Assembly (NCBI GenBank): GCA_050253415.1
Contig: JBFWJC010000001.1
Coordinates: 1,352,679-1,416,678 of the forward strand
Length of the DNA stretch: 64,000 nucleotides
From: Pedobacter sp.
Lineage (GTDB): Bacteria > Desulfobacterota > Desulfuromonadia > Desulfuromonadales > Syntrophotaleaceae
Direction: 5' to 3'
In this document: positions 1 through 64,000 of the stretch, one piece after another
Position numbering within the stretch: the stretch's first letter is position 1
Layout: each line of letters starts with the position of its first letter
The notes under the pieces: model-generated
Told to the model about the DNA's origin: nothing
The model's database searches: none
What the model saw: only the letters and a program-made list of their open reading frames with translations
Made by a program: the position numbers and the translations under genes

Positions 1-397
1 CGAAAAAGCGTACCGGACGCAGGCAGACGAACAGGTCCAGTTCCTGGCGCAGGGCCACGTTCAGCGAACTGATGCCACCACCAACCGGCGTGGTCAGGGG
101 ACCTTTGATGCCCACCAGAAACTCGTTGAAGGCTTGCAAGGTTTCACCTGGCAACCAGCCGAGTTGCATATTGAAAGCTTTTTCTCCCGCGTAGACTTCC
201 ATCCAGCTGATGCGGCGTTTTCCGCCGTAGGCTTTCTCCACGGCCGCGTCGAATACCCGTACAGCCGAGCGCCAGATGTCCGGGCCGGTGCCATCACCTT
301 CGATGTAAGGGATGACGGGGTTGTCTGGCACCTGCAGTTGTCCGTTTTTGAGGGTGATTTTATCGCCTTGAGGAACCGTGAGATGTTGATACGTCAT
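1..397 (-). CDS. icd: NADP-dependent isocitrate dehydrogenase, N-terminal part (runs off the window edge; absent from the ORF track)
   Basis: Manual translation from ATG 397: [42 protein letters not shown]...[34 protein letters not shown], typical homodimeric IDH motifs. Confidence 0.95.
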
Positions 398-526
398 GGT
401 TTAATCCTTTTATGGAAGCTGCGCCCCTCGGGACGGTGGATGAAGTATACGGTTTGCCTAGTCTACAGAAGGCAAGAATTCTGTCAATAGCTGTTAAAAA
501 GGAAGTCCTTGCGAATGCTGTACTGA

Positions 527-1258
527 TCAGGTTGGAGGATCACTTCTGGACCCGGTTGTACCGGGAGGGGAGGACTCTCCTGAATGTGGTTCCGATCGTA
601 CGGGGAAAATCCTGGATTTGAGAGCTTTTTCCCTGGCTATGCTCTTGTCTTGCTCGGACAGTTTACGCGGTATGCTGAGCGATTGTCCGGGATAGACCTG
701 TCTGGGATCGCGGATCTGATCGCGATTGGCCTGGTAGATTAAAGGCCATAGCAGGGGGTCTCCATAAATACCCTGCTGCGCGGCAATGGTCCACAGGGTT
801 TCTCCAGCGCCAACCCGATAAACATTCAGAACAGGGCGTGGTTTAGGCTTGACGGGCACGACGGGCTGGGTGGTGATTGCTTTGAGGGTTTGTTGTGTAG
901 GTTGCCTGACCGGTTCATTGGGCAACTGGGCGGTGCGTAGGAGTTCTTCCGCGCGAATTTTTTGTAATTCACGGTCCGCCTGTTCCCGCTTAGCTTGAAG
1001 AATGGCTCGGCGGGCATGGGCTTCAGCAAAGGGCAGGATTTCCTTGGCCAGGTTGTATTTCTTTTTATCGACCAGGGCCTCGCCATCCCGCATGGCATCC
1101 AATGCGGCTTGATACTCGTTGGGTGCAAGCACTGCGGCTTCGGCCGCAAGGGCTTCGTCAAGGGCGGTGCGGGCTGATTGCAACTCTTGTAGCGGGGGGG
1201 CAACACACCCCCCCGCCAGTATGAGCAGAGTCAGTAAAACTAATACGAGACGTGCCAT
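527..1258 (-). CDS. LysM peptidoglycan-binding lipoprotein with helical N-terminal (DUF4398-like) domain
   Basis: Lipobox LAGGC after a hydrophobic stretch; LysM motif YRVGAGETLWTIA...WPLIYQANRDQIRDPRQVYPGQSLSIP; start placed at MARLV. Confidence 0.85.
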   Translation of the reverse strand: MARLVLVLLTLLILAGGCVAPPLQELQSARTALDEALAAEAAVLAPNEYQAALDAMRDGEALVDKKKYNLAKEILPFAEAHARRAILQAKREQADRELQKIRAEELLRTAQLPNEPVRQPTQQTLKAITTQPVVPVKPKPRPVLNVYRVGAGETLWTIAAQQGIYGDPLLWPLIYQANRDQIRDPRQVYPGQSLSIPRKLSEQDKSIAREKALKSRIFPVRSEPHSGESSPPGTTGSRSDPPT

Positions 1259-1336
1259 AGTCCACTTTCGTCGTCTTTGCAATCGCTTATGGATTACGCG
1301 AAGGCGATCGAAGCCCTAGAACCAAGGCTGCAGCGG

Positions 1337-3127
1337 CTAATTGTTACGCACCGCGCGCCGGATGGAAAGTTCACGCATCTGTTTGTCATCGACTTCACCA
1401 GGAGCTTCCGATAGCAGACAGGTGGCTTTCTGGGTTTTGGGGAATGCGATGACGTCACGTATGGAATCCGATCCGGTCAGAATCATCATCAAACGATCGA
1501 GTCCAAAAGCAATGCCACCATGGGGAGGCGCGCCGTAACTTAAAGCGCCCAGCAGAAAACCAAATTTCTCCTCGGCTTCTTCAGCGGTGATGCCCATGAG
1601 GGAAAACATCTTGTTCTGGACGTCGCGGTTGTGGATACGGATGCTGCCACCACCGATTTCCGAACCGTTCAAAACCAGGTCGTAGGCTTTGGCGCGGGCG
1701 CTGCCCGGATCGCCATCGAGCAGGGCGATATCTTCATCCAGCGGCGCGGTGAAGGGGTGATGCACCGCGACATGGCGGCGGGCTTCACCGTCCCATTCCA
1801 GCAGCGGGAAGTCGGTGACCCAGACAAAGCGGAAATCGTCTTTGCGCGCCAGCCCAAGTTTTTGCCCCAGCAGGCCACGCAGGCGGCCGAGGGATTCGTT
1901 GGCAACCTTGAAGGTGTCGGCGGCAAACAGCAGCAGGTCGCCCGGCTTGGAATCGGCCGCTTCATCGATAAGAGCAATTTCCTTATCCGTGAAGAATTTA
2001 GCGATCGGTGACTGCCAGGAGCCGTCTTCTTGAACTTTGACGTATGCCAGACCTTTTGCGCCGTATATTTTGACGAACTCGGTGAGGTCGTCTATTTCTT
2101 TGCGGGAGAAGGACGCGCATTGTTTGGCGTTGAGCAGTTTGACGATGCCGCCTTTTTTAACCGCGTCAGCGAACACCTTGAAGCCGCAGTCCTTAACCAG
2201 ATTGGAGATTTCAACAAGCTCCAGTTCGAAGCGCATATCGGGGTTGTCGACTCCGAAACGCGCCAGCGCTTCGGTGTAGCTGATGCGCAGCATGGGCAGG
2301 GTCAGTTCCACGCCGAGGGTTTCCCTGAACACTTTGGCGATCATGCCCTCCATAATGTCCATGATGTCCTGACGGTCGACGAAGCTCAGTTCGCAGTCGA
2401 TCTGGGTGAATTCGGGCTGGCGGTCGGCACGCAAATCCTCATCGCGAAAACATTTGACGATCTGATAGTAGCGATCGAAACCGGAGACCATCAGCAGCTG
2501 TTTGAACAACTGGGGCGATTGCGGCAAGGCGTAAAACATGCCGGGATTGACGCGGCTTGGCACCAGGTAGTCACGAGCGCCCTCGGGGGTGCTCTTGGTC
2601 AATACTGGCGTTTCGACTTCAAGAAAGCCCGTGTCGTCAAGGTAGTTGCGCACAATCTGCGCGACTTTGTGACGCAGAATAAGATTGTTCTGCAAGGACG
2701 GCCGCCGCAGATCGAGATAGCGGTGCTTAAGGCGGATATTTTCCGCAACGTCAACATTATCCTCGATCATGAATGGCGGCGTTTCGGAATTGTTGAGGAT
2801 GCGCAGTTCCTTGACTTCGACTTCGACCTCGCCAGTTGCCATCTTCGGATTGACCGTGCCTTCCGGGCGTGCCGATACGATACCGCGCACGGCGACGACG
2901 TATTCACCGCGAACCCGTTCTGCCTTGGCATGTGCTTCAGGGTCGCGGTCGGGGTCGAGGGCCAGCTGTGCAATCCCCTGGCGGTCACGCAGGTCGATGA
3001 AGATCAGGCCGCCGTGATCGCGGCGTCGCTGTACCCAGCCCATAAGACAGACTTCCTTGCCGATGTCCGCGGCAGAGATGCTGCCGCAGAAATGGCTTCT
3101 TTTCCAATCACCCAGAATATCGATCAA
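1337..3127 (-). CDS. aspS: Aspartate--tRNA ligase
   Basis: [65 protein letters not shown] start at 3127 behind AAGGAG. Confidence 0.98.
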
Positions 3128-3345
3128 GTTCGGCTCCTTGGTCATGCTGATAAATTTCAATAAGGCGACACATCCCGGAGTTTTCAATCGGAAACGGTTT
3201 TTTCCTCATGTGAAAACTGTCTCGTGCCTATCCGGAGTTGCCGGATAAAAATTCGTGAGAATTTTACCAGTATAAGTGAATTGCAAATTATACGGGCTGC
3301 CGCAGAAGGCCGTCAAGCAGTTATGCGAGAAGCTCTTCTAAATGT

Positions 3346-4605
3346 TCAGTTGTTTGTGCATTTTTCAAGCAGGGCCTGCTCAATGCCGGCCAGTGCGATG
3401 GGGGTTTGGCTACCATCGTCCATGTCGCGCAGTTGTGCCTGACCGGAAGCCAGTTCTTCCTCTCCCAGAATTAAAACATAGCGCGCATTCAATTTGCCGG
3501 CTCGGCGCATCTGGGCCTTGAGGCTTTTTCCGGCGAAGGCCATATCGCAGCCCAGTCCAAGGTGCTGCATGCGGTGCATGATGGCAAAGGCTTCCATGCC
3601 CGCCGCTTCACCCAGGGCTGCCAGAAATACGTCAAGGCGGGGCGGCTGGATGCGTTGCTCGCCTTTCATCATCACCAGTCTTTCGACGCCCATGGCAAAA
3701 CCGATACCGGGCAGGGCCGGACCGCCAAGATCCTTGATAAGGCCGTCATAGCGACCGCCGGCCGCAACCGCATTCTGGGAGCCTAGCTGGTTGGTGACCA
3801 TTTCGAAAGTGGTTTTGGTGTAATAGTCAAGACCGCGCACCATGCGAGGGTTGATGGTGTAGTTGATGTGCAGGTTTTTGAGGTGTTGTTGCACCTGGTT
3901 GAAGTGCTCGTTGCAACCGCTGCATAAAAGATCGAGTACCGACGGTGCATCGGCCGTGGCTTCCTGGCAGGTCGGAACCTTGCAGTCCAGCACCCTCAGC
4001 GGGTTGGTCTGATAGCGCCGCTGACAGTCGGCGCACAATGCCTGCAGACGGCTATCGAGATAAGAGGTCAGGGCCTGGCGGTATTGGGGACGACAGTCCT
4101 GACAGCCCAGGGAGTTGATGTGCAGCTCCACCTTGTCGATGTCTACCGCTTCAAAATAGTGGCACAGCATGGCCAGTACCTGGGCGTCCATCATAGGATC
4201 ATCCACACCGACGGCTTCGGCGCCTATCTGGTGGAATTGACGATAGCGACCTTTTTGCGGACGCTCGTAACGAAACATGGGGCCCATATAATAAAGCTTG
4301 GAGACCGGGTCGAGAGCGTGCAGTTTGTGCTCGATGAAGGCACGCATGACCGGGGCCGTACCTTCGGGGCGCAAGGTCAACGAATTGTTGCTGCGATCTT
4401 CGAAGGTATACATTTCTTTTTCGACGATATCTGTGCTTTCGCCGATGGAACGACAGAAAAGATCTGTCTTTTCAACCACCGGAACGCGGATTTCACCAAA
4501 CCCGTACAACTTGAAAATACGATGTGCCTCGCTCTCCAAAAACTGCCAGGTTTCTACTTCGCCCGGAAGGATGTCGTTCATTCCCTTGATGCCTGTAATA
4601 CTCAC
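3346..4605 (-). CDS. hisS: Histidine--tRNA ligase
   Basis: LRPEGTA, FRYERPQKGRYRQFHQ, RGLDYY, GGRYDGL; hisS-aspS order. Confidence 0.98.
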   Translation of the reverse strand: MSITGIKGMNDILPGEVETWQFLESEAHRIFKLYGFGEIRVPVVEKTDLFCRSIGESTDIVEKEMYTFEDRSNNSLTLRPEGTAPVMRAFIEHKLHALDPVSKLYYMGPMFRYERPQKGRYRQFHQIGAEAVGVDDPMMDAQVLAMLCHYFEAVDIDKVELHINSLGCQDCRPQYRQALTSYLDSRLQALCADCQRRYQTNPLRVLDCKVPTCQEATADAPSVLDLLCSGCNEHFNQVQQHLKNLHINYTINPRMVRGLDYYTKTTFEMVTNQLGSQNAVAAGGRYDGLIKDLGGPALPGIGFAMGVERLVMMKGEQRIQPPRLDVFLAALGEAAGMEAFAIMHRMQHLGLGCDMAFAGKSLKAQMRRAGKLNARYVLILGEEELASGQAQLRDMDDGSQTPIALAGIEQALLEKCTNN

Positions 4606-4771
4606 AAATAGGTCCCTTCGTTCATGTTGTCATGGCTGCTGCGAGCGGTGAAAAAAGCCGGGTGATCAGGCTGTCGCGGCGGCAATAGAAGACCCGCTGG
4701 CGCAGTGGCAAGCGGGTTCGTAGGTCGATAGTGGTTGCGCTGGGTTTACCGAATATACTGCTGCCAACCTG

Positions 4772-6169
4772 TCAGTCCAGGTCAGATGTTTTATCCTCCA
4801 TCTCAGCCAGTTGCCAGGCTCCGCGAACCACGTTGCGGCATTGTTTCCCGGCGTACATGGCCTTGTCGGCCAGATGGATAATCTCTTGTTTGGTGTTGGC
4901 ATCGGATGGAAAGGTCGCATAGCCGACGGTAGCTGTAATATGGGCAGGGTTGCCGGAGTCTGAAAAAAAAGCGTGATTCTGAATCGAAAGACGTATGCGC
5001 TCCGCCACAATCTGTGCCCCTTCAGGGCCGGTTTCAACCAGGAAGCTGGTGAATTCGTCGCCACCGTAGCGGAACAGGATATCCGATTCCCTGACACTTT
5101 CGCGCAACAGGCCTGCGACTTCCTTGAGGGCCTGGCTGCCATCCAGGTGTCCACGTGTATCGTTGATTTCCTTGAAAAAATCGAGGTCGATAAAGATTAA
5201 CGAAAATTCCAGTCCGTAGCGTTCGGAACGCAGAATCTCCTGGTCAAGAATCATTTGCAGATAACGATAATTGTGCAGACCCGTCAAATCATCGATAAAG
5301 ATCAAGTCCCGGGCGCTTTTGAAACGACAGGCGTTTTCAAAACCCAGGGCGGATTGTTCCAGCAGAAAAGACAGATTGTCCAAGGGCAATCGATCGTCGA
5401 AGTCGCGGTCCTCCGGATTGCAGAATACCATGGCACCATGCAGGCCATAAGGGGACTTCAAAGGGAAAATTCCGACGGTGCAGAGGTTGGCTGGCAGTTG
5501 GGGGGCATCCGGGAGCCCTGCCTTCCGCAGAATACGTAACTCTTCACCATCCGACAAGTAAGGCTGCAGGGCGTCCATGAGCGCCATGCTTTCCGTTTCC
5601 TGAAGTCCGTTGGCGCTTGCCAGTTGGGAAATCTCGCCATTGCTGATCAGACAGGCCAATCCCCGCCCCCCGCCACTTTCCAGTAGAACTGCGGAAAGCG
5701 CTTCATTGAAAAGCTGGTCCAGGTCAAGGTGAGCCGCCAGGTGCTGACCGCGTTGATAAAGCTGAATCTGAGCCTTGAGAACCGTATTTTCATCAAGCAG
5801 GTGGCGTTGTTCGAGACAGCCTTGAACCACATGCAGCAGTTCTGCCGGGTCGAAAGGTTTGACAAGGTAGTCGCGCGCCCCGTTTTTTAGCGCTTGGATA
5901 GCCGATTCGACAGAAGCGTGTCCTGTGACCAGGATGACATCCGGGGGGTTACTCAGCTTACGGGCATAATCGAGGATTTGCATGCCATCCAGTCCGGGCA
6001 TGACAAGATCTGTAAGCACGATGTCGATGTCATTCTGGAGCAGCCGTGCCACGGCCTCCTCACCAGACGAAGCGGTTTCTATCTGATAGCCATTTTCGCT
6101 GAGGAGGTTGGTGTATAGACGGCGGAAGAAAAGCTCGTCATCTACAACCAGAATGGTTGAGGTTTTCAT
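4772..6169 (-). CDS. Response regulator / diguanylate cyclase (REC, GAF-like, GGDEF)
   Basis: REC motifs ILVVDDE, TDLVMP, YLVKPF; intact GGDEF with RxxD I-site (RESD...YGGDEF). Confidence 0.93.
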   Translation of the reverse strand: MKTSTILVVDDELFFRRLYTNLLSENGYQIETASSGEEAVARLLQNDIDIVLTDLVMPGLDGMQILDYARKLSNPPDVILVTGHASVESAIQALKNGARDYLVKPFDPAELLHVVQGCLEQRHLLDENTVLKAQIQLYQRGQHLAAHLDLDQLFNEALSAVLLESGGGRGLACLISNGEISQLASANGLQETESMALMDALQPYLSDGEELRILRKAGLPDAPQLPANLCTVGIFPLKSPYGLHGAMVFCNPEDRDFDDRLPLDNLSFLLEQSALGFENACRFKSARDLIFIDDLTGLHNYRYLQMILDQEILRSERYGLEFSLIFIDLDFFKEINDTRGHLDGSQALKEVAGLLRESVRESDILFRYGGDEFTSFLVETGPEGAQIVAERIRLSIQNHAFFSDSGNPAHITATVGYATFPSDANTKQEIIHLADKAMYAGKQCRNVVRGAWQLAEMEDKTSDLD

Positions 6170-6224
6170 CCGGACATTCTCCAGGTTAAATGATTGATAA
6201 AATTAGCAAAGTCATACCCTAGTG

Positions 6225-7415
6225 TCAATGGAAAAGCCCGGACTGCCAGGATCTTGCCTGCCAGCCTTTATTCTTCAGTTCAAAGAGCAGGGTTCCATGT
6301 AGATCGGTGCGCCACAGGGGCAATCCTTTTTCCGCAACGATGTCCATGGTTTCTCTGTGGGGGAAGCCGAAGGAATTGTTGCGACCGAGGCTGGTGAAAA
6401 CGATGGTGGGCGCAAAATATTCAAGCAGAAGATCGATATTACTGTAGCGGCTGCCGTGGTGTGGAAGTTTCAAAAGGGTTACCGGGCGCTTTGGCATGGT
6501 ACCCAATAGCTGGCGAACCCCGATGCTTTCCAGATCTCCGGTCAGTAGTACCCCCTCATGTTTGTGACGGGCGTAAAAAACGAGTGACCGGTCATTGATG
6601 CTGGCCATTGTCTGGGGTGGAACAAATAGAGCAATTTCATCGGTGCGCGTGTCTTCAACGGTTGACCATCCTGTCTTAAAGGTACGCACCGGGATGTGTC
6701 GGCTTGAAATTTGTTCGCGCAAGGGTTGCCATAGTTCGTTTTCCGGCATGCCACACCAGACCTCTTGCACCGCAAAATGTTTTACGATATGCAGCAATCC
6801 GTTTCGGTGATCGGGATGATCGTGGCTCAGAACCACGGCCGTAAGTTGCTTGATGCCGAGACGTCCCAATGCGGGTGCCACCAGCCGTTCGCCGGTATCG
6901 AAGGTTCCTTGTGCCATGCCACCACCGTCGATGAGATAGTGATGACCTCTGGCGTCCGAAACCAGCAGGGCATCGCCCTGACCGACACTCAAGGCCATGA
7001 CCCGTAGTTGCTGAGGGCGTGGAGCCGGCCATAACCATAAGGTTGCAAGTAAAGTCAAAAGCACAGGGATGTGCCACCTGCGCCAGGGCAGTAGCACGAT
7101 GGCTACCATCAGGGTTATAGCGATCAAAGAGGATAGCGGCAGGTAGATTTGGCGGGGTGTCAGTATTGGCAGCGCCAGCATGTATTCGGATAACTTCAGG
7201 GTTTGGTCAACCATGGTGGCCGTGAAGCGAAAACACAGTGCTGCACCATCGGGCCAAACAGATGCTAAAAGCAACCCGGTCAGTCCAACGGGGATGGCCA
7301 GCCCACCGATCAGCGGAACGGCCCACAGGTTGATTAACGGGCCTGCCGGGGCGAACAGGTGGAAATGCCACAGCACTATGGGGCCGGTTGTGATAGCGGC
7401 GGCCATGGTGACCAG
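6225..7415 (-). pseudogene. comEC: ComEC/Rec2 DNA-uptake channel, 3' part only (5' part replaced by an insertion)
   Basis: End of Competence domain (TTGPIVLWHF...NLWAVP) and MBL domain (VGQGDA, SHDHPDH, LLTGDLE, LPHHGS, FGFPH); sequence turns into AT-rich repeats just upstream of codons LVTMAAA. Confidence 0.9.
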
Positions 7416-7483
7416 GTAAAGAAAATAAAAAATGTCGTGACTAAGATAAAAATGTCGTGACTCGGAGAAGAAAGTTGTTTACT
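7415..7483 (+). mobile_element. Tn7-like transposon end with three adjacent TnsB-binding-site-like repeats
   Basis: AAATAAAAAATGTCGTGACT / AAGATAAAAATGTCGTGACT / CGGAGAAGAAAGTTGTTTACT ending at 7442, 7462, 7483 (20/21 bp period), starting ~8 bp from the comEC breakpoint; terminus reads GGT, not TGT. Confidence 0.72.
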
Positions 7484-7842
7484 GCGTTTGATATTTGGCT
7501 GCGTAACCATTTCCCTTCAAAGCGGGGCATCGGAGGTTTGGTTGCAAGGCCTAATATGCAATTCAATTAGCCCTTATCCACAACTATTGTGCAAAAGTCC
7601 CACGAAAGCACTTCAAGTGAATGGGGGGAATCCTTGATTTTGTGAAGAAAACACCTTTTTGCCTGGTTTTTAGACAAGAGATTTCGTTGCTGAATGTCTT
7701 GGGACTGGCAAAAAGATTTTTCTATGCTTTTATGGGTTGGCTGAGAACGGCGAACCTCAGCTTTCGGAGCAAAGTTGGGGTTCGCTGCATTGATTGCTTG
7801 GTGTCGTATCTGTCCTAGGTGAACTGGGATCTGATTAAAGAC

Positions 7843-9035
7843 TGAGTCTCACCCATAAATTGGACAGGCCAATCTTAGAGATTTCGAGCTTGCGTCATGC
7901 TTTTCCCGGAACTGTACCGACGTTAAATTTCTCAGCGATGAGTGCGGACGAAATCCACTATAGTCCTTTAGTCAAGCCTCTTTATTTTTCTTTGCATCGT
8001 CAAGGGACAAGAACCAATGTGTGTTCAAGCACTCGTCTTGAAAACTGCCATTGAACGACTCTATGAGTGCATTGTCTGTGGGCCTTTCCGGCCTTGAAAA
8101 GTCCAAATTGACGCCGTTTTCGTAGGCCCACTTATCGAGCGCCTTGGAAATAATTTCGGCGCCATTGTCGACCTGAATCTGGTCGGGGCACCGATCTTTG
8201 AACAGCCTGAGGCGCTCCATTACTTTGGCGACATCCTGGCCTTGGATCGCCCGCTCTACCTGAATGGCCAAACATTCGCGACCATAATTATAAGCGACAG
8301 TTAATGCCTGATCCGGCGGCCGTTGAACAGATTATCGGCCACAAAGTCCATTGATCGATCCTGGAGACCTCTGGGCGTTGCATGCGGTGCGCCACACGGC
8401 GCTTTGACCTCTTTTGGCGCAAATTCAATCCCTCTTCTCGGTAAATCCGGTAGATGCGCTTATGATTGACCTGCTAGCCCTTACGTCGCAACAGGATGTG
8501 AATGCGAAGGTACCTGTAACGGACCCGTACCTTGGCGATCTCACGGATGCGCTGTTTAAGAAGTCGGTCGTCCCTTGCCGGTTTGTAGTAGGCCGACCGC
8601 CAGAGTCCCACCACCGCGCAAGCTCGCAGCATACCCACAAGATGAGCGGTATCCAGATTATCGGCCAAGAGTTGCTTCTGGGCTGGCTTTAGAGTTTTTT
8701 TTGAGGACATCCTGGAGCATCTGTTTGTCGAGGATCAAATCTGCCACGAGCTTCTTGAGTTGCCGGTTCTCCTCCTCAAGCTGCTTGAGGCCCTCAATTC
8801 GCTGATACCCAGCCCCTCGTACTTCTTCTTGCAGTTGTGGAAGATGGCATCCGAGATCCCCATCTTGCGACAGACCTTGGCCACTTTCGTGCCGGTTTCG
8901 GCCTGCCGCAGAGCAAACGCGATCTGGTCCTCGGTGAATTTCGTGGTTTTCATGGCAAAAGCCCTCCGTTGTCTGAGAGGTTATTTTGCCCGAATTTTCC
9001 AGTTTTGGCTTGTCCGAATTTTCGGAAGGAGGTCA
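7843..9035 (-). mobile_element. Degenerate IS3-family element (orfA 8953-8735; orfB fragments 8710-7972)
   Basis: MKTTKFTEDQIAFALRQAETG orfA; DNGAE...SRPERPTDNALIESFNG...DECLN integrase core with frameshifts; imperfect IRs TGAGTCTCACCCATAAATTGGACAGGCCAA / TGACCTCCTTCCGAAAATTCGGACAAGCCAA. Confidence 0.88.
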
Positions 9036-9051
9036 CATGTTGACGTGTCCT

Positions 9052-9909
9052 TTACCTTTTGACCTGCACGAGCCTGGCTCTAAGATTAGCGGGAAGTTGC
9101 TCCAGCATTCTGGCTTCTTCTTCATGATAGGTAGCCAGGCGATTACTCAAAAAATCAAAGTTGACCAGATGCCCGTCGAACTCAGGCCCATCTACGCAGG
9201 CGAATTTGGTTTCCCCTCCGACCTCGACGCGGCAACTGCCGCACATGCCGGTACCATCGATTATGAGCGGGTTGAGACTGACGATGGTCTTGATACCGTA
9301 AGGCCGGGTCAACTCCGCAACAGTCCGCATCATCGGAACTGGCCCGATGGCGATGACTGCGTGCGGACGACGTGCAGGATCATCGATAAGATCCTGCAGC
9401 TCCTCGGTAACGAAACCTTTACGACCGAGGCTGCCATCTTCCGTGGTGATCTGAACTTCTCTTGAAAAAGCACTGAGTTCTTCAGCAAGAATGATGTAGG
9501 AGGCCGACCGCCCACCAATGATGGTTGTGACTTCGTTGCCGGTTTCTTGGAGAGCTTTGGCCGTCGGGTAAAGAACCGCCGTGCCGAGACCGCCCCCGAT
9601 GCAGGCAACCCGCCCCCAGGACTTAATTTCCGTCGGTTGGCCGAGAGGACCGGCGACATCCTTGAGATCCAGACCGGCGGGTATACTCACGATTTTCTGG
9701 GAAGTCAGGCCTACAGCCTGAATAAAAAGGGTTATGGTACCCTCTTTGGTACTGGCATCGCCTATCGTCAGAGGAATGCGTTCGCCTCCCTCCTCGACAC
9801 GGACGATAACGAACTGCCCTGGCTTGCGGGCCTTGGCGATTCGGGGGGCACGAATGACCATACGATGGACGTTCGGCGCTAAAATGTCGTTTCTAATTAC
9901 TTCGAACAT
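9052..9909 (-). CDS. nfnA: NfnA/SudB-type FAD/NAD-binding [2Fe-2S] subunit (PyrK-like)
   Basis: KPGQFVIVR...GERIPLTI, GPLG, IGGGLG, IGPVPMM, DGTGMCGSCRV...FACVDGPEFDGH. Confidence 0.9.
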   Translation of the reverse strand: MFEVIRNDILAPNVHRMVIRAPRIAKARKPGQFVIVRVEEGGERIPLTIGDASTKEGTITLFIQAVGLTSQKIVSIPAGLDLKDVAGPLGQPTEIKSWGRVACIGGGLGTAVLYPTAKALQETGNEVTTIIGGRSASYIILAEELSAFSREVQITTEDGSLGRKGFVTEELQDLIDDPARRPHAVIAIGPVPMMRTVAELTRPYGIKTIVSLNPLIIDGTGMCGSCRVEVGGETKFACVDGPEFDGHLVNFDFLSNRLATYHEEEARMLEQLPANLRARLVQVKR

Positions 9910-10007
9910 ATGGTCTCCGAGTTTATTTTATTTAACTTTTGATACCTTCTTTAATTTCTTTTTTTGCCACCATATCATTAGGAAAAGGACTTTTACACGG
10001 CAACGCT

Positions 10008-10175
10008 CTACTCAAATATCTTTGGAGCATTTATAGGAAAATGTTTTCGCCAGACCGCATAATGCTCTTCGTGTATTTTGTATTCTTCACATATTTCCGA
10101 CAGAGGCCGGCCCGATAACCCCTCAAGCACAATGATTGTTTTTGTCAGAGGATCAATCACTTTTGAAGGAATCAT
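10008..10175 (-). CDS. Small HTH protein (IS3 orfA-like HTH), paralog of the N-terminus of ORF 32816-33292
   Basis: KTIIVLEGLSGRPLSEICEEYKI...WRKHF aligns with KAIIVLEYLPGRTVAEICQEYDV...WRKTF. Confidence 0.55.
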   Translation of the reverse strand: MIPSKVIDPLTKTIIVLEGLSGRPLSEICEEYKIHEEHYAVWRKHFPINAPKIFE

Positions 10176-10270
10176 TACTATCTCCCTGCCTTTCACTGGA
10201 CGTGGTGAGCCGCACCTTGTCCATGCTGGCAGGGACGTGGGTGCGGTTCACCAGATTTAATTTACAGTCA

Positions 10271-10850
10271 TTACAGTTCTCTGTTGATGGTACCTTCCCA
10301 GGTGGAAACCTTGTCCTGCTCACCGGCTTCTTCCGGAGATACCCACTTGGTGGTAAAGGTCTTGACCTGGGTGTAGAACTTGGCCCCGTCGCGACCAAGG
10401 CAGTCGAGATCGCCGAAGAAAGAACGCTTGTGGCCGGAGAAGGGGAAGAATGTTAGGGGTACCGGGTTGCCGACGTTGGTACCGACGAAGTAGTCCTCTT
10501 CGCAACCTTCTACAACTGCTTCGCGACCGTCGAGGAACAATTCGGCCCTTACTCAACACCCTTGTTGATCATGTCGATGACAAAATTCTTCTGACCGGCG
10601 CTTACCAGGAAGCCAAGCTGGGTACCTTCTCAGTAAGCCGGACCCATCTTCAACTGCTCGGCATACTTCTTCAGCAGGGCCACGAATTCGTCGGCGATGC
10701 ACTCTTCCACAACCACCACGGGCAGAGCCATGCAGCGTTGACCGGCACATCCGAAGGCCGAGTTTATAATCCGACAGGCAGACCAGTCGAGAGCTGCGTC
10801 ACGCAAAACCGGGGCGTGGTTCTTGGCTTGGGAAAGGACCTGTACCCGCC
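10271..10850 (-). pseudogene. Malonate-semialdehyde dehydrogenase remnant (deleted, frameshifted copy of 31185-32732)
   Basis: QAKNHAPVLRDAALDWSA...FGCAGQRCMALP and the identical C-terminus DKVSTWEGTINREL; internal stops and deletions. Confidence 0.9.
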
Positions 10851-11135
10851 ACAGGCCACCAGAAAATCGCACTTCTCTTCTTTAAGCATCTGCAGACCGG
10901 TGTCAACATGGGACAGATCGCCCTTGGAATTCACGCCGTTAAACAGAACCTTGACACCGCTATCCACAAGAGACGTGACCACCGGATCGATGGCGCCGAC
11001 CTCTGCCAGCACCTTGTCGATCAGCAACAGGACCTTGCGCGCTCCGAGACGCTTGGCCTCCGGTCCGGCATTAGCAGCAGCCTCTTCGCCGAAATGAATG
11101 ATGGCCGGTGTGCAAAACGGACGGGATGGAATCAT
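10850..11135 (-). pseudogene. Fe-ADH 5' remnant (copy of 29882-31045)
   Basis: MIPSRPFCTPAIIHFGEEAAANAGPEAKRLGARK...FLVACGG, then joins the mmsA remnant. Confidence 0.9.
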
Positions 11136-11279
11136 TGTTGTGTCTCCTTAATCTGTGTCTATTTGACCTTCCCAGGACGGCCAGTTGCACAACGGTATAA
11201 AAATCTGCGCACAATGGGTCTCTCTTTTGGCTTAATTTTTACAACAGCAGCCTTGCCAAATCAATCAAAAATACAAATA

Positions 11280-11289
11280 TTTGGCCAAT
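11280..11289 (-). promoter_or_regulatory. Regulon operator (ATTGGCCAAA) upstream of the Fe-ADH remnant
   Basis: Motif match, 15 nt before TTGATT; homologous to the 29726 promoter. Confidence 0.65.
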
Positions 11290-11464
11290 TTTTTGTGCAC
11301 AGAAATCAATGTGTTTTCTTTCTGGAAAATTTGCCGTTATCAGAGGCCTGTGGGGGTGTTCCGGGGACACAGTCCGGCATTTTTCTCTTCGCAATGCGAA
11401 TATGGAGGACGTTGGCATTGTCCCTCCTGTTCATAACTTCGCCTTCTAGTTACGACCTCAGCAA

Positions 11465-11605
11465 CTCCTTGCTCGGGGTATCCGCTGGCAATATTACCGG
11501 CAACAATCTCTTCCCAGTCCTCCAATACAAAATGATTGAGAACGCAATGCTTCGAGCGGGCTTTGATAAAAACGGCGAAACAGATGTACTAATAGGTTTT
11601 CTTGT
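11465..11605 (-). pseudogene. CMD/AhpD-family remnant (copy of 29208-29531)
   Basis: Fragments YICFAV...KARSK and LEDWEEIVAGNIA with an internal deletion. Confidence 0.8.
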
Positions 11606-11780
11606 TGGGTCTCGGATAATTCCATCAGCAGAAAAAGCTTCCCGTTATTCCTTGCTCGGGTATGTTCTTTGGCATTCTCTATGGCGAAATCTGAAGGAGC
11701 CTGATATGACGATTCGATTGCACGCAAATGCCACAACAACCCCGAAAATTCCAAGATTGATCTGTCTGAATTCTGGGTGA
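11603..11780 (+). mobile_element. IS481-family left-end remnant
   Basis: GAAGGAG RBS, then MTIRLHANATTTPKI (ATG 11706), a typical IS481 transposase N-terminus, truncated. Confidence 0.7.
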
Positions 11781-11802
11781 GGCTCACAATCAGCCACGCA
11801 AT

Positions 11803-11838
11803 AAAAAAACGGTTCTCCTTGCAGGGAGGGCCGTTTTT
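11803..11838. terminator. Bidirectional intrinsic terminator
   Basis: AAAAAAACGGTTCTCC TTGCAG GGAGGGCCGTTTTT. Confidence 0.7.
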
Positions 11839-11948
11839 CTACGCAGGCTTCTGTGCCGAAATTGATCGCAGTTCAGTCAGATATTGCCGCCCTGCTGCCC
11901 GATTTGAGCCAATACGCCGCATTACACTGCAAAGTTGTGAATCAAAAA

Positions 11949-13271
11949 CTACTGCAGGCATTGCAACAGCCCCATGGCCCACTGACAGGCACCGCACGGC
12001 TCGTTGTTTGAAAAACAGTCCAGCATGAAGTTTTCCTCCTGCACCAAATTGCAGGGCGCCCCCCAGCAATTAGTGCAGTAGGGATAGTCGAATGCCAGCA
12101 CGTTGCGACGAAAGGTTTTGAACTCCTCGCCGTTCCAGATTTCCAGAAGCGGCCGCTCGCCCAGATTGCCGAATTCCTTAACTTTGATCAGCCGATCCCA
12201 GTCACTGATGTAACAACGGTACTGATGCCAGAGGTAATAGCAAGGATGGACGCCGCCATACCAGGAGATAAAAGCCGAACCGCCGGTGACGAAATCGCAC
12301 TTGCGTTCGGCCAAGGGAATGATCGCCGGCAGTTTGAGTTCGATTCCCATTTCATTTGCAACCCGCTGCGCCTCTTCGTAAACATCCTCCACTTCGGTCT
12401 GCAGCTTAATGTTCCGGCTGAGTATTTGCTTGACGTCAATAAAGATCTCCCGCCTGCGGGCCTCTGGTCGCATCTGGTTGACCAGTTTGTTGACACGGGA
12501 AACCCGCGGATCATGCTGCTGCTCCCTCCTCTGAGGGGGATAGTTGTAGAGGTGGATATCCAGCCCCATATCCGCCAGACGGTCCTTCCATTCGTCGAGC
12601 TGCGCCACCGCTGCTTCGCTGGCATTGTGGTAGGTAATCTGCTTCACGGACCCCGAATCGTAGGGCAAGGCCTGTGAAACGATGCAGAAATCGGCGCCGC
12701 GCTGCGCCACCCAGCGTACTGTGTCTGGTAGCTGACGAAAATTTTCGCGCATGGTGACGAACTCAACGCCGACTTTCAGGCGACTGCCCGATTGGGTTCG
12801 ACGGGCTTCAGCCAACACCGCAAAGGCCCGCTCCATATCGCTGATGTTCTCGCCTCCCCGAACCTTGTTGAAGGTTTCTGGTTTTACCCCGTCCACCGAC
12901 AGACAGATGCGGTCAAGCCCAGCGGCCACCAACTTGCGGGCAATGACCTGATTGAGAAGCAGGCCGTTGGACTGAAAACCGATCCAGGCGTCATCGGGCA
13001 TCGCTTGGCGGGCCCTCGCAATCCATTCGAGCAGGTGCGGATGCATGAGCGGCTCTCCGATCCCGTTAAGGACTAGTGATTCTAGTTGGGGAAAGGCCGG
13101 TTCCATTGCCGAAAAGAGTTCCTGGCTGAGGTCGCCGTCGGTCACCTGACTGTCCTGTGACTGTTTGACGCACATGGGACAACGCAGATTGCAGTGGGTG
13201 GTGGTCTCGACGAACAATTTGCTTGGGCAATTCCGCAACGCCGGTTCGGTCTCTGTTCCTTCTGTGTTCAT
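11949..13271 (-). CDS. Radical SAM/SPASM protein (putative metalloenzyme maturase type)
   Basis: CNLRCPMC, GIGEPL, SPASM Cys pattern (KCDF...VHPCYYLWH...CTNC...PC...PCGACQW); start uncertain, placed at MNTEG. Confidence 0.88.
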   Translation of the reverse strand: MNTEGTETEPALRNCPSKLFVETTTHCNLRCPMCVKQSQDSQVTDGDLSQELFSAMEPAFPQLESLVLNGIGEPLMHPHLLEWIARARQAMPDDAWIGFQSNGLLLNQVIARKLVAAGLDRICLSVDGVKPETFNKVRGGENISDMERAFAVLAEARRTQSGSRLKVGVEFVTMRENFRQLPDTVRWVAQRGADFCIVSQALPYDSGSVKQITYHNASEAAVAQLDEWKDRLADMGLDIHLYNYPPQRREQQHDPRVSRVNKLVNQMRPEARRREIFIDVKQILSRNIKLQTEVEDVYEEAQRVANEMGIELKLPAIIPLAERKCDFVTGGSAFISWYGGVHPCYYLWHQYRCYISDWDRLIKVKEFGNLGERPLLEIWNGEEFKTFRRNVLAFDYPYCTNCWGAPCNLVQEENFMLDCFSNNEPCGACQWAMGLLQCLQ

Positions 13272-13297
13272 GGTGTTAAGCATATGCATATTTCCCA

Positions 13298-13307
13298 TTT
13301 GGCCAAA
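13298..13307. promoter_or_regulatory. Regulon operator, perfect palindrome TTTGGCCAAA
   Basis: ATTTGGCCAAAT just upstream of the radical SAM gene. Confidence 0.6.
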
Positions 13308-13416
13308 TTGCCAAAGACGCATAAAAAAGAAACGTTATCTGTCGATAAATTAAAAAAGGGCGCCCCCTTTTGCACTTTGGATTCCAACACCGACTTAATG
13401 CATCCATAAAAATTCA

Positions 13417-13695
13417 AATCTATCCACCAAACAAAAGCTGCGGTAAAGCAACGCCGCCATAAATGGTTTGCCGCTAAGGTACTTTTCGCCCAGCTCAAAG
13501 ATACCATCCAGCAGTCCCAATTAGGCCGAATGCCCTGGCCAATTTTCTAGGCAGTCTTCTGATTGCCCCCCCCCAGCCACTTGGCCAAGAATACCGCAGA
13601 GACGCCCTTGCTGGAGTTGATTATGAAATACATGGCCAGAAGCCAGGTCCGGAGCGGCAATTTTGTGTTATTCATGGGTGTTTTGGTCGTTACTG
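13417..13695 (-). mobile_element. Internally deleted IS1595-family remnant related to 45510-46586
   Basis: ATCTATCCACCAAACAAA end and VTTKTPM..TKLPLRTWLLAMYF.INSSKGVS segment shared with the intact copy. Confidence 0.85.
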
Positions 13696-13810
13696 ACAGA
13701 TGTCTAGAAACCGTGGAGACATCTGCACCAATCATTTTGCTCAATTTGCAAACGCAGCACTCTTGCTTTTCGAGCTCTTCGGCAATAAACAAGCGCGCCT
13801 GATGGGCCAT
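13696..13810 (-). pseudogene. ArsR/SmtB-family HTH fragment
   Basis: AHQARLFIAEELEKQECCVCKLSKMIGADVSTVSRHLSV fused to the IS remnant. Confidence 0.75.
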
Positions 13811-13992
13811 GGCCTAGAACAAACGGCGTGAGCCTCATGACGGTTTCTTTTACTTTGTTCCATATATTTGGTAATATAGATAAAAAACCGGAGCTGGTCA
13901 ATCACATTTGAATTATGGATATTCCGGTTTATCTCTTGCCTATAACTAAAGCCCCTTTACATGAGGGGTAAAACGATTTTCAAGGAGAAGTT

Positions 13993-15180
13993 ATGCAAGT
14001 CCCTTCAAGCGAATTGAAACAGCGAATGCATCGTTTCCGCCTGCGAATGGACCGCTCCGATCCCGATTGGAAGGCCGCTGTCATTTTTGGCAAGGTCAAC
14101 CAGTATTATTTCACGGGCACCATGCAGGACGGACTGTTGTGGATTCCGCGGGACGGCGAGGCGGTCTACTGGGTGCGCAAGAGTATCGAGCGGGCCCAGG
14201 ACGAATCGTTGTTCTCCCGTATCGAGCCTATGAACAGCTTTCGCGACGTGGCGGCGACAATCGATGTTCTGCCAGACAATCTACATCTCGAGTGCGAACT
14301 GGTTTCTCTGGGCCTGTTGCGGCGCTTTCAGAAGTACTTTCCGGCCAATGACATTCGGCCGGCCGATGGCGCCCTAGCGGCCGTCCGGGCAGTCAAAAGC
14401 CCCTATGAGTTGGACCTTATGCAGCGTGCTGGCGAGGTGCACCGGCGCATCCTTGAGGAGCGGGTCCCGACCCTGCTCGAAGAAGGTATGAGTGAAGTGG
14501 ATCTGGCGGGGCGGCTTTACCCGGTGATGATCGAAGAGGGGCATCACGGCGTGGCGCGGTTTGCCATGTTTCAGGCGGAGGTGGCCTTGGGGCATATCTG
14601 CTTCGGCGAAAGTTCTCTTTACCCAAGCTCCTTCGACGGTCCGGGCGGCAATTACGGCCTGCATCCGGCGGTGCCGATTCTCGGCAGCCGTCAGCACAGG
14701 CTGGCCAAGGGCGACCTGGTGTTCATCGATATCGCCTGCGGTTTGGACGGTTATCATACGGACAAAACCCAGACCTATCTGTTTGCAGGGACACTCGATG
14801 CCGCGGCGACGGCTGTGCATCGCCAGTGCGTGGCGATTCAGGATCAAATCGCCGAAAGGCTCCGGCCGGGCGCCATCCCTACCCAGATATACCAAGAAAT
14901 CATGACCTCGCTAGACGACGAGTTCCTGGTGAATTTCATGGGCTACGGTTCCCGTCCGGCGCGGTTCCTCGGCCACGGCATCGGTCTGCAGGTGGACGAA
15001 TCGCCGGTTATCGCCAAAGGATTTGACGAGCCCCTTGAAGAGGGCATGGTGCTGGCCTTGGAGCCGAAAAAGGGTATTGAAGGGGTCGGACTGGTCGGCA
15101 TCGAAAACACCTTCATCGTCACCGCCGAAGGGGGGCGATGCATTACTGGTGCCCATCCGGGACTGATGCCAGTATATTGA
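13993..15180 (+). CDS. M24 (Xaa-Pro) peptidase family protein
   Basis: RAVKSPYE, FIDIACGLDGYHTDKT, FLGHGIGLQVDE, ALEPK, VGIENT; AAGGAG RBS. Confidence 0.92.
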   Translation: MQVPSSELKQRMHRFRLRMDRSDPDWKAAVIFGKVNQYYFTGTMQDGLLWIPRDGEAVYWVRKSIERAQDESLFSRIEPMNSFRDVAATIDVLPDNLHLECELVSLGLLRRFQKYFPANDIRPADGALAAVRAVKSPYELDLMQRAGEVHRRILEERVPTLLEEGMSEVDLAGRLYPVMIEEGHHGVARFAMFQAEVALGHICFGESSLYPSSFDGPGGNYGLHPAVPILGSRQHRLAKGDLVFIDIACGLDGYHTDKTQTYLFAGTLDAAATAVHRQCVAIQDQIAERLRPGAIPTQIYQEIMTSLDDEFLVNFMGYGSRPARFLGHGIGLQVDESPVIAKGFDEPLEEGMVLALEPKKGIEGVGLVGIENTFIVTAEGGRCITGAHPGLMPVY

Positions 15181-15303
15181 AACTTAGTAGTAAGTATTTG
15201 TTTTTTAAACGAATCTATTCACGAAAAAAGTGATCCGATGATAAGTCCAGACAATCATGGCTGAAAATCCGATCCGACAAGGAACGGCGGGGAATGACAG
15301 GCA

Positions 15304-15570
15304 TTAGATTTTAGGTTCCGCATGATCCCTGACCTGTTTATGGAAAAGTTTTAGTTTCTTTTTCTGCCAATTATTCAGGGTCTCTCCGGGAGTTCTATGC
15401 CCCAACGTTCGCTGAGGAATGTGGTGGCTGTATAGATACCCATAACGCAACAATGTCTGTTTTAAATTTTCGGCGGAATCGAACCGGGTTGTTGACAAAA
15501 CCTCGCTGATGCGGCCATTGAATTGCTCCACCATGCAGTTGGACTGAGGGTGGTCTGGCGGGATGAGGTA
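15304..15570 (-). mobile_element. IS481-family transposase C-terminal remnant
   Basis: VEQFNGRISEVL..TRFDSAENLKQTLLRY..LYSHHIPQRTLGHRTP. Confidence 0.75.
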
Positions 15571-15666
15571 GGCTGGAAAAATTGGACACCAATCTGATAG
15601 CCTACCTCAGACTGAAATGCCCCTGATTTTCTCGACACTTTTGGCATATGGTTAGAATTAGAAGGC

Positions 15667-16733
15667 GGATTCAACTAGCAAATGCAACGGAGTCCTGACT
15701 GAAGAATACCTCGCTTGGGGTTCGATAACCAAGGCACTTTCTTGGTCGATTATTCAGCCGCTCCATCGCAAACTGAATCTCTTCGTCAGTGACCGTTCTC
15801 AAGTCACGGTCCTTGGGAAAATACTGGCGAATCAGGCCGTTCATGTTTTCGTTGGTCCCGCGCTCCCATGATGCGTAGGGGCGGGCAAAGTAAAAATCGG
15901 CTTTTAGGGCCTGTGCAATATCTTTATGTTGAGCAAACTCCTTGCCGTTGTCCGAGGTCAGCGTATGAACTCGATCGGCATGGGGACTGAGTAATCGAAT
16001 GATCGTTGTTGCCACCTGGGAGGCGGTTTTCTGTTCCACTTTGGCAATGAGGGACAGGCGAGCTTTGCGGTCCGTCAGAGAAACAATGGCTTGTTTGTGC
16101 CCCTTGCCAATAACCGTATCGAGTTCGCAATCGCCCAGGCGAGAACGGTCTTCTACAATGGCAGGCCGGGTTTCGATGCATTGCCGATCCGGTAGCTGAC
16201 CACGACGATCTCTGGCGCCATAACGTTTCTTACGTTGTTTTTGACAACGACGATGCTTGTACAGGTCGCCTCCATTACCTTTATCCGCCAGAACGTATTG
16301 GTAGATTCGTTTATGGCTCACCGAGGGGCGACCGGTTCTGCACAACCAACCGGAGATCTGCTCGGGGCTCCAGTCGAGTTGAAGATAACTTTCGATCAAG
16401 GACCAGGTTTCAGCCGTGATTCGCTTGCGAGGCTTTTCTCGGTATCTTTTCTGGGTCAGTTGATGGGCCTGCTTGGGGCGATAGCACCGTTGCCCGCAGT
16501 TGCGCTTGAGTTCACGGCTAATCGTTGCCTTGTGTACTCCGAGCACTTCGGCAATTTTGGTTTGCGAATGTCCTGCTTTCTTGAGAGCGTAAATCTGGTA
16601 TCTTTGCTCTCGGGCAAGCTGTGTGTAGCGTCTCATCTGTGCTCCTTTGACCGGCCAGTCTAAGTGGCACAGATGCTACCGCAGCTTGCTCATTTAAACC
16701 AACCGTGCAAAGTTGCACTTACGAATTGAATCT
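15667..16733 (-). mobile_element. IS30-family element, copy 1 (transposase 16636-15671)
   Basis: HKATISRELKRN, WSPEQI, TLTSDNGKEFA, SWERGTNENMNGLIRQYFPK, LNNRPRKCLGY; IRs GGATTCAACTAGCAAATGCAAC / AGATTCAATTCGTAAGTGCAAC. Confidence 0.96.
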
Positions 16734-16830
16734 AGGTAAGGATAATCAAGGCTTTCCAGTTTTGCCGTAATTGCGAGGTTTAGATCTTCCAAAAAAGATT
16801 AAAGTCTATAAAATCAGTTACCTAGAAATA

Positions 16831-16886
16831 AATAGCCAAACAATATAAAAATTATCTTGCAATAAAAAAAAGACTCGTATAAAACT
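16831..16886 (+). promoter_or_regulatory. Operator AATAGCCAAA plus sigma70-like promoter of aor
   Basis: Operator 16 nt before TTGCAA, followed by TATAAAAC in the -10 region. Confidence 0.7.
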
Positions 16887-16950
16887 CTTAGCAAGGACGC
16901 CCTTTGTCCTGCTTTTGTTCCCCCCCCCAAGCATAGAATTACAGTCTGCT

Positions 16951-17047
16951 GTCTCCGAGCCTGACAACCTAAAAGGATAACCCTCAAGGAAGTCAGGCCA
17001 GCAGGGTTTCGTTGGAAACGGCGGAGCCTCCCCTTCGGAAAGGAGAT
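16951..17047 (+). ncRNA. Moco/Wco (molybdenum/tungsten cofactor) riboswitch-like RNA, P3-less form
   Basis: TCTCCGAGC start pairing with GAAAGGAGA end; CCTGAC/GTCAGG stem; GGTTTCGTT-GGAAAC-GGCGGAGCCTCCC motif; directly upstream of aor. Confidence 0.85.
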
Positions 17048-17090
17048 TCGTTGACTACGCGTAACCTCATCGGAGGAAGGGAGAAAATAC

Positions 17091-18977
17091 ATGTTAGGTG
17101 GGTATTGGCAGAAAATCGCTGTAATCGATTTGACCACGGAAAAGGTGGATTACATCAAGCCCAGTGAAGACGATCTTAAAAAATTCATAGGCGGGAGCGG
17201 CTTGGGTGCCAAGCTTCTGTATGAAAACACTAAGCCAGGCATTGACCCTCTGGGCCCGGAAAATGTCCTGATCTGCATGACTGGTCCTTATGTTGGGACC
17301 AAGGTAGCTCAATCGGGTCGTTGGGAACTGATCACAAAGGGGCCCCTGACCGGGGTTTACCTTGAGGCTGACTGCGGTGGTAAATGGGGTGCAACCCTCA
17401 AGTCCTGCGGCCTTGACGGCCTGATGGTTAAGGGCAAGGCCAAACAGCCGGTTTATATCACCATCGAAGACGACAAGATCGAGATTAAAAAAGCCGACCA
17501 TCTGTGGGGTAAAGGTACCTTTGAAACCGACGAAATTCTCAAAGAGGAGTTGGGCAGAGGTTCTCAGGCAATCTCTATCGGTCAGGCCGGAGAAAAATTG
17601 GTTAAATTTGCTTCAATCATGACTGATGGTCGCGAAGGCCGTGCGGCAGGCCGTGGTGGTGGCGGTGCTGTTATGGGCTCGAAAAATCTTAAAGCGATTG
17701 CCTGTAAAGGCACCAAGAAAGTCGCCATCGCCAGACCGGAACCCTATGAAGAACTGGTCAAGGATATCCGCGCCAAGACACTGGAGGTTCATGACGGACC
17801 GCTTGGCGAATATGGCACCTCCTGCGCTGTACAGATCTTCAATGATTGCGGCGATCTGCCGATCAAAAACTGGCTGTGGGGTAGCTGGGACAAGGCCAGC
17901 AAGGTTTCCGGCCAGGAGTTGGCCAAAACCGTCCTCAAAAAACGCTACCATTGCGGCGGATGTTTGATCGGGTGTGGCCGTACCGTAGAGATCCCCGCGG
18001 GGGCATTCCAAATGAAGGAGGGTGGCGGTCCCGAGTACGAAACCCTTGGCTTGCTTGGCTCCAACTGCCTGGTTGACGATGTTGAAGCTATCTGCAAGGG
18101 TAACGAATTGTGCAACGATTACGGCGTTGACACCATCGAAGCCGCCGGGATCATCTCCTTCCTTATGGAGGCCTGGGAACATGGCATGATCGACAAGGAC
18201 GATACCGACGGTCTGGAGATGACCTGGGGTAACGGCCTCGCCATGTGCGAGATGCTAAAGAAACTCTGTTTGCGCGAAGGTATCGGCGAGCCTTGCTCCC
18301 AGGGCATCTTGGAAGCTGTCAAGCGCGTCGGTCCGGCCAGCGAAGAATTTGCCATTCATACCAAGGGGATGCTTTTCCCCGCCCATGACCCCCGTGGTCG
18401 CGGCGGTCTAGGGGTTGCTTACGCAACTTCCAACCGCGGTGCCTGTCATATGCAGGCCTACAATCAGGACTTTGAGGGCGAAGGTTGCTTCAATATCGCC
18501 GACCTGGGCTACGATGCGCCGATGCCCCCCTACACCAACGAAGGCAAAGGCAAGTTCGTCGCTGACCAGCAGCATTTCATGAGTATGATGGATTCGCTGA
18601 AACTCTGCAAATTCTCCGTCTTCGGCGGCATGACCGTCGGTCCCATGACCCAGTTCCTCAACCACATCACTGGTTGGGATTTCACCAACGAACAGTGGAT
18701 CGAATGCGGCGAGCGGATTTTCAACCTGAAACGTCTGTTCAATACCCGCGAAGGCATCAGCCGTAAAGACGATACCCTGCCGGCTCGTATCCTCTCCAGC
18801 CCTCGCCAGGGTGGTTCTGGCGACTATGTGCCTGACTTGGGCTTTATGTTGCGCGACTACTATCGCGCTCGCGGCTGGGACGAGTGGGGTATCCCCACGC
18901 CGGAAACCCTTGAGCGACTCGGCCTGGATGGCTATGAGTACCGTAAGGGCAAGCGCACGACGGAAAACCAGCGGTAA
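17091..18977 (+). CDS. aor: Tungsten-dependent aldehyde:ferredoxin oxidoreductase
   Basis: IGGSGLGAK, KGPLTG, GRGGGGAVMGSKNLKA, CGGCLIGCG, GPEYET, DYGVDT, SNRGACH, DDTLPAR, YYRARGWD. Confidence 0.96.
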   Translation: MLGGYWQKIAVIDLTTEKVDYIKPSEDDLKKFIGGSGLGAKLLYENTKPGIDPLGPENVLICMTGPYVGTKVAQSGRWELITKGPLTGVYLEADCGGKWGATLKSCGLDGLMVKGKAKQPVYITIEDDKIEIKKADHLWGKGTFETDEILKEELGRGSQAISIGQAGEKLVKFASIMTDGREGRAAGRGGGGAVMGSKNLKAIACKGTKKVAIARPEPYEELVKDIRAKTLEVHDGPLGEYGTSCAVQIFNDCGDLPIKNWLWGSWDKASKVSGQELAKTVLKKRYHCGGCLIGCGRTVEIPAGAFQMKEGGGPEYETLGLLGSNCLVDDVEAICKGNELCNDYGVDTIEAAGIISFLMEAWEHGMIDKDDTDGLEMTWGNGLAMCEMLKKLCLREGIGEPCSQGILEAVKRVGPASEEFAIHTKGMLFPAHDPRGRGGLGVAYATSNRGACHMQAYNQDFEGEGCFNIADLGYDAPMPPYTNEGKGKFVADQQHFMSMMDSLKLCKFSVFGGMTVGPMTQFLNHITGWDFTNEQWIECGERIFNLKRLFNTREGISRKDDTLPARILSSPRQGGSGDYVPDLGFMLRDYYRARGWDEWGIPTPETLERLGLDGYEYRKGKRTTENQR

Positions 18978-19101
18978 TTAAAACTGCCAGGAGAAATCTG
19001 GCTGACAGGAGTAAGGGCCGGTTCGTCTTGTCTCATCAAGTGATGCTGCGAACCGGCCTCTGGTGCACGTCCGGATTTCATTGTATTCAAGGGAGATATA
19101 C

Positions 19102-19305
19102 ATGTCGATGGTGGTATTAAAAACCGACAGAATTCCCGATGGTGAGACGGTTACGCTATTGGCCTTGCTGCGCTTAAATGATCTCAGTCCTGCTACTGTC
19201 ATGGTTCGGGTGGAAGGCAAGGTTATCCAAAAACAGGATTTTGATAACCTTGCAATTTCCAGAGGGACAATTGTTAAAGCCTATCCGTTTGTTGGCGGGG
19301 GGTAA
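19102..19305 (+). CDS. ThiS/MoaD-family sulfur carrier
   Basis: 67 aa ending FVGGG; GGGAG RBS; follows aor. Confidence 0.85.
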   Translation: MSMVVLKTDRIPDGETVTLLALLRLNDLSPATVMVRVEGKVIQKQDFDNLAISRGTIVKAYPFVGGG

Positions 19306-19612
19306 GTGCTCAAGGCGAGCAGCATGCCGATAACCAACGGCAGCGAAAACTATTGATCGATGCCATTGGGAGGATGACAAGGCAACTTGGAACTTCCAAG
19401 CAGCCCTCACCCCTGCATGGTGGGGGCTGTACGGTCCCTTCAGCCAGTGGCAACGGTTGGCGTGTGGGATTTCACATCTTTAAAGAGCAAGGGGAGGATT
19501 TCCGCGAGATTTCATGCCCCCTTGTCTCCTTGGCGGAGGCACGACCCAATGCGTGTCTTCGCCATTTTTTATAAAGCCCTTTTTTGCACAAAGGGTTGTA
19601 GAATTCGAAGGC

Positions 19613-20679
19613 GGATTCAACTAGCAAGTGCAACGGAATCCTGAATGAAGAATACCTCGTTCGGGGTTCGATAACCAAGGCACTTTCTTGGTCGATTATT
19701 CAGCCGCTCCATCGCAAACTGAATCTCTTCGTCAGTGACCGTTCTCAAGTCACGGTCCTTGGGAAAATACTGGCGAATCAGGCCGTTCATGTTTTCGTTG
19801 GTCCCGCGCTCCCATGATGCGTAGGGGCGGGCAAAGTAAAAATCGGCTTTTAGGGCCTGTGCAATATCTTTATGTTGAGCAAACTCCTTGCCGTTGTCCG
19901 AGGTCAGCGTATGAACTCGATCGGCATGGGGACTGAGTAATCGAATGATCGTTGTTGCCACCTGGGAGGCGGTTTTCTGTTCCACTTTGGCAATGAGGGA
20001 CAGGCGAGCTTTGCGGTCCGTCAGAGAAACAATGGCTTGTTTGTGCCCCTTGCCAATAACCGTATCGAGTTCGCAATCGCCCAGGCGAGAACGGTCTTCT
20101 ACAATGGCAGGCCGGGTTTCGATGCATTGCCGATCCGGTAGCTGACCACGACGATCTCTGGCGCCATAACGTTTCTTACGTTGTTTTTGACAACGACGAT
20201 GCTTGTACAGGTCGCCTCCATTACCTTTATCCGCCAGAACGTATTGGTAGATTCGTTTATGGCTCACCGAGGGGCGACCGGTTCTGCACAACCAACCGGA
20301 GATCTGCTCGGGGCTCCAGTCGAGTTGAAGATAACTTTCGATCAAGGACCAGGTTTCAGCCGTGATTCGCTTGCGAGGCTTTTCTCGGTATCTTTTCTGG
20401 GTCAGTTGATGGGCCTGCTTGGGGCGATAGCACCGTTGCCCGCAGTTGCGCTTGAGTTCACGGCTAATCGTTGCCTTGTGTACTCCGAGCACTTCGGCAA
20501 TTTTGGTTTGCGAATGTCCTGCTTTCTTGAGAGCGTAAATCTGGTATCTTTGCTCTCGGGCAAGCTGCGTGTAGCGTCTCATCTGTGCTCCTTTGACCGG
20601 CCAGTCTAAGTGGCACAGATGCTACCGCAGCTTGCTCATTTAAACCAACCGTGCAAAGTTGCACTTACGAATTGAATCT
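19613..20679 (-). mobile_element. IS30-family element, copy 2 (transposase 20582-19617)
   Basis: Nearly identical to copy 1, same orientation; protein differs only near the C-terminus. Confidence 0.96.
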
Positions 20680-20710
20680 GGAGAAAGTAAAAGAAGATTC
20701 AACTTAAATT

Positions 20711-20764
20711 AATAGCCAAATATTTCAAATATTATTTGACTTGGTTTTTGTTCTGGTATACGCT
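20711..20764 (+). promoter_or_regulatory. Operator plus sigma70 promoter of thiF
   Basis: AATAGCCAAA-15 nt-TTGACT-17 nt-TACGCT. Confidence 0.75.
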
Positions 20765-20987
20765 GTTAACAACAACGGGGGAATGCAATCTTCCCTAATT
20801 CAAACCTCCACCATGGCCCGGGGATGGGCTATGGTGGAGGAATGATTAGGCTCGGTATGCAGCCTTTCGTGTTTGTGCGTAGGATCTGGGTGTTGGTTAA
20901 CAAAAATCTTGTCGCCACTTCTTAGCCCCTGGTCTGGAGGCTAGCCCGAGTCATTAAGGCGCGACCATTAAGAATGAGTCTACAGAA

Positions 20988-21611
20988 ATGGAAACTCTGG
21001 AAAAAAAATTTTTCTCGAGGCATGTGCTGGCGGTTGTCCCCATTTTGAAAAAGGCCAAAATAGGGATTGCCGGAGCGGGTGGCCTGGGTTCGAATGTTGC
21101 GGTAGCCTTGGCGCGTTCCGGGGTTGGAAAGCTCGTTATCGCGGACTTCGACCGTGTGGAACCACATAATCTTAATCGCCAGCAATATTTCGTCGACCAG
21201 ATAGGAATGTTCAAGGTCACCGCATTGAAGGAAAACCTCGAACGCATCAACCCTTTTTCGGAATACGAAGTTCATAGGGTTTTTCTTAATGGGGAAAACA
21301 TACCGTCCATACTTGGCGATGTCGATATCATGGTTGAGGCATTCGACAGTGTAGAGTCAAAACTGGAACTCTTGGAGAGTTGGACCGAGAAATTTCCGGG
21401 AAAGCCGGTTGTGATGGGTAGCGGCATGGGGGGCTATGGCAATAATAACGAGCTCTCAACCAAAAGGCTTTTTGAAAACGTATATGTCTGTGGCGATGGT
21501 AAAACCGATGTGGCTATTCATCCTCCCATAGCACCGAGGGTCGCCATTGTAGCTGCCATGCAGGCCAATCTGGTGCTTGAAATTCTTCTCAATAACAAGG
21601 TCGTATTATAA
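20988..21611 (+). CDS. thiF: Sulfur-carrier adenylyltransferase (ThiF/MoeB family)
   Basis: IAGAGGLGSN, DFDRVEPHNLNRQ, VEAFD, YVCGDG, PRVAIVAAMQAN. Confidence 0.92.
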   Translation: METLEKKFFSRHVLAVVPILKKAKIGIAGAGGLGSNVAVALARSGVGKLVIADFDRVEPHNLNRQQYFVDQIGMFKVTALKENLERINPFSEYEVHRVFLNGENIPSILGDVDIMVEAFDSVESKLELLESWTEKFPGKPVVMGSGMGGYGNNNELSTKRLFENVYVCGDGKTDVAIHPPIAPRVAIVAAMQANLVLEILLNNKVVL

Positions 21612-21825
21612 GTCAACTTTATGCTGGGTTCTAACGATTATTAATTCGCTACATTTGATATGAATATTTAATCTTCCTCTCAGGCGATGTGGCCTCTCCG
21701 GGTGGGGTGCATCGCCAACATTTTCCCTTGGTTTCCTTGGATTAAGAAAGATTCTCTGGGTAGATATCGATTTGTTGAAAGAATAAACAAGTTTTTTTAA
21801 TATACTTAAATGATTGCAAAAATTA

Positions 21826-21835
21826 AATAGCCAAA
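21826..21835 (+). promoter_or_regulatory. Regulon operator upstream of mmsA1
   Basis: AATAGCCAAA in an AT-rich promoter region. Confidence 0.65.
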
Positions 21836-21910
21836 CGTTACAAAAATAAAAACTTCAATGACTTGATTGTTTACACGGTTAACGTTGTCTGGGGGCAACC
21901 TCCCCCATCT

Positions 21911-21957
21911 CACCGCCCTGCACTGAACCTCCTAGACAGTGCGGGGCGGTGTTTTTT
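21911..21957 (+). terminator. Intrinsic terminator inside the mmsA1 leader (attenuator or sRNA end)
   Basis: 15-bp stem CACCGCCCTGCACTG/CAGTGCGGGGCGGTG, loop AACCTCCTAGA, then T6. Confidence 0.75.
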
Positions 21958-22061
21958 ACACATTGATTTTGGTCGTGACCGGTGCGTTGTGGTTTTTTTC
22001 AGTGGCCCTAAAAGAGGGAGCTTAACAATAGAATTCACCCCGAAACCGAAAGGAGCCAAGC

Positions 22062-23561
22062 ATGACTAAGATTTTGCACCATTATCTTAATGGCCAGCGT
22101 GTCGCAGGTACTAGTGGCAGGTTTAGCGATGTCATCAATCCGGCATCCGGAGATGTGATTGCACAAGTTCCTTTGGCTTCTGCCGATGAAACAGCTTCAG
22201 CGATAGTCGCAGCGGCAGAGGCCTTTCCTGCTTGGCGCGATACCCCGCCACTTCGTCGCGCCCGCGTGTTATTTCGATTTATCGAATTGTTGAATCAGAA
22301 CATGGACGAGCTTGCATCGCTGATTTCGGAAGAGCATGGGAAAGTTTTCGACGATGCCATCGGAGATGTCACCCGTGGTATGGAGGTTGCGGAATTTGCC
22401 TGTGGAGCACCGCATTTGCTGAAGGGCCATTTTTCTGAAAATGTTGGAACCAACGTTGACAGCCATTCCATTCGACAGCCTCTGGGCGTTTGCGCAGGTA
22501 TTACTCCATTTAATTTTCCGGCGATGGTCCCTATGTGGATGTTTCCGCTCGCCATAATCTGCGGCAACACGTTTGTCTTGAAACCCTCGGAGAAAGTTCC
22601 GAGTACTGCATTGCGCATGGCCGAGTTGATGAGTGAAGCCGGGTTGCCTGCTGGTGTTTTAAATGTGGTTAACGGTGACAAGGAATCGGTCAATGTGTTG
22701 CTTGAGCATCCCCAAATTGCAGGGGTCAGTTTTGTCGGGTCTACACCGGTGGCGGAACATATTTACAAGACCGCTACGGCAAATGGAAAAAGGGCGCAAG
22801 CATTGGGTGGTGCCAAAAACCATATGGTGGTTATGCCTGATGCTGATCTCGACCAGGTAACCAATGCCCTGATGGGCGCGGCCTATGGTGCAGCCGGAGA
22901 ACGTTGCATGGCCATTTCGGTTGTTGTTGCGGTCGGTGACGAAACGGCCGACGCCTTGGTCGCGCGACTGATACCAAGGGTACAAGGACTTAAGGTCGGC
23001 GCCGGCATGTCGGTTGGGGTTGAAATGGGCCCCCTGATAAGCGCAGAGCACCTGGTAAAAGTCAAAAACTACGTGGATATTGGGGTTGCCGAGGGCGCGA
23101 CACTCATAGTGGATGGGCGCGATCTAACGGTACCTGCATCGGGAAAAGGTTTTTTTCTCGGTGGTTGTCTTTTTGATCGGGTAACCACAGATATGCGGAT
23201 TTATAAAGAAGAAATCTTCGGTCCGGTTCTGGCGGTAGTGCGGGCTCAAGATTTCAATGTCGCACTTGAGATGATCAATGCTCATGAGTATGGCAATGGC
23301 ACATCTATTTTCACCAGGGATGGAGATACCGCCCGAACTTTTGGTTCTCAGGTTCAGGCCGGTATGGTAGGCGTCAATATCCCTATTCCGGTCCCTATGG
23401 CGTATCACAGTTTCGGCGGTTGGAAGCGGTCCCTTTTCGGAGATGTGCATATGCATGGCACGGAAGGTATTAATTTTTATACCAAGCTTAAAACCATTAC
23501 ATCGAGATGGCCGACGGGTATCCGATCGGGTTCAGATTTTCATATGCCGACAATGGGGTGA
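22062..23561 (+). CDS. mmsA: CoA-acylating (methyl)malonate-semialdehyde dehydrogenase
   Basis: ITPFNFPAMVPMWMFP, LKPSEK, SFVGST, GGAKNH, GAAGERCMA, EEIFGPV, FGGWKRSLFGD. Confidence 0.96.
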   Translation: MTKILHHYLNGQRVAGTSGRFSDVINPASGDVIAQVPLASADETASAIVAAAEAFPAWRDTPPLRRARVLFRFIELLNQNMDELASLISEEHGKVFDDAIGDVTRGMEVAEFACGAPHLLKGHFSENVGTNVDSHSIRQPLGVCAGITPFNFPAMVPMWMFPLAIICGNTFVLKPSEKVPSTALRMAELMSEAGLPAGVLNVVNGDKESVNVLLEHPQIAGVSFVGSTPVAEHIYKTATANGKRAQALGGAKNHMVVMPDADLDQVTNALMGAAYGAAGERCMAISVVVAVGDETADALVARLIPRVQGLKVGAGMSVGVEMGPLISAEHLVKVKNYVDIGVAEGATLIVDGRDLTVPASGKGFFLGGCLFDRVTTDMRIYKEEIFGPVLAVVRAQDFNVALEMINAHEYGNGTSIFTRDGDTARTFGSQVQAGMVGVNIPIPVPMAYHSFGGWKRSLFGDVHMHGTEGINFYTKLKTITSRWPTGIRSGSDFHMPTMG

Positions 23562-23622
23562 AATTGAAAAAAATGTTTTTCCTGGTCGGGTGAAAAACAA
23601 AAAAGTTGCTATCTCGTATGCG

Positions 23623-23657
23623 AAAGCCCCCCTAATACAAATAGGGGGGCTTTTTTT
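23623..23657. terminator. Bidirectional terminator between mmsA1 and the porin gene
   Basis: AAAGCCCCCCTA...TAGGGGGGCTTTTTTT. Confidence 0.85.
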
Positions 23658-23682
23658 CTTCGTTGATCAGGTTTGGAAATTT

Positions 23683-24924
23683 CTACCAGACAAAGAAGGT
23701 ACCGATGCTGAATATTTCGGTATTTTGGTCTTCACCGTCAAACCAGGAGTTCTCAGTCAGCATAATTTCAGTCATGACCTTGAGATGGGGATTGATGTCG
23801 TGGTAGAGGCCGAATACCCATAGCGTCTGCTCTTCAATCTGTACCTCGGTACCGAGCAGGCGATCCGCTTTGTCCCGCGAGGTTTCATCCATATAGTTTC
23901 CGCCGTAGCTGACACCAAGTTTCGTTTTACCGAGGCGGTTGTCAAAACCGTACATCAATTGGGCAATAAAACCTTGGCTGTCTCTTTCCTTCCCTGCGGC
24001 ATCCAGCGCATCGGTATCAAGCATCAACACGGACCCGACCGCCGAATTATCAAAGCCCGATAAAACCAAGTCGAAGCCTTTATACAGGACTTGCACTCCG
24101 CCAGCAATCCCGGTTGCTTCCACGGTGCCATCGAAGCCGCTGCCGCTCGTAAAGTCCGCTTCTTGCCAGACCCCGGACACCCAGGCTTTGAGAGATCCCC
24201 CCTCAAAAGTCCCTGCATAGGATACTTCGCCTTCAACTCGCGGCAGTTTTGTCTCTTCCGCTCTTGCTGAAGGTCCAGCAATCACGCTTGGGTCATAAAG
24301 CCCTACCGCGACCTTGAAGCCGTTAAGGTCAGGGGTGGTATAGCGTACCTGGGCGTTGAATTGCGGATAAACATAGCCATAGCCGATGCGCCCCAGGGGG
24401 GTGCCGCCCCCGTCGAGAGCGCCTTGGGCACCGTAGCCCCAGACGGTCATATCTGTCAGGAGGTTCTGGCCCTGAAACTGGCTGAGTGTTTTACCTATCA
24501 GCATCTGACCAAAGTTGCCGTCGACGGTGAAAAAGATTTCGCGAAGGTCGATCTGATTGCCGAAGGAGTTCTTTGACTTGCCAATATCCTTGGAATCGTA
24601 GGTGGGGTAAAATCCGACGCGTGCAGCCATGTCAAGGCCACCCATGGTCGGGGCTTTGATATTGAAAGCAAGAATTCCGGGGACCAGGCCGATGCGTTCC
24701 CGGTAACCCTCCTGGTTGTCAACTATGGTTCCGCCACGACGAATACCCGAGCCAAAATCGGGTTTATCGTCTGCAGTTTCGTAGGCGGCAAACATGTTAA
24801 CCAGACCATCGGTGCTGAATGCCCAGCCACTATCCGTTCCGATTACAATAGCGGCATGGCTATTAGTACTAAAAACCAAAAGGCCAAAAAATAATCCGCT
24901 AAGCCAAAACCTTGAAATTTTCAT
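23683..24924 (-). CDS. Outer-membrane porin
   Basis: Signal peptide MKISRF...SHA, beta-barrel alternation, QVRYTTPDLNGFKVAVG, aromatic C-terminus (FFVW); GGAGG RBS. Confidence 0.85.
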   Translation of the reverse strand: MKISRFWLSGLFFGLLVFSTNSHAAIVIGTDSGWAFSTDGLVNMFAAYETADDKPDFGSGIRRGGTIVDNQEGYRERIGLVPGILAFNIKAPTMGGLDMAARVGFYPTYDSKDIGKSKNSFGNQIDLREIFFTVDGNFGQMLIGKTLSQFQGQNLLTDMTVWGYGAQGALDGGGTPLGRIGYGYVYPQFNAQVRYTTPDLNGFKVAVGLYDPSVIAGPSARAEETKLPRVEGEVSYAGTFEGGSLKAWVSGVWQEADFTSGSGFDGTVEATGIAGGVQVLYKGFDLVLSGFDNSAVGSVLMLDTDALDAAGKERDSQGFIAQLMYGFDNRLGKTKLGVSYGGNYMDETSRDKADRLLGTEVQIEEQTLWVFGLYHDINPHLKVMTEIMLTENSWFDGEDQNTEIFSIGTFFVW

Positions 24925-25143
24925 CTCCAACCTCCAAAGAAACGCAACTTTAAAAAACTTCAATCGGTAACTTGGATAGGGCATAAGCTGCTTGATTAAA
25001 GCTGAATTGCCATGCCCCAAGTTCCGATGCTTTCAAATCGTTTCAGTTTTGCACGCCAACCTTCTTTGATTCACAGGTGATAGTGACGAAGTTTTTTGGG
25101 GGGAAGCAAAACAGCGTTGCAGGGGGAGGTGGGTCATGCATCA

Positions 25144-25197
25144 AAAATAACGGCATCCTACTTCATAGTCAATGTATAAATTATATATTTGGCTAAT
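25144..25197 (-). promoter_or_regulatory. Operator plus promoter of the porin gene
   Basis: Minus strand: ATTAGCCAAA-15 nt-TTGACT-17 nt-TATTTT. Confidence 0.75.
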
Positions 25198-25516
25198 TTT
25201 TTAGTGCTGGAAAGGGTTCTTTTCAATTTAAAAGAGTGTATTTTCTCCTAAAAGGTATGGGATGGTTTGTAGGGCACTAAAATGTCAGTTTAAGTGACTT
25301 CCTACAGATATTCTTGGGGGGAGGGGGATAAAACTTTTTTTGGCGACCTTGGTGCCTTAGTGAAAAAAATATCTTTCCTTGGGACTGTTTGGAAGCCATG
25401 TTCGCAGTATGGGGCTTAGATCTGTTCATGTCAAAAATCGGTCAAAATTTAAACAGCGTTTGATTCTATAAAAAATATTATACAAAAAAACGTTTAAAAT
25501 CAAGCAAATATAAAAA

Positions 25517-25571
25517 AATAGCCAAAACATTCAAAAATATGGTTGAAAAGAAATTTATCTTGTCGTATATA
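25517..25571 (+). promoter_or_regulatory. Operator plus promoter upstream of dhaT
   Basis: AATAGCCAAA-16 nt-TTGAAA-17 nt-TATATA. Confidence 0.7.
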
Positions 25572-25730
25572 TTGAAAACCAAAGGCTGCTGACGTGGCAG
25601 CCTTGACAAAAGAACAGCATGATTTTTTATTTTGAAAACTCTGGCCGAGGAGTTGGAGCGTGTCCTGGCCGCAATCGATGCCGACACCGTTTGCAAAACT
25701 GGAATCAGAATTTTTTTTTTGATAAATGAA

Positions 25731-25740
25731 AATAGCCAAA
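25731..25740 (+). promoter_or_regulatory. Second operator upstream of dhaT
   Basis: AATAGCCAAA. Confidence 0.65.
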
Positions 25741-25907
25741 TATATAAATTAATTTACAGGCACTCCATGGCAGGCTTTTTCTAAATTGCAGGGTATGGGC
25801 CATAGCTGTTCGGGGGGACAGAGCGAAAAAGCGCCGGGAGTTCATGTGAAGAGGAGCCATCACCTGTGCTGGTGGCAAAACATCTACAAACAACGAAGGA
25901 GGAGAAA

Positions 25908-27059
25908 ATGGCTGACTTTTTGTGTCCCGCGGTAAACTTCATCGGTAAGGGTACTGTTGCCGAGGTTGGTCCCAGGGCTGCCATGTTTGGCACTAAAGCG
26001 CTCATCGTATGTGATGGTTTCCTTGCAAAACTCGAGGATGGTCCGGTTGCCAAAGTAAAAGACTCACTGGCCGCATCCGGGGTTAAATTCGCTATTTATG
26101 ATGGTGTTGAACCTAACCCGAAAGACACCAATGTTGCTGCCGGTCTGAAGATTTACAAAGCGGAAAAATGCGACATCATCGTGACCGTCGGTGGCGGAAG
26201 CTCCCATGACTGCGGTAAGGGCATCGGTATTGCTGCCACGCACGACGGGGACCTCTACAAAGATTATGCCGGCATCGAGATGTTGACCAACGAACTGCCT
26301 CCGATTATCGCGGTCAACACCACCGCCGGTACCGCCAGTGAAGTTACCCGCCACTGCGTTATCACCAACACCAAAGAAAAAGTTAAATTTGTTATCGTCA
26401 GTTGGCGCAACCTGCCTAAAGTTTCTATTAATGATCCTGAGTTGATGGTCGCCAAACCGGCCGGCTTGACCGCCGCTACCGGTATGGATGCTCTGACTCA
26501 CGCTGTTGAATGTTATGTGACCAAAGATGCCAATCCGGCAACCGACGCCGTGGCGATTCACGCTATCAAATTGATTGGCAAGTTCTTGCGTCGCGCCGTT
26601 GCAAATGGGGCGGATATCGAGGCTCGCGAAGGCATGGCCTATGGGTCCCTGCTGGCCGGTATGGCTTTCAACAATGCAGGCCTTGGTTACGTGCATGCCA
26701 TGGCTCATCAGTTGGGCGGCCTGCTCGATATGCCCCACGGCATCGCCAATGCTGTACTGCTGCCCCATATCGAAAGATATAACCTGATGGTTAACCCCGA
26801 GAAATTTGCCGATATCGCCGTGGCGTTGGGGGAAAATATCAATGGTCTCGGCAAGATGGAAGCTGCTGAAAAAGCCATCGACGCCATCGTTCGCTTGTCC
26901 ATGGATGTTGGGATTCCTCAGCACCTTGCTGAACTGGGCGTCAAGGAATCCGATATTCAACAGATGGCGGAAATGGCTATGCGGGACGGCAACGCCGGTA
27001 CAAATCCCCGTGTTGGTAAGCTCGCCGATATCGTCCAACTGTTCAAGAATGCCATGTAA
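25908..27059 (+). CDS. dhaT: 1,3-propanediol dehydrogenase (Fe-ADH)
   Basis: DGVEPNPKDTNV, GGGSSHDCGKGIGIAATH, VNTTAGTASEVTRHCV.TNT..KVKFVIVSWRNLP.VSINDP, as recalled for enterobacterial DhaT; AAGGAGGAG RBS. Confidence 0.93.
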   Translation: MADFLCPAVNFIGKGTVAEVGPRAAMFGTKALIVCDGFLAKLEDGPVAKVKDSLAASGVKFAIYDGVEPNPKDTNVAAGLKIYKAEKCDIIVTVGGGSSHDCGKGIGIAATHDGDLYKDYAGIEMLTNELPPIIAVNTTAGTASEVTRHCVITNTKEKVKFVIVSWRNLPKVSINDPELMVAKPAGLTAATGMDALTHAVECYVTKDANPATDAVAIHAIKLIGKFLRRAVANGADIEAREGMAYGSLLAGMAFNNAGLGYVHAMAHQLGGLLDMPHGIANAVLLPHIERYNLMVNPEKFADIAVALGENINGLGKMEAAEKAIDAIVRLSMDVGIPQHLAELGVKESDIQQMAEMAMRDGNAGTNPRVGKLADIVQLFKNAM

Positions 27060-27068
27060 TTAGCATAA

Positions 27069-27111
27069 AAAGTGGCGCCTTCGCACTTTAGCGGAGGTGC
27101 CACTTCTGTTT
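27069..27111 (+). terminator. Terminator after dhaT
   Basis: AAGTGGCGCCTTCGC/GCGGAGGTGCCACTT then CTGTTTT. Confidence 0.75.
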
Positions 27112-27161
27112 TGAGGGTGGTTGCAACGATTCTCGGATAAAGGAGCACAACGGTTGTGGGC

Positions 27162-27454
27162 ATGAACGAAAATGCGGAGCTCCTGAAAGTTTATGTTTGG
27201 AACGATGAGCGGAAGGGTGCAGGCCTCTGCATGAAGTGATCGTAGATCGGATGAAAGAGCTCGACGGTTATGGCCTGACAGTGGTGAGGGTTTACTCCCG
27301 TCCGACAGGCAATAGTCAGTCGGACGGTCAGCAGACGGTTGTGAAGGTTCTTGCCAGGCCGGATGCTATCGATCTGGTGCAACGCTTTGTCCATCAGCTC
27401 GGCAGTTCCGGGTGGATGGTCAGGGAAAAAATCGAAGCCCTTTGCGGTTTGTGA
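27162..27454 (+). pseudogene. Frameshifted DUF190 (PII-like) gene
   Basis: MNENAELLKVYVWNDERKG, frameshift near 27219, then RPLHEVIVDRMKE...GLTVVR; matches the N-terminus of 28710-29051. Confidence 0.65.
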
Positions 27455-27606
27455 AAAGCATAACCGAGCCGGGAATTGGGGAAGAGCCTGCATTCTGTGC
27501 CAGAGTAGGAACGCTGGTCGGCACAGTCGATGACAGGCTGTTTTACATGCAAAGCCCTTTTTAGGAGTAAACGCTAAACACGGACGTCATAGAGTGGAGG
27601 ATAGTT

Positions 27607-28596
27607 ATGGATGCCTGGAGTCTTAATGCCATTTTGCTGGCTTTCGGGGGCGGAATGTTCGGTGCCAGTCTCGGCGGCTTGTGGTCTTTCTGTCTCTGCG
27701 GTCTGTTGACCATGTTGGGCTGTCTGGTCGTGCTAGGCGGCGGTTCTGATTTTCTGTTGCTGCAAGTCGGTCTGGGTCCGATCTTCGGTCCCCACACCGG
27801 CGGCTTTGTGGCCGGGGTTGTTGCCTCGACCTATGCTGCCGGTTTCAAAAAAAATCATCCCTCGGGCGCGGCCAAGGATATTCTGTCGCCTCTGGTCGAT
27901 ACCTCTTGGGATGTGCTGGTGGTCGGCGGTGTCTCTGCCGTTTTTGGCCTAGTGATCGTACCTCTGCTGGGCAAAGTTCCCCTTGTCAAGGAATTCGACC
28001 TGCTGGCCCTGTCCATCTGCATCAATATCTGGTTGGCTCGTGGCCTGTTCCAGAAAGAGGCGCCCTGGGGGAACATGGAGTCGATCAGGGAGCACGGCTG
28101 GCTGAAAACCAATGGCTACGCCATTTCCTGGGTCGGCTGGATGTCGCCGCCGTCCCGCCTGCTGGCCATCGGTGCCGGCATGGGCCTGCTGTCTGGTGGG
28201 GTGGCCATGGGCTTCCGCGAGTACCTGGCGCCGCTGGCCGCGCAGGGTGTGGTGAGTGACGCCGCTGCCTTCGTGGCGCCGCTGATCTTTTGCTGGGGTT
28301 TTTCGGCCATCATGCTGACCATGCTCAATTTCGGTCAGGGCACCATCCAGAAGTCTCCGGTAACCCACTGTATGGCAATCATGGGGGCTTGGGGGTATCT
28401 GCAGACCGGCTCACTGGTGATGGCCATGATCTTTGGTATCGGTGGCGCATTTGTCGAAGAGTTGACGGCCCGCATGTTCTACAACCACGGTAGCAACCAT
28501 CTTGATCCGCCCGCTGCGGGGATTGCCCTTTCGACCTTCATAATGAATATATTGTTCAAGCCTGAATTCTTGAACCTCGGCAAGTTTTTCAATTAA
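27607..28596 (+). CDS. Polytopic membrane protein, putative permease
   Basis: Gly-rich, about ten hydrophobic segments; GLGPIFGPH, PVTH, HLDPPA motifs; GGAGG RBS. Confidence 0.85.
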   Translation: MDAWSLNAILLAFGGGMFGASLGGLWSFCLCGLLTMLGCLVVLGGGSDFLLLQVGLGPIFGPHTGGFVAGVVASTYAAGFKKNHPSGAAKDILSPLVDTSWDVLVVGGVSAVFGLVIVPLLGKVPLVKEFDLLALSICINIWLARGLFQKEAPWGNMESIREHGWLKTNGYAISWVGWMSPPSRLLAIGAGMGLLSGGVAMGFREYLAPLAAQGVVSDAAAFVAPLIFCWGFSAIMLTMLNFGQGTIQKSPVTHCMAIMGAWGYLQTGSLVMAMIFGIGGAFVEELTARMFYNHGSNHLDPPAAGIALSTFIMNILFKPEFLNLGKFFN

Positions 28597-28709
28597 TAGC
28601 TCAAGCTCCATCTTGGAAGCGTAAGGGATTGAGAAGTTTATCTGAATGCCGAGTTCGTCGTGAAATTCTGGCGACTTAAACAAATATGCGAGAGCTTAGG
28701 GGGTTCGAT

Positions 28710-29051
28710 ATGGGCAATGAAGGAAAAGGCAAGTTGTTGAGAATCTATCTCAATGAAACCAAGCGGTTGGGGGATAAGTCTCTCTACGAAGCTATTGTGG
28801 AAAAAGCCTTCAAGCACGGCTTGGCGGGGTCTATGGTTTTCCGGGGGATTGAAGGGGCCGGGTTCTGCTGCAAGACCTGCAGAACACAAATACCCAGCCT
28901 GACCATCTCCAAGTGTCAACCCATGGTAATCGAGTTCATTGATACTGAAGAAAAGATAAGTACCTTGGTCCCCATTCTCAAGAAAATGGTCACTGCCGGT
29001 GCCATGGTAACTATGGATGCCGAGGTTGTGCATAACGTTTGCGAGTCTTAG
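28710..29051 (+). CDS. DUF190 PII-like protein
   Basis: LLRIYLNE....DKSLYEAIVEKA...GLAGSMVFRGIEG...PMVIEFIDTEEKI. Confidence 0.88.
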   Translation: MGNEGKGKLLRIYLNETKRLGDKSLYEAIVEKAFKHGLAGSMVFRGIEGAGFCCKTCRTQIPSLTISKCQPMVIEFIDTEEKISTLVPILKKMVTAGAMVTMDAEVVHNVCES

Positions 29052-29207
29052 TTTTGGGGCCCCGGTGTCTAGTCTGAGGACCTTACAGGTTTTCGGCCGC
29101 CGCAACACCGGGGCCATTTTTCAAGTTAAATTCGCGCTGTTTTTTGCAGAGGCATTCAGCGCTTCGATTGGCAGGTAGGCTTGAGTATTTCGCCATAAGG
29201 AGTAATT

Positions 29208-29531
29208 ATGCGTTTGTTGGCTAAGTTTTTCCCCGAATTTGCGGAATTGCTGGACAAGACCGACGAGTTGTACCAGCAAAAGCGTTTCATTGACGAAAAA
29301 ACCTATCAGTACATCTGTTTCGCCGTGTCCATCAAGGCCCGCTCGAAACCTTGCGTACTGAAACATTTCAAGGGTGCACTGGATGCCGGTGCTACGGTTC
29401 AGGAGTTGGCCTATATCCTGGCCCTAGTGATGCGCGAAGCGTCCGGCGCCGATGACTGCTGGACCCATGATGTGCTGGAGGACTGGGATGAGATCGTTGC
29501 CGGCAATATTGCCTGTGGATGCCCCGCATAA
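29208..29531 (+). CDS. Carboxymuconolactone decarboxylase/AhpD-like protein
   Basis: IDEKTYQYICFAVSI...CVLKHFKGALDAGATVQEL; AAGGAG RBS. Confidence 0.85.
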   Translation: MRLLAKFFPEFAELLDKTDELYQQKRFIDEKTYQYICFAVSIKARSKPCVLKHFKGALDAGATVQELAYILALVMREASGADDCWTHDVLEDWDEIVAGNIACGCPA

Positions 29532-29725
29532 GGGTGGCTGAGGTTATATTTGATAAGACGGAGTTATGAACAGGGGGGGGCAATACAGATGTCCTCCCTG
29601 TTCGCATTTGCAAAGGGTAAAAATGCTGGGCCGTGTCCCCAAAATACACCATAGGGTTCTAAGGGCGGTAAATTTGATTGATAAAAACCTAGGTAATTTC
29701 AGACAGATTCAGTTCAGCAAAAATA

Positions 29726-29779
29726 AATAGCCATATATTTGTAATTTTGCTTGACCTGCCATTGTTGTTATTGTAAAAA
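29726..29779 (+). promoter_or_regulatory. Operator plus promoter of the Fe-ADH2/mmsA2 unit
   Basis: AATAGCCATA-15 nt-TTGACC-17 nt-TAAAAA. Confidence 0.7.
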
Positions 29780-29881
29780 TTAACACAAGAGAAAGACCTA
29801 TTCGGGTCTCAGGTTTTTATAGTGTTGCACAGCTGGCCGTTCCGGGAGGGCCAGATAGACACAGAACAAGGAGGCACAACC

Positions 29882-31045
29882 ATGATTCCATCCCGTCCGT
29901 TTCGTACGCCAGCCACCATTCATTTCGGCGAAGAGGCTGCTGCCAATTCCGGGCCGGAGGCCAAGCGTCTTGGGGCGCGCAAAGCCCTGTTGATGACCGA
30001 TAAGGTACTGGCTGAAGTCGGCGCCATCGATCCGGTGGTCAAGTCTCTACAGGGTAACGGTGTTGAGGTCGTCGTATTTGACGGCGTGAACTCCGAGCCT
30101 GATCTGTCCCATGTCGAAACCGGCTTGCAGATGCTCAAGGAAGAGCAGTGCGATTGCATTGTAGCTTGCGGTGGCGGCAGTCCCATCGATGCGGCCAAGG
30201 CCGTTAGCATTATGGCAACCAACTCTGGCAATATCGAAGATTACATGGGGTTGGACAAGTTCACCGTGCCTGGAGTGCCGCTGATGGCCGTACCGACCAC
30301 CGCCGGTACCGGTAGCGAAGCTACCATGTTCACCATCATCACCGACACCAGTCGGGATGTTAAGATGCTGATCGGCAGCCCGTTTCTCATGCCGAAGATC
30401 GCCATCGTCGATCCTCTGTTGACCTTGGATCTGCCGCGGAAACTGACCGCCGCCACTGGGCTGGATGCTCTGACCCATGCTATTGAAGCTTATGTCTCGG
30501 TCAAGGCCCAGCCGATGACCGATGTGCTGGCTCTTTCCGCCATCAAGCTGATCAGCGAGAATTTGCTCCTGGCATGGGGTGATCCACGGAATCGCGAGGC
30601 GCGGGCCAGCACCATGTTGGGCTCGTTGCAGGCCGGAATCGCCTTTTCCAATGCCTCCGTAGCCCTGGTGCACGGCATGTCTCGTCCGATCGGCGCTAAT
30701 TTCCACGTGCCCCACGGTGTTTCCAACGCCTGTCTGCTGGGTGTCGTCATGGACTATTCGCTTGAGGGAAATCCCCAGCGTTATGCCGATATTGCCCGGG
30801 CCATGGGGGTCGAAAACGGTTGTCAGAACACTATGGGTGTCGCCAAAGTTGGCGCCGAAAAGGTTAAGAATTTGATCAGAATGCTGGAAGTGCCGACCCT
30901 GAGCCAGTTGGGCGTTACCGTCGAGAAGCTGGAGCCGGTGGTTGAGAAAATGGCCGAGGACGCCATCGCCAGCGGCAGCCCCGGTAACAATCCGCGCAAA
31001 CCGTCCAAGGAGGAAATTGTCGAGCTTTATCGGGCAGCGCTTTAA
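29882..31045 (+). CDS. Iron-containing alcohol dehydrogenase (candidate 3-hydroxypropionate dehydrogenase)
   Basis: GGGSPIDAAKA, PTTAGTGSE, GLDALTHAIE, HGMSRPIGA.FHVPHG; substrate inferred from the adjacent mmsA2. Confidence 0.92.
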   Translation: MIPSRPFRTPATIHFGEEAAANSGPEAKRLGARKALLMTDKVLAEVGAIDPVVKSLQGNGVEVVVFDGVNSEPDLSHVETGLQMLKEEQCDCIVACGGGSPIDAAKAVSIMATNSGNIEDYMGLDKFTVPGVPLMAVPTTAGTGSEATMFTIITDTSRDVKMLIGSPFLMPKIAIVDPLLTLDLPRKLTAATGLDALTHAIEAYVSVKAQPMTDVLALSAIKLISENLLLAWGDPRNREARASTMLGSLQAGIAFSNASVALVHGMSRPIGANFHVPHGVSNACLLGVVMDYSLEGNPQRYADIARAMGVENGCQNTMGVAKVGAEKVKNLIRMLEVPTLSQLGVTVEKLEPVVEKMAEDAIASGSPGNNPRKPSKEEIVELYRAAL

Positions 31046-31070
31046 TTATGATGATTTTTTAACTAAATAA

Positions 31071-31080
31071 AATAGCCAAA
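31071..31080 (+). promoter_or_regulatory. Regulon operator upstream of mmsA2
   Basis: AATAGCCAAA. Confidence 0.65.
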
Positions 31081-31184
31081 CAGTTGAATGTATGGGTGCC
31101 GACAGCTGTTGTCGGCAACAACTATCTGAATGTCTCTCGTGACAACGAGAAGGCTGAATCCAGAAATTTGAAGGGAGAAATACC

Positions 31185-32732
31185 ATGGGTGAAGCAAGAG
31201 AACTGGGTCCGGAAATTCAAAGACTGCGCTATTGCGTTGATAATGAATGGAAAGAGTCGAAAACCGACAAATTTATGGCCGTCATGAATCCGAGCCTCGG
31301 GATTCAGATCGCCGAGACCCCCTGCTGTACCACTGAAGAGGTTGAGTCAGCAGTCCAGTCCGCCAAGGCGGCCTTCCCTGAGTGGTCGTCCAGGCCTGCC
31401 GCCATCCGTACCCAGGTACTGTTCAAGTTCCGTGATCTGGTAAACCAGCACTTTGATGAGCTGGCCACTATTCTCGCTACCGAGATGGGCAAGAACCTCA
31501 ACGAAGCCCGCGGCGATGTACACAAGGTTGTCGAGGCCTGCGAAGTTGCCGTTGCCACACCGCTGGAAATGCAGGGGCACTCCACCATGGAAGTTACACG
31601 CGGTCACGACTCGGTGCTGTATCGTGAGTCGGTCGGTGTTTTCCTCGGCATCGCCCCCTATAATTTCCCGGCGATGATTCCCTTTGGCTGGTTCATTCCT
31701 CTGGCCATTGCTTGCGGCAACACCGTGGTCCTGAAGTCCGCCAGCCTGGTGCCCATGACCAGCATGCGCCTGATGGAACTGCTGATCGAAGCCGGCCTGC
31801 CCAAAGGAGTCGTCAACCTGATTACCTGTAGTCGTAACGAGTTGACCGACCTGCTGTCCCATCCGGACATCCGCGGCATCTCCTTTGTTGGCTCTACCTC
31901 CGTCGGCCTTAAGATCTATTCCACCGGTGCTGCTGCAGGCAAGCGGGTGCAGGCTCTGACCCAAGCCAAGAACCATGCCCTGGTGCTGCGCGACGCCCCT
32001 CTGGACTGGTCTGCCCGCCGGATCATCAACTCGGCTTTCGGTTGTGCCGGTCAGCGCTGCATGGCGCTGCCGACCGTGGTTGTCGAAGATTGCATCGCCG
32101 ATGAATTCGTGGCTCTGCTGAAAAAGTATGCCCAGGAGTTGAAGATGGGGCCGGCCTACGAAGAGACCACCCAGTTGGGTCCCTTGGTCAGCGCTGGTCA
32201 AAAGAAATTCGTTGTCGACATGATCAACAAAGGTGTCGAAGAGGGCGCCGAGCTGATTCTCGATGGTCGCGAAACGGTTGTCGAAGGCTGCGAAGAGGGC
32301 TATTTCGTCGGCCCCACCATCTTCGACAATGTCAAGCCGGGCATGGTTGTTGGCGATGAAGAAATCTTCGGTCCGGTCGTTAGCATCAAGCGGGTCAAGG
32401 ACTTCGAAGAAGGCATCACCGTCATGAACAACAACGAGTTCGCCAACGGTTCTTCGATCTTCACCCGGGACGGCCACAAATCCCGGGAATTCGCTCGCCG
32501 GACCGACGGTGGCATGGTCGGCATTAACGTCGGTATTCCGGTGCCCCTGGCGTTCTTCCCCTTCTCCGGTCACAAGCGCTCCTTCTTTGGCGATCTTCAC
32601 TGCCTCGGTCGCGACGGGGTTAAGTTTTATACCCAGACCAAGACTGTTACCACCAAGTGGGCATCTCTGGAGGAACTCAGCGATCAGGACAAGGTTTCTA
32701 CCTGGGAAGGTACCATCAACAGAGAGCTGTAA
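31185..32732 (+). CDS. mmsA: Second CoA-acylating (methyl)malonate-semialdehyde dehydrogenase
   Basis: PYNFPAMIP, SFVGST, AKNH, GCAGQRCMA, EEIFGPV, FSGHKRSFFGD. Confidence 0.93.
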   Translation: MGEARELGPEIQRLRYCVDNEWKESKTDKFMAVMNPSLGIQIAETPCCTTEEVESAVQSAKAAFPEWSSRPAAIRTQVLFKFRDLVNQHFDELATILATEMGKNLNEARGDVHKVVEACEVAVATPLEMQGHSTMEVTRGHDSVLYRESVGVFLGIAPYNFPAMIPFGWFIPLAIACGNTVVLKSASLVPMTSMRLMELLIEAGLPKGVVNLITCSRNELTDLLSHPDIRGISFVGSTSVGLKIYSTGAAAGKRVQALTQAKNHALVLRDAPLDWSARRIINSAFGCAGQRCMALPTVVVEDCIADEFVALLKKYAQELKMGPAYEETTQLGPLVSAGQKKFVVDMINKGVEEGAELILDGRETVVEGCEEGYFVGPTIFDNVKPGMVVGDEEIFGPVVSIKRVKDFEEGITVMNNNEFANGSSIFTRDGHKSREFARRTDGGMVGINVGIPVPLAFFPFSGHKRSFFGDLHCLGRDGVKFYTQTKTVTTKWASLEELSDQDKVSTWEGTINREL

Positions 32733-32815
32733 TAGATCTCTGGCGCAATGAAAAGTCTGGCGGCCCGGCATCAAAGGGCCGGGCCGCCAGTACCTGCTTC
32801 GCTAGGGTCATAGGG

Positions 32816-33292
32816 ATGACGATGCACATTGTTAAAGACATAGATGCCCAAACCAAGGCGATTATCGTGCTGGAATACCTGCCCGGTCGTACTGTGGCAG
32901 AGATATGCCAAGAGTATGACGTTGAAACGACACAGATCTGGGAATGGCGCAAAACTTTCCTGTTGAATGTGCATAAGGTTTTTGGTTTGACTCACAAGTT
33001 TGAGATTTTGGAAAACGAGATTCTGGCGCCGGATGTCCACCGCATGGTTATTCGCGCCCCGCGGATTGCCAAGGTTCGCCAACCTGGGCAGTTTGTCATA
33101 ATCGGTGCTGAAGGGTACGGCGATGGTGTCCCCCTTACCATTGATGACGCCAATCCTTCAGAAGGCACCATTACCCTATTTGTTCATGCGGTCAGTGCAG
33201 CTTCGCGGAAACTTGTTGGAACTCCCGTGGGAGGAGGGGTTCCAGATATTACTGGACCTCTGTGGTGCAGGCATTCGGTAAGTAAACCGTGA
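32816..33292 (+). pseudogene. HTH domain fused in frame to a truncated NfnA N-terminus
   Basis: HTH, then FEILENEILAPDVHRMVIRAPRIAK..QPGQFVI...PLTI, ending shortly after GPL; lacks NAD-binding and 2Fe-2S parts. Confidence 0.75.
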
Positions 33293-33464
33293 AGAAAGAG
33301 GTTCCAAATGTTTGAGGTTCTGCAAAGCGCAGCGGATTTTTGAACTGTTCCGTCAACGGCAAGGACACGCATCGGCAACCTAGCGCAGAAAGAGTTCGGC
33401 ACTGTGTAGAGTCTTATCCGGGAAAATCCTGAATAGAGTTCCCGAGAAATGTCAAATAGAGGAG

Positions 33465-35462
33465 ATGGAAATGGCAAGAATACTCTACGGGGTATGGAAT
33501 GAAGAGATCACCGACAACCGGGACAAGCGGTTTTTCGAGATCGAAGAGCTGAAAGAGTTCGATCAGATGGATGAGTTCAATCCCGGCAATCCGGTGAAAG
33601 CGTTCCTGGGCGCCAAGGGTTTTTTTGTCTTCGACAAGGAGACCAGCATTCTTGACGCCGCTCATCAGTATGTCGCCACTGCAGCCAAGGAGTCCTGCGG
33701 CAAATGTACGCCCTGCCGTGTGGGCACCGAGGTGCTCACCTCAAAGCTGGAAGCTCTCAGCAAGGGCGAGATCGGCGCCGATGCCGTGGATGAGATTCTG
33801 ACCCTGGCCGAACATATCAAGTCCACCTCCATGTGCGGGCTGGGGCAGACCGCCACCGAACCCCTTATCGCCATGCTCCGGCATTTCAGGGATGAATTTG
33901 AGATCAGTATCGGCCGGTATGACGAGACAGGAAAGCAGGCGTACACCGACTACGTGACCGCCCCATGCATAGAGCAGTGTCCCTCTCGGGTAGACATCCC
34001 ACGCTACATCGAGTATGTGAAGGACAGCAAATTCGACCGTTCCATAGGCGTGATTCTGAAGAAATACCCCATGGCCGCCACCTGCGGTCGCGTGTGCGTG
34101 CGCTTCTGCGAGGCCGCCTGCCGCCGCAGCCGCGTGGACGAGCCCGTGGGCATCAAGGTGCTTAAGCGATTCGTGGCCGACAAGGAGCGCTACGTCACAG
34201 ATCAGTGGTTCAACGAAGACCTCATCTCTGAAAAGAAGGGCGATGACTTGAGGGTAGCCGTCATCGGCGCGGGCCCGGCCGGTATCTCCGCGGCCTATCA
34301 TCTGCTGCTCAAGGGCTATCCCGTGGACGTGTACGAGTCCCTCACCGAACCCGGCGGAATGGCGGGCGTGGGCATTCCAAAATACCGTCTGCCCAAGGAC
34401 GAGATTCTCAACAAAGAGGTGAGCATCATCGAGTCGCTGGGTGGACATATCCATTATGGCAAGAAGATGGGCAAGGATTTCTCCCTCGACGATCTGATTA
34501 GGCAGGGGTACAAGTCGGTCTTCATCGGTGTGGGCGCCCACAGGGGCAAGAAGTTGAAAGTGGCCGGCGAAGACGACTCTCTGGAAGGCTATATCAGTGG
34601 CGTCAGGTTCCTTCTTTACATCAACCAGCATGTCCTCAATGAAGAGCAGAGTGAATTCCCGGTGAAGCTGGGCAAGAAGCTGCTGGTGATGGGTGGTGGA
34701 AATGTGGCCATGGACTGCGCTCGCTCCGCCCTGCGCATGGGTGTTGAAGAGGTACATGTGGCCTACCGCCGCGCCGAAGAGCAGATGCCCGCCGACGTGG
34801 AGGAGATCCACGCGGCCAAGGAGGAGGGAATTCACTTCCATTTCCTCAGCCAGCCCGTTCGGGTGATCTCCGAAAAGAGACAGGTCACCGGCATTGAATT
34901 CGTTGAGATGGAGCTGGGCGAGATGGACTCCAGCGGACGCCGGGGCGTGACTCCTAAGCCGGGCTCGGAATTCATCATCGATGCCGACAACGTGGTGGTC
35001 GCCATCGGCCAGGAGGTAGATGCCTCCTTTCTCAGCGATGACGACGGGATGGAGCTCGATCGCTGGGAGTGCCTTAAGACCGACGACCATCTGGCCACCA
35101 CCCGCAAGGGTGTGTTCGCCGGTGGCGATTGCGTGCTGGGCCCAGCCACCCTGATCCAGGCCATGGCCCAGGGCGAGAAGGCGGCACGATCCATAGACGA
35201 GTATTTGACTTACGGCCGACCCCAGTTCGATTCGGACCGGCGCATGAGCCAGATCGTCGAGTGCGTCCGTAAGCATGCCGACGACGACGTGATCCAGCCC
35301 GTAAAGCATCAGTACCGGGTGCGCATCGAGGAGCTGGAGCCCGAAAAGCGGAAAGAGATCTTCGAGGAGGTTGAGAAGGTCATCACTGCGGAGGAGGCGT
35401 TCCGCGAGGCGGATCGGTGTTTGCGGTGTTATCGGATTTATTCTGTGATAACGGATCACTAA
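33465..35462 (+). CDS. Hydrogenase-associated NAD(P)H oxidoreductase: NuoF-type 4Fe-4S domain plus GltD/NfnB-like flavoprotein
   Basis: ESCGKCTPCRVG...SMCGLGQ; APCIEQCP...CGRVCVRFCEAAC; GAGPAG; GGGNVAMDCAR; YRR; EADRCLRC. Confidence 0.9.
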   Translation: MEMARILYGVWNEEITDNRDKRFFEIEELKEFDQMDEFNPGNPVKAFLGAKGFFVFDKETSILDAAHQYVATAAKESCGKCTPCRVGTEVLTSKLEALSKGEIGADAVDEILTLAEHIKSTSMCGLGQTATEPLIAMLRHFRDEFEISIGRYDETGKQAYTDYVTAPCIEQCPSRVDIPRYIEYVKDSKFDRSIGVILKKYPMAATCGRVCVRFCEAACRRSRVDEPVGIKVLKRFVADKERYVTDQWFNEDLISEKKGDDLRVAVIGAGPAGISAAYHLLLKGYPVDVYESLTEPGGMAGVGIPKYRLPKDEILNKEVSIIESLGGHIHYGKKMGKDFSLDDLIRQGYKSVFIGVGAHRGKKLKVAGEDDSLEGYISGVRFLLYINQHVLNEEQSEFPVKLGKKLLVMGGGNVAMDCARSALRMGVEEVHVAYRRAEEQMPADVEEIHAAKEEGIHFHFLSQPVRVISEKRQVTGIEFVEMELGEMDSSGRRGVTPKPGSEFIIDADNVVVAIGQEVDASFLSDDDGMELDRWECLKTDDHLATTRKGVFAGGDCVLGPATLIQAMAQGEKAARSIDEYLTYGRPQFDSDRRMSQIVECVRKHADDDVIQPVKHQYRVRIEELEPEKRKEIFEEVEKVITAEEAFREADRCLRCYRIYSVITDH

Positions 35463-35568
35463 TGGTTTAGCAAACATAAAAGCCGTAATACTCATTAGAG
35501 AGAAATGAGTATCTTCAGTTAAAATTTCATGCGCTATTTAGCGTTGACAAATCTTTTAGGAGATTGCA

Positions 35569-37365
35569 ATGCAAGGGACCATCAACGGAAAACTGGTGGA
35601 ATTCGGGGAGAACGAGACCATTCTCCAGACCGCGAGACGTTATGATATGTTTATCCCCACCCTTTGCGAGCTGGAGAATCTCGACCACACGCCCGGCACC
35701 TGCCGCGTCTGTCTGGTGGAGATCAAGCGCAAGGGGGATGACTTCACCCAGATCGTGACCTCGTGCAATACGCCCATGGAGGAGGGCAACGAGGTGCAGA
35801 CCCGCAGCCGCAAGGTGCGCGAGCAGCAGCGTCTACAGGTGAATCTGCTGCTCACCGATCATGAAGAGGACTGCGCCACATGCGTGCGCCACGGCGACTG
35901 TGAGCTGCAGGACGTGGCTCAGTTCGTGGGCTTGAAAGAGGCGCGCTTCAAATACGACTTCTCCAGCGGCCGCACCAAGGATGCCAGCTCTCCGTCGGTG
36001 GTCCGCGACATGACCAAGTGCATCCGCTGCGGACGTTGCGTGACCATCTGCCGCGAAGTGCAGGGCACGGACGTGCTGTTCTACGAGAATAAGGGCGTCA
36101 ACTCCGAGATTGGCGTACGTGACAGCGATCTCTTGAACACATCGGACTGCGTGAGCTGCGGCCAGTGCACCCTGGTCTGTCCCGTGGGCGCCCTGGCCGA
36201 ACGGGACGATACCGAAGAGGTGATTGACTACCTCAACGATCCTGAGATGTTCACCGTAGTCCAGTTCGCTCCGGCCACCCGCGTGGCCCTGGGCGAGGAG
36301 TTCAACTTGAAGCCCGGCAGCAACGTGGAGGGCCAGATGATCACCGCCTTCCGCAAGCTGGGCGCCGATGTGGTGCTGGACACAAACTTCACGGCCGACG
36401 TGGTCATCATGGAGGAGGGTAGCGAACTGCTTCACCGCGTGAAAGAGGGCGGCACCCTGCCCATGCTCACATCCTGCTCCCCCGGCTGGATCAACTATGT
36501 GGAGAAATTCTATCCCGATATGGTCTCCAATCTCTCCACCACCAAGTCGCCTCAGCAGTGTCTGGGTGCCATCGCCAAAACCTATCTGGCCGAGAAGATG
36601 GAGATCGATCCGGCCAAGATGCGCGTCATCTCCATCATGCCATGCACGGCAAAGAAGGAGGAGGCCAAGCGTCCCGAATTCACCATCGGCGAACGTCCCG
36701 AGGTGGATGTGGTGCTCACCACCCGCGAGTTCGGCTCGCTACTGAAACGGGAAGGCATCTGGCTGCCCGATCTGGAGGAGGGCAAGTTCGACAATCCCTG
36801 GATGGGTGTGGCCACGGGCGCAGCCGAGATCTTTGGTTCAACCGGCGGTGTAATGGAGGCGGCGGTGCGCACCGTGCACTACATCGTCAAGGGCGAGGAG
36901 CTCCCTGGCGTGGACCTAAAAGCCGTGCGCGGCCTGGAGGGCATTCGTGAAGCCAGCGTGGATCTGGGCGAACTGGGCACGGTGAACGTGGCCATCGCCA
37001 ACAGCCTGAAATCCGCGAGAGAGCTGGTGGGTCGGGTACGCAGCGGCGAGAAGGAGTACCACTTCATCGAGGTCATGGCCTGCCCCGGCGGTTGTATGGG
37101 AGGTGGAGGCCAACCCAAGCACAAGCACAACTACCGTGAATTTCTCACGGCGCGTCAGAAGGCCATCTACGACATCGACGCCAGCAGCGAACTGCGCCAG
37201 TCCCACCGCAATCCCCTGGTGAAGGAGATGTACGACAGCTACTTCGGCGAACCCTACTCGTCCGAGAGGTCGCATAAATATCTTCACACCACCTATTCGG
37301 ACAAGAAGCGGACGGTGAAACACACCATCAAGGAGATCTGGGATGAGCTGTCGGAAGGCCGGTAG
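35569..37365 (+). CDS. hydA: [FeFe]-hydrogenase catalytic subunit (group A, HndD-like architecture)
   Basis: H-cluster motifs TSCSPGW, MPCTAKKEE, EVMACPGGCMGGGGQP; N-terminal 2Fe-2S, His-ligated and 2x4Fe-4S motifs. Confidence 0.95.
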   Translation: MQGTINGKLVEFGENETILQTARRYDMFIPTLCELENLDHTPGTCRVCLVEIKRKGDDFTQIVTSCNTPMEEGNEVQTRSRKVREQQRLQVNLLLTDHEEDCATCVRHGDCELQDVAQFVGLKEARFKYDFSSGRTKDASSPSVVRDMTKCIRCGRCVTICREVQGTDVLFYENKGVNSEIGVRDSDLLNTSDCVSCGQCTLVCPVGALAERDDTEEVIDYLNDPEMFTVVQFAPATRVALGEEFNLKPGSNVEGQMITAFRKLGADVVLDTNFTADVVIMEEGSELLHRVKEGGTLPMLTSCSPGWINYVEKFYPDMVSNLSTTKSPQQCLGAIAKTYLAEKMEIDPAKMRVISIMPCTAKKEEAKRPEFTIGERPEVDVVLTTREFGSLLKREGIWLPDLEEGKFDNPWMGVATGAAEIFGSTGGVMEAAVRTVHYIVKGEELPGVDLKAVRGLEGIREASVDLGELGTVNVAIANSLKSARELVGRVRSGEKEYHFIEVMACPGGCMGGGGQPKHKHNYREFLTARQKAIYDIDASSELRQSHRNPLVKEMYDSYFGEPYSSERSHKYLHTTYSDKKRTVKHTIKEIWDELSEGR

Positions 37366-37433
37366 GGACGGTGCAAGCTGCATCCCTACAATCGGAGCAA
37401 CAGTAGGTTGTAGCCTTCGGCGGCAAAAGCCTC
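37362..37433 (+). repeat. GTAG-type REP-like palindromes
   Basis: GTAGGGACGGTGCAAGCTGCATCCCTAC overlapping the hydA stop codon; second GTAGG unit at 37403. Confidence 0.5.
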
Positions 37434-37827
37434 CCGAACGTTTCAAGATGTCGGCAACTGAAATTCTTCTACTGGATAGTTGATTAAGTACTTTGCCGGG
37501 AGTTGAAAAAAGCCGCGGATAGGAAAATCAGCGGCTCCCCGGTTCAATGGGGAGCCGTTTGTTTGGAGTGACTGTATTGTTAGAATCGGTTTGTTCCCAA
37601 GGTAGCACATACCATGGAGGCCCTGGCCATGCAGGTGGCTGATGTGCAAACATCGAGGGAACATTAGTTAAAAAAAGCTGGGGCCACATGATAAGATTCT
37701 GCAGTTGGTGTAACAGTACGCTGCGCTGGTCAACTAAGTTCAAGGGGAAAACCCAGGGCATCTGCCTGAATTGTTTGCGCAAGCATTTCTCGGACGAGGC
37801 GAAAGATATTCTCCGGGCCGTGGAGGA

Positions 37828-38790
37828 ATGATGAAAAACATAAGGCAAACCTTGCAAGGGAAGCCGCGCCTGGGCGCAGTGGCAGCCCTGGTTTTATTGT
37901 CCCTGATCTGGGGCTACAACTGGGTGGTGATGAAAATCGCGTTGCAGGATGCGCCTCCTTTGTTGTTCGCTGCTCTGCGAACCTTTCTCGGCGCGATCTG
38001 TCTGTTACCCATTCTCTACTTTCAGGGCCGTTTGCGCTGCCCGCAAAACCCGTTGCAGATTGTCCTGCTCGGTCTGCTTCAGACGACCGGTTTCATTGGT
38101 TTTATGACGTGGGCCTTGCTGGCCGGAGCAGCGGGGAAAACCGCCATGCTGGTCTATCTGATGCCTTTTTGGGTACTGATCCTGGCAGGAATTTTCCTCA
38201 ATGAAAGACTGGACTCCTGGCAGCGACTGGTCATGGTTCCGGCATTTGGCGGGTTGGTGCTGATACTCGAACCGTGGCACTTTTCTGGCGATCTCACTCC
38301 CAAGTTCCTTGCTCTGGGCTCCGGCCTTTGCTGGGCCGGAGGATCGGTGCTGGGAAAACGGCTCTGTAAAACCACCCACGCGGACCTTCTTGGTCTCACC
38401 GCCTGGCAGATGTTGCTGGGCTCCCTTCCGCTGGCGGCAGCCTGCTTCCTGATCCCTGAATCACCGGTCACTTGGTCTAGCTATCTGCTGGCGGCGCTAG
38501 CTTATAACGTTGTCCTCTGTAATGCTCTGGCCTTTATTCTCTGGTTTTACATCCTTAAAAAGCTGCCGGCCGGCATCGCCGGTCTGGGGAGCCTCGGCAC
38601 TCCTCTGCTCGGTGTGCTGGCTGCCTGGGTGCAGCTGGGAGAGCGACCGGGCCTTTCCGCCGGGATAGGGATGGGGCTAATCGCCTGTGCCCTCTTTTTG
38701 TTATGTCGTTCCTGGCGAGGGGTTGGGTGCCGGCAAAAAAGACCCAGGAACCTTGAACCCAATGAGGAACTCGCGCGCCAATTGCATTAA
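37828..38790 (+). CDS. EamA/DMT-family transporter
   Basis: LIWGYNWVVMK, PPLLFAALR, LVYLMPFWV...LNERL, LGERP; GGAGG RBS. Confidence 0.92.
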   Translation: MMKNIRQTLQGKPRLGAVAALVLLSLIWGYNWVVMKIALQDAPPLLFAALRTFLGAICLLPILYFQGRLRCPQNPLQIVLLGLLQTTGFIGFMTWALLAGAAGKTAMLVYLMPFWVLILAGIFLNERLDSWQRLVMVPAFGGLVLILEPWHFSGDLTPKFLALGSGLCWAGGSVLGKRLCKTTHADLLGLTAWQMLLGSLPLAAACFLIPESPVTWSSYLLAALAYNVVLCNALAFILWFYILKKLPAGIAGLGSLGTPLLGVLAAWVQLGERPGLSAGIGMGLIACALFLLCRSWRGVGCRQKRPRNLEPNEELARQLH

Positions 38791-38805
38791 TGTGGTAGTT
38801 GGGTT

Positions 38806-39123
38806 GTGGTCGGTACAGTGGGTTGTGTTTGCAGAACAAGGGTAATCTTTGAGATTAATAATAACCTATGCAAGGGCTGCGGCTTGTGCAAGGCAGCTTG
38901 TCCTCGGAGTTTGCTTGTGTTGAGAAAGCAGGAAGGCTTTACGGATTTTTCTTTTGCGTTCATTCGAGAAACAGTCAACTGCGCTGGCTGCGCGATGTGC
39001 GCTTCCGTATGCCCAGATATTGCGATTTGCGTTTATGCGCGAACAAAAAATAAATACACTTTGGAACGCAGTCGGGCTTTTTCGATTGTTAAGAAAAAAA
39101 TCAGAGAAGGGTCGGGTAGATGA
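38806..39123 (+). CDS. 2x[4Fe-4S] ferredoxin (2-oxoacid oxidoreductase delta-like), possibly decaying
   Basis: CKGCGLCKAACP and CAGCAMCASVCPD; start uncertain. Confidence 0.65.
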   Translation: MVGTVGCVCRTRVIFEINNNLCKGCGLCKAACPRSLLVLRKQEGFTDFSFAFIRETVNCAGCAMCASVCPDIAICVYARTKNKYTLERSRAFSIVKKKIREGSGR

Positions 39124-39455
39124 TTAAATTAAATGGTAAATTGAATGCCCGCCAATGGGGCCGGTCAGATATTCATGCAGCATTACCCCTATACTAAAGC
39201 CGCCGGGAAAAGACTGTAGAGGGTTGCCAGATCCGGTGTAATAAGTGAAAGTCCCCTTACGTCTGGTGGCTTCAGGAGATTTATACAGGGAAGTGCTTTC
39301 CATAAACAATTACGGATTAAGGTACATTGCTGGCCGAGGTTGGTCCTAAGGCCTATGCTTATATAGAGGAGTATTGATACTCATTATCCTTCGTAACAGA
39401 AAATCTTTCTTTTTTTACTTGCTTGCTGCCGCTTTCTGGTCGGAGTAGAGAATTC

Positions 39456-39650
39456 ATGACCCCGACCATAGTAGTTTTGAAAGATGATCAGACAGGCCAG
39501 GAACTTCTCGAAGAAGCTTTGTAGGTTTTAGATCCTGCTGTCACAGGCATTTCTGTTCATTTTGAGCACTTTGATCTGAGTCTGGAAAATCGTCGTAAAA
39601 CTAGGAATAAGGTAGTCTACGAAGCCGCTGAAGCCATTGATAACTATCTC
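39456..39650 (+). pseudogene. Isocitrate/isopropylmalate dehydrogenase-family 5' remnant
   Basis: MTPTIVVLKDDQTGQELLEEAL*VLDPAV...FDLSLENRRKT.NKVVYEAAEAI with an in-frame stop. Confidence 0.65.
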
Positions 39651-39825
39651 AGTCGAGTATGAAAGCTAAATCAAGAATTTCCATGCGACTGTATATACCC
39701 AGTTTGGATGAGATTTGAGCGATTTTCATAGGTGAAAGTGACTGTCAGAATGGGCACTCAAAATCATACGAGTTGGCAGGCAAAGAGGAGGTCACTCGAG
39801 CCTTCGACTTGGAGCGTGAGGGGCT

Positions 39826-40035
39826 ATGATCATTATCTGCAGCTGGTGTAGTGCCAGGATCGGTTGGGTTAACTATTCCAAAGGCGAAAGCCACGGAATC
39901 TGTTTGAATTGTTTGCAGGAATTTTTCCCAATAGAGGCGAAAAGTATCATTCGCAAGATGCGCACCGACGCTCTGGCTACGCGTATTGGTAAGCAAGGTA
40001 ATTGCAATAATGATGGTTGCCCTGTACCTGCTTGA
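39826..40035 (+). CDS. Small Zn-ribbon protein
   Basis: CSWC...SHGICLNC; GAGGGG RBS. Confidence 0.6.
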   Translation: MIIICSWCSARIGWVNYSKGESHGICLNCLQEFFPIEAKSIIRKMRTDALATRIGKQGNCNNDGCPVPA

Positions 40036-40143
40036 CTCTCATTTAAGTCACGATAATTGGTTTGATTCCAGAAGTAATGTTGATCCAATAAAAGACGGAG
40101 CTCAATACTCCGCCCCTTTTGTTGGTGCGATTTTTTTAGGCAA

Positions 40144-40884
40144 TCAAATCGCCTCTTTGGGCGTTGGTTTTTTTTCTTCGTTTTCTCGCAGAGCTTCCAG
40201 TTCTTTTTCCACATCGCAAATATGGGCAAACATGTGTTTTTCTGCCCCGTCGGCATCCCCTGATTTGATCGCTTCAAAGATCTTCTCGTGGGAGTCCAGG
40301 ACATGCTGCGAAAACTCCTGTCCCGGATTTATGTGCGTTTTGATGTCCGTGAGCATGCTGTTGACAAAATCAAGAATCATGACCATCACAGGATTCCTGC
40401 TGGCTTGAGCAAGGAAAACATGAAAATCAATTTCTTCTTTGACACCTACCACGTTTTTTTTCTTTTCGAATATTTTCCGACATTTTCGGTCGATTTCTTC
40501 AAGTTTATCGATTTCCTGAGCACTGAAACGCTCTGCCGCAAGCCTTGCAAGGTAAGGTTCAACAATCTTTCGGATTTCAGAAAGATCCTTGACGGAAACA
40601 TTTTGAAAGTGAAGGAAATTGGCAATGGAGTCACGGGTCGTTTCCATATCGACTTCACTGACAACCGGCCCGCCTCCAGCACCTCGCTTGATCTCAATAA
40701 ACCCCATAGCTTCCAAACTACGTAGCGCTTCACGTAAGGTGTGTTTACTGACACCAAATTGCGTAATCAGATCCTTTTCCGGAGGCAGACACTGACCGGC
40801 TTGTAACTGACCCTTTAAAATCGCATCTCGCACCTGGCGGATAATGTGTGTTGACATTTTGTCATGGCTTGCTGATCTGAACAT
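40144..40884 (-). CDS. FadR/GntR-family transcriptional regulator
   Basis: LPPEKDL...FGVSKHTLREALRSLE..G.IEIKRGAGGG wHTH; FCD domain (EIRKIVEP, FH..LAQAS.N, H..IFEAI..GD...M..HI). Confidence 0.96.
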   Translation of the reverse strand: MFRSASHDKMSTHIIRQVRDAILKGQLQAGQCLPPEKDLITQFGVSKHTLREALRSLEAMGFIEIKRGAGGGPVVSEVDMETTRDSIANFLHFQNVSVKDLSEIRKIVEPYLARLAAERFSAQEIDKLEEIDRKCRKIFEKKKNVVGVKEEIDFHVFLAQASRNPVMVMILDFVNSMLTDIKTHINPGQEFSQHVLDSHEKIFEAIKSGDADGAEKHMFAHICDVEKELEALRENEEKKPTPKEAI

Positions 40885-40907
40885 GTTGACCTCGATATAT
40901 GTTTATA

Positions 40908-40917
40908 TATAGCCAAA
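40908..40917. promoter_or_regulatory. Regulon operator immediately upstream of the GntR gene (candidate autoregulatory site)
   Basis: TATAGCCAAA 23 nt from the start codon. Confidence 0.65.
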
Positions 40918-41049
40918 TGATTAAAAGTTACAATTATCCACTTGAAGATACTAAAGACCGAAAAGATAATCAAGTAAATTTGTCCAATATATTGTTCCAG
41001 ATGGTTTTCATCATAAGGATGTGATTTTAAATAAACTTCTTACGGCGGG

Positions 41050-42697
41050 TGTCAAGGTAGTTGTCGCCTCAGTCTCATTATGCTGCTTCACTACAAAGGT
41101 CCTCTTCGGGGGACCTTTTTCGGTCGGGATTGAGTCGAACGATCTCAATGGGCTCCCAGTTGCGTGTTTGCCCGGTCCAGCGACCGGGGTTTCTCTGCCG
41201 GGCCTGTTCGTAAACCTCCTTCCGCTTGCTCAACTTGGCGGCTTCTCGCCCATAGTGCCGATCGTCTGGCGTCACGAAGCGGATCTCACTATGCTGATGC
41301 GCGGTGTTGTACCAGTGGACGAATGCATCGACCCACCGTTGAGCTTCAAACTCAGAAGCAAAGGGGCGAGACGGATATTCCGGCCGATACTTCAAAGTAC
41401 GAAACAGTGACTCCGAGAACGGGTTGTCATTGCTGACGCCCGGTCGACTGAAGGAGGGAACGACGCCCAGGCGCTGCAACGTGGCCAGCATGGTCGAGCC
41501 TTTCATCGGGCTACCGTTATCGGAATGCAGCACTAGGCCCTTGGGATCAACCTTGTGGCGGTGAAAGGCTTCCACGCACAGCAACGCACTGTTCTGACCG
41601 CATTCTTTGGAGAAGGCAGTAGCGGCCATAATCTTACGGCTCCAGACATCCAGGATCATGTAGAGATAAAAGAACTGGCCGGTGATCGTGGACCTCAAAT
41701 AGGTGATGTCCCAAGACCACACCTGGCATGGCCCTGTGGCCACTTTCTTCCGAGGGCGGCGATGCGTGGCCGGCCGGCAGCGTTCCCGGTGGGCCAGTTG
41801 GTTCGCCTGCCGCAGAATCCGGTAAAAGGACGATTCCGACGCCACATATCGGCCTTCATCGGCCAGGCGGGGGACGATCTGCTTGGGAGACAGTTCCCGA
41901 TATATTGGTGAATTGGCAACCGACAGGACCTCCTGCCGCTCAACTGGCGTCAGCTTGTTGGCCGGTGCAGTTACTGGGCCATGATGCCGGTCCTCGTCAT
42001 CCTCCTGACGGGCCCAGCGCTGAATGGTGCGGGCAGTCAGTCCCAGCATCTGGGCGGCCGGTTTCAACCGGGCTCCCTGGCACATGGCCTCATCGACCAG
42101 TTCCAAGGCCTGCTGCCGCTCTAACGGTCGGTGTCGTCGCCCTCGTCCCCCCAGATTTCCTGTGCTTTTTTTTTGAGAACCAGCAACGCTGCGGTTTCGG
42201 CCAACGCCTTGTCCTTGCGCCTCAGTTCCTTCTCCAACTCCTGGATACGTTTGCTCTCGGCACGCTTAGCTTGTTTGGGCTCAAGGCCAACGAGCATCTG
42301 ATCACGCCACTGCTGAAGTTGGGCGTCATGCAATCCCCGGCTGCGCAAAAAGGCGCCGAACTCTTCTTCAGAAAGCGATGCCGCTTCCAGAACGGCCGCC
42401 AGCTTCTCTTCGGCACTCCAGTCTTGTGGTCGTTTCATATTGGACAGCCTCTGCATGGATTCGGTAAAGGATGGCGGCTCGGCATTGACAGCAATACCAA
42501 GCGTATCAGCTTCACTCACCCATCGGTAGAGCGAACTGCGGGAGACCCCTATCTCCTCTGCCAATGAGACTGGACTGGGCCCATCAGGGTCGGTCATTTT
42601 CTGAATCATTAGTGCTCTGAACGCTTTGGAATACATACGCCTCCTGACTGCCCCTCAATTCTTTTGAGTTCAGTTAGAGGCGACAACTATGCTGACA
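41050..42697 (-). mobile_element. Apparently intact IS3-family element (orfA 42636-42121, orfB ending 41078)
   Basis: IRs TGTCAAGGTAGTTGTCGCCTC / TGTCAGCATAGTTGTCGCCTC; A9G slippery site at 42174-42165; WSWDITY, HSDNG, SESLFRTLK. Confidence 0.95.
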
Positions 42698-42899
42698 CAG
42701 GGGGGCGCTGACCAGAAAAAAGATTCCAACAAATCCTGCAATCCGGAACACTTAAGCGATCATCCCTACAAGAAAGGAGCGGAACGGCTGGACAGTCTTG
42801 CCTGACAACAGGGGGAGAGGGTTGATTAAGGACTCCTAGTTGGTTTTGGTCCGAATAGACAGCACTAAAAAACCGGGGTCGAATAAGAATAAATCCGTT

Positions 42900-42990
42900 T
42901 TGAATAGATTCTTGAATAGATACTTTTGCTAATTTCACCTGTGTTTCAAGTATGTTGAGTATTTTCTTGAATAGATACTTGAATAGATTC
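42900..42990 (+). repeat. Two tandem pairs of the 12-bp repeat TTGAATAGATWC
   Basis: Copies at 42900, 42912, 42967 and 42979. Confidence 0.9.
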
Positions 42991-43730
42991 AACCTTTCAA
43001 TTCTGCGGGAAGACCTCGAGCTCCGAAAAAAACTGCAAAGTGGGAGTCAGCGCTACCACCACGGGATTTGACCGGCCAATGGGTTGGTGGTTTTGACTTC
43101 CACTTTTGTCCGGATCAGACCCCGGGCGCTACAACTTATGCGTAAGCTTCCGGCTAACATTCCGTCACATATGGGCAAGGCCCACATGTTTCCTAGCGGC
43201 TTTGGCGTCTATAAGGCAGTTGCTCTGGGCTCAACGGGGACGGTCGGTAGTTTTAACCCCCTTAAAAATTGCTGAGTTTACACTGGCAAGGCTCAGTAGA
43301 AAAAGTGGCTTTATCGCGGTCCGCTATTTTCTGTTTCCAGGTCGGATACATACAAACGGACCCCATTTACGGCTAGGATTTGTTCACTATATTTGTCCCA
43401 ACTCTCCCTAGCCAAGGTCTGAACTTCCGCATGATCATGAATCAAATAATCAAATTGCAGACAGGCTAGATCTCGATAGTGCCCAAGAGGAATCTCGGGA
43501 TCGTTGGGAGCACTTTGGAAATAAAATATTAGTGTGTAGTATGGGAACCCTTTCCAACTGCACAAAATTGTATTGTTGACTAAACAACAGCAAAATACTC
43601 CTGGAAATCTAAAAAATGTAGTGGTTCTCATAAGACTCTCCATGTATTGCGGATTCATTGTGGGGCGTCCGTAACGTCAGGTTTTAAATGGCCAGTTTAC
43701 CCAGTCTATAATCTCTGGTTGAATTCACGT

Positions 43731-44483
43731 TCAGTTTTGCCAAATTTTTCCAGTATTTACATCGCAGCCTGTGAGTTGGCCCCCGGCGCCTGCCCCGGTA
43801 TCCAATGATATTTCAAGTCCCTCCGTTCTTGGATTAAGAATCAGGGTATGGCCGTGCACGACGCATTGGTTCCAGCCGGTTTTATATCTCCAAAACCCCT
43901 CCCTGCTCCATAGCAGCTCATAGGGGTCCTGGTCGGCCATTCTTTTCCCCGGAACTATCCCCGCATGTACAAACAAATGATTGTCGGACTCATACCAAAG
44001 CTTTGTTGAGGCTAAAAATTTAATGTGCTCCCTAGGGATTGTCTCCAATGCCCTGCGGTAGGCGTTAAAAGTCTGAGGCTGGATCAAACCGTCATATGAG
44101 TCAATGCCATAGCTCTTTAGCGTTAAATCCCCGTGGTTTTGAAGCCACAGCCGGGTGTGCCTGAACTCTAAGGTGTCCATCCAGGCAATTTCGCAAGTCC
44201 ACAATTCTGAAACGGTATAGAGTAGGGGGACGCCCGTTTTGACCCCGGATTCAGTCAGGGCATCGAGAAATAATTGTTCATGATTGCCCCTCAGAAAAAC
44301 TGTTTGAGGGAATTGTTTTTGGAAATCGATCAAAAACTCGAGAACGCCCCGCGAATCGGGACCACGGTCAATGTAATCACCAAGAAAAACGAATTGGTCT
44401 TTTGGGCAGGGATTGATTTTGGCTATGAGGTTCTTGAGTTGATCAATGCAACCATGAATATCGCCCACTGCGATCACTCGCAT
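43731..44483 (-). CDS. Metallophosphoesterase (PPP/PrpA/lambda-phosphatase-like)
   Basis: GDIHG, GDYIDRG, RGNHE, FVHAG, HGHT, LDTG; GGGAG RBS. Confidence 0.93.
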   Translation of the reverse strand: MRVIAVGDIHGCIDQLKNLIAKINPCPKDQFVFLGDYIDRGPDSRGVLEFLIDFQKQFPQTVFLRGNHEQLFLDALTESGVKTGVPLLYTVSELWTCEIAWMDTLEFRHTRLWLQNHGDLTLKSYGIDSYDGLIQPQTFNAYRRALETIPREHIKFLASTKLWYESDNHLFVHAGIVPGKRMADQDPYELLWSREGFWRYKTGWNQCVVHGHTLILNPRTEGLEISLDTGAGAGGQLTGCDVNTGKIWQN

Positions 44484-44516
44484 ATTGCATCTCCCGATTG
44501 CCAATGGTGTGCGCCG

Positions 44517-44780
44517 CTACTTAAGCAAGCGGACTTTTTCGGAAAGGTCTTCGAGGATAATGGCCGCCAGTTTCTCCATGCCCTCCGCACGGATGTGTAA
44601 TACCTCACCCTCTGTTTCTTTGCCACTTTTAGAATTTTCTGCCTTATAACGGTAAATATGTTTTCCCAACGTATCGTACCAACTACCGCTTTGGGGCCCG
44701 CAATTATGGCCATATACGTTCACAATTTCCTGATTGTTTATCGCAATCTTGATGGAAAAGGGCACTTTGAGGTCCTCCAA
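44517..44780 (-). CDS. Hypothetical protein, 87 aa
   Basis: Protein-like ORF co-oriented with and 33 nt upstream of the phosphatase. Confidence 0.55.
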   Translation of the reverse strand: MEDLKVPFSIKIAINNQEIVNVYGHNCGPQSGSWYDTLGKHIYRYKAENSKSGKETEGEVLHIRAEGMEKLAAIILEDLSEKVRLLK

Positions 44781-45509
44781 AAAATAGAATGATCTTTAGA
44801 ATCGGTGAAATCCAAAGTCACTCCAGGGAAGGTAATTTTTGGCGTCTATGGCTTTTTAGTAGGCCGTTCCTGGTCTGTAAAAGGACTCCCAGGTATGTTC
44901 AATCAAGGAGGCCATATCTTCCGCTGCAGGCGGTATGTAATCTGCCTCTGGGGCAGGGAACGGTAGCCAAAATAAGCATGTATCCAGACGAGGTCACATG
45001 CCGATTAGCCGATTTTTGCGCAATGGGCCGGTGAGCTTTTTGGGGCCGGTGTGGGTAAACTTCTGGTAGGTTGCGACCTCCTGTCGCCCCCAGGGGAGAA
45101 TATGCTCCTCGACCAACGGCTTTTCTGGCCTTGTCCTCTTGCCCATAACCCTATCAATAGAGGGTCCTGAAATCAAGGGTTAAAATTTAGGAAAGTATTG
45201 CAAAACCAAATACTTAGACTAACTATTTTGTTAGGCCGATAACCCGCTACTCCCCCTCCAAAAAAAATCGAATATCTCAAACGCCCTTGTGCAGATGTCC
45301 CAATAATGACAGATCCACCATCCAATAAGACTGCTCGCTCTCTTCACGTTGATTTTTCAAACTCGTTCACATTCTGGTTAATCATGCTGATGCCCCAATT
45401 GTTGTTTTTTTCCAGGATTGTCCATGGTGGTCATAATTATCTAATCGTTTCTTGGGGGAGGGTGGGGCGAAGGCTTTACTATCTTCCCTGAAAACTCACC
45501 TTAAAAGTA

Positions 45510-46586
45510 CGGATCTATCCACCAAACAAAGGCTGCGGTATAGCAACACCGCCATAAATGGTTCGCCGAAGTTGGGTACCAACCGCTTGATTGAGAAGTA
45601 TTCCGAGTTGCTCCAACACCGGCTTCGCCTGCATCACGATCGTTGACAATCCGTTTCGCTTTTTTTCCACTGGGTCGGGGTTATTCCAGCGAAACACGAC
45701 CTCGCTGAGATACCGCGGCAAGTGGCGATGGCTGACAAAATGAAAGACGCCCTGCTTGGCCCTTTCGAGAATCGCATTGAAGGATTCGGCCGTGTTGACG
45801 TGAACTTTCCCTCGGGCAAATTCCTTGATGCCGTGGTGGACCCGCTCATGTCCCGCGAACTGTTTGCCGATCGCCACATAAGGTTGCAACTGGTCTGTCA
45901 TTATCCAAGAATCGGGCGCGACCACCTGTTTGACATAGGGTGCCAGGACCGCGTAGCTGTCACCCGGGATCATGCTGGCTTGGGCTGGGCCTTTGCGGCT
46001 AACGGCCACGTGGATACAGGCTTTCTTGGTGGATTTTCCCCGGGCATGTTTCACTCCCTGTTGGAACCTCGGTTTTCCTCCAAGGTATTTTTCGTCGAGT
46101 TCAACGATACCGTCCAGCAGTCCCAGGGAAACCGCATGCCCTGCCATCATGGCCCGAATGCCATGGCCAATTTTCCAGGCGGTCTTCTGAGTGACCCCAA
46201 GCCACTTGGCCAAGAAAACCGAAGAAACGCCTTTGCTGGAGTTGATCAGGAAATACATAGCCAGCAGCCAGGTCCGAAGCGGCAGCTTGGTACTATGCAT
46301 GGGCGTCTTTGTGGTCACTGTAAACTGCCCTTTGCAGCCGCTGCATTCATACAGTCCGGGCCAAGCAGAGGTTCCTGAGAGTGACCAGGACTTCAGGCAC
46401 CCACAGTGAGGACAGACCCGACCATGGGGCCAAACGACTTTCTCGAGATACTTCCGACAGGCCCCCTCGTTTGGAAACTGTTTGCGAAACTGTTTGAGAT
46501 TCATGGAAATCCCCCTTTCTGGAGGATATTCCATCAACACTGTGACGGGTTATGTCACAGCCACCTTCTTTTGGTGGATAGATCCG
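45510..46586 (-). mobile_element. Intact IS1595-family element (transposase 46540-45515) with 8-bp target duplication
   Basis: 17-bp IR CGGATCTATCCACCAAA; TSD TAAAAGTA at 45502-45509 and 46587-46594; Zn-ribbon CPHC/CSGC, VELDEKY, MTDQ, NTAESF. Confidence 0.97.
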
Positions 46587-46946
46587 TAAAAGTATAAATT
46601 TGAAAAATATAAAAATTTGTATACCACATTTTTGTATAACCCTTTTTCGTGTATTTTCAGTAGCTTGAAAATTGGTAAAAACTTATATGCTTTTAGCATA
46701 ATTCTTTTTGGATAATAGAGCATTCTAATTTTTCGCCATCTGCTCAATTCTTCGAAGGCTTCCTAGGGCAGGGAAGGTGGGTAATCTGTGACTGGATCCC
46801 AGCTTATGCGGAGAAGTTAGGATTCAGATCCGAACTGGCAGTCTTGTAAATCAGGGGTTGTAAGAATGTTTGAAAAATATCCAGGTACCACTGGAGGAAC
46901 AATCTGAGACAAATAATAGGATAGCTCAAGAGTAAGCCGGGCGTAT

Positions 46947-47234
46947 CTACGAAACTAGGGGCGATTCACTTTCATTTTCACACAAAAAAACAACCTCGTT
47001 GGCCCCTTCAGGGTGGGGTTTTACATGAACATGTAGAAACGCTTCATAAGATGGATAGATACCCATCGTGCTGTACGCGTCAATACCCTTGTCCTTCACA
47101 TTCAGGTCCGTGCGCCAGCAAGTAACCACCTGCCCAGTGTGAAAAATAACACCGTCGAGAACCCTTCCAGTCCCACTGATGCCTGATTGGTCGATTTTCC
47201 TGACCAAGGTGAAAAGTTTCGGATTAGTATTCAT
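46947..47234 (-). CDS. Small uncharacterised protein, fifth gene of the CBASS operon
   Basis: ATG 11 nt after the effector stop with GGAAGG RBS; FTLVRKIDQSGISGTGRVLDGVIF..GQVV..W motif. Confidence 0.8.
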   Translation of the reverse strand: MNTNPKLFTLVRKIDQSGISGTGRVLDGVIFHTGQVVTCWRTDLNVKDKGIDAYSTMGIYPSYEAFLHVHVKPHPEGANEVVFLCENESESPLVS

Positions 47235-47245
47235 CTGACGCCTTC

Positions 47246-48460
47246 CTATGCATCACGGTTTTTGTTTATTGTAAGTGCGTAAACAAAACCACTTGCCCCT
47301 TTGATTAAATCATAGACCCTGACTGCCGGATCGCATTTTGGCAACAGGGCTCGACCACATTCAATTGCTACTGGCGAAGGTGCGGCAATGAAAAGATTAA
47401 GTTCCTTTGTATGACCGTTTGCTGATCGTATCTTTGTCAATAATTGCCTGTACTCATAACAGAACATCTCCAGTTTCAATCGGCTCGAAAGAAAATCGAG
47501 ACCTGGCTTATCTGCCGTAATCTCATAGACATTGCAACCTTCACCGACAAGGTCGACCACCTTCTTCCGATCAACAACTCCACTGATAGATATTAATATT
47601 GAGGTATCAAAATCATCGTTATGCGTCTCTGGTTCAATTGTTCGATAATACTCCTTGCGAAAGTCATCAGGTTCGTCTTTCCATTTCCAATCCTTCGTGG
47701 TGCGATGTCTTTGGTATAAATCAACTGAATCAATATCGCCGATTAGACTGCCTAAGTAAGTCAACAGCGGAATGGGTCCTAAAGCAAAAACTGATACATG
47801 CATATAATCGCGGCGATTGGTGCCATGCTTGAAAATGTCATTGAATTTGGCCTTTATATTGCGAGATAAAATGCTCCAGTATCCCTCTTCAGTTTCCCTG
47901 TCTGCAAAGTCGGAAAAGTCTATAACGTCAGGGTGCTCTTTGGCCGGATAATTGGGCAACATAGCTTGATAAGCGAGTGTCTTGTCTATATTAAAATTAT
48001 TTCCGTCTATCGGGGCCTGGAATAGCAGCACGAGAGACTTGGCATCGTCCATTATGTCGGTGAGAAGCCTGATTCTATCCTCATGTTCTTTCTTGTATTC
48101 ACGTAAAAGCTCAATTGGATATGCGTGTACGTTCTCCTTGCTATCAATTATCTTGGCATGGTCCCTACATGTCAGCATAAGGTTCGAAATGTCTTTTGCA
48201 AGCCTGGGAGAATCAATTTCGTTTCCTCTCGGACCACCAGGTTCCGCTGCAATGATATGTGAAATTATCGAAAGATTATCTCTGGTCTTTGTCAATTCGT
48301 CCAAATACAAAGGCTTATTGCAGCCTCGGAATTCACATCTGCCTGCGGCTCTTGCCCAAAGTTCCAGCTGGGTCTTTGGAGGTATTGGAACGCGGCTTTT
48401 TTTCTTGCTCTTAGTTTTTGCTTTCGTAGCCTTTTGGCTTTTATCCTTTGGTTCAGACAT
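47246..48460 (-). CDS. CBASS effector, HNH endonuclease-SAVED (Cap5-like)
   Basis: LWARAAGRCEFRGC, SHI.A...GPRG, NLMLTC..H...ID; SAVED motifs SVFALGPIPLL.YLG, YQRHR...W.W, LFIAAP...AI..GR. Confidence 0.92.
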   Translation of the reverse strand: MSEPKDKSQKATKAKTKSKKKSRVPIPPKTQLELWARAAGRCEFRGCNKPLYLDELTKTRDNLSIISHIIAAEPGGPRGNEIDSPRLAKDISNLMLTCRDHAKIIDSKENVHAYPIELLREYKKEHEDRIRLLTDIMDDAKSLVLLFQAPIDGNNFNIDKTLAYQAMLPNYPAKEHPDVIDFSDFADRETEEGYWSILSRNIKAKFNDIFKHGTNRRDYMHVSVFALGPIPLLTYLGSLIGDIDSVDLYQRHRTTKDWKWKDEPDDFRKEYYRTIEPETHNDDFDTSILISISGVVDRKKVVDLVGEGCNVYEITADKPGLDFLSSRLKLEMFCYEYRQLLTKIRSANGHTKELNLFIAAPSPVAIECGRALLPKCDPAVRVYDLIKGASGFVYALTINKNRDA

Positions 48461-48472
48461 ATCCTCTCCAGC

Positions 48473-49009
48473 TTACAATAATTTCAGCAATGATATCATT
48501 CTCGAACGTCTATGCCCCTCCCACATCCGCATCTCGGATGTGCCCACTATCAGGAAAATGAGACTATCGCTGTCAACAATGTCATCTCTTAGCTTCCGTT
48601 TCCAGTTGGTATCGTCGATGCTTGACGGCGATGGATATGGTTCCGGGTGAGTATGCCACTCGCCCAGATACGTGCAGGTATGACGGCTTATTGCCCACTC
48701 CCTGTCAATTATTTTCTGATGTTCTTTCTTCTTCCTAAAGAAAGTGGTTCTCGTGCCCCTGTCACCCGACATTGGGAAAGAAATCTTGTCAATCACGATA
48801 TCTTGGGAGTCAATAATGTAGCGTCCCAACATGACGCCTCCGCCTTCCGGTTTGTGACGGTCATTTTGGACATAGCTGTGGATGGACGCAATTACCTCGG
48901 CTGGAAGCTTGATTCGGCCGCCGTTTGAACGGGCAAATACCAGGTCATTGCTCAGTTTCAAGGTATTGGCAGACAGGACAGTCTCCTCGTGAATAATCGG
49001 CAATTTCAA
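48473..49009 (-). CDS. cap3: CBASS JAB/MPN isopeptidase
   Basis: EGGGVMLGR, YLGEWHTHPE..PSPS..D; start uncertain. Confidence 0.92.
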   Translation of the reverse strand: MKLPIIHEETVLSANTLKLSNDLVFARSNGGRIKLPAEVIASIHSYVQNDRHKPEGGGVMLGRYIIDSQDIVIDKISFPMSGDRGTRTTFFRKKKEHQKIIDREWAISRHTCTYLGEWHTHPEPYPSPSSIDDTNWKRKLRDDIVDSDSLIFLIVGTSEMRMWEGHRRSRMISLLKLL

Positions 49010-50681
49010 TAAAATGGTCGGTTGAAGTAGAATATCTTGCTGACAGTATCTTGCCGCTCTTCAGAAACTCCGTTGCATCTCCACGCCACGAACGAATCAG
49101 GTTCGTTTGAACGTCCCCATTCAAGGTGGCAATTGCCAGTCTTGTTGCGAGTTCGGCCGTCTTCATGGCATCGAGTGACCCGAATGGCGTGAAGGCACCT
49201 CTGCAGCCATCGATGTTTTTGGTAAAAGACTGGCCTTTTTCGGCAAATGAAGCGCGGCACCGTATATCCCCGTCCTCGGGCTCATATAAACAGTTCAGAC
49301 ATTTTTCCCTGGCCCCGTTTAACCTGGTCAGCACAGCATGCCCACCGACACCATATGGCTCAAGCCAGGTGAAGATGACCGGGGGAGAATCGATGCCATG
49401 GACGTACTTGTTGAATGCCAGCTCGACGGTAACATTGCCAAGGGCAGATATTATGAGGTCAAAATCCCCTGCTTTGATTTTTCCTGAATCCAGTGCCTCT
49501 TCAAGTGACAAGGGAATTGGGAACACTTCGACAAATGGCAGCCTTCCTTCAATGTCCGCTTTGATGCCATCGACCTTATACTTCCGAACCTGCTTCTTCC
49601 CGAGAACATGACGAAATAGATTTTCATGGGCCAGAAGTTCTTTATCGAGGACGGTCAACTGCGAGATGCCGGCACGCGTCAGTTCGTTTGCGATGTAGCC
49701 ACCGACCGAACCGCACCCAAGAAGCAGGACCCGTTTTTCTCTCAGAGTCAGATTGCTACCGCCGCGGGGAAGAAGATACTCCTTGTCTCTCCTGATTACA
49801 GTTAAAGGGACTAGTTGGCCTACCCTCCCTCTATCCTTCAAAGGGTGTTCGTGGTTGACACCCTTGAACCTGACCCCAAATAGAGTCTTGCCATCAGCGG
49901 TACTGGGAAGTCCCAGTAGGATTGTTTCTTCGCGGTGTGGCCTTGATATGAGGGGCTGCAGTTGGGATCTCTGTTCGTGGTCAAGGTTGTCGAAAATTAC
50001 TTTGCGGATTTCGGCTAAATCCCAAAATTTTAAAGGGTGTGGAGGGGTGATTATTGTCCCCGGTTTCAAAGGTATGTATATGGCGGGATGGCGAGTCCAT
50101 ATATCATGGTCTGGGAGTCTCAGAAATCTTCTAAAACTCCCATTGTCATCTGCCAGATATCGGGTTCCGTCTTTCGCTTTATAGAGATGGACTTTCTTGA
50201 CTTGGTCGCCAGGCGATACTATGGAGGTAATGTCTTTTACTTTGTAAAGGCGGTCCCAGTAGGCCCCGAACTCGTCAATGAAATCACGATGGTTTTTCCC
50301 GGAAATCCCGTCCATCACGACCTGTACGGACATGGAAATCGATTCGTGAGTTACCCCCTCAATGTCCTCGGAATTGAGAACAGTACCTTCTTCCTCTGCA
50401 TAGCAGACATATCCATCCGTTTCCACATGGGGCAAGATGCCGAAGGCATCCCATGGGACCAGATAGATATAAGGAAGAGAAAGTGGGAACGACTTCTTCA
50501 CGCCAAAATAGAAAGAAGTCGGAGCTCCGTTTATCTCGATTTCCAACTGGTAGCCGCGGCAAACAAGGCGGTCCTTGGCCCATGACTCAGACAGGCGCTT
50601 TGGGTGAATGTCCGCAACGGATCTGACCAGCGGACATTTCCCCAGCGCCTCTTTCAGCAAGGATTCATCGTAATCAAGCAT
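48945..50681 (-). CDS. cap2: CBASS E2-E1 (ThiF) ubiquitin-like transferase
   Basis: E2: FP.SLP...PHVETDGYVC; E1: LLGCGSVGG, ENLFRH, CLNCL, GCRGAFTPF, CPVC. Confidence 0.93.
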   Translation of the reverse strand: MLDYDESLLKEALGKCPLVRSVADIHPKRLSESWAKDRLVCRGYQLEIEINGAPTSFYFGVKKSFPLSLPYIYLVPWDAFGILPHVETDGYVCYAEEEGTVLNSEDIEGVTHESISMSVQVVMDGISGKNHRDFIDEFGAYWDRLYKVKDITSIVSPGDQVKKVHLYKAKDGTRYLADDNGSFRRFLRLPDHDIWTRHPAIYIPLKPGTIITPPHPLKFWDLAEIRKVIFDNLDHEQRSQLQPLISRPHREETILLGLPSTADGKTLFGVRFKGVNHEHPLKDRGRVGQLVPLTVIRRDKEYLLPRGGSNLTLREKRVLLLGCGSVGGYIANELTRAGISQLTVLDKELLAHENLFRHVLGKKQVRKYKVDGIKADIEGRLPFVEVFPIPLSLEEALDSGKIKAGDFDLIISALGNVTVELAFNKYVHGIDSPPVIFTWLEPYGVGGHAVLTRLNGAREKCLNCLYEPEDGDIRCRASFAEKGQSFTKNIDGCRGAFTPFGSLDAMKTAELATRLAIATLNGDVQTNLIRSWRGDATEFLKSGKILSARYSTSTDHFIEIADYSRGDCPVCQYLETEQ

Positions 50682-51711
50682 GCGCAGATGCGCTCGCCGT
50701 GGCTATGGCGCGGCTCTTTTTTTCGCCGGTGTCTGGTTTTTCAGGAACAGGGAAGTCGTCCCCAAAGACCTTTCTCAGGGTTTCGCATGCCTTCACCGGG
50801 TCTACTTCACCGATTGCCGAGTCAAGAGCCTCCAGCAGACTTTCCAATTTCTCCTTCAGATTGGCCATCTGGTTGTCTGTCATCTTTTCGAACAATTCGG
50901 AATAGGGTTCGACTGGCAGGTACACCTTCAGTCTGTTTCCGAAGTTGTTCAGCATGCTGTTTACAACCCCTCGAATCGCTTGCAGGTCGTCGTACTTGCT
51001 CGTGTTCGCAACGGTATCCGTCGTCTTGTTTGGGGAAAACCATTCGTATACCGCGATGGTCAGGCCTATTCCGATAGGCGCGGCATTACCATTGGTAGAG
51101 AATTTGTGGTCCTTCCACCTTTTCAGATACCGTATCACCCTGACAAATTGCTTTTTGTCGTCGCCGGAATATCTGTTTCCAACAATGTCCGCCAATCCTT
51201 TAGGGTCTGATACTTCCCATGATTTATTGTTATCTGAAGAATTCAACTTTCCCTTTGCCAGACACTTCTTGCCGTCAGAGTTGCAAGACTCGTCGGAATA
51301 AATTGCAAGATCGACATGATACTGTGGTTCATCACCTTTCTGGTAAAAAACGGTTACACATGGCCTCCGCATGTCGACTTTTTTGGTATGGCCGTTCAAC
51401 GCTTCATACACCCATTTCTTGACTGCCACCGGGTCTGGATAGTCGTCTTTTGAGACATTGAAGGATACGCCGACATCAATATCATAATCACTGTCCAAAG
51501 GTATAACGCCGGTGCCCATTTTATAGCTTCCCTGGTCAAAAGTCTGGTACGTGGGAACCGGTTCATTCTTCTCCTCGAAAATCGCCTTCAGACGCGATTT
51601 TAGCTTATCAAGAACAATGTCCCTCTTTTCCCTTAGGGTCTGGTTCTCGTCGAATCGTTTGAGTTTAATTGCTTCATGAAAGGATTCGAAATGCTTTTGA
51701 ACGTCGGCCAT
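50674..51711 (-). CDS. cGAS/DncV-like nucleotidyltransferase (CD-NTase)
   Basis: QGSYKMGTG...DYDIDV, PCVTV, HVDLAIY, RYLKRWKD, FGDDFP; GGAGG RBS. Confidence 0.95.
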   Translation of the reverse strand: MADVQKHFESFHEAIKLKRFDENQTLREKRDIVLDKLKSRLKAIFEEKNEPVPTYQTFDQGSYKMGTGVIPLDSDYDIDVGVSFNVSKDDYPDPVAVKKWVYEALNGHTKKVDMRRPCVTVFYQKGDEPQYHVDLAIYSDESCNSDGKKCLAKGKLNSSDNNKSWEVSDPKGLADIVGNRYSGDDKKQFVRVIRYLKRWKDHKFSTNGNAAPIGIGLTIAVYEWFSPNKTTDTVANTSKYDDLQAIRGVVNSMLNNFGNRLKVYLPVEPYSELFEKMTDNQMANLKEKLESLLEALDSAIGEVDPVKACETLRKVFGDDFPVPEKPDTGEKKSRAIATASASAHA

Positions 51712-51728
51712 ACGACCTCCTTTTGGAA

Positions 51729-51782
51729 GTACAACATTTTGGGATGTTCCAGCAATATAGGTACGACATATTGTGTTGTCAA
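51729..51782 (-). promoter_or_regulatory. CBASS sigma70 promoter overlapped by tandem NrdR-box-like operators
   Basis: Minus strand TTGACA(51782-51777)-17 nt-TATATT(51759-51754); 16-bp boxes GTACAACATTTTGGGA (51729-51744) and GTACGACATATTGTGT (51761-51776). Confidence 0.75.
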
Positions 51783-52599
51783 GAGAATGTTAAGATTTTT
51801 TTACGCCCACTGTTGATTGGCTGTGCATAGTTGCTGTTGCGTTACCCGACGTCTGAGAAGACACGAGTTTCAAAACACAGAAACCCAGCTCGGATCGCCA
51901 GGCGGGGTTTTCTCTTCCATGGGATAGTTATGTCCCTTGACCCGGTGCCTTTAAATGGGTGACACAGGGGGCTAGGAATGATCGGACATAACGAAATGGA
52001 ACCAAGACGACTGGTTTCAGGCATTTGCGATAGAATTTTTCGGCTAAAATGGTCGAAGCCTTTGCATCAGAGGAGGGTAGGGCGATGGCCAAATATGAAT
52101 CCAAACTTATACCCAAAGGCTAGGATTCGACAGATGGTCAAGCCCTGCCGGATGGTAGAATCCGGTTTAAAATGACCTCCTGAAAGAGAGCTAAAAAGTT
52201 GGCTCTGGCAGAGGTTCAGGTCGTATGGGAAGCGCCAATCACCAAAAGATTAAATTCAGACCATTAAATCCTACCCGCATTTCACCCTGCAAGAATGTAT
52301 TGAATCAGCCAATAGAAGATTTTTTCCGCTTACGGGTGATCGGGGGCCGCATAAGATTCGGCGCGAACTCAACCGCAATGGCTCCTGTTGTTCCTCCCGG
52401 CCCGGGGGATGAGCCCTCATCCACCAAAAAAGTCACTACACAGTCGGTCGCAGACTCTTTACTTCTGGCGCCAGGATTTTTTCAGTGCCTGGAGCGCTGC
52501 CTGTTCCTTGACTGATCGTTGAAGGTCATCTGTAGCCGACTGAAATGAAAGCAACAGGACGATGCAAAAATGGGGCGCCTCCGAAACCATCAACCAGTG

Positions 52600-52900
52600 G
52601 GGCGTTTTGGATTGCCAGTAGGACGGACAGTTTTAACGCCATCTACACTGACGACATAAACACCGATTGAGGCAAAAGTGCTACGGTGTGGACCGTCGTT
52701 ACTTCCAAACCGGGTGGGCATTGAGCAACGGCCAGCCATCGTCAAATCACGCAGTCGCTTCGGCGATTGGGAGGGCGGCTTGATGGTAGGTCCGGCAATC
52801 CGGTGCTCCTCGCTTCCCATGTGGAACGTAAAAAAACGCTACCAGAAGGTCTCGCTGCTTAAGAATTACAGGGCTGAAACTTTCAATACCGCAGTGATCC
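52600..52900 (+). mobile_element. IS30 transposase remnant
   Basis: LPNRVGIEQRPAIVKSRSRFGDWEG fragment with frameshifted flanks. Confidence 0.7.
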
Positions 52901-54018
52901 ATTTCTATCACCGATTGCCGGCAGCAATGCGATTGACGCTCATTGTAGGCCATAGTCGGTTGCAATTCTATTTTCTCAAGGAGGCGGATTTTATGCGAAT
53001 TGATGAGGCCGAAGGGAACTGGGCAACTAAATGCCTCAAGCATCGACCACGAAAGGGTATCAAGGGCCGGAGCCCTTTACCCTGGGGGAGGACCTATGTG
53101 GTTCACGTGCAAATTGAATCCGGTGACGGTACACAGCCGTCATTTTAATTAATTGGAAAAAATAATTTAAGCCACTACTGGGTGCCGATAGTGCGTTTAT
53201 TCCAGACAGAAGGCGACAATGGGCCTACAAAAAGATATTGAAAACTTCGGTACTCAAGCATCTTGATAGCTTTTTCCATTATTCTCTTCATAGCTTCTTA
53301 CCTAATTTTTTACGACCATCAATCTTGAATCTTTTCAATAATTTCCTCGACAATCAACAAAAAATCAATTCTGGCAAAGAAAATTTACATCGTCTGTGAT
53401 TGCTTATTTGGGCTATTCCTAACAACTTTGTTTGCCATCAATAACCTTAACATGAAAAGCTCGTACAGGTAATTTAGTGAGTGTTTGTACCGTAACAATA
53501 AACACAAAAAATACAATGAATGATAATGATTAGAGTTTACTGTATTGTAATAGAAAAATATGCAATAAAAAACCAATATCAGTTGTACTATAAAGTAACA
53601 ATTCAATACGTCTATTTCATGGTTTAATTAATAAAAAAACCAAACAATACACATCCTATTGACAAAAGGAAAGTAGTTTTGCGATCATACAATCATAAAA
53701 AGAATTTTTATCCCTTAAATAAGATATATGTAATCACAATACAGGATGGTCAGGTGAAACTTTTCACCCACTAAACACGTGGGAGCCCCGTCGATGAACA
53801 CCAACAACAACGACCATTCTACCGTGCATGTTCAACCGATTTCCGAACGGAAAGAACATGGTCAGCATCAAAAGTCACCTCTACACGAAGGCCCCAACTT
53901 TCGCGTATCTGCCTTTTCGCTTTGGCACCTGCCGAAACCCCTCTCTGATTTTGCGACACTGACCACTGATGTTTTTACCGACCCGCGATGTAACCGGACA
54001 AAAATAAAAGGAGCCGCC

Positions 54019-54612
54019 ATGAATACATGTAATTTCAGAGAATTAGGTGACGTCTGCCTGGATATTTTGACCATCAAGCCGCAGGCGCCGGCCACAAAGC
54101 GTTTGCCACCCACATACCTGTTTGTGGCCGTCGATCATGCCAGTCGCTGGGCTTACGGGGAGTTGCACCAAAGCAGGTCGGCCCTTTTTGTTGACTTTCT
54201 TGAAAATCTGGCCAAAAAAGCACCATTCAGAATACATACGGTTTTCACGACCTACGACCGACCCTTCCATGAACTTTTCGTCAACGGCAGAGCGACCATC
54301 AATGACGTAAACGAAACATTCAACCAAGCCTGTGTAAGACTCGGCATTGTTCATCGATCAACCCCGCCTTGGAGGCCAGTTGATGCCGGTGTGTTGGAGC
54401 GATTCCATCGCAGCATTGGGGAAGGCTTGAAAACGGCAGGAGGGATTTCACCCAAGGATTTTGCGCCCACCTTGCTGCGCTACCTTGAGCAATACAATGA
54501 GCACCTTCCCCAGCTAGTTTTGGGCCACATAACGCCCATTCAGGCTGTAAGGAGAGGTATTGCCTCTGCAACAAATGTGGGGGACAACAACCCTCTTAGC
54601 ATAAAAAGGTGA
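54019..54612 (+). CDS. IS481-like integrase-core-only ORF, catalytically degenerate
   Basis: YLFVAVDHASRWAY, PFRIHTVFT, ERFHRSI, YNEHLPQ..LGHITP; TDNG motif replaced by TTYD; AAGGAG RBS before MNTCNF. Confidence 0.65.
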   Translation: MNTCNFRELGDVCLDILTIKPQAPATKRLPPTYLFVAVDHASRWAYGELHQSRSALFVDFLENLAKKAPFRIHTVFTTYDRPFHELFVNGRATINDVNETFNQACVRLGIVHRSTPPWRPVDAGVLERFHRSIGEGLKTAGGISPKDFAPTLLRYLEQYNEHLPQLVLGHITPIQAVRRGIASATNVGDNNPLSIKR

Positions 54613-54616
54613 AACC

Positions 54617-54745
54617 ATGCGAAGTAATCGACCGCAAAAAAACTCGGTGATCCGGGTAGAACCGATTCGATCGCTGGACGCCATCGAACGCATCAAGGCC
54701 AATCTGGCCCCGCGCCCGCGCGGGCGGCCACTGCCGCCCCACTGA
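54617..54745 (+). pseudogene. Tyrosine recombinase N-terminal fragment
   Basis: MRSNRPQKNSVIRVEPIRSLDAIERIKANL, typical VEPIR integrase N-terminus, then stop. Confidence 0.6.
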
Positions 54746-55009
54746 AGGAGGAAGTATGAAAAAGAAAGATGTCGGCAAAAACAGTCGCAGCAGGGCGACG
54801 ATCAAAGCGTCAAGAGCGCAGGTTACAAACGGTCACAAGGCCCCGCCGGCGATCAAGCGCTCGGCGTGTACACTGACTCCCCAACAAAAGACGACGTGGT
54901 TGTTGTGCCTGTGGGGTGGCGAGTTCAAGTTTTCTATTGAAGAAGCGGATTACCCTTTGGCACGGCCGGGGAAAAGGACCTTGTTCTGAATCTCAACAAA
55001 CTCTCCAAT

Positions 55010-55320
55010 GCTAGCATCCGCAAAGCGGCGCAAGAGTGGCGCGCGAGGTTCCGGAAGGCCTGGGTCGACGCCGAGGTAAAGACTATTTCGGCTGGATTCA
55101 GGTGCGTGACTTCGGCAGGTTGGGTCGCGTCAGTCACATCCCTAGTCCTGAAGTCGACCGGGAAATTCACGGGATGTTCATCGGCGAAGAGGCTCTGTAC
55201 TACGGATCTGGGCTGGCGACCCGAGGTGGTCGAGATTCGGAAGCAATACCCGCTGTCCCTGAATCTTGCCTTGACAGTGGCAGAGGCGCTGGGCATCGCG
55301 CATCCCAGAGGTTTCCTGGA
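55010..55320 (+). pseudogene. Degenerate second tnsA
   Basis: EGLGRRRGKDYFGWIQVRDF...REIH, frameshift, WRPEVVEIRKQYPL...AEALGIAHP parallels the intact TnsA N-terminus. Confidence 0.75.
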
Positions 55321-55562
55321 AAATTGCGGTGTCAGGGTGCTTGGGGACGGTCCAAGTGAAGTTTGATGATGTCTGGCAAGCTTCCATGGTCTTATCCCGG
55401 AGGGAATGGATATAAGTCAGGGGCCTGGGGCCTATGGATGATAAAGCAGCAATATAAAAGCCGTTATTGCGATTTTCGCAATTCCAAAACGGAAGTCCTT
55501 TCATCAAATAGCGAATGAGAAGAAAGAAAAAGCCATTAGCAGGTTCGGGAAAGGAGGACAGT

Positions 55563-56375
55563 ATGTCTCCACGAGCGCGCATTTCAGACAAAGGCAGAGC
55601 CCGTAAGGGGCGAGGCAAGGGCCATGGCAGAAATTACGAGCCGTGGATCAAAGTTGGCGACTACCCCGCAAATGTTGGATTCGGGGACAGGGTAAACGGT
55701 TTAATCAGCGGTCGTCCCACCCATACACTGTCGAGGTTGGAATTTGGTGAATATTTAACGTTGGAGAGGTGGCAGGATGTTGTGGATATCCGTGAAAACT
55801 ATCCTCTGCCCCCCGGGGAAACAAAAATCGTGGCAGACAGGCTTGGTTTGCGACATCCCGTTGAAAGAACAACCAAACAGCCCAAGACCTTAACCATCGA
55901 CCTTTACCTAGATATACTTGATAATGAAGGTTTTTTAATGCACGAGGCCTGGGATCTTAAAAAGAAAGCGCATCTGGCGCTGGCCTCGTATATGCGCCAA
56001 ATCGATATTAAGGAGGCGTATCTTGCCATTTACGACACCCCCTACCATATTGCTACTGAAAATGAAATCGACCCGATCCTCATCAAGAATTATTTTCTAT
56101 TACGGCGATATACCGGTGAATACTTTTCTGCCCAGCATTTGGCCCAGATCAACCATCTGGAGAAACTCCTTTGGCAAGAATTAAAAGATTCCAGGGAACC
56201 CGCTGCGCATGTCTGTACCCGTATAGATATCCAGCAGGGCTATCGTCAGGGTACGTGCCTGAGCACGGTTTACTACCTGATTTATCATCGATACTGGCAG
56301 GTTGATCTCTATGAGGAAATCAGGCCGGACGAAGGGCCTTTGAAGCTCTATCGTTTAAAAGCCGTAGAGGATTGA
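55563..56375 (+). CDS. tnsA: Tn7-like TnsA endonuclease
   Basis: GRGKGHGRNYEPWIKV.D, RPTHTLSRLE, DIRENYPL, LGLRHP, LTID; AAGGAGG RBS. Confidence 0.92.
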   Translation: MSPRARISDKGRARKGRGKGHGRNYEPWIKVGDYPANVGFGDRVNGLISGRPTHTLSRLEFGEYLTLERWQDVVDIRENYPLPPGETKIVADRLGLRHPVERTTKQPKTLTIDLYLDILDNEGFLMHEAWDLKKKAHLALASYMRQIDIKEAYLAIYDTPYHIATENEIDPILIKNYFLLRRYTGEYFSAQHLAQINHLEKLLWQELKDSREPAAHVCTRIDIQQGYRQGTCLSTVYYLIYHRYWQVDLYEEIRPDEGPLKLYRLKAVED

Positions 56376-56397
56376 AAGCCTCCCAGGGGGATGGGAA

Positions 56398-58578
56398 ATG
56401 AATATCGCGATTGGCAATATCCTGGAGTGGCTCGATCCGGAGTTTCCGGACGAGGACCGGGCCCCATCTTCAGAAGAAACGATCTCCCGTGAGCGCGTTT
56501 TGTGGGGTGATGCAGATGTAATTGTATCCATCCCCATGTCGAGGCCGCACAAGGGGGCAGGTGATGGTATGCCGGTGGTGCACCTGAGGAGCAAACTGGA
56601 GCGTGCCCTAGAGGAAAATCGACTGTGTATCAATCGTGATTTTGATCCTTATGGTCGCTTGTTAATTCTCCCCTCCGAATACAAAGAGAAACACGCTGAG
56701 CATCAGAAAAAAGCATGGAACGCGATCCAAGACATCGCGAAAAAGGAACCCGGAATTTACGACCCGGGGACTCGCGGTCGCTTGGTACGACAGGCAGCAC
56801 ATAAGCATAAGGTGTCCCGCCCCTACATTTATAAGCAATTACGGCGATATTGGGTGGCCGGGAATATACTCGAGGCTCTGCTTCCTGATTTCTTCCACTG
56901 CGGGCACATCCCGCAGGGGCAGGAGTTTAAACATTCGAAGAATTCATTGGAAACCAAAATTAAGATTGTCAAGGGAATTAAAAAATTCGGGGGCGGTGGA
57001 AAGACAGGCCAGAACTTAAATGATGACATTTGCGAAGAGTATTTTTCAGAGAAAGATGTTTTAACGGAAAGACGACTGATATATCCGACGGCACCATCTG
57101 TCCATGTCACAAATTACTATAGGAAGCTATTAAGAGATCACGATCTCAAGTGGTATATAATCAATCAATTCGGAATCAATAAATTCAAGAAGCTTTTTAG
57201 ACCGTTATTAAAAACATCCCAAACCTATGTGTCCGGTCCTGCGGATACTTTTCAAATTGATCATACTGTAGCAGATATTTATTTGGTTAATAAAGACGAT
57301 CGCTTATTAATAATAGGCCGTCCTATGGTCTATATCGTTATCGATGTTTTCTCCCGCTTAATTACGGGAATCTTTGTCGGATTAGAAGGTCCGAGCTGGG
57401 AAGGCGGCGCCAGTCGGGCTTTGCTCAATGCATTTTCCCCGAAGTTGCCCTTTTTGCAGGAACTCGGAATGGATGAATTGTTTTGGGATGTCTTGGGGGA
57501 AAGGCTGGACGAAAGTACTTGGCCGGCTGACTGTATACCCGCCAGGGTTTTGGGCGATTTTGAAATCGTTTCGCAAAAAGCTGATGCACCGATAATGCCG
57601 CTCGGCATTACTTTTTCCAATACGCCTTCGCGCCAACCTTGGGCGAAAGGGATTGTCGAGGCGCAATTCCGCGTATCTAAAGATTACTTCCTGGATTGGG
57701 CACCTGGAGCGGTCGATGAGTGGAGGAAGGAGGTGGAGGGCCGAGATTATAAATATGATGCCATTTTCACTTTGGAGGAATTTACAAAAATACTTTTACT
57801 GTACGTTCTTCTTTGGAATGATCACCTTCTTCCAAAATACAAGCTGGACAAGGCAATGATCCGGGACCATGTGCAACCTAGACCGAAAGAGCTTTGGCGG
57901 TGGGGGTGGGCCAATCTCTGCGGCCTTCCTAATCAGCGTAGTAGGGAGGTGTTGGAGCTTGCTTTGCTGCCACGGAAGACGGGGCGGGTAACCCAGTTTG
58001 GGCTTGAATTTGGGAAAAAAACTTACGTGCCTCAATGTGAGGATGCCGAGGAAATTCTCCTTCGGGCTTCCTACTTTAATCCATATGAAGTGGAGGTTTC
58101 CTACGATTCACGGTCTGCCGAGTGCGTTCTCATGCATGACCCCGAAAAGCGGCGGGTAGTGCGATGCCTGCTGAATCTTCCAAAGGAACGTAGTTGTGTC
58201 GGGGTCAACGAAGAGGAAACCCGGGTTCTCGATGCAGCTAAAAGTAAACTGATTAACGCTGCCGCTGCGGGGGAACGGCAAAGCCGGGTGGATAAGAGGC
58301 AGGTTGGGAGGCGGATAACCGAAGAAGCTATGGCGGCCCACGAGGAGGCACGGATACTGGGGCCGGATACGACAAAGCGAAGGCGTGGCGATGTAGCCAA
58401 AAATCGTGCCGACGAGGTACGGACCCGGGCCAGTGAAAAACATGGTGAACAGGGCGAACAGCAAGCTAGGCCGGATATTCCCGATGCAAAAGATGAAGAT
58501 AAGAAGTCCGGGGATGCAGGGATTTTCGATCTCATGTACGGGAAGGGGGCGGATCATGAAGAACCTCGAAAGCATTGA
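56398..58578 (+). CDS. tnsB: Tn7-like TnsB DDE transposase
   Basis: LRRYW, GP...FQIDHTVADIYLV, GRP.VYIVIDVFSRLITG, GPSW, KGIVE..F. Confidence 0.93.
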   Translation: MNIAIGNILEWLDPEFPDEDRAPSSEETISRERVLWGDADVIVSIPMSRPHKGAGDGMPVVHLRSKLERALEENRLCINRDFDPYGRLLILPSEYKEKHAEHQKKAWNAIQDIAKKEPGIYDPGTRGRLVRQAAHKHKVSRPYIYKQLRRYWVAGNILEALLPDFFHCGHIPQGQEFKHSKNSLETKIKIVKGIKKFGGGGKTGQNLNDDICEEYFSEKDVLTERRLIYPTAPSVHVTNYYRKLLRDHDLKWYIINQFGINKFKKLFRPLLKTSQTYVSGPADTFQIDHTVADIYLVNKDDRLLIIGRPMVYIVIDVFSRLITGIFVGLEGPSWEGGASRALLNAFSPKLPFLQELGMDELFWDVLGERLDESTWPADCIPARVLGDFEIVSQKADAPIMPLGITFSNTPSRQPWAKGIVEAQFRVSKDYFLDWAPGAVDEWRKEVEGRDYKYDAIFTLEEFTKILLLYVLLWNDHLLPKYKLDKAMIRDHVQPRPKELWRWGWANLCGLPNQRSREVLELALLPRKTGRVTQFGLEFGKKTYVPQCEDAEEILLRASYFNPYEVEVSYDSRSAECVLMHDPEKRRVVRCLLNLPKERSCVGVNEEETRVLDAAKSKLINAAAAGERQSRVDKRQVGRRITEEAMAAHEEARILGPDTTKRRRGDVAKNRADEVRTRASEKHGEQGEQQARPDIPDAKDEDKKSGDAGIFDLMYGKGADHEEPRKH

Positions 58579-60067
58579 CGCGGCTGAAACTTTCGGATCC
58601 CGGGGACCCATTTTCGGCAATAAGGTTCCGGCAAGGTATTTTCCATCGGCGGATCCCATGTTCAGGCACAATCCGCTTATCGAAGCGTTACCGCCAATTA
58701 TGGCGGTCGATGAGTTTACCAAAGCGGCCAGTTGGTACCCGGCTTATGATGAAGAGGAAAGGAAGAAGCCGTTAGAGTACCGCCTTATCGCGAGCGAAAG
58801 GATTAAAACACTCGTGGAGCCCCTGCCGCCATTTGTGAGGTTTTATTATTCATTGTGTGGTCAGCTCCGCTTTGGATATTTGAGCCGAAACCCTCCACGA
58901 CCGGCTTATAAAAAACAGTTGGAGGAAAGTTTTCCCGATAAAGAGTTCTCTGAGGACCCGTACCGCATGCCCGTCTTGCAGAATGCGGCATCCGGGTCAT
59001 GTGTCCTCGGTATCAGCGGTGTCGGCAAGACCACTTTAATCGAAACGGTCCTGAAGCTGATTCCTCAAGTCATTATTCACAGTGAATATGAAAACGAGCA
59101 ATTTACACAGCAGCAACTTGTCTGGGCATATGTGTGTTGCTTCCGCGGGAAAACTTTGAAAAATATCGCTTTCCAGTTTTTGTATCAGGTAGAGCTGTTA
59201 CTTGGCTACCCATGTTTTAGCAATTGTCATGGAAAAAGGTGGGCTGAAAAAGATATTTTGATGGAAATGGCAAGGGTTGCCCGGACGGTAAAGCTGGGAG
59301 CCCTTGTAGTTGATGAAGTGCAAAATTTGCAATACGGAGAGTCCAAAACAGGGCAACAGAGGAGGGGGTATTCCTATCCCCCATCGCTGTTGACGGCTTT
59401 GGTAACATTTTCGAACCTATTTAGGGTGCCAATCGTTTTTGTCGGAACACCGGAAACCGGGCCTCTCATAGGGAAAAGCATGCCTTTATCAAGGAGGGCA
59501 ACGCAAGGTGGCAAAATAGAGGTAGATCGTTTGCGCCCAGGACGGGTATGGGATCAATTTTATGAAACCTTATCCCGTTATCAATTTCAAAAAAAACCGA
59601 TGCAGGATAATGATGAAATCAAAAAGGCCTTTTATGAAGAGACCCAAGGGATCATAGGTGCCCTGGTGAGCCTGTTTACGGCTGTGCAATGGGAAGCCAT
59701 CTATTCAGGGGTGGAAGCGATATCCGAAAAACTAATCCGTGAGGTGGCGAGAACCCATTTAGGACCGTTGTATCCCTGGATCAGGCTTATAAAGGCCGGG
59801 AAAGAAAAATTTTTTTCAACGCCACAGGTATTGGAGTCCGATCTGTCCCATGAAGCTTTTGTTGCGGCCAGTAAAAGAAACACTAGATCCGCAAAAGACC
59901 AAAATGGGGGCGAACGAGCGAATGAAAGGGGAAAAAGTAATTCGGCCGGTCGGGAGAATGTGCTCACTGCAAGTAAAGATGCTCGCGCAAAAAAAAGGAA
60001 AAAAGCGAAGGAAAATTACGAAAAATTAAAAAGAAGGGGGCTGATTGCGGACGGAGAACGGGAATAA
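58556..60067 (+). CDS. tnsC: Tn7-like TnsC AAA+ ATPase
   Basis: NPLIEALPP, Walker A GISGVGKT, Walker B LVVDEVQ, VPIVFVGT. Confidence 0.94.
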   Translation: MKNLESIDAAETFGSRGPIFGNKVPARYFPSADPMFRHNPLIEALPPIMAVDEFTKAASWYPAYDEEERKKPLEYRLIASERIKTLVEPLPPFVRFYYSLCGQLRFGYLSRNPPRPAYKKQLEESFPDKEFSEDPYRMPVLQNAASGSCVLGISGVGKTTLIETVLKLIPQVIIHSEYENEQFTQQQLVWAYVCCFRGKTLKNIAFQFLYQVELLLGYPCFSNCHGKRWAEKDILMEMARVARTVKLGALVVDEVQNLQYGESKTGQQRRGYSYPPSLLTALVTFSNLFRVPIVFVGTPETGPLIGKSMPLSRRATQGGKIEVDRLRPGRVWDQFYETLSRYQFQKKPMQDNDEIKKAFYEETQGIIGALVSLFTAVQWEAIYSGVEAISEKLIREVARTHLGPLYPWIRLIKAGKEKFFSTPQVLESDLSHEAFVAASKRNTRSAKDQNGGERANERGKSNSAGRENVLTASKDARAKKRKKAKENYEKLKRRGLIADGERE

Positions 60068-60093
60068 AACAGAAGGTAGGAGGTGTTTAGGTT

Positions 60094-61977
60094 ATGTTGA
60101 TTTTTTTCCCGAGGCTTCTTCCCGATGAATTATTTTTCAGTGTCTGCGGTCGATATCACAGAGATCTAGATGCTGGTAATGACCAAAGGACTTCACGCGA
60201 GTTATTCGGTCTCCCTATTGCCAACTTCGGCTGGGATTTCCCAAGCCGGCTTCAGGCCTTTGTTGATCAACTGCCGGGAGATCCTCCTTTAACCGCTGAA
60301 AAACTGATTGAAGAAAATACCATGTTTCCTCTTTATCGACCATTTATTACCGAAGAGAGGGCAACCAGGGTTGTTTCTGGAATGGTTGGTACAACTGGCG
60401 CTCATCGATACAACCGATGTCTTGTCGGTATGATCAATGGAAAATTTCCCCTTGTAAAATATTTAAGGTGTTGCCCCGATTGCATTGCGGAGGATGAGAG
60501 GACCTACAGGACATCCTATTGGCACAGAAGCCATCAAGTGCACGGTGTCTTTGTCTGCCACAAACATGGAAGCCCATTGCTTGAAACCAAAGTTTCTACC
60601 TTACATAAAACTGGAGAGAGCCTTTTTAAGCCCCTGAATAAGGAATTAATCAATAAACCACTGTTTTCCGAGAAATTCGAAAAGACAGAATATGAAAATC
60701 TAAAAAAATTGTCGGACTCGATATGTTGGATACTAAATAACCCGATAAAAATAATTGGGAGAAAAAACTTATGCAAACGTTATAAAAGATTCTTATTGGA
60801 CAATAATCTTTTCTTGCGAAGAAGCAGGATATCCATAGCAAAAATAATGGATAATATTCAATGTGTGTTTGGAGAAAAAATACTCAAATTGTTGTGTTGT
60901 AATTTTGAAAAAAATTTAAAATATCCTTGGATTTCCAATCTTTTTTTTAACAATAACTTTGGACCCAATCCCCTCTATCATCTCCTGCTAATTCAGTCTT
61001 TAAATCTAGACCTTAAAGAGGTTTTTCTGGCTGATTACACGGATGAAACGGTTTCTTTTGCCGATGGATTCCCTTTTGGCAAAGGTCCCTGGCCTTGTCT
61101 GAATCCGGCCTCAAATCATTATAAAAAGAATGTTGTTATTGATTGTAGAATTGAAAGAAATACAGGCGATGGTAGGCCGATCGCTATCTTTACCTGCGAC
61201 TGCGGATATGCTTATGAAAGAATAGGTCCTGATAAAGCGAAAAAAGACCGATTTGAAAAATATCGCGTAGTTCGTTACGGTGAGGTCTTCGAAGACGAAC
61301 TTTTAAGGTTGGTTGAAGGTGAAGGGAAAAAGCATAAAGAGGTCGCAGAAATTCTCGGTGTTCATAAAAGCTATGTAGGAAACATGCTCAAAAAAATAAA
61401 GGAAAGGCCATCGAAAGAGGAACAGTTGAAGAAAGAACTTGCCGAATTAGAACAGAAGCGTAATGAGTGGAGTAGGGCCATCAAAAAAAATCCGTCCCTT
61501 GGACGCACTGAGTTGGCCTGCAAATATCCTGGACTAGTGTCTTATTTTTACAGGAAAGACAGGGATTGGTTTAAAAATAATCAGCCGCCGATAAAATCGA
61601 CATCTGCCCATACCGTCGACTGGAAATTAAGAGATGAACAATTGTCATCGGGAATCAATGATGCAGTCGCTAATATAAAAGGAATGCTTCCTTTAGCCCG
61701 TGCCTCGATTTCCAGGATCGCCCAACTTTTAAATTCTGAGACTATTTTGAAATCAAACAGGCGTCTTAACAAACTTCCAAAAACAAAAAAGTTATTAGAG
61801 GAAGCTTCAGAAAGCGTGGACGATTTCCAGATCAGGAGGTTGTATTTTTTCGCAAATGAATTAAAAAAGAATGGTGATCTAAGTCGTTTCAGGCTTTTGC
61901 GGGCCTCTGGCCTTGAATACAATAAATGTTCAAAACGTGTTCAGGAAGTAATTGATCGTTTACTTAATGGAGGATGA
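60094..61977 (+). CDS. tnsD: TnsD (TniQ-family) target-site selector
   Basis: FFP..LPDEL..S...RY, CCPDC, WHRSHQ..GV.VC.KH, PWPCLN...F.C.CG, VDW..RD. Confidence 0.93.
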   Translation: MLIFFPRLLPDELFFSVCGRYHRDLDAGNDQRTSRELFGLPIANFGWDFPSRLQAFVDQLPGDPPLTAEKLIEENTMFPLYRPFITEERATRVVSGMVGTTGAHRYNRCLVGMINGKFPLVKYLRCCPDCIAEDERTYRTSYWHRSHQVHGVFVCHKHGSPLLETKVSTLHKTGESLFKPLNKELINKPLFSEKFEKTEYENLKKLSDSICWILNNPIKIIGRKNLCKRYKRFLLDNNLFLRRSRISIAKIMDNIQCVFGEKILKLLCCNFEKNLKYPWISNLFFNNNFGPNPLYHLLLIQSLNLDLKEVFLADYTDETVSFADGFPFGKGPWPCLNPASNHYKKNVVIDCRIERNTGDGRPIAIFTCDCGYAYERIGPDKAKKDRFEKYRVVRYGEVFEDELLRLVEGEGKKHKEVAEILGVHKSYVGNMLKKIKERPSKEEQLKKELAELEQKRNEWSRAIKKNPSLGRTELACKYPGLVSYFYRKDRDWFKNNQPPIKSTSAHTVDWKLRDEQLSSGINDAVANIKGMLPLARASISRIAQLLNSETILKSNRRLNKLPKTKKLLEEASESVDDFQIRRLYFFANELKKNGDLSRFRLLRASGLEYNKCSKRVQEVIDRLLNGG

Positions 61978-62179
61978 AATTGAGGAGTTAACAATTAATA
62001 TGCTGAGGTCTAATGCCATTCAGATGAGAAACCCGCTCATTTTCTAATCCGAGAGTTTCCTTACAACTCAGCCCCCTTGTGTCAGGATTGACTTGTTCTC
62101 CTTTTAGCCCATCGCGACCTCACTTGTTCATGGGGTGCAAAATGCGATTCTGGACCATCAGCGTTCTCTAGTGGCTCTT

Positions 62180-62452
62180 CTACTTGGCCACGAAACCAGT
62201 CGCATCCTCTATAACTTGCCATTCTGGAAGCCTGAGATCTTGGCGAACAGCCTCAAAAAAGTCATCATCCTCGGCCACCACCTTGCCCTGGCCAGAGTGA
62301 AGCTCCTCCCATCCTCGGCCGACCGATTCGTTTTTATCTTCTTCGATCATTTCAAGCAAGTCGTCTATCGGCTCAGAACGCTCCGCTTTGACGTCCTCCA
62401 TCTCCTGGATGGTCTTGAAATCGACCGCTCTGTCACTGTCTGAATTTGCCAT
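62180..62452 (-). CDS. Small, highly acidic hypothetical protein (90 aa)
   Basis: Strong GAGGAGG RBS; 26 D/E against 10 K/R by hand count. Confidence 0.7.
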   Translation of the reverse strand: MANSDSDRAVDFKTIQEMEDVKAERSEPIDDLLEMIEEDKNESVGRGWEELHSGQGKVVAEDDDFFEAVRQDLRLPEWQVIEDATGFVAK

Positions 62453-63266
62453 CAAAACCTCCTCTTTTTGACAAATTCTACCATCCCTGGCGCCAGTGGT
62501 GCTACGCATAATCTGTTGCCCCAGGAGATGCGTTTGCAAGGTGGATATATTTTTGTGCTGTACTGCGGGCATACTCACCTCTCCAGGCAGTCTCGACCCT
62601 ACTCGGCGAAGTCCTGGTCGGCCCTTGTTTACTTTTACAGATCAAAACCATCCAAAAGTTCCTAACCAAACACTTCCACCTGTTGTCGAGCAAAACCGCC
62701 TAGCTATCCCTGGCGTAAAGCAGGCCTTTCTTTTGTAGGGGAATTTGTTTGGGCGTTCCGGATTGAGGGACGAGGCCCTTATTCCACCTTTTCCTAACCA
62801 TATTTTTACCAGGGCAACTAATCGGGCAATTTCGAGTTATACACTCAGTCTACCCATTCGGCCTATAACGTCTCAGATGTCAGGGATTTCAACAAATGGT
62901 TACACCGCATGATGTTTTTTGTGATGTAACTTCCGCTCGAAATCTTAATTTCGCCGCCAACCTGTCCTAAGGATGGGGGCCACCTCTATGTAGGACCCTC
63001 TAAGAAAGGAATATTTTACTCGCGTTCATATTCGGGTAGGAGGGGAACGCAGCTTTATTGGCTGTTCATGGGAAGGGATTGATGAATAAAAAGGGAGCCC
63101 AGCCAGAAAAAAGATTGCAGTTGGATTCGCGTGGGATATTTACAAATGCCCGTTTCTAGAAATTTTTGAACATCTTCATATTTCGGTTATATTTTCTTGG
63201 ATTGCTCTGAAACCTTTTGCCGGCCATTAAAGAGTGGAGATGTTTTTCCAACAAGGAGGGTTTGGA

Positions 63267-63965
63267 ATGAAGAGAGCATTAACTATAATTGCTATTTTTG
63301 CATTTTTCATAGGGGGGTGCGCATCCATTGAAGGGACGCGAAATAAGTCCTATACTTATAAGCAAAACGCTCCCTATAAAAATTTTTCTAAGATCGCAAT
63401 TTTTCCTATCGAAGAGAGCAGCAAGTTTCCAAGTCTGCCAGACTTGCTTGAAAAAAAGGTATGTGATGAGTTAATGGTAGCCGTTCCTGGCCTCCAGGTT
63501 TTGAACTCTCCTGCATTCAGTTTTGCGCTCCATCAGAACGGTAAACTAGAAAGTTTTTCGTCTTGGTATACAACCTATAAAACAACACGATATCTGGATT
63601 ACAACAGGCTTAATGAGGTGACAGACTCTTTGGATGTTCAATACCTTCTCTCAATTCGTTCTCTGGATATCGATAGAGAAAAGATTCATGCTGTTGACTC
63701 CGGTTACTCTGGAATGGTTTCGGATGCCAACAATGTGTATCGAACCAACTTCAAATTTATTGGTGAATTAATTGATATTCAGAACAGGAAGATCGTTTGG
63801 CAAGGTATCGGCTACTCGGAAAATATCAATTCGCCCAAGCGGCCGCTCGATCTGTTTTTCATCATCAAAAATCAAAAAAATCCGGAAATCGACACTTTTC
63901 TTGGCGAAATGGTTAAAGTTGCGGCCAAGGGTTTCGTTGTGGAAATGACGAAGAGAGAAAATTAA
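63267..63965 (+). CDS. Hypothetical lipoprotein
   Basis: MKRALTIIAIFAFFIGGC lipobox; AAGGAGG RBS. Confidence 0.8.
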   Translation: MKRALTIIAIFAFFIGGCASIEGTRNKSYTYKQNAPYKNFSKIAIFPIEESSKFPSLPDLLEKKVCDELMVAVPGLQVLNSPAFSFALHQNGKLESFSSWYTTYKTTRYLDYNRLNEVTDSLDVQYLLSIRSLDIDREKIHAVDSGYSGMVSDANNVYRTNFKFIGELIDIQNRKIVWQGIGYSENINSPKRPLDLFFIIKNQKNPEIDTFLGEMVKVAAKGFVVEMTKREN

Positions 63966-64000
63966 CTTTTAATCAGCGGATTTTAGAACGGTCAACTTGG

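Follow-up and report, generated by a model that had tools for sequence, protein, structure and literature searches.

The comEC gene of genome G000 is split by a 61,752-bp element that extends from position 7417 of the window, the 64,000-nucleotide stretch of DNA analysed here, to window-equivalent position 69168. We consider it likely, with a probability of about 0.8, that this is one cut-and-paste transposon of the Tn7-like type, carrying TnsA, TnsB, TnsC and TnsD, and that elements of its lineage attach at one fixed position within comEC. comEC appears to be a dedicated landing site because related elements use the same base in other bacteria. The four Tns proteins are accompanied by repeat-bearing inverted ends and a 5-bp duplication, and the insertion is specific for site and orientation: both are the same in G000, in its sister species G006 and in a scar of G043, a genome of another family of the same order, and metagenome junctions agree. 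Tn7-family elements are valued for integrating large DNA at one predictable site per lineage, and if TnsD reads conserved comEC sequence this would be a new attachment site, within a gene that most bacteria possess. Coordinates past 64000 are window-equivalents (L121 position + 63322), on G000:C1.

The two parts of comEC lie on either side of the element, each bordered by one copy of the duplication:

6225 to 7416, minus strand: comEC 3' half, 393-396 codons, with the end of the Competence domain and the metallo-beta-lactamase domain; flank adjoining the R end
7412 to 7416: left copy of the 5-bp target-site duplication, CCAGG
window-equivalent 69169-69173 (C1:1421847-1421851), outside the window: right copy of the duplication, CCAGG
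window-equivalent 69169-70327, beyond the window, minus strand: comEC 5' half, with DUF4131 and Competence profile positions 1-188

Pfam search of the genome aligned the 3' part to positions 161-268 of the Competence profile and to Lactamase_B; the Competence family was found in 10 of 14 control genomes, and no second comEC is present in the 4.1-Mb genome. A first-pass annotation of the window had described a comEC deprived of its 5' part at the breakpoint and an insertion of more than 56 kb. Both points hold, with the length corrected from about 56 kb to the value given above, and the partner end expected downstream was located about 5 kb beyond the window, together with its inverted sites, the comEC 5' half and the CCAGG duplication. 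A sixth base common to both sides (T) is ambiguous. The flank at the R junction reads GGTGA followed by CCAGG and the element begins with TAAAG at 7417; the GGT formerly taken for the terminus belongs to the flank.

The two extremities are organized differently:

7417 to 7483, plus strand: R-type end (tnsA-upstream side), terminus TAAAGAAAAT followed by three direct TnsB-type sites at 7428, 7448 and 7469
window-equivalent 69028-69168 (C1:1421706-1421846), minus strand: L-type end, terminus TGATTTTTGC read inward

At the R end AAAAATGTCGTGACT is found at 7428 and 7448 and AGAAAGTTGTTTACT at 7469, with the periods of 20 and 21 bp reported earlier, while the terminus that precedes them measures 10 nt (7417-7426) instead of the approximately 8 bp first assigned. 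The L end carries four spaced sites in inverted orientation over 141 bp, at inward offsets 11, 38, 80 and 125, to be compared with three close sites within 67 bp at the R end. The exact 14-mer of the R-end repeat has just two occurrences in the 4.1-Mb genome, and both belong to the R end. When up to 3 mismatches are allowed the window contains 10 sites (shuffle mean 5.55; 4 of 100 shuffles reach 10), and as this count is near chance the signal resides in the clustering of sites, not in single ones. Scattered matches at 3 mismatches or fewer amount to about 26 inside the element, where a 600-kb background predicts about 8. The 5'-TGT...ACA-3' signature is absent from the termini of G000, which read TAAAG... 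and ...AATCA; those of G006 start with TGG and TGA and also differ over their 10 nt from the G000 ones, and TGT is seen only at the G043 scar. PMC9881144 puts non-TGT ends on record for some Tn7-like elements.

The transposition genes have open, intact-looking frames with DDE and Walker motifs:

55515 to 56375, plus strand: tnsA, 286 aa, PF08721 3.9e-9 (above cut-off) and PF08722 3.9e-4 (below cut-off)
56398 to 58578, plus strand: tnsB, 726 aa, DDE transposase, Tn7 TnsB chain 7pik_A 4.8e-60
58406 to 60067, plus strand: tnsC, AAA+ regulator, longest ORF, likely start ATG 58556
60094 to 61977, plus strand: tnsD, 627 aa, PF15978 5.4e-73 and PF06527 1.7e-16, proposed comEC selector

By its profile matches the tnsA product is a putative TnsA-type endonuclease. 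TnsB has no match in Pfam or NCBIfam; in the comparison with Tn7 TnsB its D, D and E align in the ID.T, ..D and GIVE motifs. TnsC gives hits to AAA_22 (1.3e-12) and TniB (1.8e-5), with Walker A GISGVGKT and Walker B LVVDE. The single-copy tnsD codes for a protein related to the Tn7 TnsD chain 8glu_X (1.6e-10).

Comparison with other genomes reveals empty, filled and scarred sites. The congener G003 has an empty site, in an intact 803-aa comEC with one CCTGG. G006 carries a diverged element at the identical comEC base, with a TnsB of 62% identity and two TnsDs that are 44% and 37% identical to that of G000. In G001 each half of comEC runs into the end of a contig exactly at CCTGGT, and its element is presumably missing from that assembly; a search for the R end in G001 to G005 gave just two weak 70% matches, in G001 and elsewhere in the query. 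G006 and G001 are drafts (90 contigs and 84% complete, 170 contigs and 78% complete, respectively). The scar in G043 is made up of a comEC fragment of 56 codons and, directly next to it, an end that terminates in TGT and bears two sites of the type seen in G000. The distance from this end to the following CTGTGGCATTTCCAC is 43 nt, the same as in G000, and the locus is syntenic (GGDEF regulator, hisS). The tns genes of G043 itself did not make this scar, because they are located at glmS and go with a different site motif. An order-wide search for split comEC returned 236 match rows, and among the 150 of these that are listed, full-length comEC rows come from at least 140 other genomes of the order. 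Candidate splits in G088, G064 and G048 were rejected as short frames due to contig ends or read-through at the site, and that in G098 as a weak match with stops. Six of the 13 genomes without an order-wide match were examined, and G039, G120 and G157 gave no Competence match. The instances of comEC insertion are few and all within one bacterial order.

Most of the element consists of cargo, with genes for phage defence and for metabolism:

7417 to 7776, plus strand: R-end backbone, 76-90% identity to the G006 element, about the level of the chromosomal flank
7777 to 52180: cargo block near-identical to that of G006 (99.94% over 7,965 bp, 99.79% over 31.7 kb)
47246 to 51711, minus strand: type II CBASS operon, with CD-NTase, Cap2 (E1-E2), Cap3 (JAB) and a SAVED-HNH endonuclease effector
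52181 to 55514: backbone between block and tnsA, with an IS30 transposase fragment (52678-53148), an IS481-like remnant (53779-54612) and small ORFs
61978 to 64000: in-window part of the L-side cargo, with small ORFs and a 243-aa ORF (63234-63965)
window-equivalent about 64274-65077, beyond the window: FkbM-type methyltransferase
window-equivalent about 65257-68515, beyond the window: HxsD-HxsB-HxsC-HxsA radical-SAM cluster

The comparison of the block with G006 leaves out 15742-20479 because the G006 contigs break at IS30 copies. The block starts with an IS3 remnant, radical SAM/SPASM, ArsR and M24 peptidase genes, an IS30-AOR-IS30 arrangement and ThiF, and continues with aldehyde and alcohol dehydrogenases, a NuoF-like oxidoreductase, an [FeFe] hydrogenase, EamA, GntR, IS3, IS1595 and the CBASS operon. 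The latter was assigned with Pfam, NCBIfam and PADLOC (PADLOC scores: cyclase 2.7e-132, E1-E2 2.9e-164, JAB 3.6e-52, effector 8.5e-119). The first-pass annotation had rightly placed such cargo between the R end and tnsA. On the L side there is no nucleotide similarity to G006, and the 243-aa ORF begins with a signal-like stretch at its N terminus and matches no family. Identity between G000 and G006 reaches 99.8-99.9% over the 44-kb stretch and is about 65% in the tns genes; near-identical cargo together with diverged tns genes in two species is a clear case of cargo moving apart from the transposition core. Such decoupling has already been described in general terms (PMC8649781).

The start of tnsA lies on the plus strand 48,098 bp from the R end, counted from 7417, as the first-pass annotation had seen in placing tnsABCD 48 kb downstream. 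This gap is atypical, since Tn7-like elements usually have tnsA close to their right end. It could mean that the 62-kb unit is made of two elements stacked and fused in the same comEC attachment site, the newer being the source of the R end together with the left 47 kb and the older that of tnsABCD, of the L end and of the right-hand cargo, with later loss of the inner ends and of one tns set. In that case comEC would remain the attachment site, but the parts of the unit could have arrived separately. Tn7-like elements are known to stack in a single site, and IS30 and IS481 remnants sit just upstream of tnsA. The identity to G006 is moreover a mosaic, from 76-90% at the R end to 99.8-99.9% in the block, 80-95% between 52.2 and 54.0 kb, about 65% after about 54000 and in the tns genes, and none on the L side, and the R ends of the two elements are far more alike than their L ends. 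However, remnants of inner ends were not found: the template scan of the element detected scattered single matches and no second cluster of sites near tnsA, in agreement with the earlier reading, and 52181-55514 contains no cluster of TnsB-type sites. A separate pair of ends flanking tnsABCD was rejected on the same grounds. Furthermore, the sites at both ends belong to one type and the order of block followed by tnsABCD is the same in G006, on one contig. We regard a fused pair as possible but rather unlikely.

The single Tn7-like transposon that we favour might have become immobile, as the first-pass annotation had supposed. The R terminus of G000 lacks TG, starting with TA, while TG opens the R end of G006, the L ends of both elements and the scar of G043, and the element is riddled with IS copies. 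Against this, the four termini of G000 and G006 are alike in nothing beyond T(G), and tnsABCD are open with their catalytic motifs. Metagenomes, whose contigs may be chimeric, provide empty-site contigs in X2, X3 and X4 and contigs bridging the filled junction in X2, X3 and X6, so that both alleles, filled and empty, are present together in X2 and X3. In X4 the R end is found, with 0 differences between 7417 and 9303, next to a comEC flank that is less than 90% alike. An immobile relic is therefore improbable.

For the choice of the site by the transposon we propose that TnsD would bind a part of the comEC coding sequence that is conserved (...LWHFH...APAG...) and lies on the R-end side, about 30-90 bp away from where the element is inserted:

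roughly 7327-7387, about 30-90 nt from the junction: predicted TnsD-binding stretch in comEC, at a conservation peak, encoding ...GPIVLWHFHLFAPAG...

TnsC would be recruited after TnsD binding, and TnsA and TnsB would cut the element out at its repeat-bearing ends and join it to the target in one orientation with the 5-bp duplication CCAGG, splitting ComEC in the middle of its channel domain. On the R side of the site 14-16 of 30 nt are invariant, against a gene mean of 6.6; conservation cannot tell which flank is bound because a second peak is found on the other side, at -120 to -90. The earlier suggestion that comEC may be a new TnsD-type target gains from the use of the same base in G006 and the scar in G043, and the role of TnsD as selector stays at the level of a probable assignment. 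TnsD relatives of more than 40% identity number only two in 5.8 billion proteins, and one TnsD, P0002, is 45% identical; a metagenome scan for close relatives yielded 15 loci that do not exceed 36% identity and match for the most part in the N-terminal region. No ComEC-like ORF was detected beside other TnsD homologues at 73 loci, within at most 10 kb per side and with a ComEC HMM built from 7 ComECs of the order; this test is a weak one and also misses the one known positive, L033 (43% identity), because the element ends lie beyond the flanks.

A factor other than TnsD, either an unrecognised guide RNA as in type I-B1 CRISPR-associated transposons (CAST) or another protein of the element, could in principle choose the site. 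PMC9881144 describes a cyanobacterial type I-B1 CAST with a comEC-directed att-spacer and non-TGT/ACA ends, and thus a Tn7-family element also aimed at comEC, in another host phylum. It is targeted by guide RNA and Cascade, whereas here the element ORFs covered by the Pfam scan showed no integrase, recombinase or cas domain, and there is no CRISPR-like array in 7417-64000 or in L121 1-5900, where two short-range repeat families are not array-like. Rfam identifies only a Moco riboswitch. Recognition is presumably by protein because neither cas genes nor array was found. TnsD is of full length and includes, at its C terminus, the PF15978 region that protein-guided selectors typically have. For several small ORFs in the vicinity of tnsD no family could be assigned, which leaves room for another selector, although we judge a choice of the site by anything but TnsD very doubtful.

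The comEC halves also inform on the age of the insertions. The frame of the 3' half is open with a dN/dS of about 0.2, and values for both halves range from 0.19 to 0.25 in all 6 genome pairs (0.20 and 0.215 for G000-G006, at dS 0.40-0.46), indicating that selection acted on comEC during most of the divergence and arguing for recent and separate insertions. A single chance insertion into an ancestral comEC that is no dedicated target, vertically inherited since, would fit with G000, G006 and G001 being mutual closest relatives by ComEC identity (84% and 80%, against 74% and less), but it is largely refuted already and hardly credible in view of these selected open frames, of tns genes far more diverged (TnsB 62%, TnsD 44%) than ComEC (84%), of the G043 scar in a different family amid at least 140 other genomes of the order with full-length comEC rows, and of filled and empty alleles side by side in metagenomes.

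ComEC-dependent DNA uptake should be lost in G000 because the genome has no second comEC, and this loss may benefit the element. More tentatively, as a conjecture that is plausible without being the likelier outcome, we envisage a small Tn7-like lineage whose TnsD has come to home to the most conserved part of comEC, in convergence with the TnsF-comM and guide-RNA comEC systems; the shutoff of DNA uptake would protect the element from replacement by empty-site DNA, and the occupied site would act as a dock for swapping 44-kb cargo between elements of different species with their own diverged tns genes. A TnsD that recognizes comEC would give the Tn7 family a third independent route to disable natural transformation and would lend weight to the view that mobile elements profit from blocking DNA uptake. 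In the literature searched no TnsD-type comEC site was found, comEC being named as Tn7-family target only for one guide-RNA CAST; the terms 'comEC' and 'competence' are absent from one supplement file of PMC8649781 and three of PMC10293859.

PMC10293859 and PMC11441513 report that Tn6022/AbaR-type islands are Tn7-like, insert in comM at a conserved motif and inactivate it; according to the former, the site is chosen there by TnsF, which resembles tyrosine recombinases and works with a small TniQ at the comM Walker B region. They likewise inactivate a natural-transformation gene at a conserved motif, but comM instead of comEC, and with TnsF and a short TniQ in place of the full-length 627-aa TnsD found here. 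The streptococcal and Piscirickettsia insertions in comEC are not Tn7-like and use other integration chemistries. For the streptococcal macrolide-resistance element this is a recombinase mechanism. PMC12587576 and PMC12955456 document these interruptions of comEC, by that element in Streptococcus pyogenes and by IS elements in Piscirickettsia salmonis.

Tn7 itself shares with the G000 element the gene set and order tnsA-B-C-D, asymmetric ends with clustered versus spaced repeats, the 5-bp duplication and a fixed orientation with the tnsA-upstream end beside a conserved coding stretch. It differs in landing harmlessly behind glmS (attTn7, at the 3' end of the gene), whereas the element in G000 destroys comEC from inside. 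The site motif is of AAGTTGGGAAA type in Tn7 and of AAAATGTCGTKWACT type here, the termini are TGT versus TAA/TGA, and the G000 element, unlike Tn7, has 48 kb between R end and tnsA and no tnsE. The TnsD relative of G043 (32% identity) sits canonically behind glmS, with about 870 bp from right end to tnsA.

The first-pass annotation had read this DNA as one Tn7-like element using comEC as a possible new attachment site, a reading that is essentially right given the partner end, the target duplication and the use of the same base in a sister species (G006) and in a genome from another family of the order (G043). Judged from sequence, the element represents a Tn7-like lineage with a putative protein-guided attachment site inside comEC.

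Main features of the insertion (window coordinates)
Within the window, preceding the comEC fragment: aspS, hisS and a GGDEF response regulator gene
6225-7416, minus strand: comEC 3' fragment, coding for the last part of the Competence domain (161-268 of the profile) plus a metallo-beta-lactamase domain
55515-61977, plus strand: tnsA, tnsB, tnsC, tnsD

A genome-wide search of the source genome (G000) gives exactly two Competence-family matches: this 3' part and, ~5 kb past the window end, a 5' part covering profile positions 1-188. There lie all the predicted components: the partner (L) end, the comEC 5' half and a 5-bp duplication. The comEC 3' fragment adjoins the R-end sites, of which AAAAATGTCGTGACT occurs twice (7428, 7448) and AGAAAGTTGTTTACT once (7469). 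The exact 14-mer of these sites occurs twice in the 4.1-Mb genome, only at 7428 and 7448. At the L end, four inverted sites of R-end type are followed by CCAGG and then by the comEC 5' half. The intact comEC of the congener G003 (803 aa), aligned to both G000 junctions, has a single CCTGG versus two in G000, where they flank the element. The element therefore extends from 7417 to window-equivalent 69168 (L121 position + 63322), or 61,752 bp; the earlier figure of more than 56 kb was right as to its very large size and is replaced by this exact extent. The target-site duplication is 5 bp long, a sixth shared base being ambiguous. The GGT previously taken as terminus belongs to the flank, and the R terminus is TAAAGAAAAT at 7417. 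A 10-nt terminus precedes the first site at the four ends examined (R and L of G000 and G006), and a template scan of the whole element finds site clusters at its two ends only. The layout is atypical: the R end lies 48,098 bp from tnsA, and tnsD lies 7,191 bp from the L end. The first five R-end bases, TAAAG (7417-7421), resemble GAAAG, the empty-site target bases after the duplication (G000:C1:1421852-1421856), a likeness that may be due to chance or record a past end-repair or conversion event. In G006 the terminus is TGGAC, which does not resemble the target bases after the duplication.

Profile and sequence matches identify the four tns genes, all of which are open frames. TnsA matches PF08721. 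TnsB (56398-58578) aligns with Tn7 TnsB in the PDB (7pik_A; 4.8e-60), including the D, D and E motifs, but neither Pfam nor NCBIfam recognises it at E up to 0.01; a lineage with such a TnsB could escape profile-based transposon surveys. TnsC has AAA_22 and TniB matches with Walker A and B motifs. TnsD, single-copy in the genome, matches PF15978 (5.4e-73), TniQ and Tn7 TnsD (8glu_X). ORF profile scans of the element turned up neither cas genes nor integrase domains, and a repeat search found nothing CRISPR-like.

In Tn7, TnsD recognises conserved coding DNA on the right-end side, ~25-55 bp away from where the element inserts. In seven intact comEC genes, invariant bases per 30-nt window average 6.6 over the gene (maximum 19); on the R-end side, windows between +30 and +90 contain 14-16 and encode P(I/L)VLWHFH..APAGL. 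This stretch is a candidate TnsD-binding region that fits the Tn7 rule. Because conservation has a second, weaker peak at -120 to -90, it does not by itself identify the bound side. Among 5.8 billion proteins, only P0002 (45%) and P0004 (43%) exceed 40% identity to TnsD, the others reaching at most 33%. comEC is intact in four genomes of the order whose TnsD homologues share 27-34% identity, and glmS lies upstream of the TnsD homologue in 12 of 73 loci from species-representative genomes. With close relatives so few, and intact comEC or glmS accompanying distant ones, comEC specificity looks like a property of a small derived TnsD clade. The nearest TnsD-homologue loci are in assemblies labelled Pelobacter, Geobacter, Geomonas and Desulfuromonadales. 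A benefit of competence loss to the element is hypothetical.

A TnsD-type comEC site was not found in the non-subscription literature searched and the available supplements of two surveys. Within the Tn7 family, that literature ties only one element to comEC, a type I-B1 CAST directed there by its last spacer; its ends are non-TGT/ACA, like those of the G000 element (PMC9881144). Tn6022 targets comM via TnsF (PMC10293859).

In G006, a member of the same genus, comEC is interrupted at the identical base. Its element has end repeats of G000 type with different 10-nt termini, TGGACCCGCT and TGAAAACGGT; its TnsB shares 62% identity with that of G000, and it encodes two TnsDs in tandem, with 44% and 37% identity to the G000 TnsD. 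The tandem genes (G006:C1:39358-43170), the first with one in-frame TGA, may provide a second targeting pathway or be a decaying duplicate. In the close relative G001, both comEC halves stop at contig ends exactly at CCTGGT, as expected if the assembly branched at a polymorphic insertion; a search of this assembly (78% complete) yielded no element contig. Of comEC, G043 (99% complete) retains only a 56-codon fragment, in syntenic position beside the GGDEF regulator and hisS.

G043:C3, L122 ~10230-10620: remnant of a Tn7-like end, with a TGT terminus and two sites, and comEC fragment

This fragment begins at the same codon as in G000, 43 nt before CTGTGGCATTTCCAC, and adjoins TGTTGGCGAG and two sites of the same type. 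The tnsABC-tniQ-tnsD genes of G043 are not the source of the scar, since they lie behind glmS and their site motif differs. The piece of comEC kept in G043 is exactly the stretch predicted for TnsD binding.

For both comEC halves, each of the six pairings of G000, G006, G001 and G003 gives a dN/dS of 0.19-0.25 (0.20 and 0.215 for G000-G006, at dS 0.40-0.46). An insertion preceding the species split should have caused neutral decay, yet these ratios are low, which argues for recent and separate insertions. An order-wide survey covered 233 genomes; among the 150 of 236 matches listed, the short frames checked as further split comEC are contig ends or run through the site.

Public metagenome contigs, which are assembled and may be chimeric, were aligned to 6000-10000. 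Those of X2, X3 and X4 represent the empty allele, passing directly from the comEC 3' flank into the 5' flank and aligning as far as 7421 because of the TAAAG/GAAAG likeness, and contigs of X2, X3 and X6 bridge the filled junction. An X4 contig carries the R end (7417-9303) without difference, beside an equally long flank with less than 90% likeness. These comparisons provide evidence of a comEC-targeting lineage that was probably mobile recently.

Identity of the G000 element to G006
7417-7776: 76-90%
7777-15741: 99.94% (5 mismatches in 7,965 bp)
20480-52180: 99.79%
52.2-54.0 kb: 80-95%
tns genes: about 65%

The right-hand cargo has no similarity to G006. The ~44-kb block (7777-52180) is 99.8-99.9% identical to G006 contigs L028-L031 versus a dS of ~0.4 in the flanking comEC, which points to a very recent passage of this cargo between resident elements of the two species. 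The transfer would be explained by recombination within the backbone that the elements share, or by their stacking and later fusion. An IS3-type end at ~7820 lies ~45 bp inward of the left boundary; the right boundary, at ~52180, is abrupt. Identical cargo on diverged cores and Tn7-like elements up to 117 kb are published (PMC8649781).

Cargo of the element
15671-16636 and 19617-20582: two IS30-family copies with 99.35% identity across 1,081 bp; the genome has no others
16941-17062: Moco/Tuco riboswitch (74 bits)
17091-18977: aldehyde:ferredoxin oxidoreductase gene (tungsten-type AOR), behind the riboswitch and between the IS30 copies
window-equivalent 65257-68515 (L121 1935-5193): complete HxsD-HxsB-HxsC-HxsA, adjoining the L end outside the window
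Also: type II CBASS with SAVED-HNH effector; aldehyde and alcohol oxidoreductases; [FeFe] hydrogenase; several IS elements

HxsDBCA combines a His-Xaa-Ser repeat peptide with two radical SAM maturases, and HxsB (580 bits) and HxsC (337 bits) both exceed cut-offs. The IS30-AOR-IS30 segment resembles a composite transposon that sits inside the cargo. In G006, contigs are broken at the IS30 copies. A 26-nt direct repeat of TTGAATAGATTCTTGAATAGATACTT type is present in three copies (42900-42992) in a 101-aa ORF beside an IS3 copy.

Follow-up and report, generated by a model that had tools for sequence, protein, structure and literature searches.

A Cap5-linked branch of the Acb5 family as a candidate operon-encoded nuclease of the CBASS signal

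CBASS is usually described as an abortive-infection system composed of two to four genes and, to our knowledge, without an enzyme dedicated to clearing its signal. What, then, is the role of a fifth, small gene at the end of a type II CBASS operon? We addressed this question in a stretch of 64,000 nucleotides of a bacterial contig (hereafter, the window), where Pfam, PADLOC and NCBIfam assignments identify the four preceding genes as a co-oriented CD-NTase, Cap2, Cap3 and nucleotide-sensing effector, as in type II CBASS (Table 1). A previous interpretation of the DNA alone (the sequence-only reading) had already placed gene 5 as the co-oriented fifth member of such an operon, and these assignments confirm it. 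Of the NCBIfam models, 'CBASS cGAMP synthase' comes nearest to the CD-NTase, with E 4e-39 (under the cut-off of the model); the closest solved chains to this protein are 8ysc and 8ysd (E 5e-101). Cap2, whose gene overlaps that of the CD-NTase by 8 nt, matches the E1-E2 model of PADLOC (E 3e-164), while Cap3 matches its JAB model (E 4e-52) and the Cap3 model of NCBIfam (E 9e-32, again under the cut-off). The effector is of the Cap5 type, with an N-terminal HNH nuclease, a C-terminal SAVED domain and similarity to solved Cap5 chains. It matches two PADLOC models (endonuclease effector, E 9e-119; SAVED_HNH, E 2e-110), and its solved relatives are 8ysq (E 5e-93), 7rwk (E 3e-53), 8fm1 (E 3e-18) and 9dif ('HNH endonuclease', E 6e-17). 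Our literature search found no relevant paper naming the PDB codes 8YSC, 8YSD or 8YSQ, which are the closest solved structures of the CD-NTase and of the effector.

Table 1. Features of the CBASS operon, with positions in the window
Feature	Position	Strand	Basis
Gene 1: CD-NTase, 345 aa	50674..51711	-	Pfam DncV-like_NTFase E 3e-14; PADLOC cyclase PDLC00795 E 3e-132
Gene 2: Cap2 (E2 + E1/ThiF), 578 aa	48945..50681	-	Pfam Prok-E2_B E 2e-33, ThiF E 9e-19
Gene 3: Cap3 (JAB isopeptidase), 178 aa as called	48473..49009	-	Pfam Prok-JAB E 2e-15
Gene 4: Cap5-like HNH-SAVED endonuclease effector, 404 aa	47246..48460	-	Pfam SAVED E 6e-42
11-nt spacer with the ribosome-binding site (GGAAGG) of gene 5	47235..47245	-	Direct sequence reading
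Gene 5: Acb5-family protein, 95 aa, predicted homotetrameric cyclic-dinucleotide nuclease	46947..47234	-	Profile, homologues, predicted structure
Promoter-like site (TTGACA, 17 nt spacer, TATATT)	51754..51782	-	Consensus scan only, 11/12 matches
Terminator-like hairpin, T-rich tail	46880..46895	-	Consensus scan only

The open reading frame of gene 5 starts with ATG and is closed by a stop codon after 95 residues. Since the stop codon of the HNH-SAVED gene lies at 47246-47248, the two genes are 11 nt apart. The junction on the minus strand reads TAG-GAAGGCGTCAG-ATG, with a Shine-Dalgarno-like GGAAGG 6 nt upstream of the ATG, so that gene 5 has its own ribosome-binding site, just as the sequence-only reading had described. 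The promoter-like site is found directly upstream of the CD-NTase start, in a region where such sites are no commoner than in shuffled sequences, and the terminator-like hairpin lies 52 nt past the stop codon of gene 5. The four RNA-labelled libraries returned short contigs only. A contig of 232 nt (X16, from a library whose kind was guessed) spans the junction between the effector gene and gene 5 with no differences, and a second one (X20, from a true metatranscriptome) sits inside the effector gene; both may derive from DNA carry-over. When compared to its orthologs, gene 5 has a pN of 0.06-0.29 and a pS of 0.51-0.96, with synonymous sites near or at saturation; pN is well below pS in all 12 pairs, and the sole unsaturated pair returns a dN/dS of 0.07. 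Gene 5 is a real gene under purifying selection rather than a chance open reading frame, and its product is probably synthesized along with the Cap5-like effector.

On sequence grounds, we assign this product to the Acb5 family (Pfam PF26761, phrog_7499). Scored with a family profile, it reaches E 8e-38. All 241 candidate homologs match at E ≤ 1e-3, and so do 318 clusters at 50% identity. PF26761 is carried, as a precomputed annotation, by each of the 120 homologs listed, out of the 241. The copy of Pfam that we searched (E ≤ 0.1), which lacks this model, as well as NCBIfam and PADLOC, returned no family for the gene 5 protein itself. In the ESM Atlas, where PF26761 is named 'Acb5', the three best matches are Acb5 clusters (scores 0.91-0.92). 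The protein also matches phrog_7499 (E 6e-14) and, by BLASTP, gp122 of the Streptomyces phage Jay2Jay (34% identity, E 7e-13), which is identical in every letter to the KM652554 entry in the homolog table of the authors who described Acb5. Members of the family occur in 94 Streptomyces phage records and 27 viral contigs, in line with the small phage-protein family that the sequence-only reading had proposed from a motif; that motif is present and corresponds to the invariant or near-invariant columns of the family (F8, R12, D15, G18, S20, G21, G23, V25, G28, G34, W40, F66, H70 and H74). The BFVD matches are solely uncharacterized members of the family from Streptomyces phages and Haloarcula viruses, and three weak matches were found in the plasmid collection. 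Gene 5 itself lies in a chromosomal CBASS operon and not in a phage, which has no bearing on homology. The full-text literature search found no paper naming PF26761 or phrog_7499. In some phages the family domain is fused to portal or DUF2213 head proteins. Two beta-propeller proteins (P0147 and P0233) were rejected as further fusions, because their 7-11 matching stretches resemble repeat matches to a glycine-rich motif.

Acb5 is described as a phage anti-CBASS protein, predicted to be a homotetramer, that cleaves 3'3'-cGAMP and cUA to 2',3'-cyclic NMPs (10.1101/2025.07.12.664507), and the family acts on the cyclic-nucleotide signal, as had been proposed for gene 5. The mutation of R10, W38 or H61 abolishes Acb5A's anti-defense activity (10.1101/2025.07.12.664507). 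The gene 5 protein shares with the phage enzymes the sequence family, the small size, a beta-rich fold, the conserved R and W positions and probably the H, and the predicted homotetramer. Its R12 and W40 lie 28 residues apart, as do R10 and W38 in Acb5A; in alignment A1 (60 sequences) R12 is invariant and W40 is at least 90% conserved, and both are invariant in alignment A3. The H-G-H motif of Acb5A corresponds to H70-x3-H74, of which MAFFT and BLASTP align solely the first histidine. The second one, H61, falls beside a 3-residue gap, so that H74 is no more than its likely equivalent.

The predicted structure of the gene 5 monomer (AF2) is beta-rich, with a pLDDT of 89.7. Prediction of the homotetramer gave a mark of 0.84, as compared to 0.00 for the best of three controls; the same mark is attained by 20 of 30 proteins whose solved structure is a pair of one chain, and by one of 23 whose solved structure is a single chain. 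Between runs, at least 88% of the contacts agree, the partner pLDDT is at least 77, and the predicted interfaces take in residues 17-20 (the SGxSG loop) as well as residues 64-73. These models suggest that the gene 5 protein probably forms a homotetramer. The fold itself has no match in the PDB at E ≤ 1e-3 by Foldseek, sponges included, the best row being transthyretin (E 0.2, TM 0.28). The comparison to 48,161 chains by VIA-align peaked at Z 5.1 (Mediator Med18/20), and this row and the weaker ones (CYTH-type cyclases, HipS and KhtT) are all beneath the level that the tool considers meaningful; no sponge occurs among the 50 rows listed. A profile search of the PDB returned two weak rows at E ≤ 10 (E 0.59 and 1.5), nothing relevant and no solved Acb5. 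The sequence-only reading had come close with a phage-like protein that degrades the signal, as the Acb5 family shows, while its other proposal, a sponge of the Acb2/Acb4/Tad class, finds no support in these searches. Acb1 (a 2H phosphodiesterase), Acb2, Acb4, Tad1 and Tad2 are likewise small viral removers of cyclic-nucleotide immune signals, and none of them appears among the sequence (Pfam, PDB profile) or fold (Foldseek, VIA-align) matches listed. Acb5 was also reported by its describers to have no structural homology to Acb1 (10.1101/2025.07.12.664507).

We then surveyed the gene neighborhoods of the homologs, a check that the sequence-only reading had proposed. Among the 65 metagenome loci for which 400 nt or more of upstream sequence is available, 48 have an HNH-SAVED gene adjoining the Acb5-like gene; these loci belong to a sample (the best 80 of 107, near-duplicates included) that was found with the patterns of the closer alignment A2 and is therefore biased towards the CBASS-linked branch. 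The same adjacency is detectable in six out of nine genome loci and in one out of 27 viral contigs (L011), whose classification as viral is unconfirmed since its neighbors have no Pfam match. In most loci the Acb5-like gene follows Cap5. Two other orders occur, namely cyclase-E2-Acb5-like-Cap5 (L046) and Cap3-Acb5-like-Cap5 (L104). Where the effector lies upstream, the two genes overlap in 24 of 49 junctions (14 by 4 nt, four by 8 nt and six by 29 nt). In the family tree, all 48 CBASS-linked rows fall into one subtree of 71 rows (SH-aLRT 94), although the tree is built on 96 columns, has weak support and lacks a starred branch at the key split; the rest of the family is mostly viral. Independently sampled Cap5 homologs (L120, L121 and L123) have no Acb5-like gene in the fetched flanks, and the Acb5-like gene is therefore an accessory of a subset of Cap5. 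Queries with the effector matched three of 401 genomes of the phylum, including that of the window, and three viral contigs, both samples being too small to derive a frequency. One branch of the Acb5 family is physically linked to Cap5; the linkage is conserved and newly reported here, and we found no description of this branch in the literature searched.

Physical linkage may also arise when genes travel together. Gene 5 could be counter-defense cargo of a mobile element that degrades the signals of other resident CBASS, while the signal of its own operon resists cleavage, for example through a 2'-5' bond; it would then be an offensive tool traveling with a defensive one. Several features of the region are consistent with this possibility. 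Tn7-like tnsA, tniB-like and tnsD/tniQ genes lie near the operon at 55.5-62 kb, genes of the IS3, IS1595, IS30 and IS481 types surround it, and one locus with both CBASS and the Acb5-like gene is the contig classed as viral. Moreover, 17 of the 65 informative metagenome loci and three of the nine genome loci host copies of the branch away from CBASS, which also counts against the explanation that we prefer below. Among these solo copies, one that is 90% identical (L004) adjoins a primase and TraH/TraF conjugation genes, and others are beside transposases or integrases. The wider family is also a phage anti-CBASS tool (10.1101/2025.07.12.664507). However, the frequent overlaps with the effector gene and the adjacency to Cap5 across three gene orders indicate a tie to the effector itself, beyond a shared vehicle. 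In addition, the members of the 40 distinct effector/Acb5-like pairs co-diverge (Mantel r 0.65, attained in none of 2,000 permutations), with identities of 25-100% between effectors (median 41) and of 42-100% between the small proteins (median 60). Occasional hitch-hiking would not predict that the pair diverges together down to 25% effector identity, and we consider the cargo explanation unlikely.

The CBASS-linked branch differs from the phage enzymes in its location beside the effector of a bacterial operon and in its sequence, with about 10 fixed residues of its own (P5, R24, D27, H32, Q35, C39, R41, D43, S55 and A65), an insertion of around 10 residues and H-x3-H in place of the H-G-H of Acb5A. 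Judged from the alignment, the branch-specific residues and the insertion could mean a changed substrate or function. Together with the H-x3-H form, they would also be compatible with a protein whose nuclease activity is lost or unused, and which acts as a signal sponge or as a Cap5-binding inhibitor or immunity-like subunit kept in fixed ratio with the effector. Translational coupling with the effector, which is typical of proteins that form complexes, points in the same direction, as does the fact that the screen that led to the description of Acb5 was aimed at sponges with such pockets (10.1101/2025.07.12.664507). We regard this role as quite improbable, given how the key residues are retained. 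R12 is found in 47 of the 48 distinct CBASS-linked copies and W40, H70 and H74 in all 48, and the same positions are conserved in 93-99% of the 129 other family rows compared. Such equal retention in linked and other rows would be expected if the active site were unchanged. Furthermore, H-x3-H-P is the majority form across the whole family, phage members included.

A whole branch of Acb5 is fixed beside a DNA-cutting effector, and gene 5 is therefore probably a built-in off switch. In our preferred explanation, to which we assign a probability of roughly 0.55, gene 5 encodes a signal nuclease that sets the threshold for the Cap5 CBASS or resets it. That the protein is catalytically active, what it acts on and how it would regulate the operon are all inferred. 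Gene 5 would be the host-operon version of the phage anti-CBASS nuclease Acb5. As in Acb5A, the pockets between protomers would bind the cyclic dinucleotide of the operon, and one or more 3'-5' phosphodiester bonds would be cut by transesterification, leaving 2',3'-cyclic phosphates. The enzyme would be a constitutive signal sink that destroys the small amounts of signal made by a leaky or Cap2-primed CD-NTase, and the DNA-degrading Cap5 would therefore fire solely when synthesis outruns degradation. It would also clear the signal after a Cap5 response. A relative of Cap5 digests DNA almost completely at 20 nM ligand (PMC12804361), which is why Cap5 might need such a sink. Signal degradation against autoimmunity, one of the options of the sequence-only reading, would thus be the favored explanation for gene 5. 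As for the substrate, the characterized CdnG-Cap5 systems signal with 3'2'-cGAMP (PMC12804361), and we found no report of its cleavage by Acb5 in the portion of the Acb5 study that was available (10.1101/2025.07.12.664507). In qualitative terms, a constitutive nuclease acting on the signal of its own operon would weaken defense.

The products of the reaction may themselves matter. Acb5A releases 2',3'-cAMP and 2',3'-cGMP (10.1101/2025.07.12.664507), and it is to the receptor-bearing effector, rather than to the cyclase, that the gene is tied. Gene 5 could thus convert the CD-NTase product, or a phage or foreign nucleotide, into a species sensed by Cap5 or by another receptor, or the 2',3'-cyclic NMPs could be functional. 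This is very unlikely, as the characterized Cap5 proteins are activated directly by cyclic dinucleotides with no helper (PMC12804361) and nothing in the present analysis points to a second receptor.

The sequence-only reading had also proposed that gene 5 is a conjugation target of Cap2. In that case, Cap2 would attach the CD-NTase to the gene 5 protein, as a target or decoy, or the protein would mimic a phage factor as bait, which would suit a phage-type family with some members fused to head proteins. Such a role is hardly to be expected. In the L046 operon, which has E2 alone, without E1 or JAB, the gene is still beside Cap5, and the conservation pattern is that of a nucleotide pocket.

The use of one signal-degrading family by both viruses and hosts has a known counterpart. 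Crn2 and AcrIII-1 (DUF1874), the ring nucleases of type III CRISPR, form one family that disarms the defense when encoded by viruses and switches it off when encoded in the host defense locus. The logic is shared with the proposed role of gene 5, whereas the sequence and fold are unrelated as far as compared (no Pfam match) and the ring nucleases act on cyclic tetra-adenylate, in CRISPR rather than in CBASS. Operon-encoded brakes are also known within CBASS, namely Cap3 in type II, which is present in the operon of gene 5, and Trip13/Cap6 in type III. These negative regulators act on the CD-NTase protein, through deconjugation and HORMA disassembly, respectively, and not on the nucleotide signal, which is where gene 5 is proposed to act. 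A cellular ring nuclease, Csx15, was proposed to degrade CBASS cyclic nucleotides; a CD-NTase gene is seldom found beside it, and it is presumed to act in trans (bioRxiv 10.64898/2026.10.26.761840). Gene 5, in contrast, lies inside the operon and its relatives often overlap the effector gene. Its expected role would be self-regulation, as opposed to the immune evasion of phage Acb5.

We give even odds to the broader proposal that the Acb5 branch is a hard-wired part of Cap5-type CBASS, and hence the first dedicated operon-encoded degrader of the second messenger and the counterpart of the CRISPR ring nucleases. The preprint on Csx15, dated October 2026, still contrasts CBASS with type III CRISPR on signal clearing (bioRxiv 10.64898/2026.10.26.761840). 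If our explanation is correct, an Acb5-type nuclease on the effector side would be an intrinsic off switch of CBASS and would account for the way in which a DNA-degrading effector that responds to nanomolar ligand is kept silent. Nuclease-armed CBASS would then be threshold-gated and possibly reversible, rather than purely suicidal. As in the case of Crn2 and AcrIII-1, a single enzyme family would serve host and virus for contrary purposes, and this second case of homology between an anti-defense enzyme and a defense regulator would raise the question of which came first. Annotation would be affected as well: any tool that marks all Acb5 homologs as anti-defense would mislabel host genes in CBASS operons, and current CBASS models would miss a component, PADLOC having no model for the family of gene 5.

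The 95-aa product of the small ORF that closes the type II CBASS operon of the window gave no match in the Pfam (a copy without PF26761), NCBIfam and PADLOC libraries, and its match in PHROGs was a family of unknown function (phrog_7499, E 6e-14). A word-indexed protein search returned 241 homologues, and precomputed PF26761 was found on 120 out of 120 among the matches listed. PF26761 is named 'Acb5' in the ESM Atlas, where the three best matches of the window protein are Acb5 clusters (scores 0.91-0.92); an exhaustive search detected 318 related clusters at E<=1e-3. By tblastn, 94 Streptomyces phage records encode relatives, and three of them (Jay2Jay, SF3 and NootNoot) are present in the Acb5 authors' table, in the accessible part of that source (10.1101/2025.07.12.664507). 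The translation of Jay2Jay gp122 is letter-for-letter the authors' entry there. Since gp122 also aligns to the window protein (34% identity, E 7e-13), membership in the Acb5 family is secure, and we regard it as near certain.

The family is already known as a viral anti-defence enzyme. According to the accessible text of the same report (10.1101/2025.07.12.664507), Acb5 is a phage protein that blocks a 3'3'-cGAMP CBASS and cleaves 3'3'-cGAMP and cUA to 2',3'-cyclic mononucleotides. For Acb5 the authors predict a homotetramer in which two positively charged pockets lie between pairs of protomers, and mutation of R10, W38 or H61 in the characterised member Acb5A abolishes the anti-defence activity. 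Homologues number 1480 in IMG/VR and occur in 96 INPHARED phages, mostly of Streptomyces. The sequence-only reading had proposed a small phage-type signal protein: the phage-type, signal-acting family is borne out by Acb5 membership, while its sponge class found no support. In some phages the Acb5 domain lies inside large virion-type proteins, namely DUF2213 proteins 655-875 aa long and a portal protein that also has a MerR domain (P0237); Clp_N and a phosphomannomutase are further fusion partners (cases drawn from proteins P0237, P0161, P0234 and P0235 and locus L023, 4651-7251). Judging from domain architecture, the virion-protein fusions suggest that the nuclease may enter the phage virion and be delivered with it.

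Features of the window around the Acb5-family gene
Feature	Position	Strand	Assignment or remark
CD-NTase, gene 1	50674-51711	(-)	Pfam, PADLOC, NCBIfam
Cap2 (E2/E1 fusion), gene 2	48945-50681	(-)	Pfam, PADLOC, NCBIfam
Cap3 (JAB protein), gene 3	48473-49009	(-)	Pfam, PADLOC, NCBIfam
Cap5-like HNH-SAVED endonuclease, gene 4	47246-48460	(-)	Pfam, PADLOC, NCBIfam
Small ORF, gene 5	46947-47234	(-)	ATG start, 95 codons; co-oriented with the four preceding genes
TnsA C-terminal domain gene	55515-56375	(+)	part of Tn7-like transposition genes
726-aa ORF in TnsB position	56398-58578	(+)	no family match
AAA_22/TniB-like ATPase	58406-60067	(+)	part of Tn7-like transposition genes
TnsD/TniQ	60094-61977	(+)	part of Tn7-like transposition genes
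Insertion-sequence genes, both operon sides	41078-42636, 45515-46540, 52678-53148, 53779-54612
Calcineurin-like metallophosphoesterase	43731-44780	(-)	between two IS elements below the operon

An ORF with its own ribosome-binding site 11 nt past the HNH-SAVED stop had been claimed, and we found it as described: the coordinates agree, the effector TAG and the gene 5 ATG are 11 nt apart, and GGAAGG lies 6 nt 5' of the ATG. A promoter-like site 5' of gene 1 (11/12 matches) and a terminator-like hairpin 52 nt 3' of gene 5, both consensus matches only, flank the five genes. When gene 5 was compared with 12 orthologues, pN was 0.06-0.29 and pS 0.51-0.96, and dN/dS was 0.07 in the sole unsaturated pair; by these comparisons, gene 5 is under purifying selection.

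We then looked at how often relatives accompany Cap5. The five-gene layout is present in 6 of the 9 genome loci with relatives (L002, L003, L005, L006, L007 and L008) and absent from L004, L009 and L010. The relatives at L009 and L010 sit in ordinary chromosomal surroundings. At L004, where CBASS genes are absent, the relative (1334-1603) shares 90% identity with the window protein and neighbours a DnaG-type primase and TraH/TraF conjugation genes; it could represent the CBASS-linked branch reused for counter-defence by a conjugative element. Only 1 out of 27 viral contigs (L011) has the five genes, and the other 26 gave no match to the window's four CBASS proteins with single-sequence phmmer (E<=1e-5), which could overlook very divergent CBASS genes. 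From a metagenome scan with close-branch patterns we kept the best 80 of 107 relatives. The small ORF is intact in 79 of these best 80; at L088 the small gene (6986-7240), which follows a complete CD-NTase-Cap2-Cap3-Cap5 set, has an in-frame stop and is a pseudogene unless the assembly is in error. In 65 of the 79 intact loci the sequence 5' of the domain extends for at least 400 nt, and HNH-SAVED adjoins the small gene in 48 of these 65 (47 by phmmer and L104 by PADLOC), in a sample that is biased to the close branch and includes near-identical contigs. No CBASS gene was detected in the other 17, whose neighbours are transposases, integrases, ordinary chromosomal genes or a phage Gp157 gene. 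Overall, all four upstream genes are present at 23 loci. In the fetched flanks of three Cap5 homologues found independently of the small gene (L120, L121 and L123), no Acb5-like ORF is present. The Acb5-like gene accompanies only a subset of Cap5 systems, as an accessory, and PADLOC has no model for it.

Among 49 junctions between the effector and a downstream small gene, 24 overlap, by 4 nt (14 cases), 8 nt (4) or 29 nt (6); in 20 a gap of 2-30 nt separates the two genes, and one is interrupted. The last four (L090-L093) lack ATG, GTG or TTG at the expected place, with the frame open from the effector stop onwards, so that an unusual start or re-initiation coupling comes into question. Cap5 adjacency survives changes in both gene order and system: L054 (113-3611) reads Cap5, Acb5-like, cyclase, cyclase; at L104 (1-1036) the small gene precedes Cap5, between Cap3 and an HNH-SAVED fragment; and L046 (2886-6043) is an E2-only CBASS ordered cyclase, E2, Acb5-like, Cap5, in which the cyclase is of another family and E1 and JAB are absent. 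A role of the small protein as a target of Cap2, which the window operon does encode, sits poorly with this last locus and is very improbable.

The two proteins also diverge together. Over 40 distinct effector/small-protein pairs, effector identity goes down to 25% (median 41%) and small-protein identity ranges from 42 to 100% (median 60%); their distance matrices are correlated (Mantel r 0.65, reached by 0 of 2000 permutations). In a 218-row family tree, all 48 CBASS-linked rows fall in one 71-row subtree (SH-aLRT 94, not starred), together with 7 unlinked rows, 8 whose flanks are too short and 8 representatives without context, and 20 of the 23 viral rows are in the other half. Since the tree is unrooted and built on 96 columns only, the direction of transfer is not readable from it.

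Tn7-like transposition genes (55515-61977, +) lie 4 kb from the CBASS operon, which may be cargo of a Tn7-like element. Among the insertion-sequence genes are IS3-type orfA/orfB. An IS1595-type transposase lies directly 3' of gene 5, and upstream of the promoter-like site there are IS30- and IS481-like pieces. These surroundings and the L004 copy are what one would cite for gene 5 as counter-defence cargo of a mobile element, a reading that we consider unlikely in view of the recurrent Cap5 adjacency.

Residues matching R10 and W38 of the characterised enzyme are retained. In a 60-sequence alignment R12, S20, G21, G23 and F66 are invariant, and conservation is at least 90% at F8, D15, G18, V25, G28, G34, W40, H70 and H74. 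The R12-W40 spacing equals exactly that of R10-W38 in the printed Acb5A sequence, and H70 aligns with the first His of the Acb5A H-G-H motif. Because the mutated H61 adjoins a three-residue length difference, H74 is no more than its likely counterpart; H-x3-H-P is the majority form across the family, phage members included. Of 48 distinct CBASS-linked copies, 47 keep R12 and all keep W40, H70 and H74, and these four residues are kept at 93-99% in 129 other rows compared. With these four residues retained, we judge a non-catalytic sponge or Cap5 partner improbable.

The AF2 monomer (pLDDT 89.7, pTM 0.78) is confident; its fold is small and beta-rich and has two short helices. Foldseek found no PDB match to this model at E<=1e-3, the best VIA-align Z was 5.1, and BFVD matches were uncharacterised family members only. 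We predicted the complex from four copies with two 3'3'-cGAMP molecules riding along. The homotetramer passed, scoring 0.84 versus 0.00 for the best of three controls. Of proteins solved as same-chain pairs, 20 of 30 reach the mark; of those solved as single chains, 1 of 23 does. Runs agreed in at least 88% of contacts, with partner pLDDT of at least 77. The predicted interfaces are a strand-strand pairing (residues 27-39) and a surface formed by the SGxSG loop (17-20), strand 52-62 and residues 64-73. The homotetramer of the window protein is a prediction, and these scores express the confidence of a model.

We favour gene 5 as an operon-internal signal nuclease that regulates Cap5 CBASS, with a probability of roughly 0.55. 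The Acb5-like protein would be made together with the effector, assemble as a tetramer and degrade the CD-NTase product, thereby setting a threshold and resetting the system. It would work alongside Cap3, which acts on the cyclase protein. An operon-encoded signal nuclease fits the need to restrain a DNA-degrading effector; a Cap5 relative is active at 20 nM ligand, where DNA digestion is near-complete in the accessible text of PMC12804361. The nearest NCBIfam model of the window CD-NTase is CBASS cGAMP synthase, below cut-off, and its closest solved relatives are 8ysc and 8ysd. In the sources as accessible, 3'2'-cGAMP is the signal of characterised CdnG-Cap5 systems. If it is also the signal here, only the 3'-5' bond could be open to a 2'-OH-dependent transesterase. 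That gene 5 encodes a signal converter is a highly doubtful reading.

In the accessible literature on Acb5 and CBASS, with the Acb5 work in its preprint form, we found no mention of Acb5 homologues within CBASS operons. Nor did the accessible CBASS literature, whether on five-gene operons, Cap5 with accessory genes, off switches or ring nucleases, turn up such an Acb5-like gene. The linkage of an Acb5 branch to Cap5 is the new part, and its closest parallel is Crn2/AcrIII-1 in type III CRISPR.

The metallophosphoesterase near the operon, followed by an 87-aa ORF of no family, has its best NCBIfam similarity to bis(5'-nucleosyl)-tetraphosphatases, far below cut-off; as a nucleotide-related enzyme near CBASS it may deserve attention. 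Near-identical effector and small-gene DNA (46880-48500) occurs in metagenome assemblies labelled landfill, sediment, groundwater, hydrocarbon, shale gas, oil and biofilm, with 12 metagenome rows, four of which may be the source sample, holding at least half of its sampled words.

Follow-up and report, generated by a model that had tools for sequence, protein, structure and literature searches.

The promoter described here has its closest known counterparts in the operators of ribonucleotide reductase (RNR) genes, which are repressed by NrdR. NrdR carrying both dATP and ATP attaches to a pair of boxes, whereas the ATP-only form is an inactive 12-mer (bioRxiv 10.1101/2025.03.28.645925; PMC9110341). 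Two boxes are needed, and repression in vivo has been reported with spacers of 15-17 bp (PMC12051234). Recognition by NrdR is reported to be conserved across bacteria. During lytic infection of the pneumococcus, operons with NrdR boxes were upregulated by 10 min and were later the most upregulated of the host genes (PMC6755750). For E. coli K-12 and P. aeruginosa PAO1, the preprint places correctly spaced pairs at RNR operons only, and the mechanism was proposed to be RNR-limited (bioRxiv 10.1101/2025.03.28.645925).

CapW/BrxR, CapH with CapP and CapK with CapS are described as repressing the transcription of lethal defence operons until stress lifts the repression; their genes stand next to the operon, and what they sense is single-stranded DNA (PMC13373217). 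The control proposed here would resemble these, but NrdR, unlike the Cap controllers, is a core chromosomal gene, located on another contig, and a sensor of dATP/ATP. It would also resemble the control of the V. cholerae CBASS by HapR, in that a host global regulator sets CBASS transcription; there the signal is cell density, the effect is enhancement, and nucleotide or folate state acts on cyclase activity, without an operator (PMC10653837). With the RNR operators (S. coelicolor nrdRJ, E. coli nrdHIEF, and nrdJ and nrdD of the present host), the locus shares a pair of imperfect palindromes, each of 16 bp and separated by three helical turns, an overlap with a sigma70 promoter (predicted here) and an intact nrdR in the host; it differs from them in what lies downstream, an operon for abortive infection that is carried by a mobile island. 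The preliminary description knew of no such wiring, and no account of NrdR controlling a defence operon was found in the full-text literature searched, a search that was thin on subscription papers and was made without the 2005 regulon paper, RegPrecise and two collections in which sites of this kind could be present, the box tables of the preprint and the 935 box sequences of PMC9110341. Known parts thus appear to be joined in an undescribed way, as a putative NrdR-type operator on a CBASS promoter.

The window analysed is the whole stretch of 64,000 nucleotides, and its relevant features are collected in Table 1. The operon has the gene content of a complete type II CBASS, with four uninterrupted genes, and anti-phage activity is predicted for it. 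The E1-E2 protein, the JAB peptidase and the HNH-SAVED effector are presumably of the Cap2, Cap3 and Cap5 types, respectively. Compared with type II CBASS carrying E1-E2, JAB and HNH-SAVED, the proteins are ordinary, and the novelty lies in the promoter. The operon may have a fifth gene in the 95-aa ORF directly after the effector (46947-47234), which matched nothing in Pfam or PADLOC.

Table 1. Features of the CBASS operon, its promoter and the neighbouring Tn7-like operon (positions are those of the window)
Feature	Coordinates	Strand	Basis or remark
-35 hexamer TTGACA, predicted sigma70 promoter	51777..51782	-	promoter prediction
NrdR-type box 1 (putative)	51761..51776	.	16/17 bases of the -35/-10 spacer; 13.9 bits
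-10 hexamer TATATT	51754..51759	-	promoter prediction
NrdR-type box 2 (putative)	51729..51744	.	11.6 bits; just past the predicted transcription start (inferred)
Ribosome-binding site AGGAGG	51716..51721	-	read off the sequence
CD-NTase (oligonucleotide cyclase), 345 aa	50674..51711	-	PADLOC PDLC00795, E 2.7e-132; Pfam DncV-like_NTFase
E1-E2 protein, 578 aa	48945..50681	-	PADLOC PDLC00837, E 2.9e-164
JAB peptidase	48473..49009	-	PADLOC PDLC00896, E 3.6e-52
HNH-SAVED endonuclease effector, 404 aa	47246..48460	-	PADLOC PDLC00739 and SAVED_HNH model; Pfam SAVED
Tn7-like operon (TnsA, TnsB, AAA ATPase, TniQ/TnsD)	55515..61977	+	context

The preliminary description had placed a minus-strand promoter (TTGACA-17-TATATT) before the CD-NTase ribosome-binding site, one box in its -35/-10 spacer, and a second box exactly 32 bp away, between the predicted start site and the ribosome-binding site. 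All three were confirmed at the positions given in Table 1. On the minus strand the order is TTGACA, box 1, one base, TATATT, nine bases, box 2, AGGAGG and the ATG start codon of the CD-NTase at 51711. Between 51650 and 52300 a single sigma70-like promoter is predicted, with a consensus agreement of 11/12, and its predicted core is overlapped by both boxes. At the equivalent position, a -35 element of the form TTGACA or TTGACG is found in three of four aligned homologous promoters. The operator with both boxes spans 48 bp, and the spacer between the boxes is 16 bp, inside the repressing range of 15-17 bp given in PMC12051234. The geometry resembles that of the host nrdJ promoter, where box 1 begins two bases past TTGACA.

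A palindromic weight matrix was built from 56 regions upstream of RNR genes in relatives, with the host's own genome excluded (RNR loci were gathered from 40 relatives, and two loci whose start was not found were left out of the training). Six core positions, chosen from the known consensus and from the RNR matches of the host itself, served as the seed for its register, which is identical to that used by the published regular expression. A first, unseeded palindromic motif search had settled one base out of register and scored both CBASS boxes negative, and the matrix was retrained with the seed. Scoring of this kind had been suggested in the preliminary description, and it favours the boxes: together they reach 25.5 bits. 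Genome-wide, pairs of at least this score at 31-33 bp occur only four times, every one at 32 bp: at nrdD (32.2 bits), at a small HTH gene/pilM site (30.7), at nrdJ (29.4) and at the CBASS promoter; the fifth pair reaches 18.4 bits. Among the upstream regions of long ORFs (n=4,330) the CBASS pair ranks third, behind nrdD and nrdJ, and the fourth scores 13.5 bits. Just two pairs reach 25.5 bits at the other 283 spacings within 17-300 bp, and 0.007 pairs at the CBASS score are expected by chance genome-wide at 31-33 bp. None of 10,000 dinucleotide shuffles of the 200 bp upstream attained that score (maximum 16.1). Compared with RNR operators, which have a median of 31.0 bits, the pair is on the weak side: only 5 of 58 score lower. 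A strict two-box pattern matches the genome twice, at nrdD and at the CBASS promoter; both CBASS boxes also match the regular expression of PMC12051234 and contain the conserved core C-x-W-x-A-W-x-W-x-G, and the published loose expression has 59 matches in the host genome. The tandem spacing also stood, the 32 bp between box starts being the same as in the nrdD and nrdJ pairs.

The regulator invoked by the preliminary description is indeed encoded by the host. An intact nrdR lies on contig C8, a different contig from that of the CBASS; its product scores 216.5 bits on TIGR00244, above the family cut-off, aligns with solved NrdR structures and retains D15, R17, R12, R26-29 and R37, the DNA contacts named in PMC9110341. 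The RNR set of the host consists of one class II-type RNR and one nrdD.

Conservation of the boxes in homologous promoters varied from one homologue to another. In L094 (91% protein identity), box 1 stands straight after TTGACG and box 2 lies 32 bp further (25.2 bits); core bases are kept at 12/12 positions, linker bases at 3/10 and upstream bases at 8/30, and none of the seven changes within the boxes affects a core position (p about 0.02). In L065 (Geobacteraceae, 73%), boxes of 5.3 and 14.2 bits stand as far from the start codon as those of the host and keep the promoter register one base off. The boxes are degenerate in L100 (70%); L095 (79%) has kept the promoter hexamers and lost both boxes, and L099 (91%) differs in its upstream region, where there is an IrrE/ImmA gene and a pair is missing. 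The predicted operator, kept in some homologues and degenerate or lost in others, is therefore gained or lost quickly, and it may be swapped for other regulators. Taken together, the matrix score, the presence of nrdR, the spacing and some conservation favour the proposal, and the reading of the two boxes as an NrdR-type tandem operator on the CBASS promoter is therefore well supported by the sequence comparisons.

It was also claimed that no CapW or CapH/CapP regulator neighbours the operon. For WYL and IrrE/ImmA proteins this held by profile search, with no match near the operon (the genome has one WYL match, at a distance of ~163 kb, and one Peptidase_M78 match, located on contig C7); for small CapH-like HTH proteins it held by eye only, none being recognised among the ORFs at 51780-55520. 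The CBASS lies 3.8 kb from the divergent Tn7-like operon and adjoins an IS1595 element. No clear Tn7 ends came out of a search for repeats, which also did not link the boxes to transposon-end repeats. The record of Pelobacter sp. UBA6812 contains 8.8 kb of the CBASS island, 95% identical and with an unchanged promoter; the island is therefore mobile, and this copy is not independent evidence for the operator. The IS1595-family transposase is at 45515-46540, and its inverted repeats lie at 45508 and 46588; the surroundings of the CBASS contain further transposase-like ORFs and remnants (41078-42636 and 52678-54612). Among public RNA runs, the best share of sequence words, in comparison with the contigs, was 0.10.

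It was of interest to determine how often such pairs occur at other CD-NTase genes. Loci were picked by homology alone, fragments without a gene start being excluded, and the 78 obtained form 50 clusters at 85% identity. A cluster was counted if it had a pair of at least 18 bits at 31-33 bp within 2 kb upstream, a threshold set after the scores had been seen; for many of the loci the upstream DNA at hand is shorter than 2 kb. Six of the 50 clusters, from three named phyla, have a pair (one is the discovery locus), and 44 have none. The six are the host's own group, L065, L075 (Thermoanaerobaculia), L107, L218 and an Acinetobacter group; in L107 the pair precedes a DUF2188 gene, and in the Acinetobacter group an HTH-IrrE gene, each heading the CBASS operon. 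As controls, downstream regions gave a pair in 1 of 50 clusters, 30 of 33 other spacing triplets gave none, and 189 of 200 column-shuffled matrices gave none, with one giving five and none six. The pair-bearing loci fall in separated branches of a quick CD-NTase tree. An nrdR above the cut-off is present in four of five tested pair-bearing host genomes (the L107 and L218 hosts lie outside this count); the Geobacteraceae assembly has an N-terminal nrdR fragment only. In 301 genomes of the class, 27 SMODS loci were scored and none has a pair within 1.5 kb (some of these loci may not be first genes); four plasmid CBASS loci have none either, and a search of 401 genomes of the phylum added only four homologues. 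Near misses in L102 (18.5 and 10.8 bits at 30 bp) and L101 (15.8 and 11.2 bits at 45 bp), and single boxes in L106 and L120, were left uncounted. Across phyla, the predicted NrdR-type operator thus recurs, though only in a minority of the defence operons. With or without a pair, DUF2188 and IrrE/ImmA genes are found repeatedly just before these CBASS operons (L107:3500-3733, L304:5875-6192, L099:70-582).

A second Acinetobacter CBASS, with a SMODS cyclase and a Cap4-SAVED effector, has different pairs (20-33 bits) and is headed by an HTH-IrrE gene 53% identical to that of the first group; more distant HTH-IrrE loci that were inspected had no pairs. When 121 Acinetobacter genomes were searched with the strict pattern, 40 pairs were obtained, from 30 of the genomes (reversed control, 12), and a few of their neighbours were assigned by identical match. 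These pairs lie at the two kinds of CBASS operon (5) or precede RexA (1), an integrase-type module (7) or a NUDIX gene (4); eight lie between rhodanese and DUF1289 genes, one is on a small contig with a replication-type gene, eight are inside genes (mostly with low scores), five are at other places and one is left unassigned. None of the 40 is at nrdA, where pairs at 32 bp score 18-20 bits on the RNR matrix, lower than the CBASS-linked pairs. The boxes of the Acinetobacter CBASS lie ~35 bp upstream of the nearest -35 element. The RexA abortive-infection gene directly follows a 25-bit pair (L271:601-647). The integrase-type module has three genes (~230, 780 and 650 or more aa, with a weak phage-integrase match), stands behind pairs of 32-34 bits at different Acinetobacter loci (L283, L293, L296, L299, L300, L278) and is possibly an NrdR-timed mobile element. 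The NUDIX pairs (L282, L285, L288) are near-perfect, with up to 40 bits; rhodanese (UPF0176)/DUF1289 loci are L284, L289, L292, L295, L297 and L298. One Acinetobacter CBASS (L088:2264-3205) is preceded by a comM-like gene that is truncated, and by short direct repeats resembling a Tn7-family end, and lies ~3.5 kb from the chromosomal nrdR.

In the host itself, the 30.7-bit pair (G000:C4:34165-34212) precedes a 64-aa HTH gene and a pilM-like operon (labels by eye), and this site reaches at least 18 bits in 9 of 25 genomes, the host's own included (L465, L468-L492). Among the matches listed for other genomes of the class, 46 distinct strict pairs were inspected; labelled by eye, the genes behind them are mostly RNR genes, are parA-like in five cases and in no case are recognisable as defence genes. 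The parA/soj-like loci, labelled by eye, are from Desulfuromonadia relatives (L167, L176, L178, L179, L307). From the parA-like and pilM-like pairs, the predicted NrdR regulon seems wider in this lineage, and a reading in terms of growth or replication therefore stays alive. NrdR may also control type IV pilus genes, through the pilM-like operon; type IV pili are common phage receptors. Among 301 Gammaproteobacteria, 21 strict pairs were found in 19 genomes; eight of the 18 new loci precede RNR genes and none a defence family recognised by Pfam. Viral contigs contain at least 120 strict pairs at 32 bp versus 5 at 37 bp, and among the viral matches listed (L340-L419) 78 of 80 are distinct and one is a tandem repeat. 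Genes after the viral pairs include those for terminase, portal, DNA ligase and a toxin-antitoxin pair.

On these grounds NrdR is likely to bind the predicted site and to repress the CBASS operon. The explanation preferred here, to which as a whole we give about an even chance, is that this repression is lifted when dATP falls with phage replication. With ample dATP, a dATP/ATP-loaded NrdR tetramer would occupy both boxes, covering the -35/-10 spacer and the start site, and expression of the CD-NTase, E1-E2, JAB and HNH-SAVED genes would stay low. A replicating phage would draw on the dNTP pool, dATP would decrease relative to ATP, NrdR would be released, and the operon would be induced together with nrdJ and nrdD. 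The induced CBASS would be armed; killing would still require its own protein-level trigger. The present analysis supplies the sites, their spacing and promoter overlap, the intact nrdR, the selective conservation and the recurrence, and the literature supplies NrdR binding, nucleotide sensing and phage induction of the regulon. That phage infection, through a drain on dATP, is the selected trigger seems to us evenly balanced overall; the published precedent for this step is a single one, from a different species. It counts against the preferred explanation that some phages degrade the DNA of the host and thereby increase dNTP pools, so that NrdR would stay bound.

The phage-trigger step competes with growth or replication stress, because pairs precede parA-like and pilM-like genes in this lineage. 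What NrdR gauges in repressing the CBASS might be growth, the demand for replication or replication stress rather than phage, with the defence expressed in fast-replicating or stressed cells and otherwise kept low to limit toxicity. The parA/soj-like pairs (4 of 30 loci and one more), the HTH-pilM-like operon, the Acinetobacter pairs before NUDIX and rhodanese/DUF1289 genes, and the precedent of quorum sensing as host-state control of CBASS (PMC10653837) point this way. Pairs before unrelated defence operons and RexA, however, fit an infection alarm, as does the strong phage induction of the regulon (PMC6755750). We regard the growth gauge as rather less likely than not, and the two readings are compatible, not exclusive.

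The remaining accounts are less probable. The pair could serve the mobile island, either as a decoy that titrates NrdR and raises the host's dNTP supply, or as the decaying leftover of a captured promoter; the excess of viral pairs at 32 bp, the integrase-type module behind 7 of the 40 Acinetobacter pairs (one by identical match) and the box losses in L095 and L100 speak for this reading. Yet the boxes sit exactly on the promoter core, in a register kept in L094 and one base off in L065, one low-copy site would titrate little, and no RNR-promoter homology beyond the motifs was noticed on reading, without alignment, so that service to the island is improbable. Binding by another regulator with a similar palindrome is very improbable: it would suit the low nrdA scores in Acinetobacter, the absence of strict pairs at that gene, and boxes so far upstream of the -35 element in an operon with its own HTH-IrrE gene, but the motif was learned from RNR promoters, sequence and three-turn spacing both match, and no such regulator was found in the window by WYL and IrrE/ImmA profiles or among the ORFs read by eye. 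A chance match within an AT-rich promoter, to which the 59 matches of the loose expression might be taken to point, is close to excluded by the shuffles, the genome-wide expectation and the selective conservation.

A broader and more tentative possibility, somewhat short of an even chance, is that of an unrecognised second NrdR regulon on mobile DNA, in which defence operons (CBASS of several cyclase clades, and RexAB), integrase modules and phages would repeatedly have acquired pairs; the dATP/ATP sensor would then be a general infection alarm that arms abortive infection and is also read or titrated by phages. The NrdR-CBASS claim is cheap to test, because the site is of 48 bp, NrdR recognition is reportedly conserved and Acinetobacter examples are available. 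How a lethal defence without a neighbouring regulator stays quiet until infection is an open question, and at this locus the cell's nucleotide sensor probably helps to switch CBASS on. A CBASS operator under NrdR would break the recent proposal that paired-box repression is confined to RNR, and a host nucleotide sensor would represent a new input to defence, distinct from the single-stranded-DNA and quorum-sensing controls.
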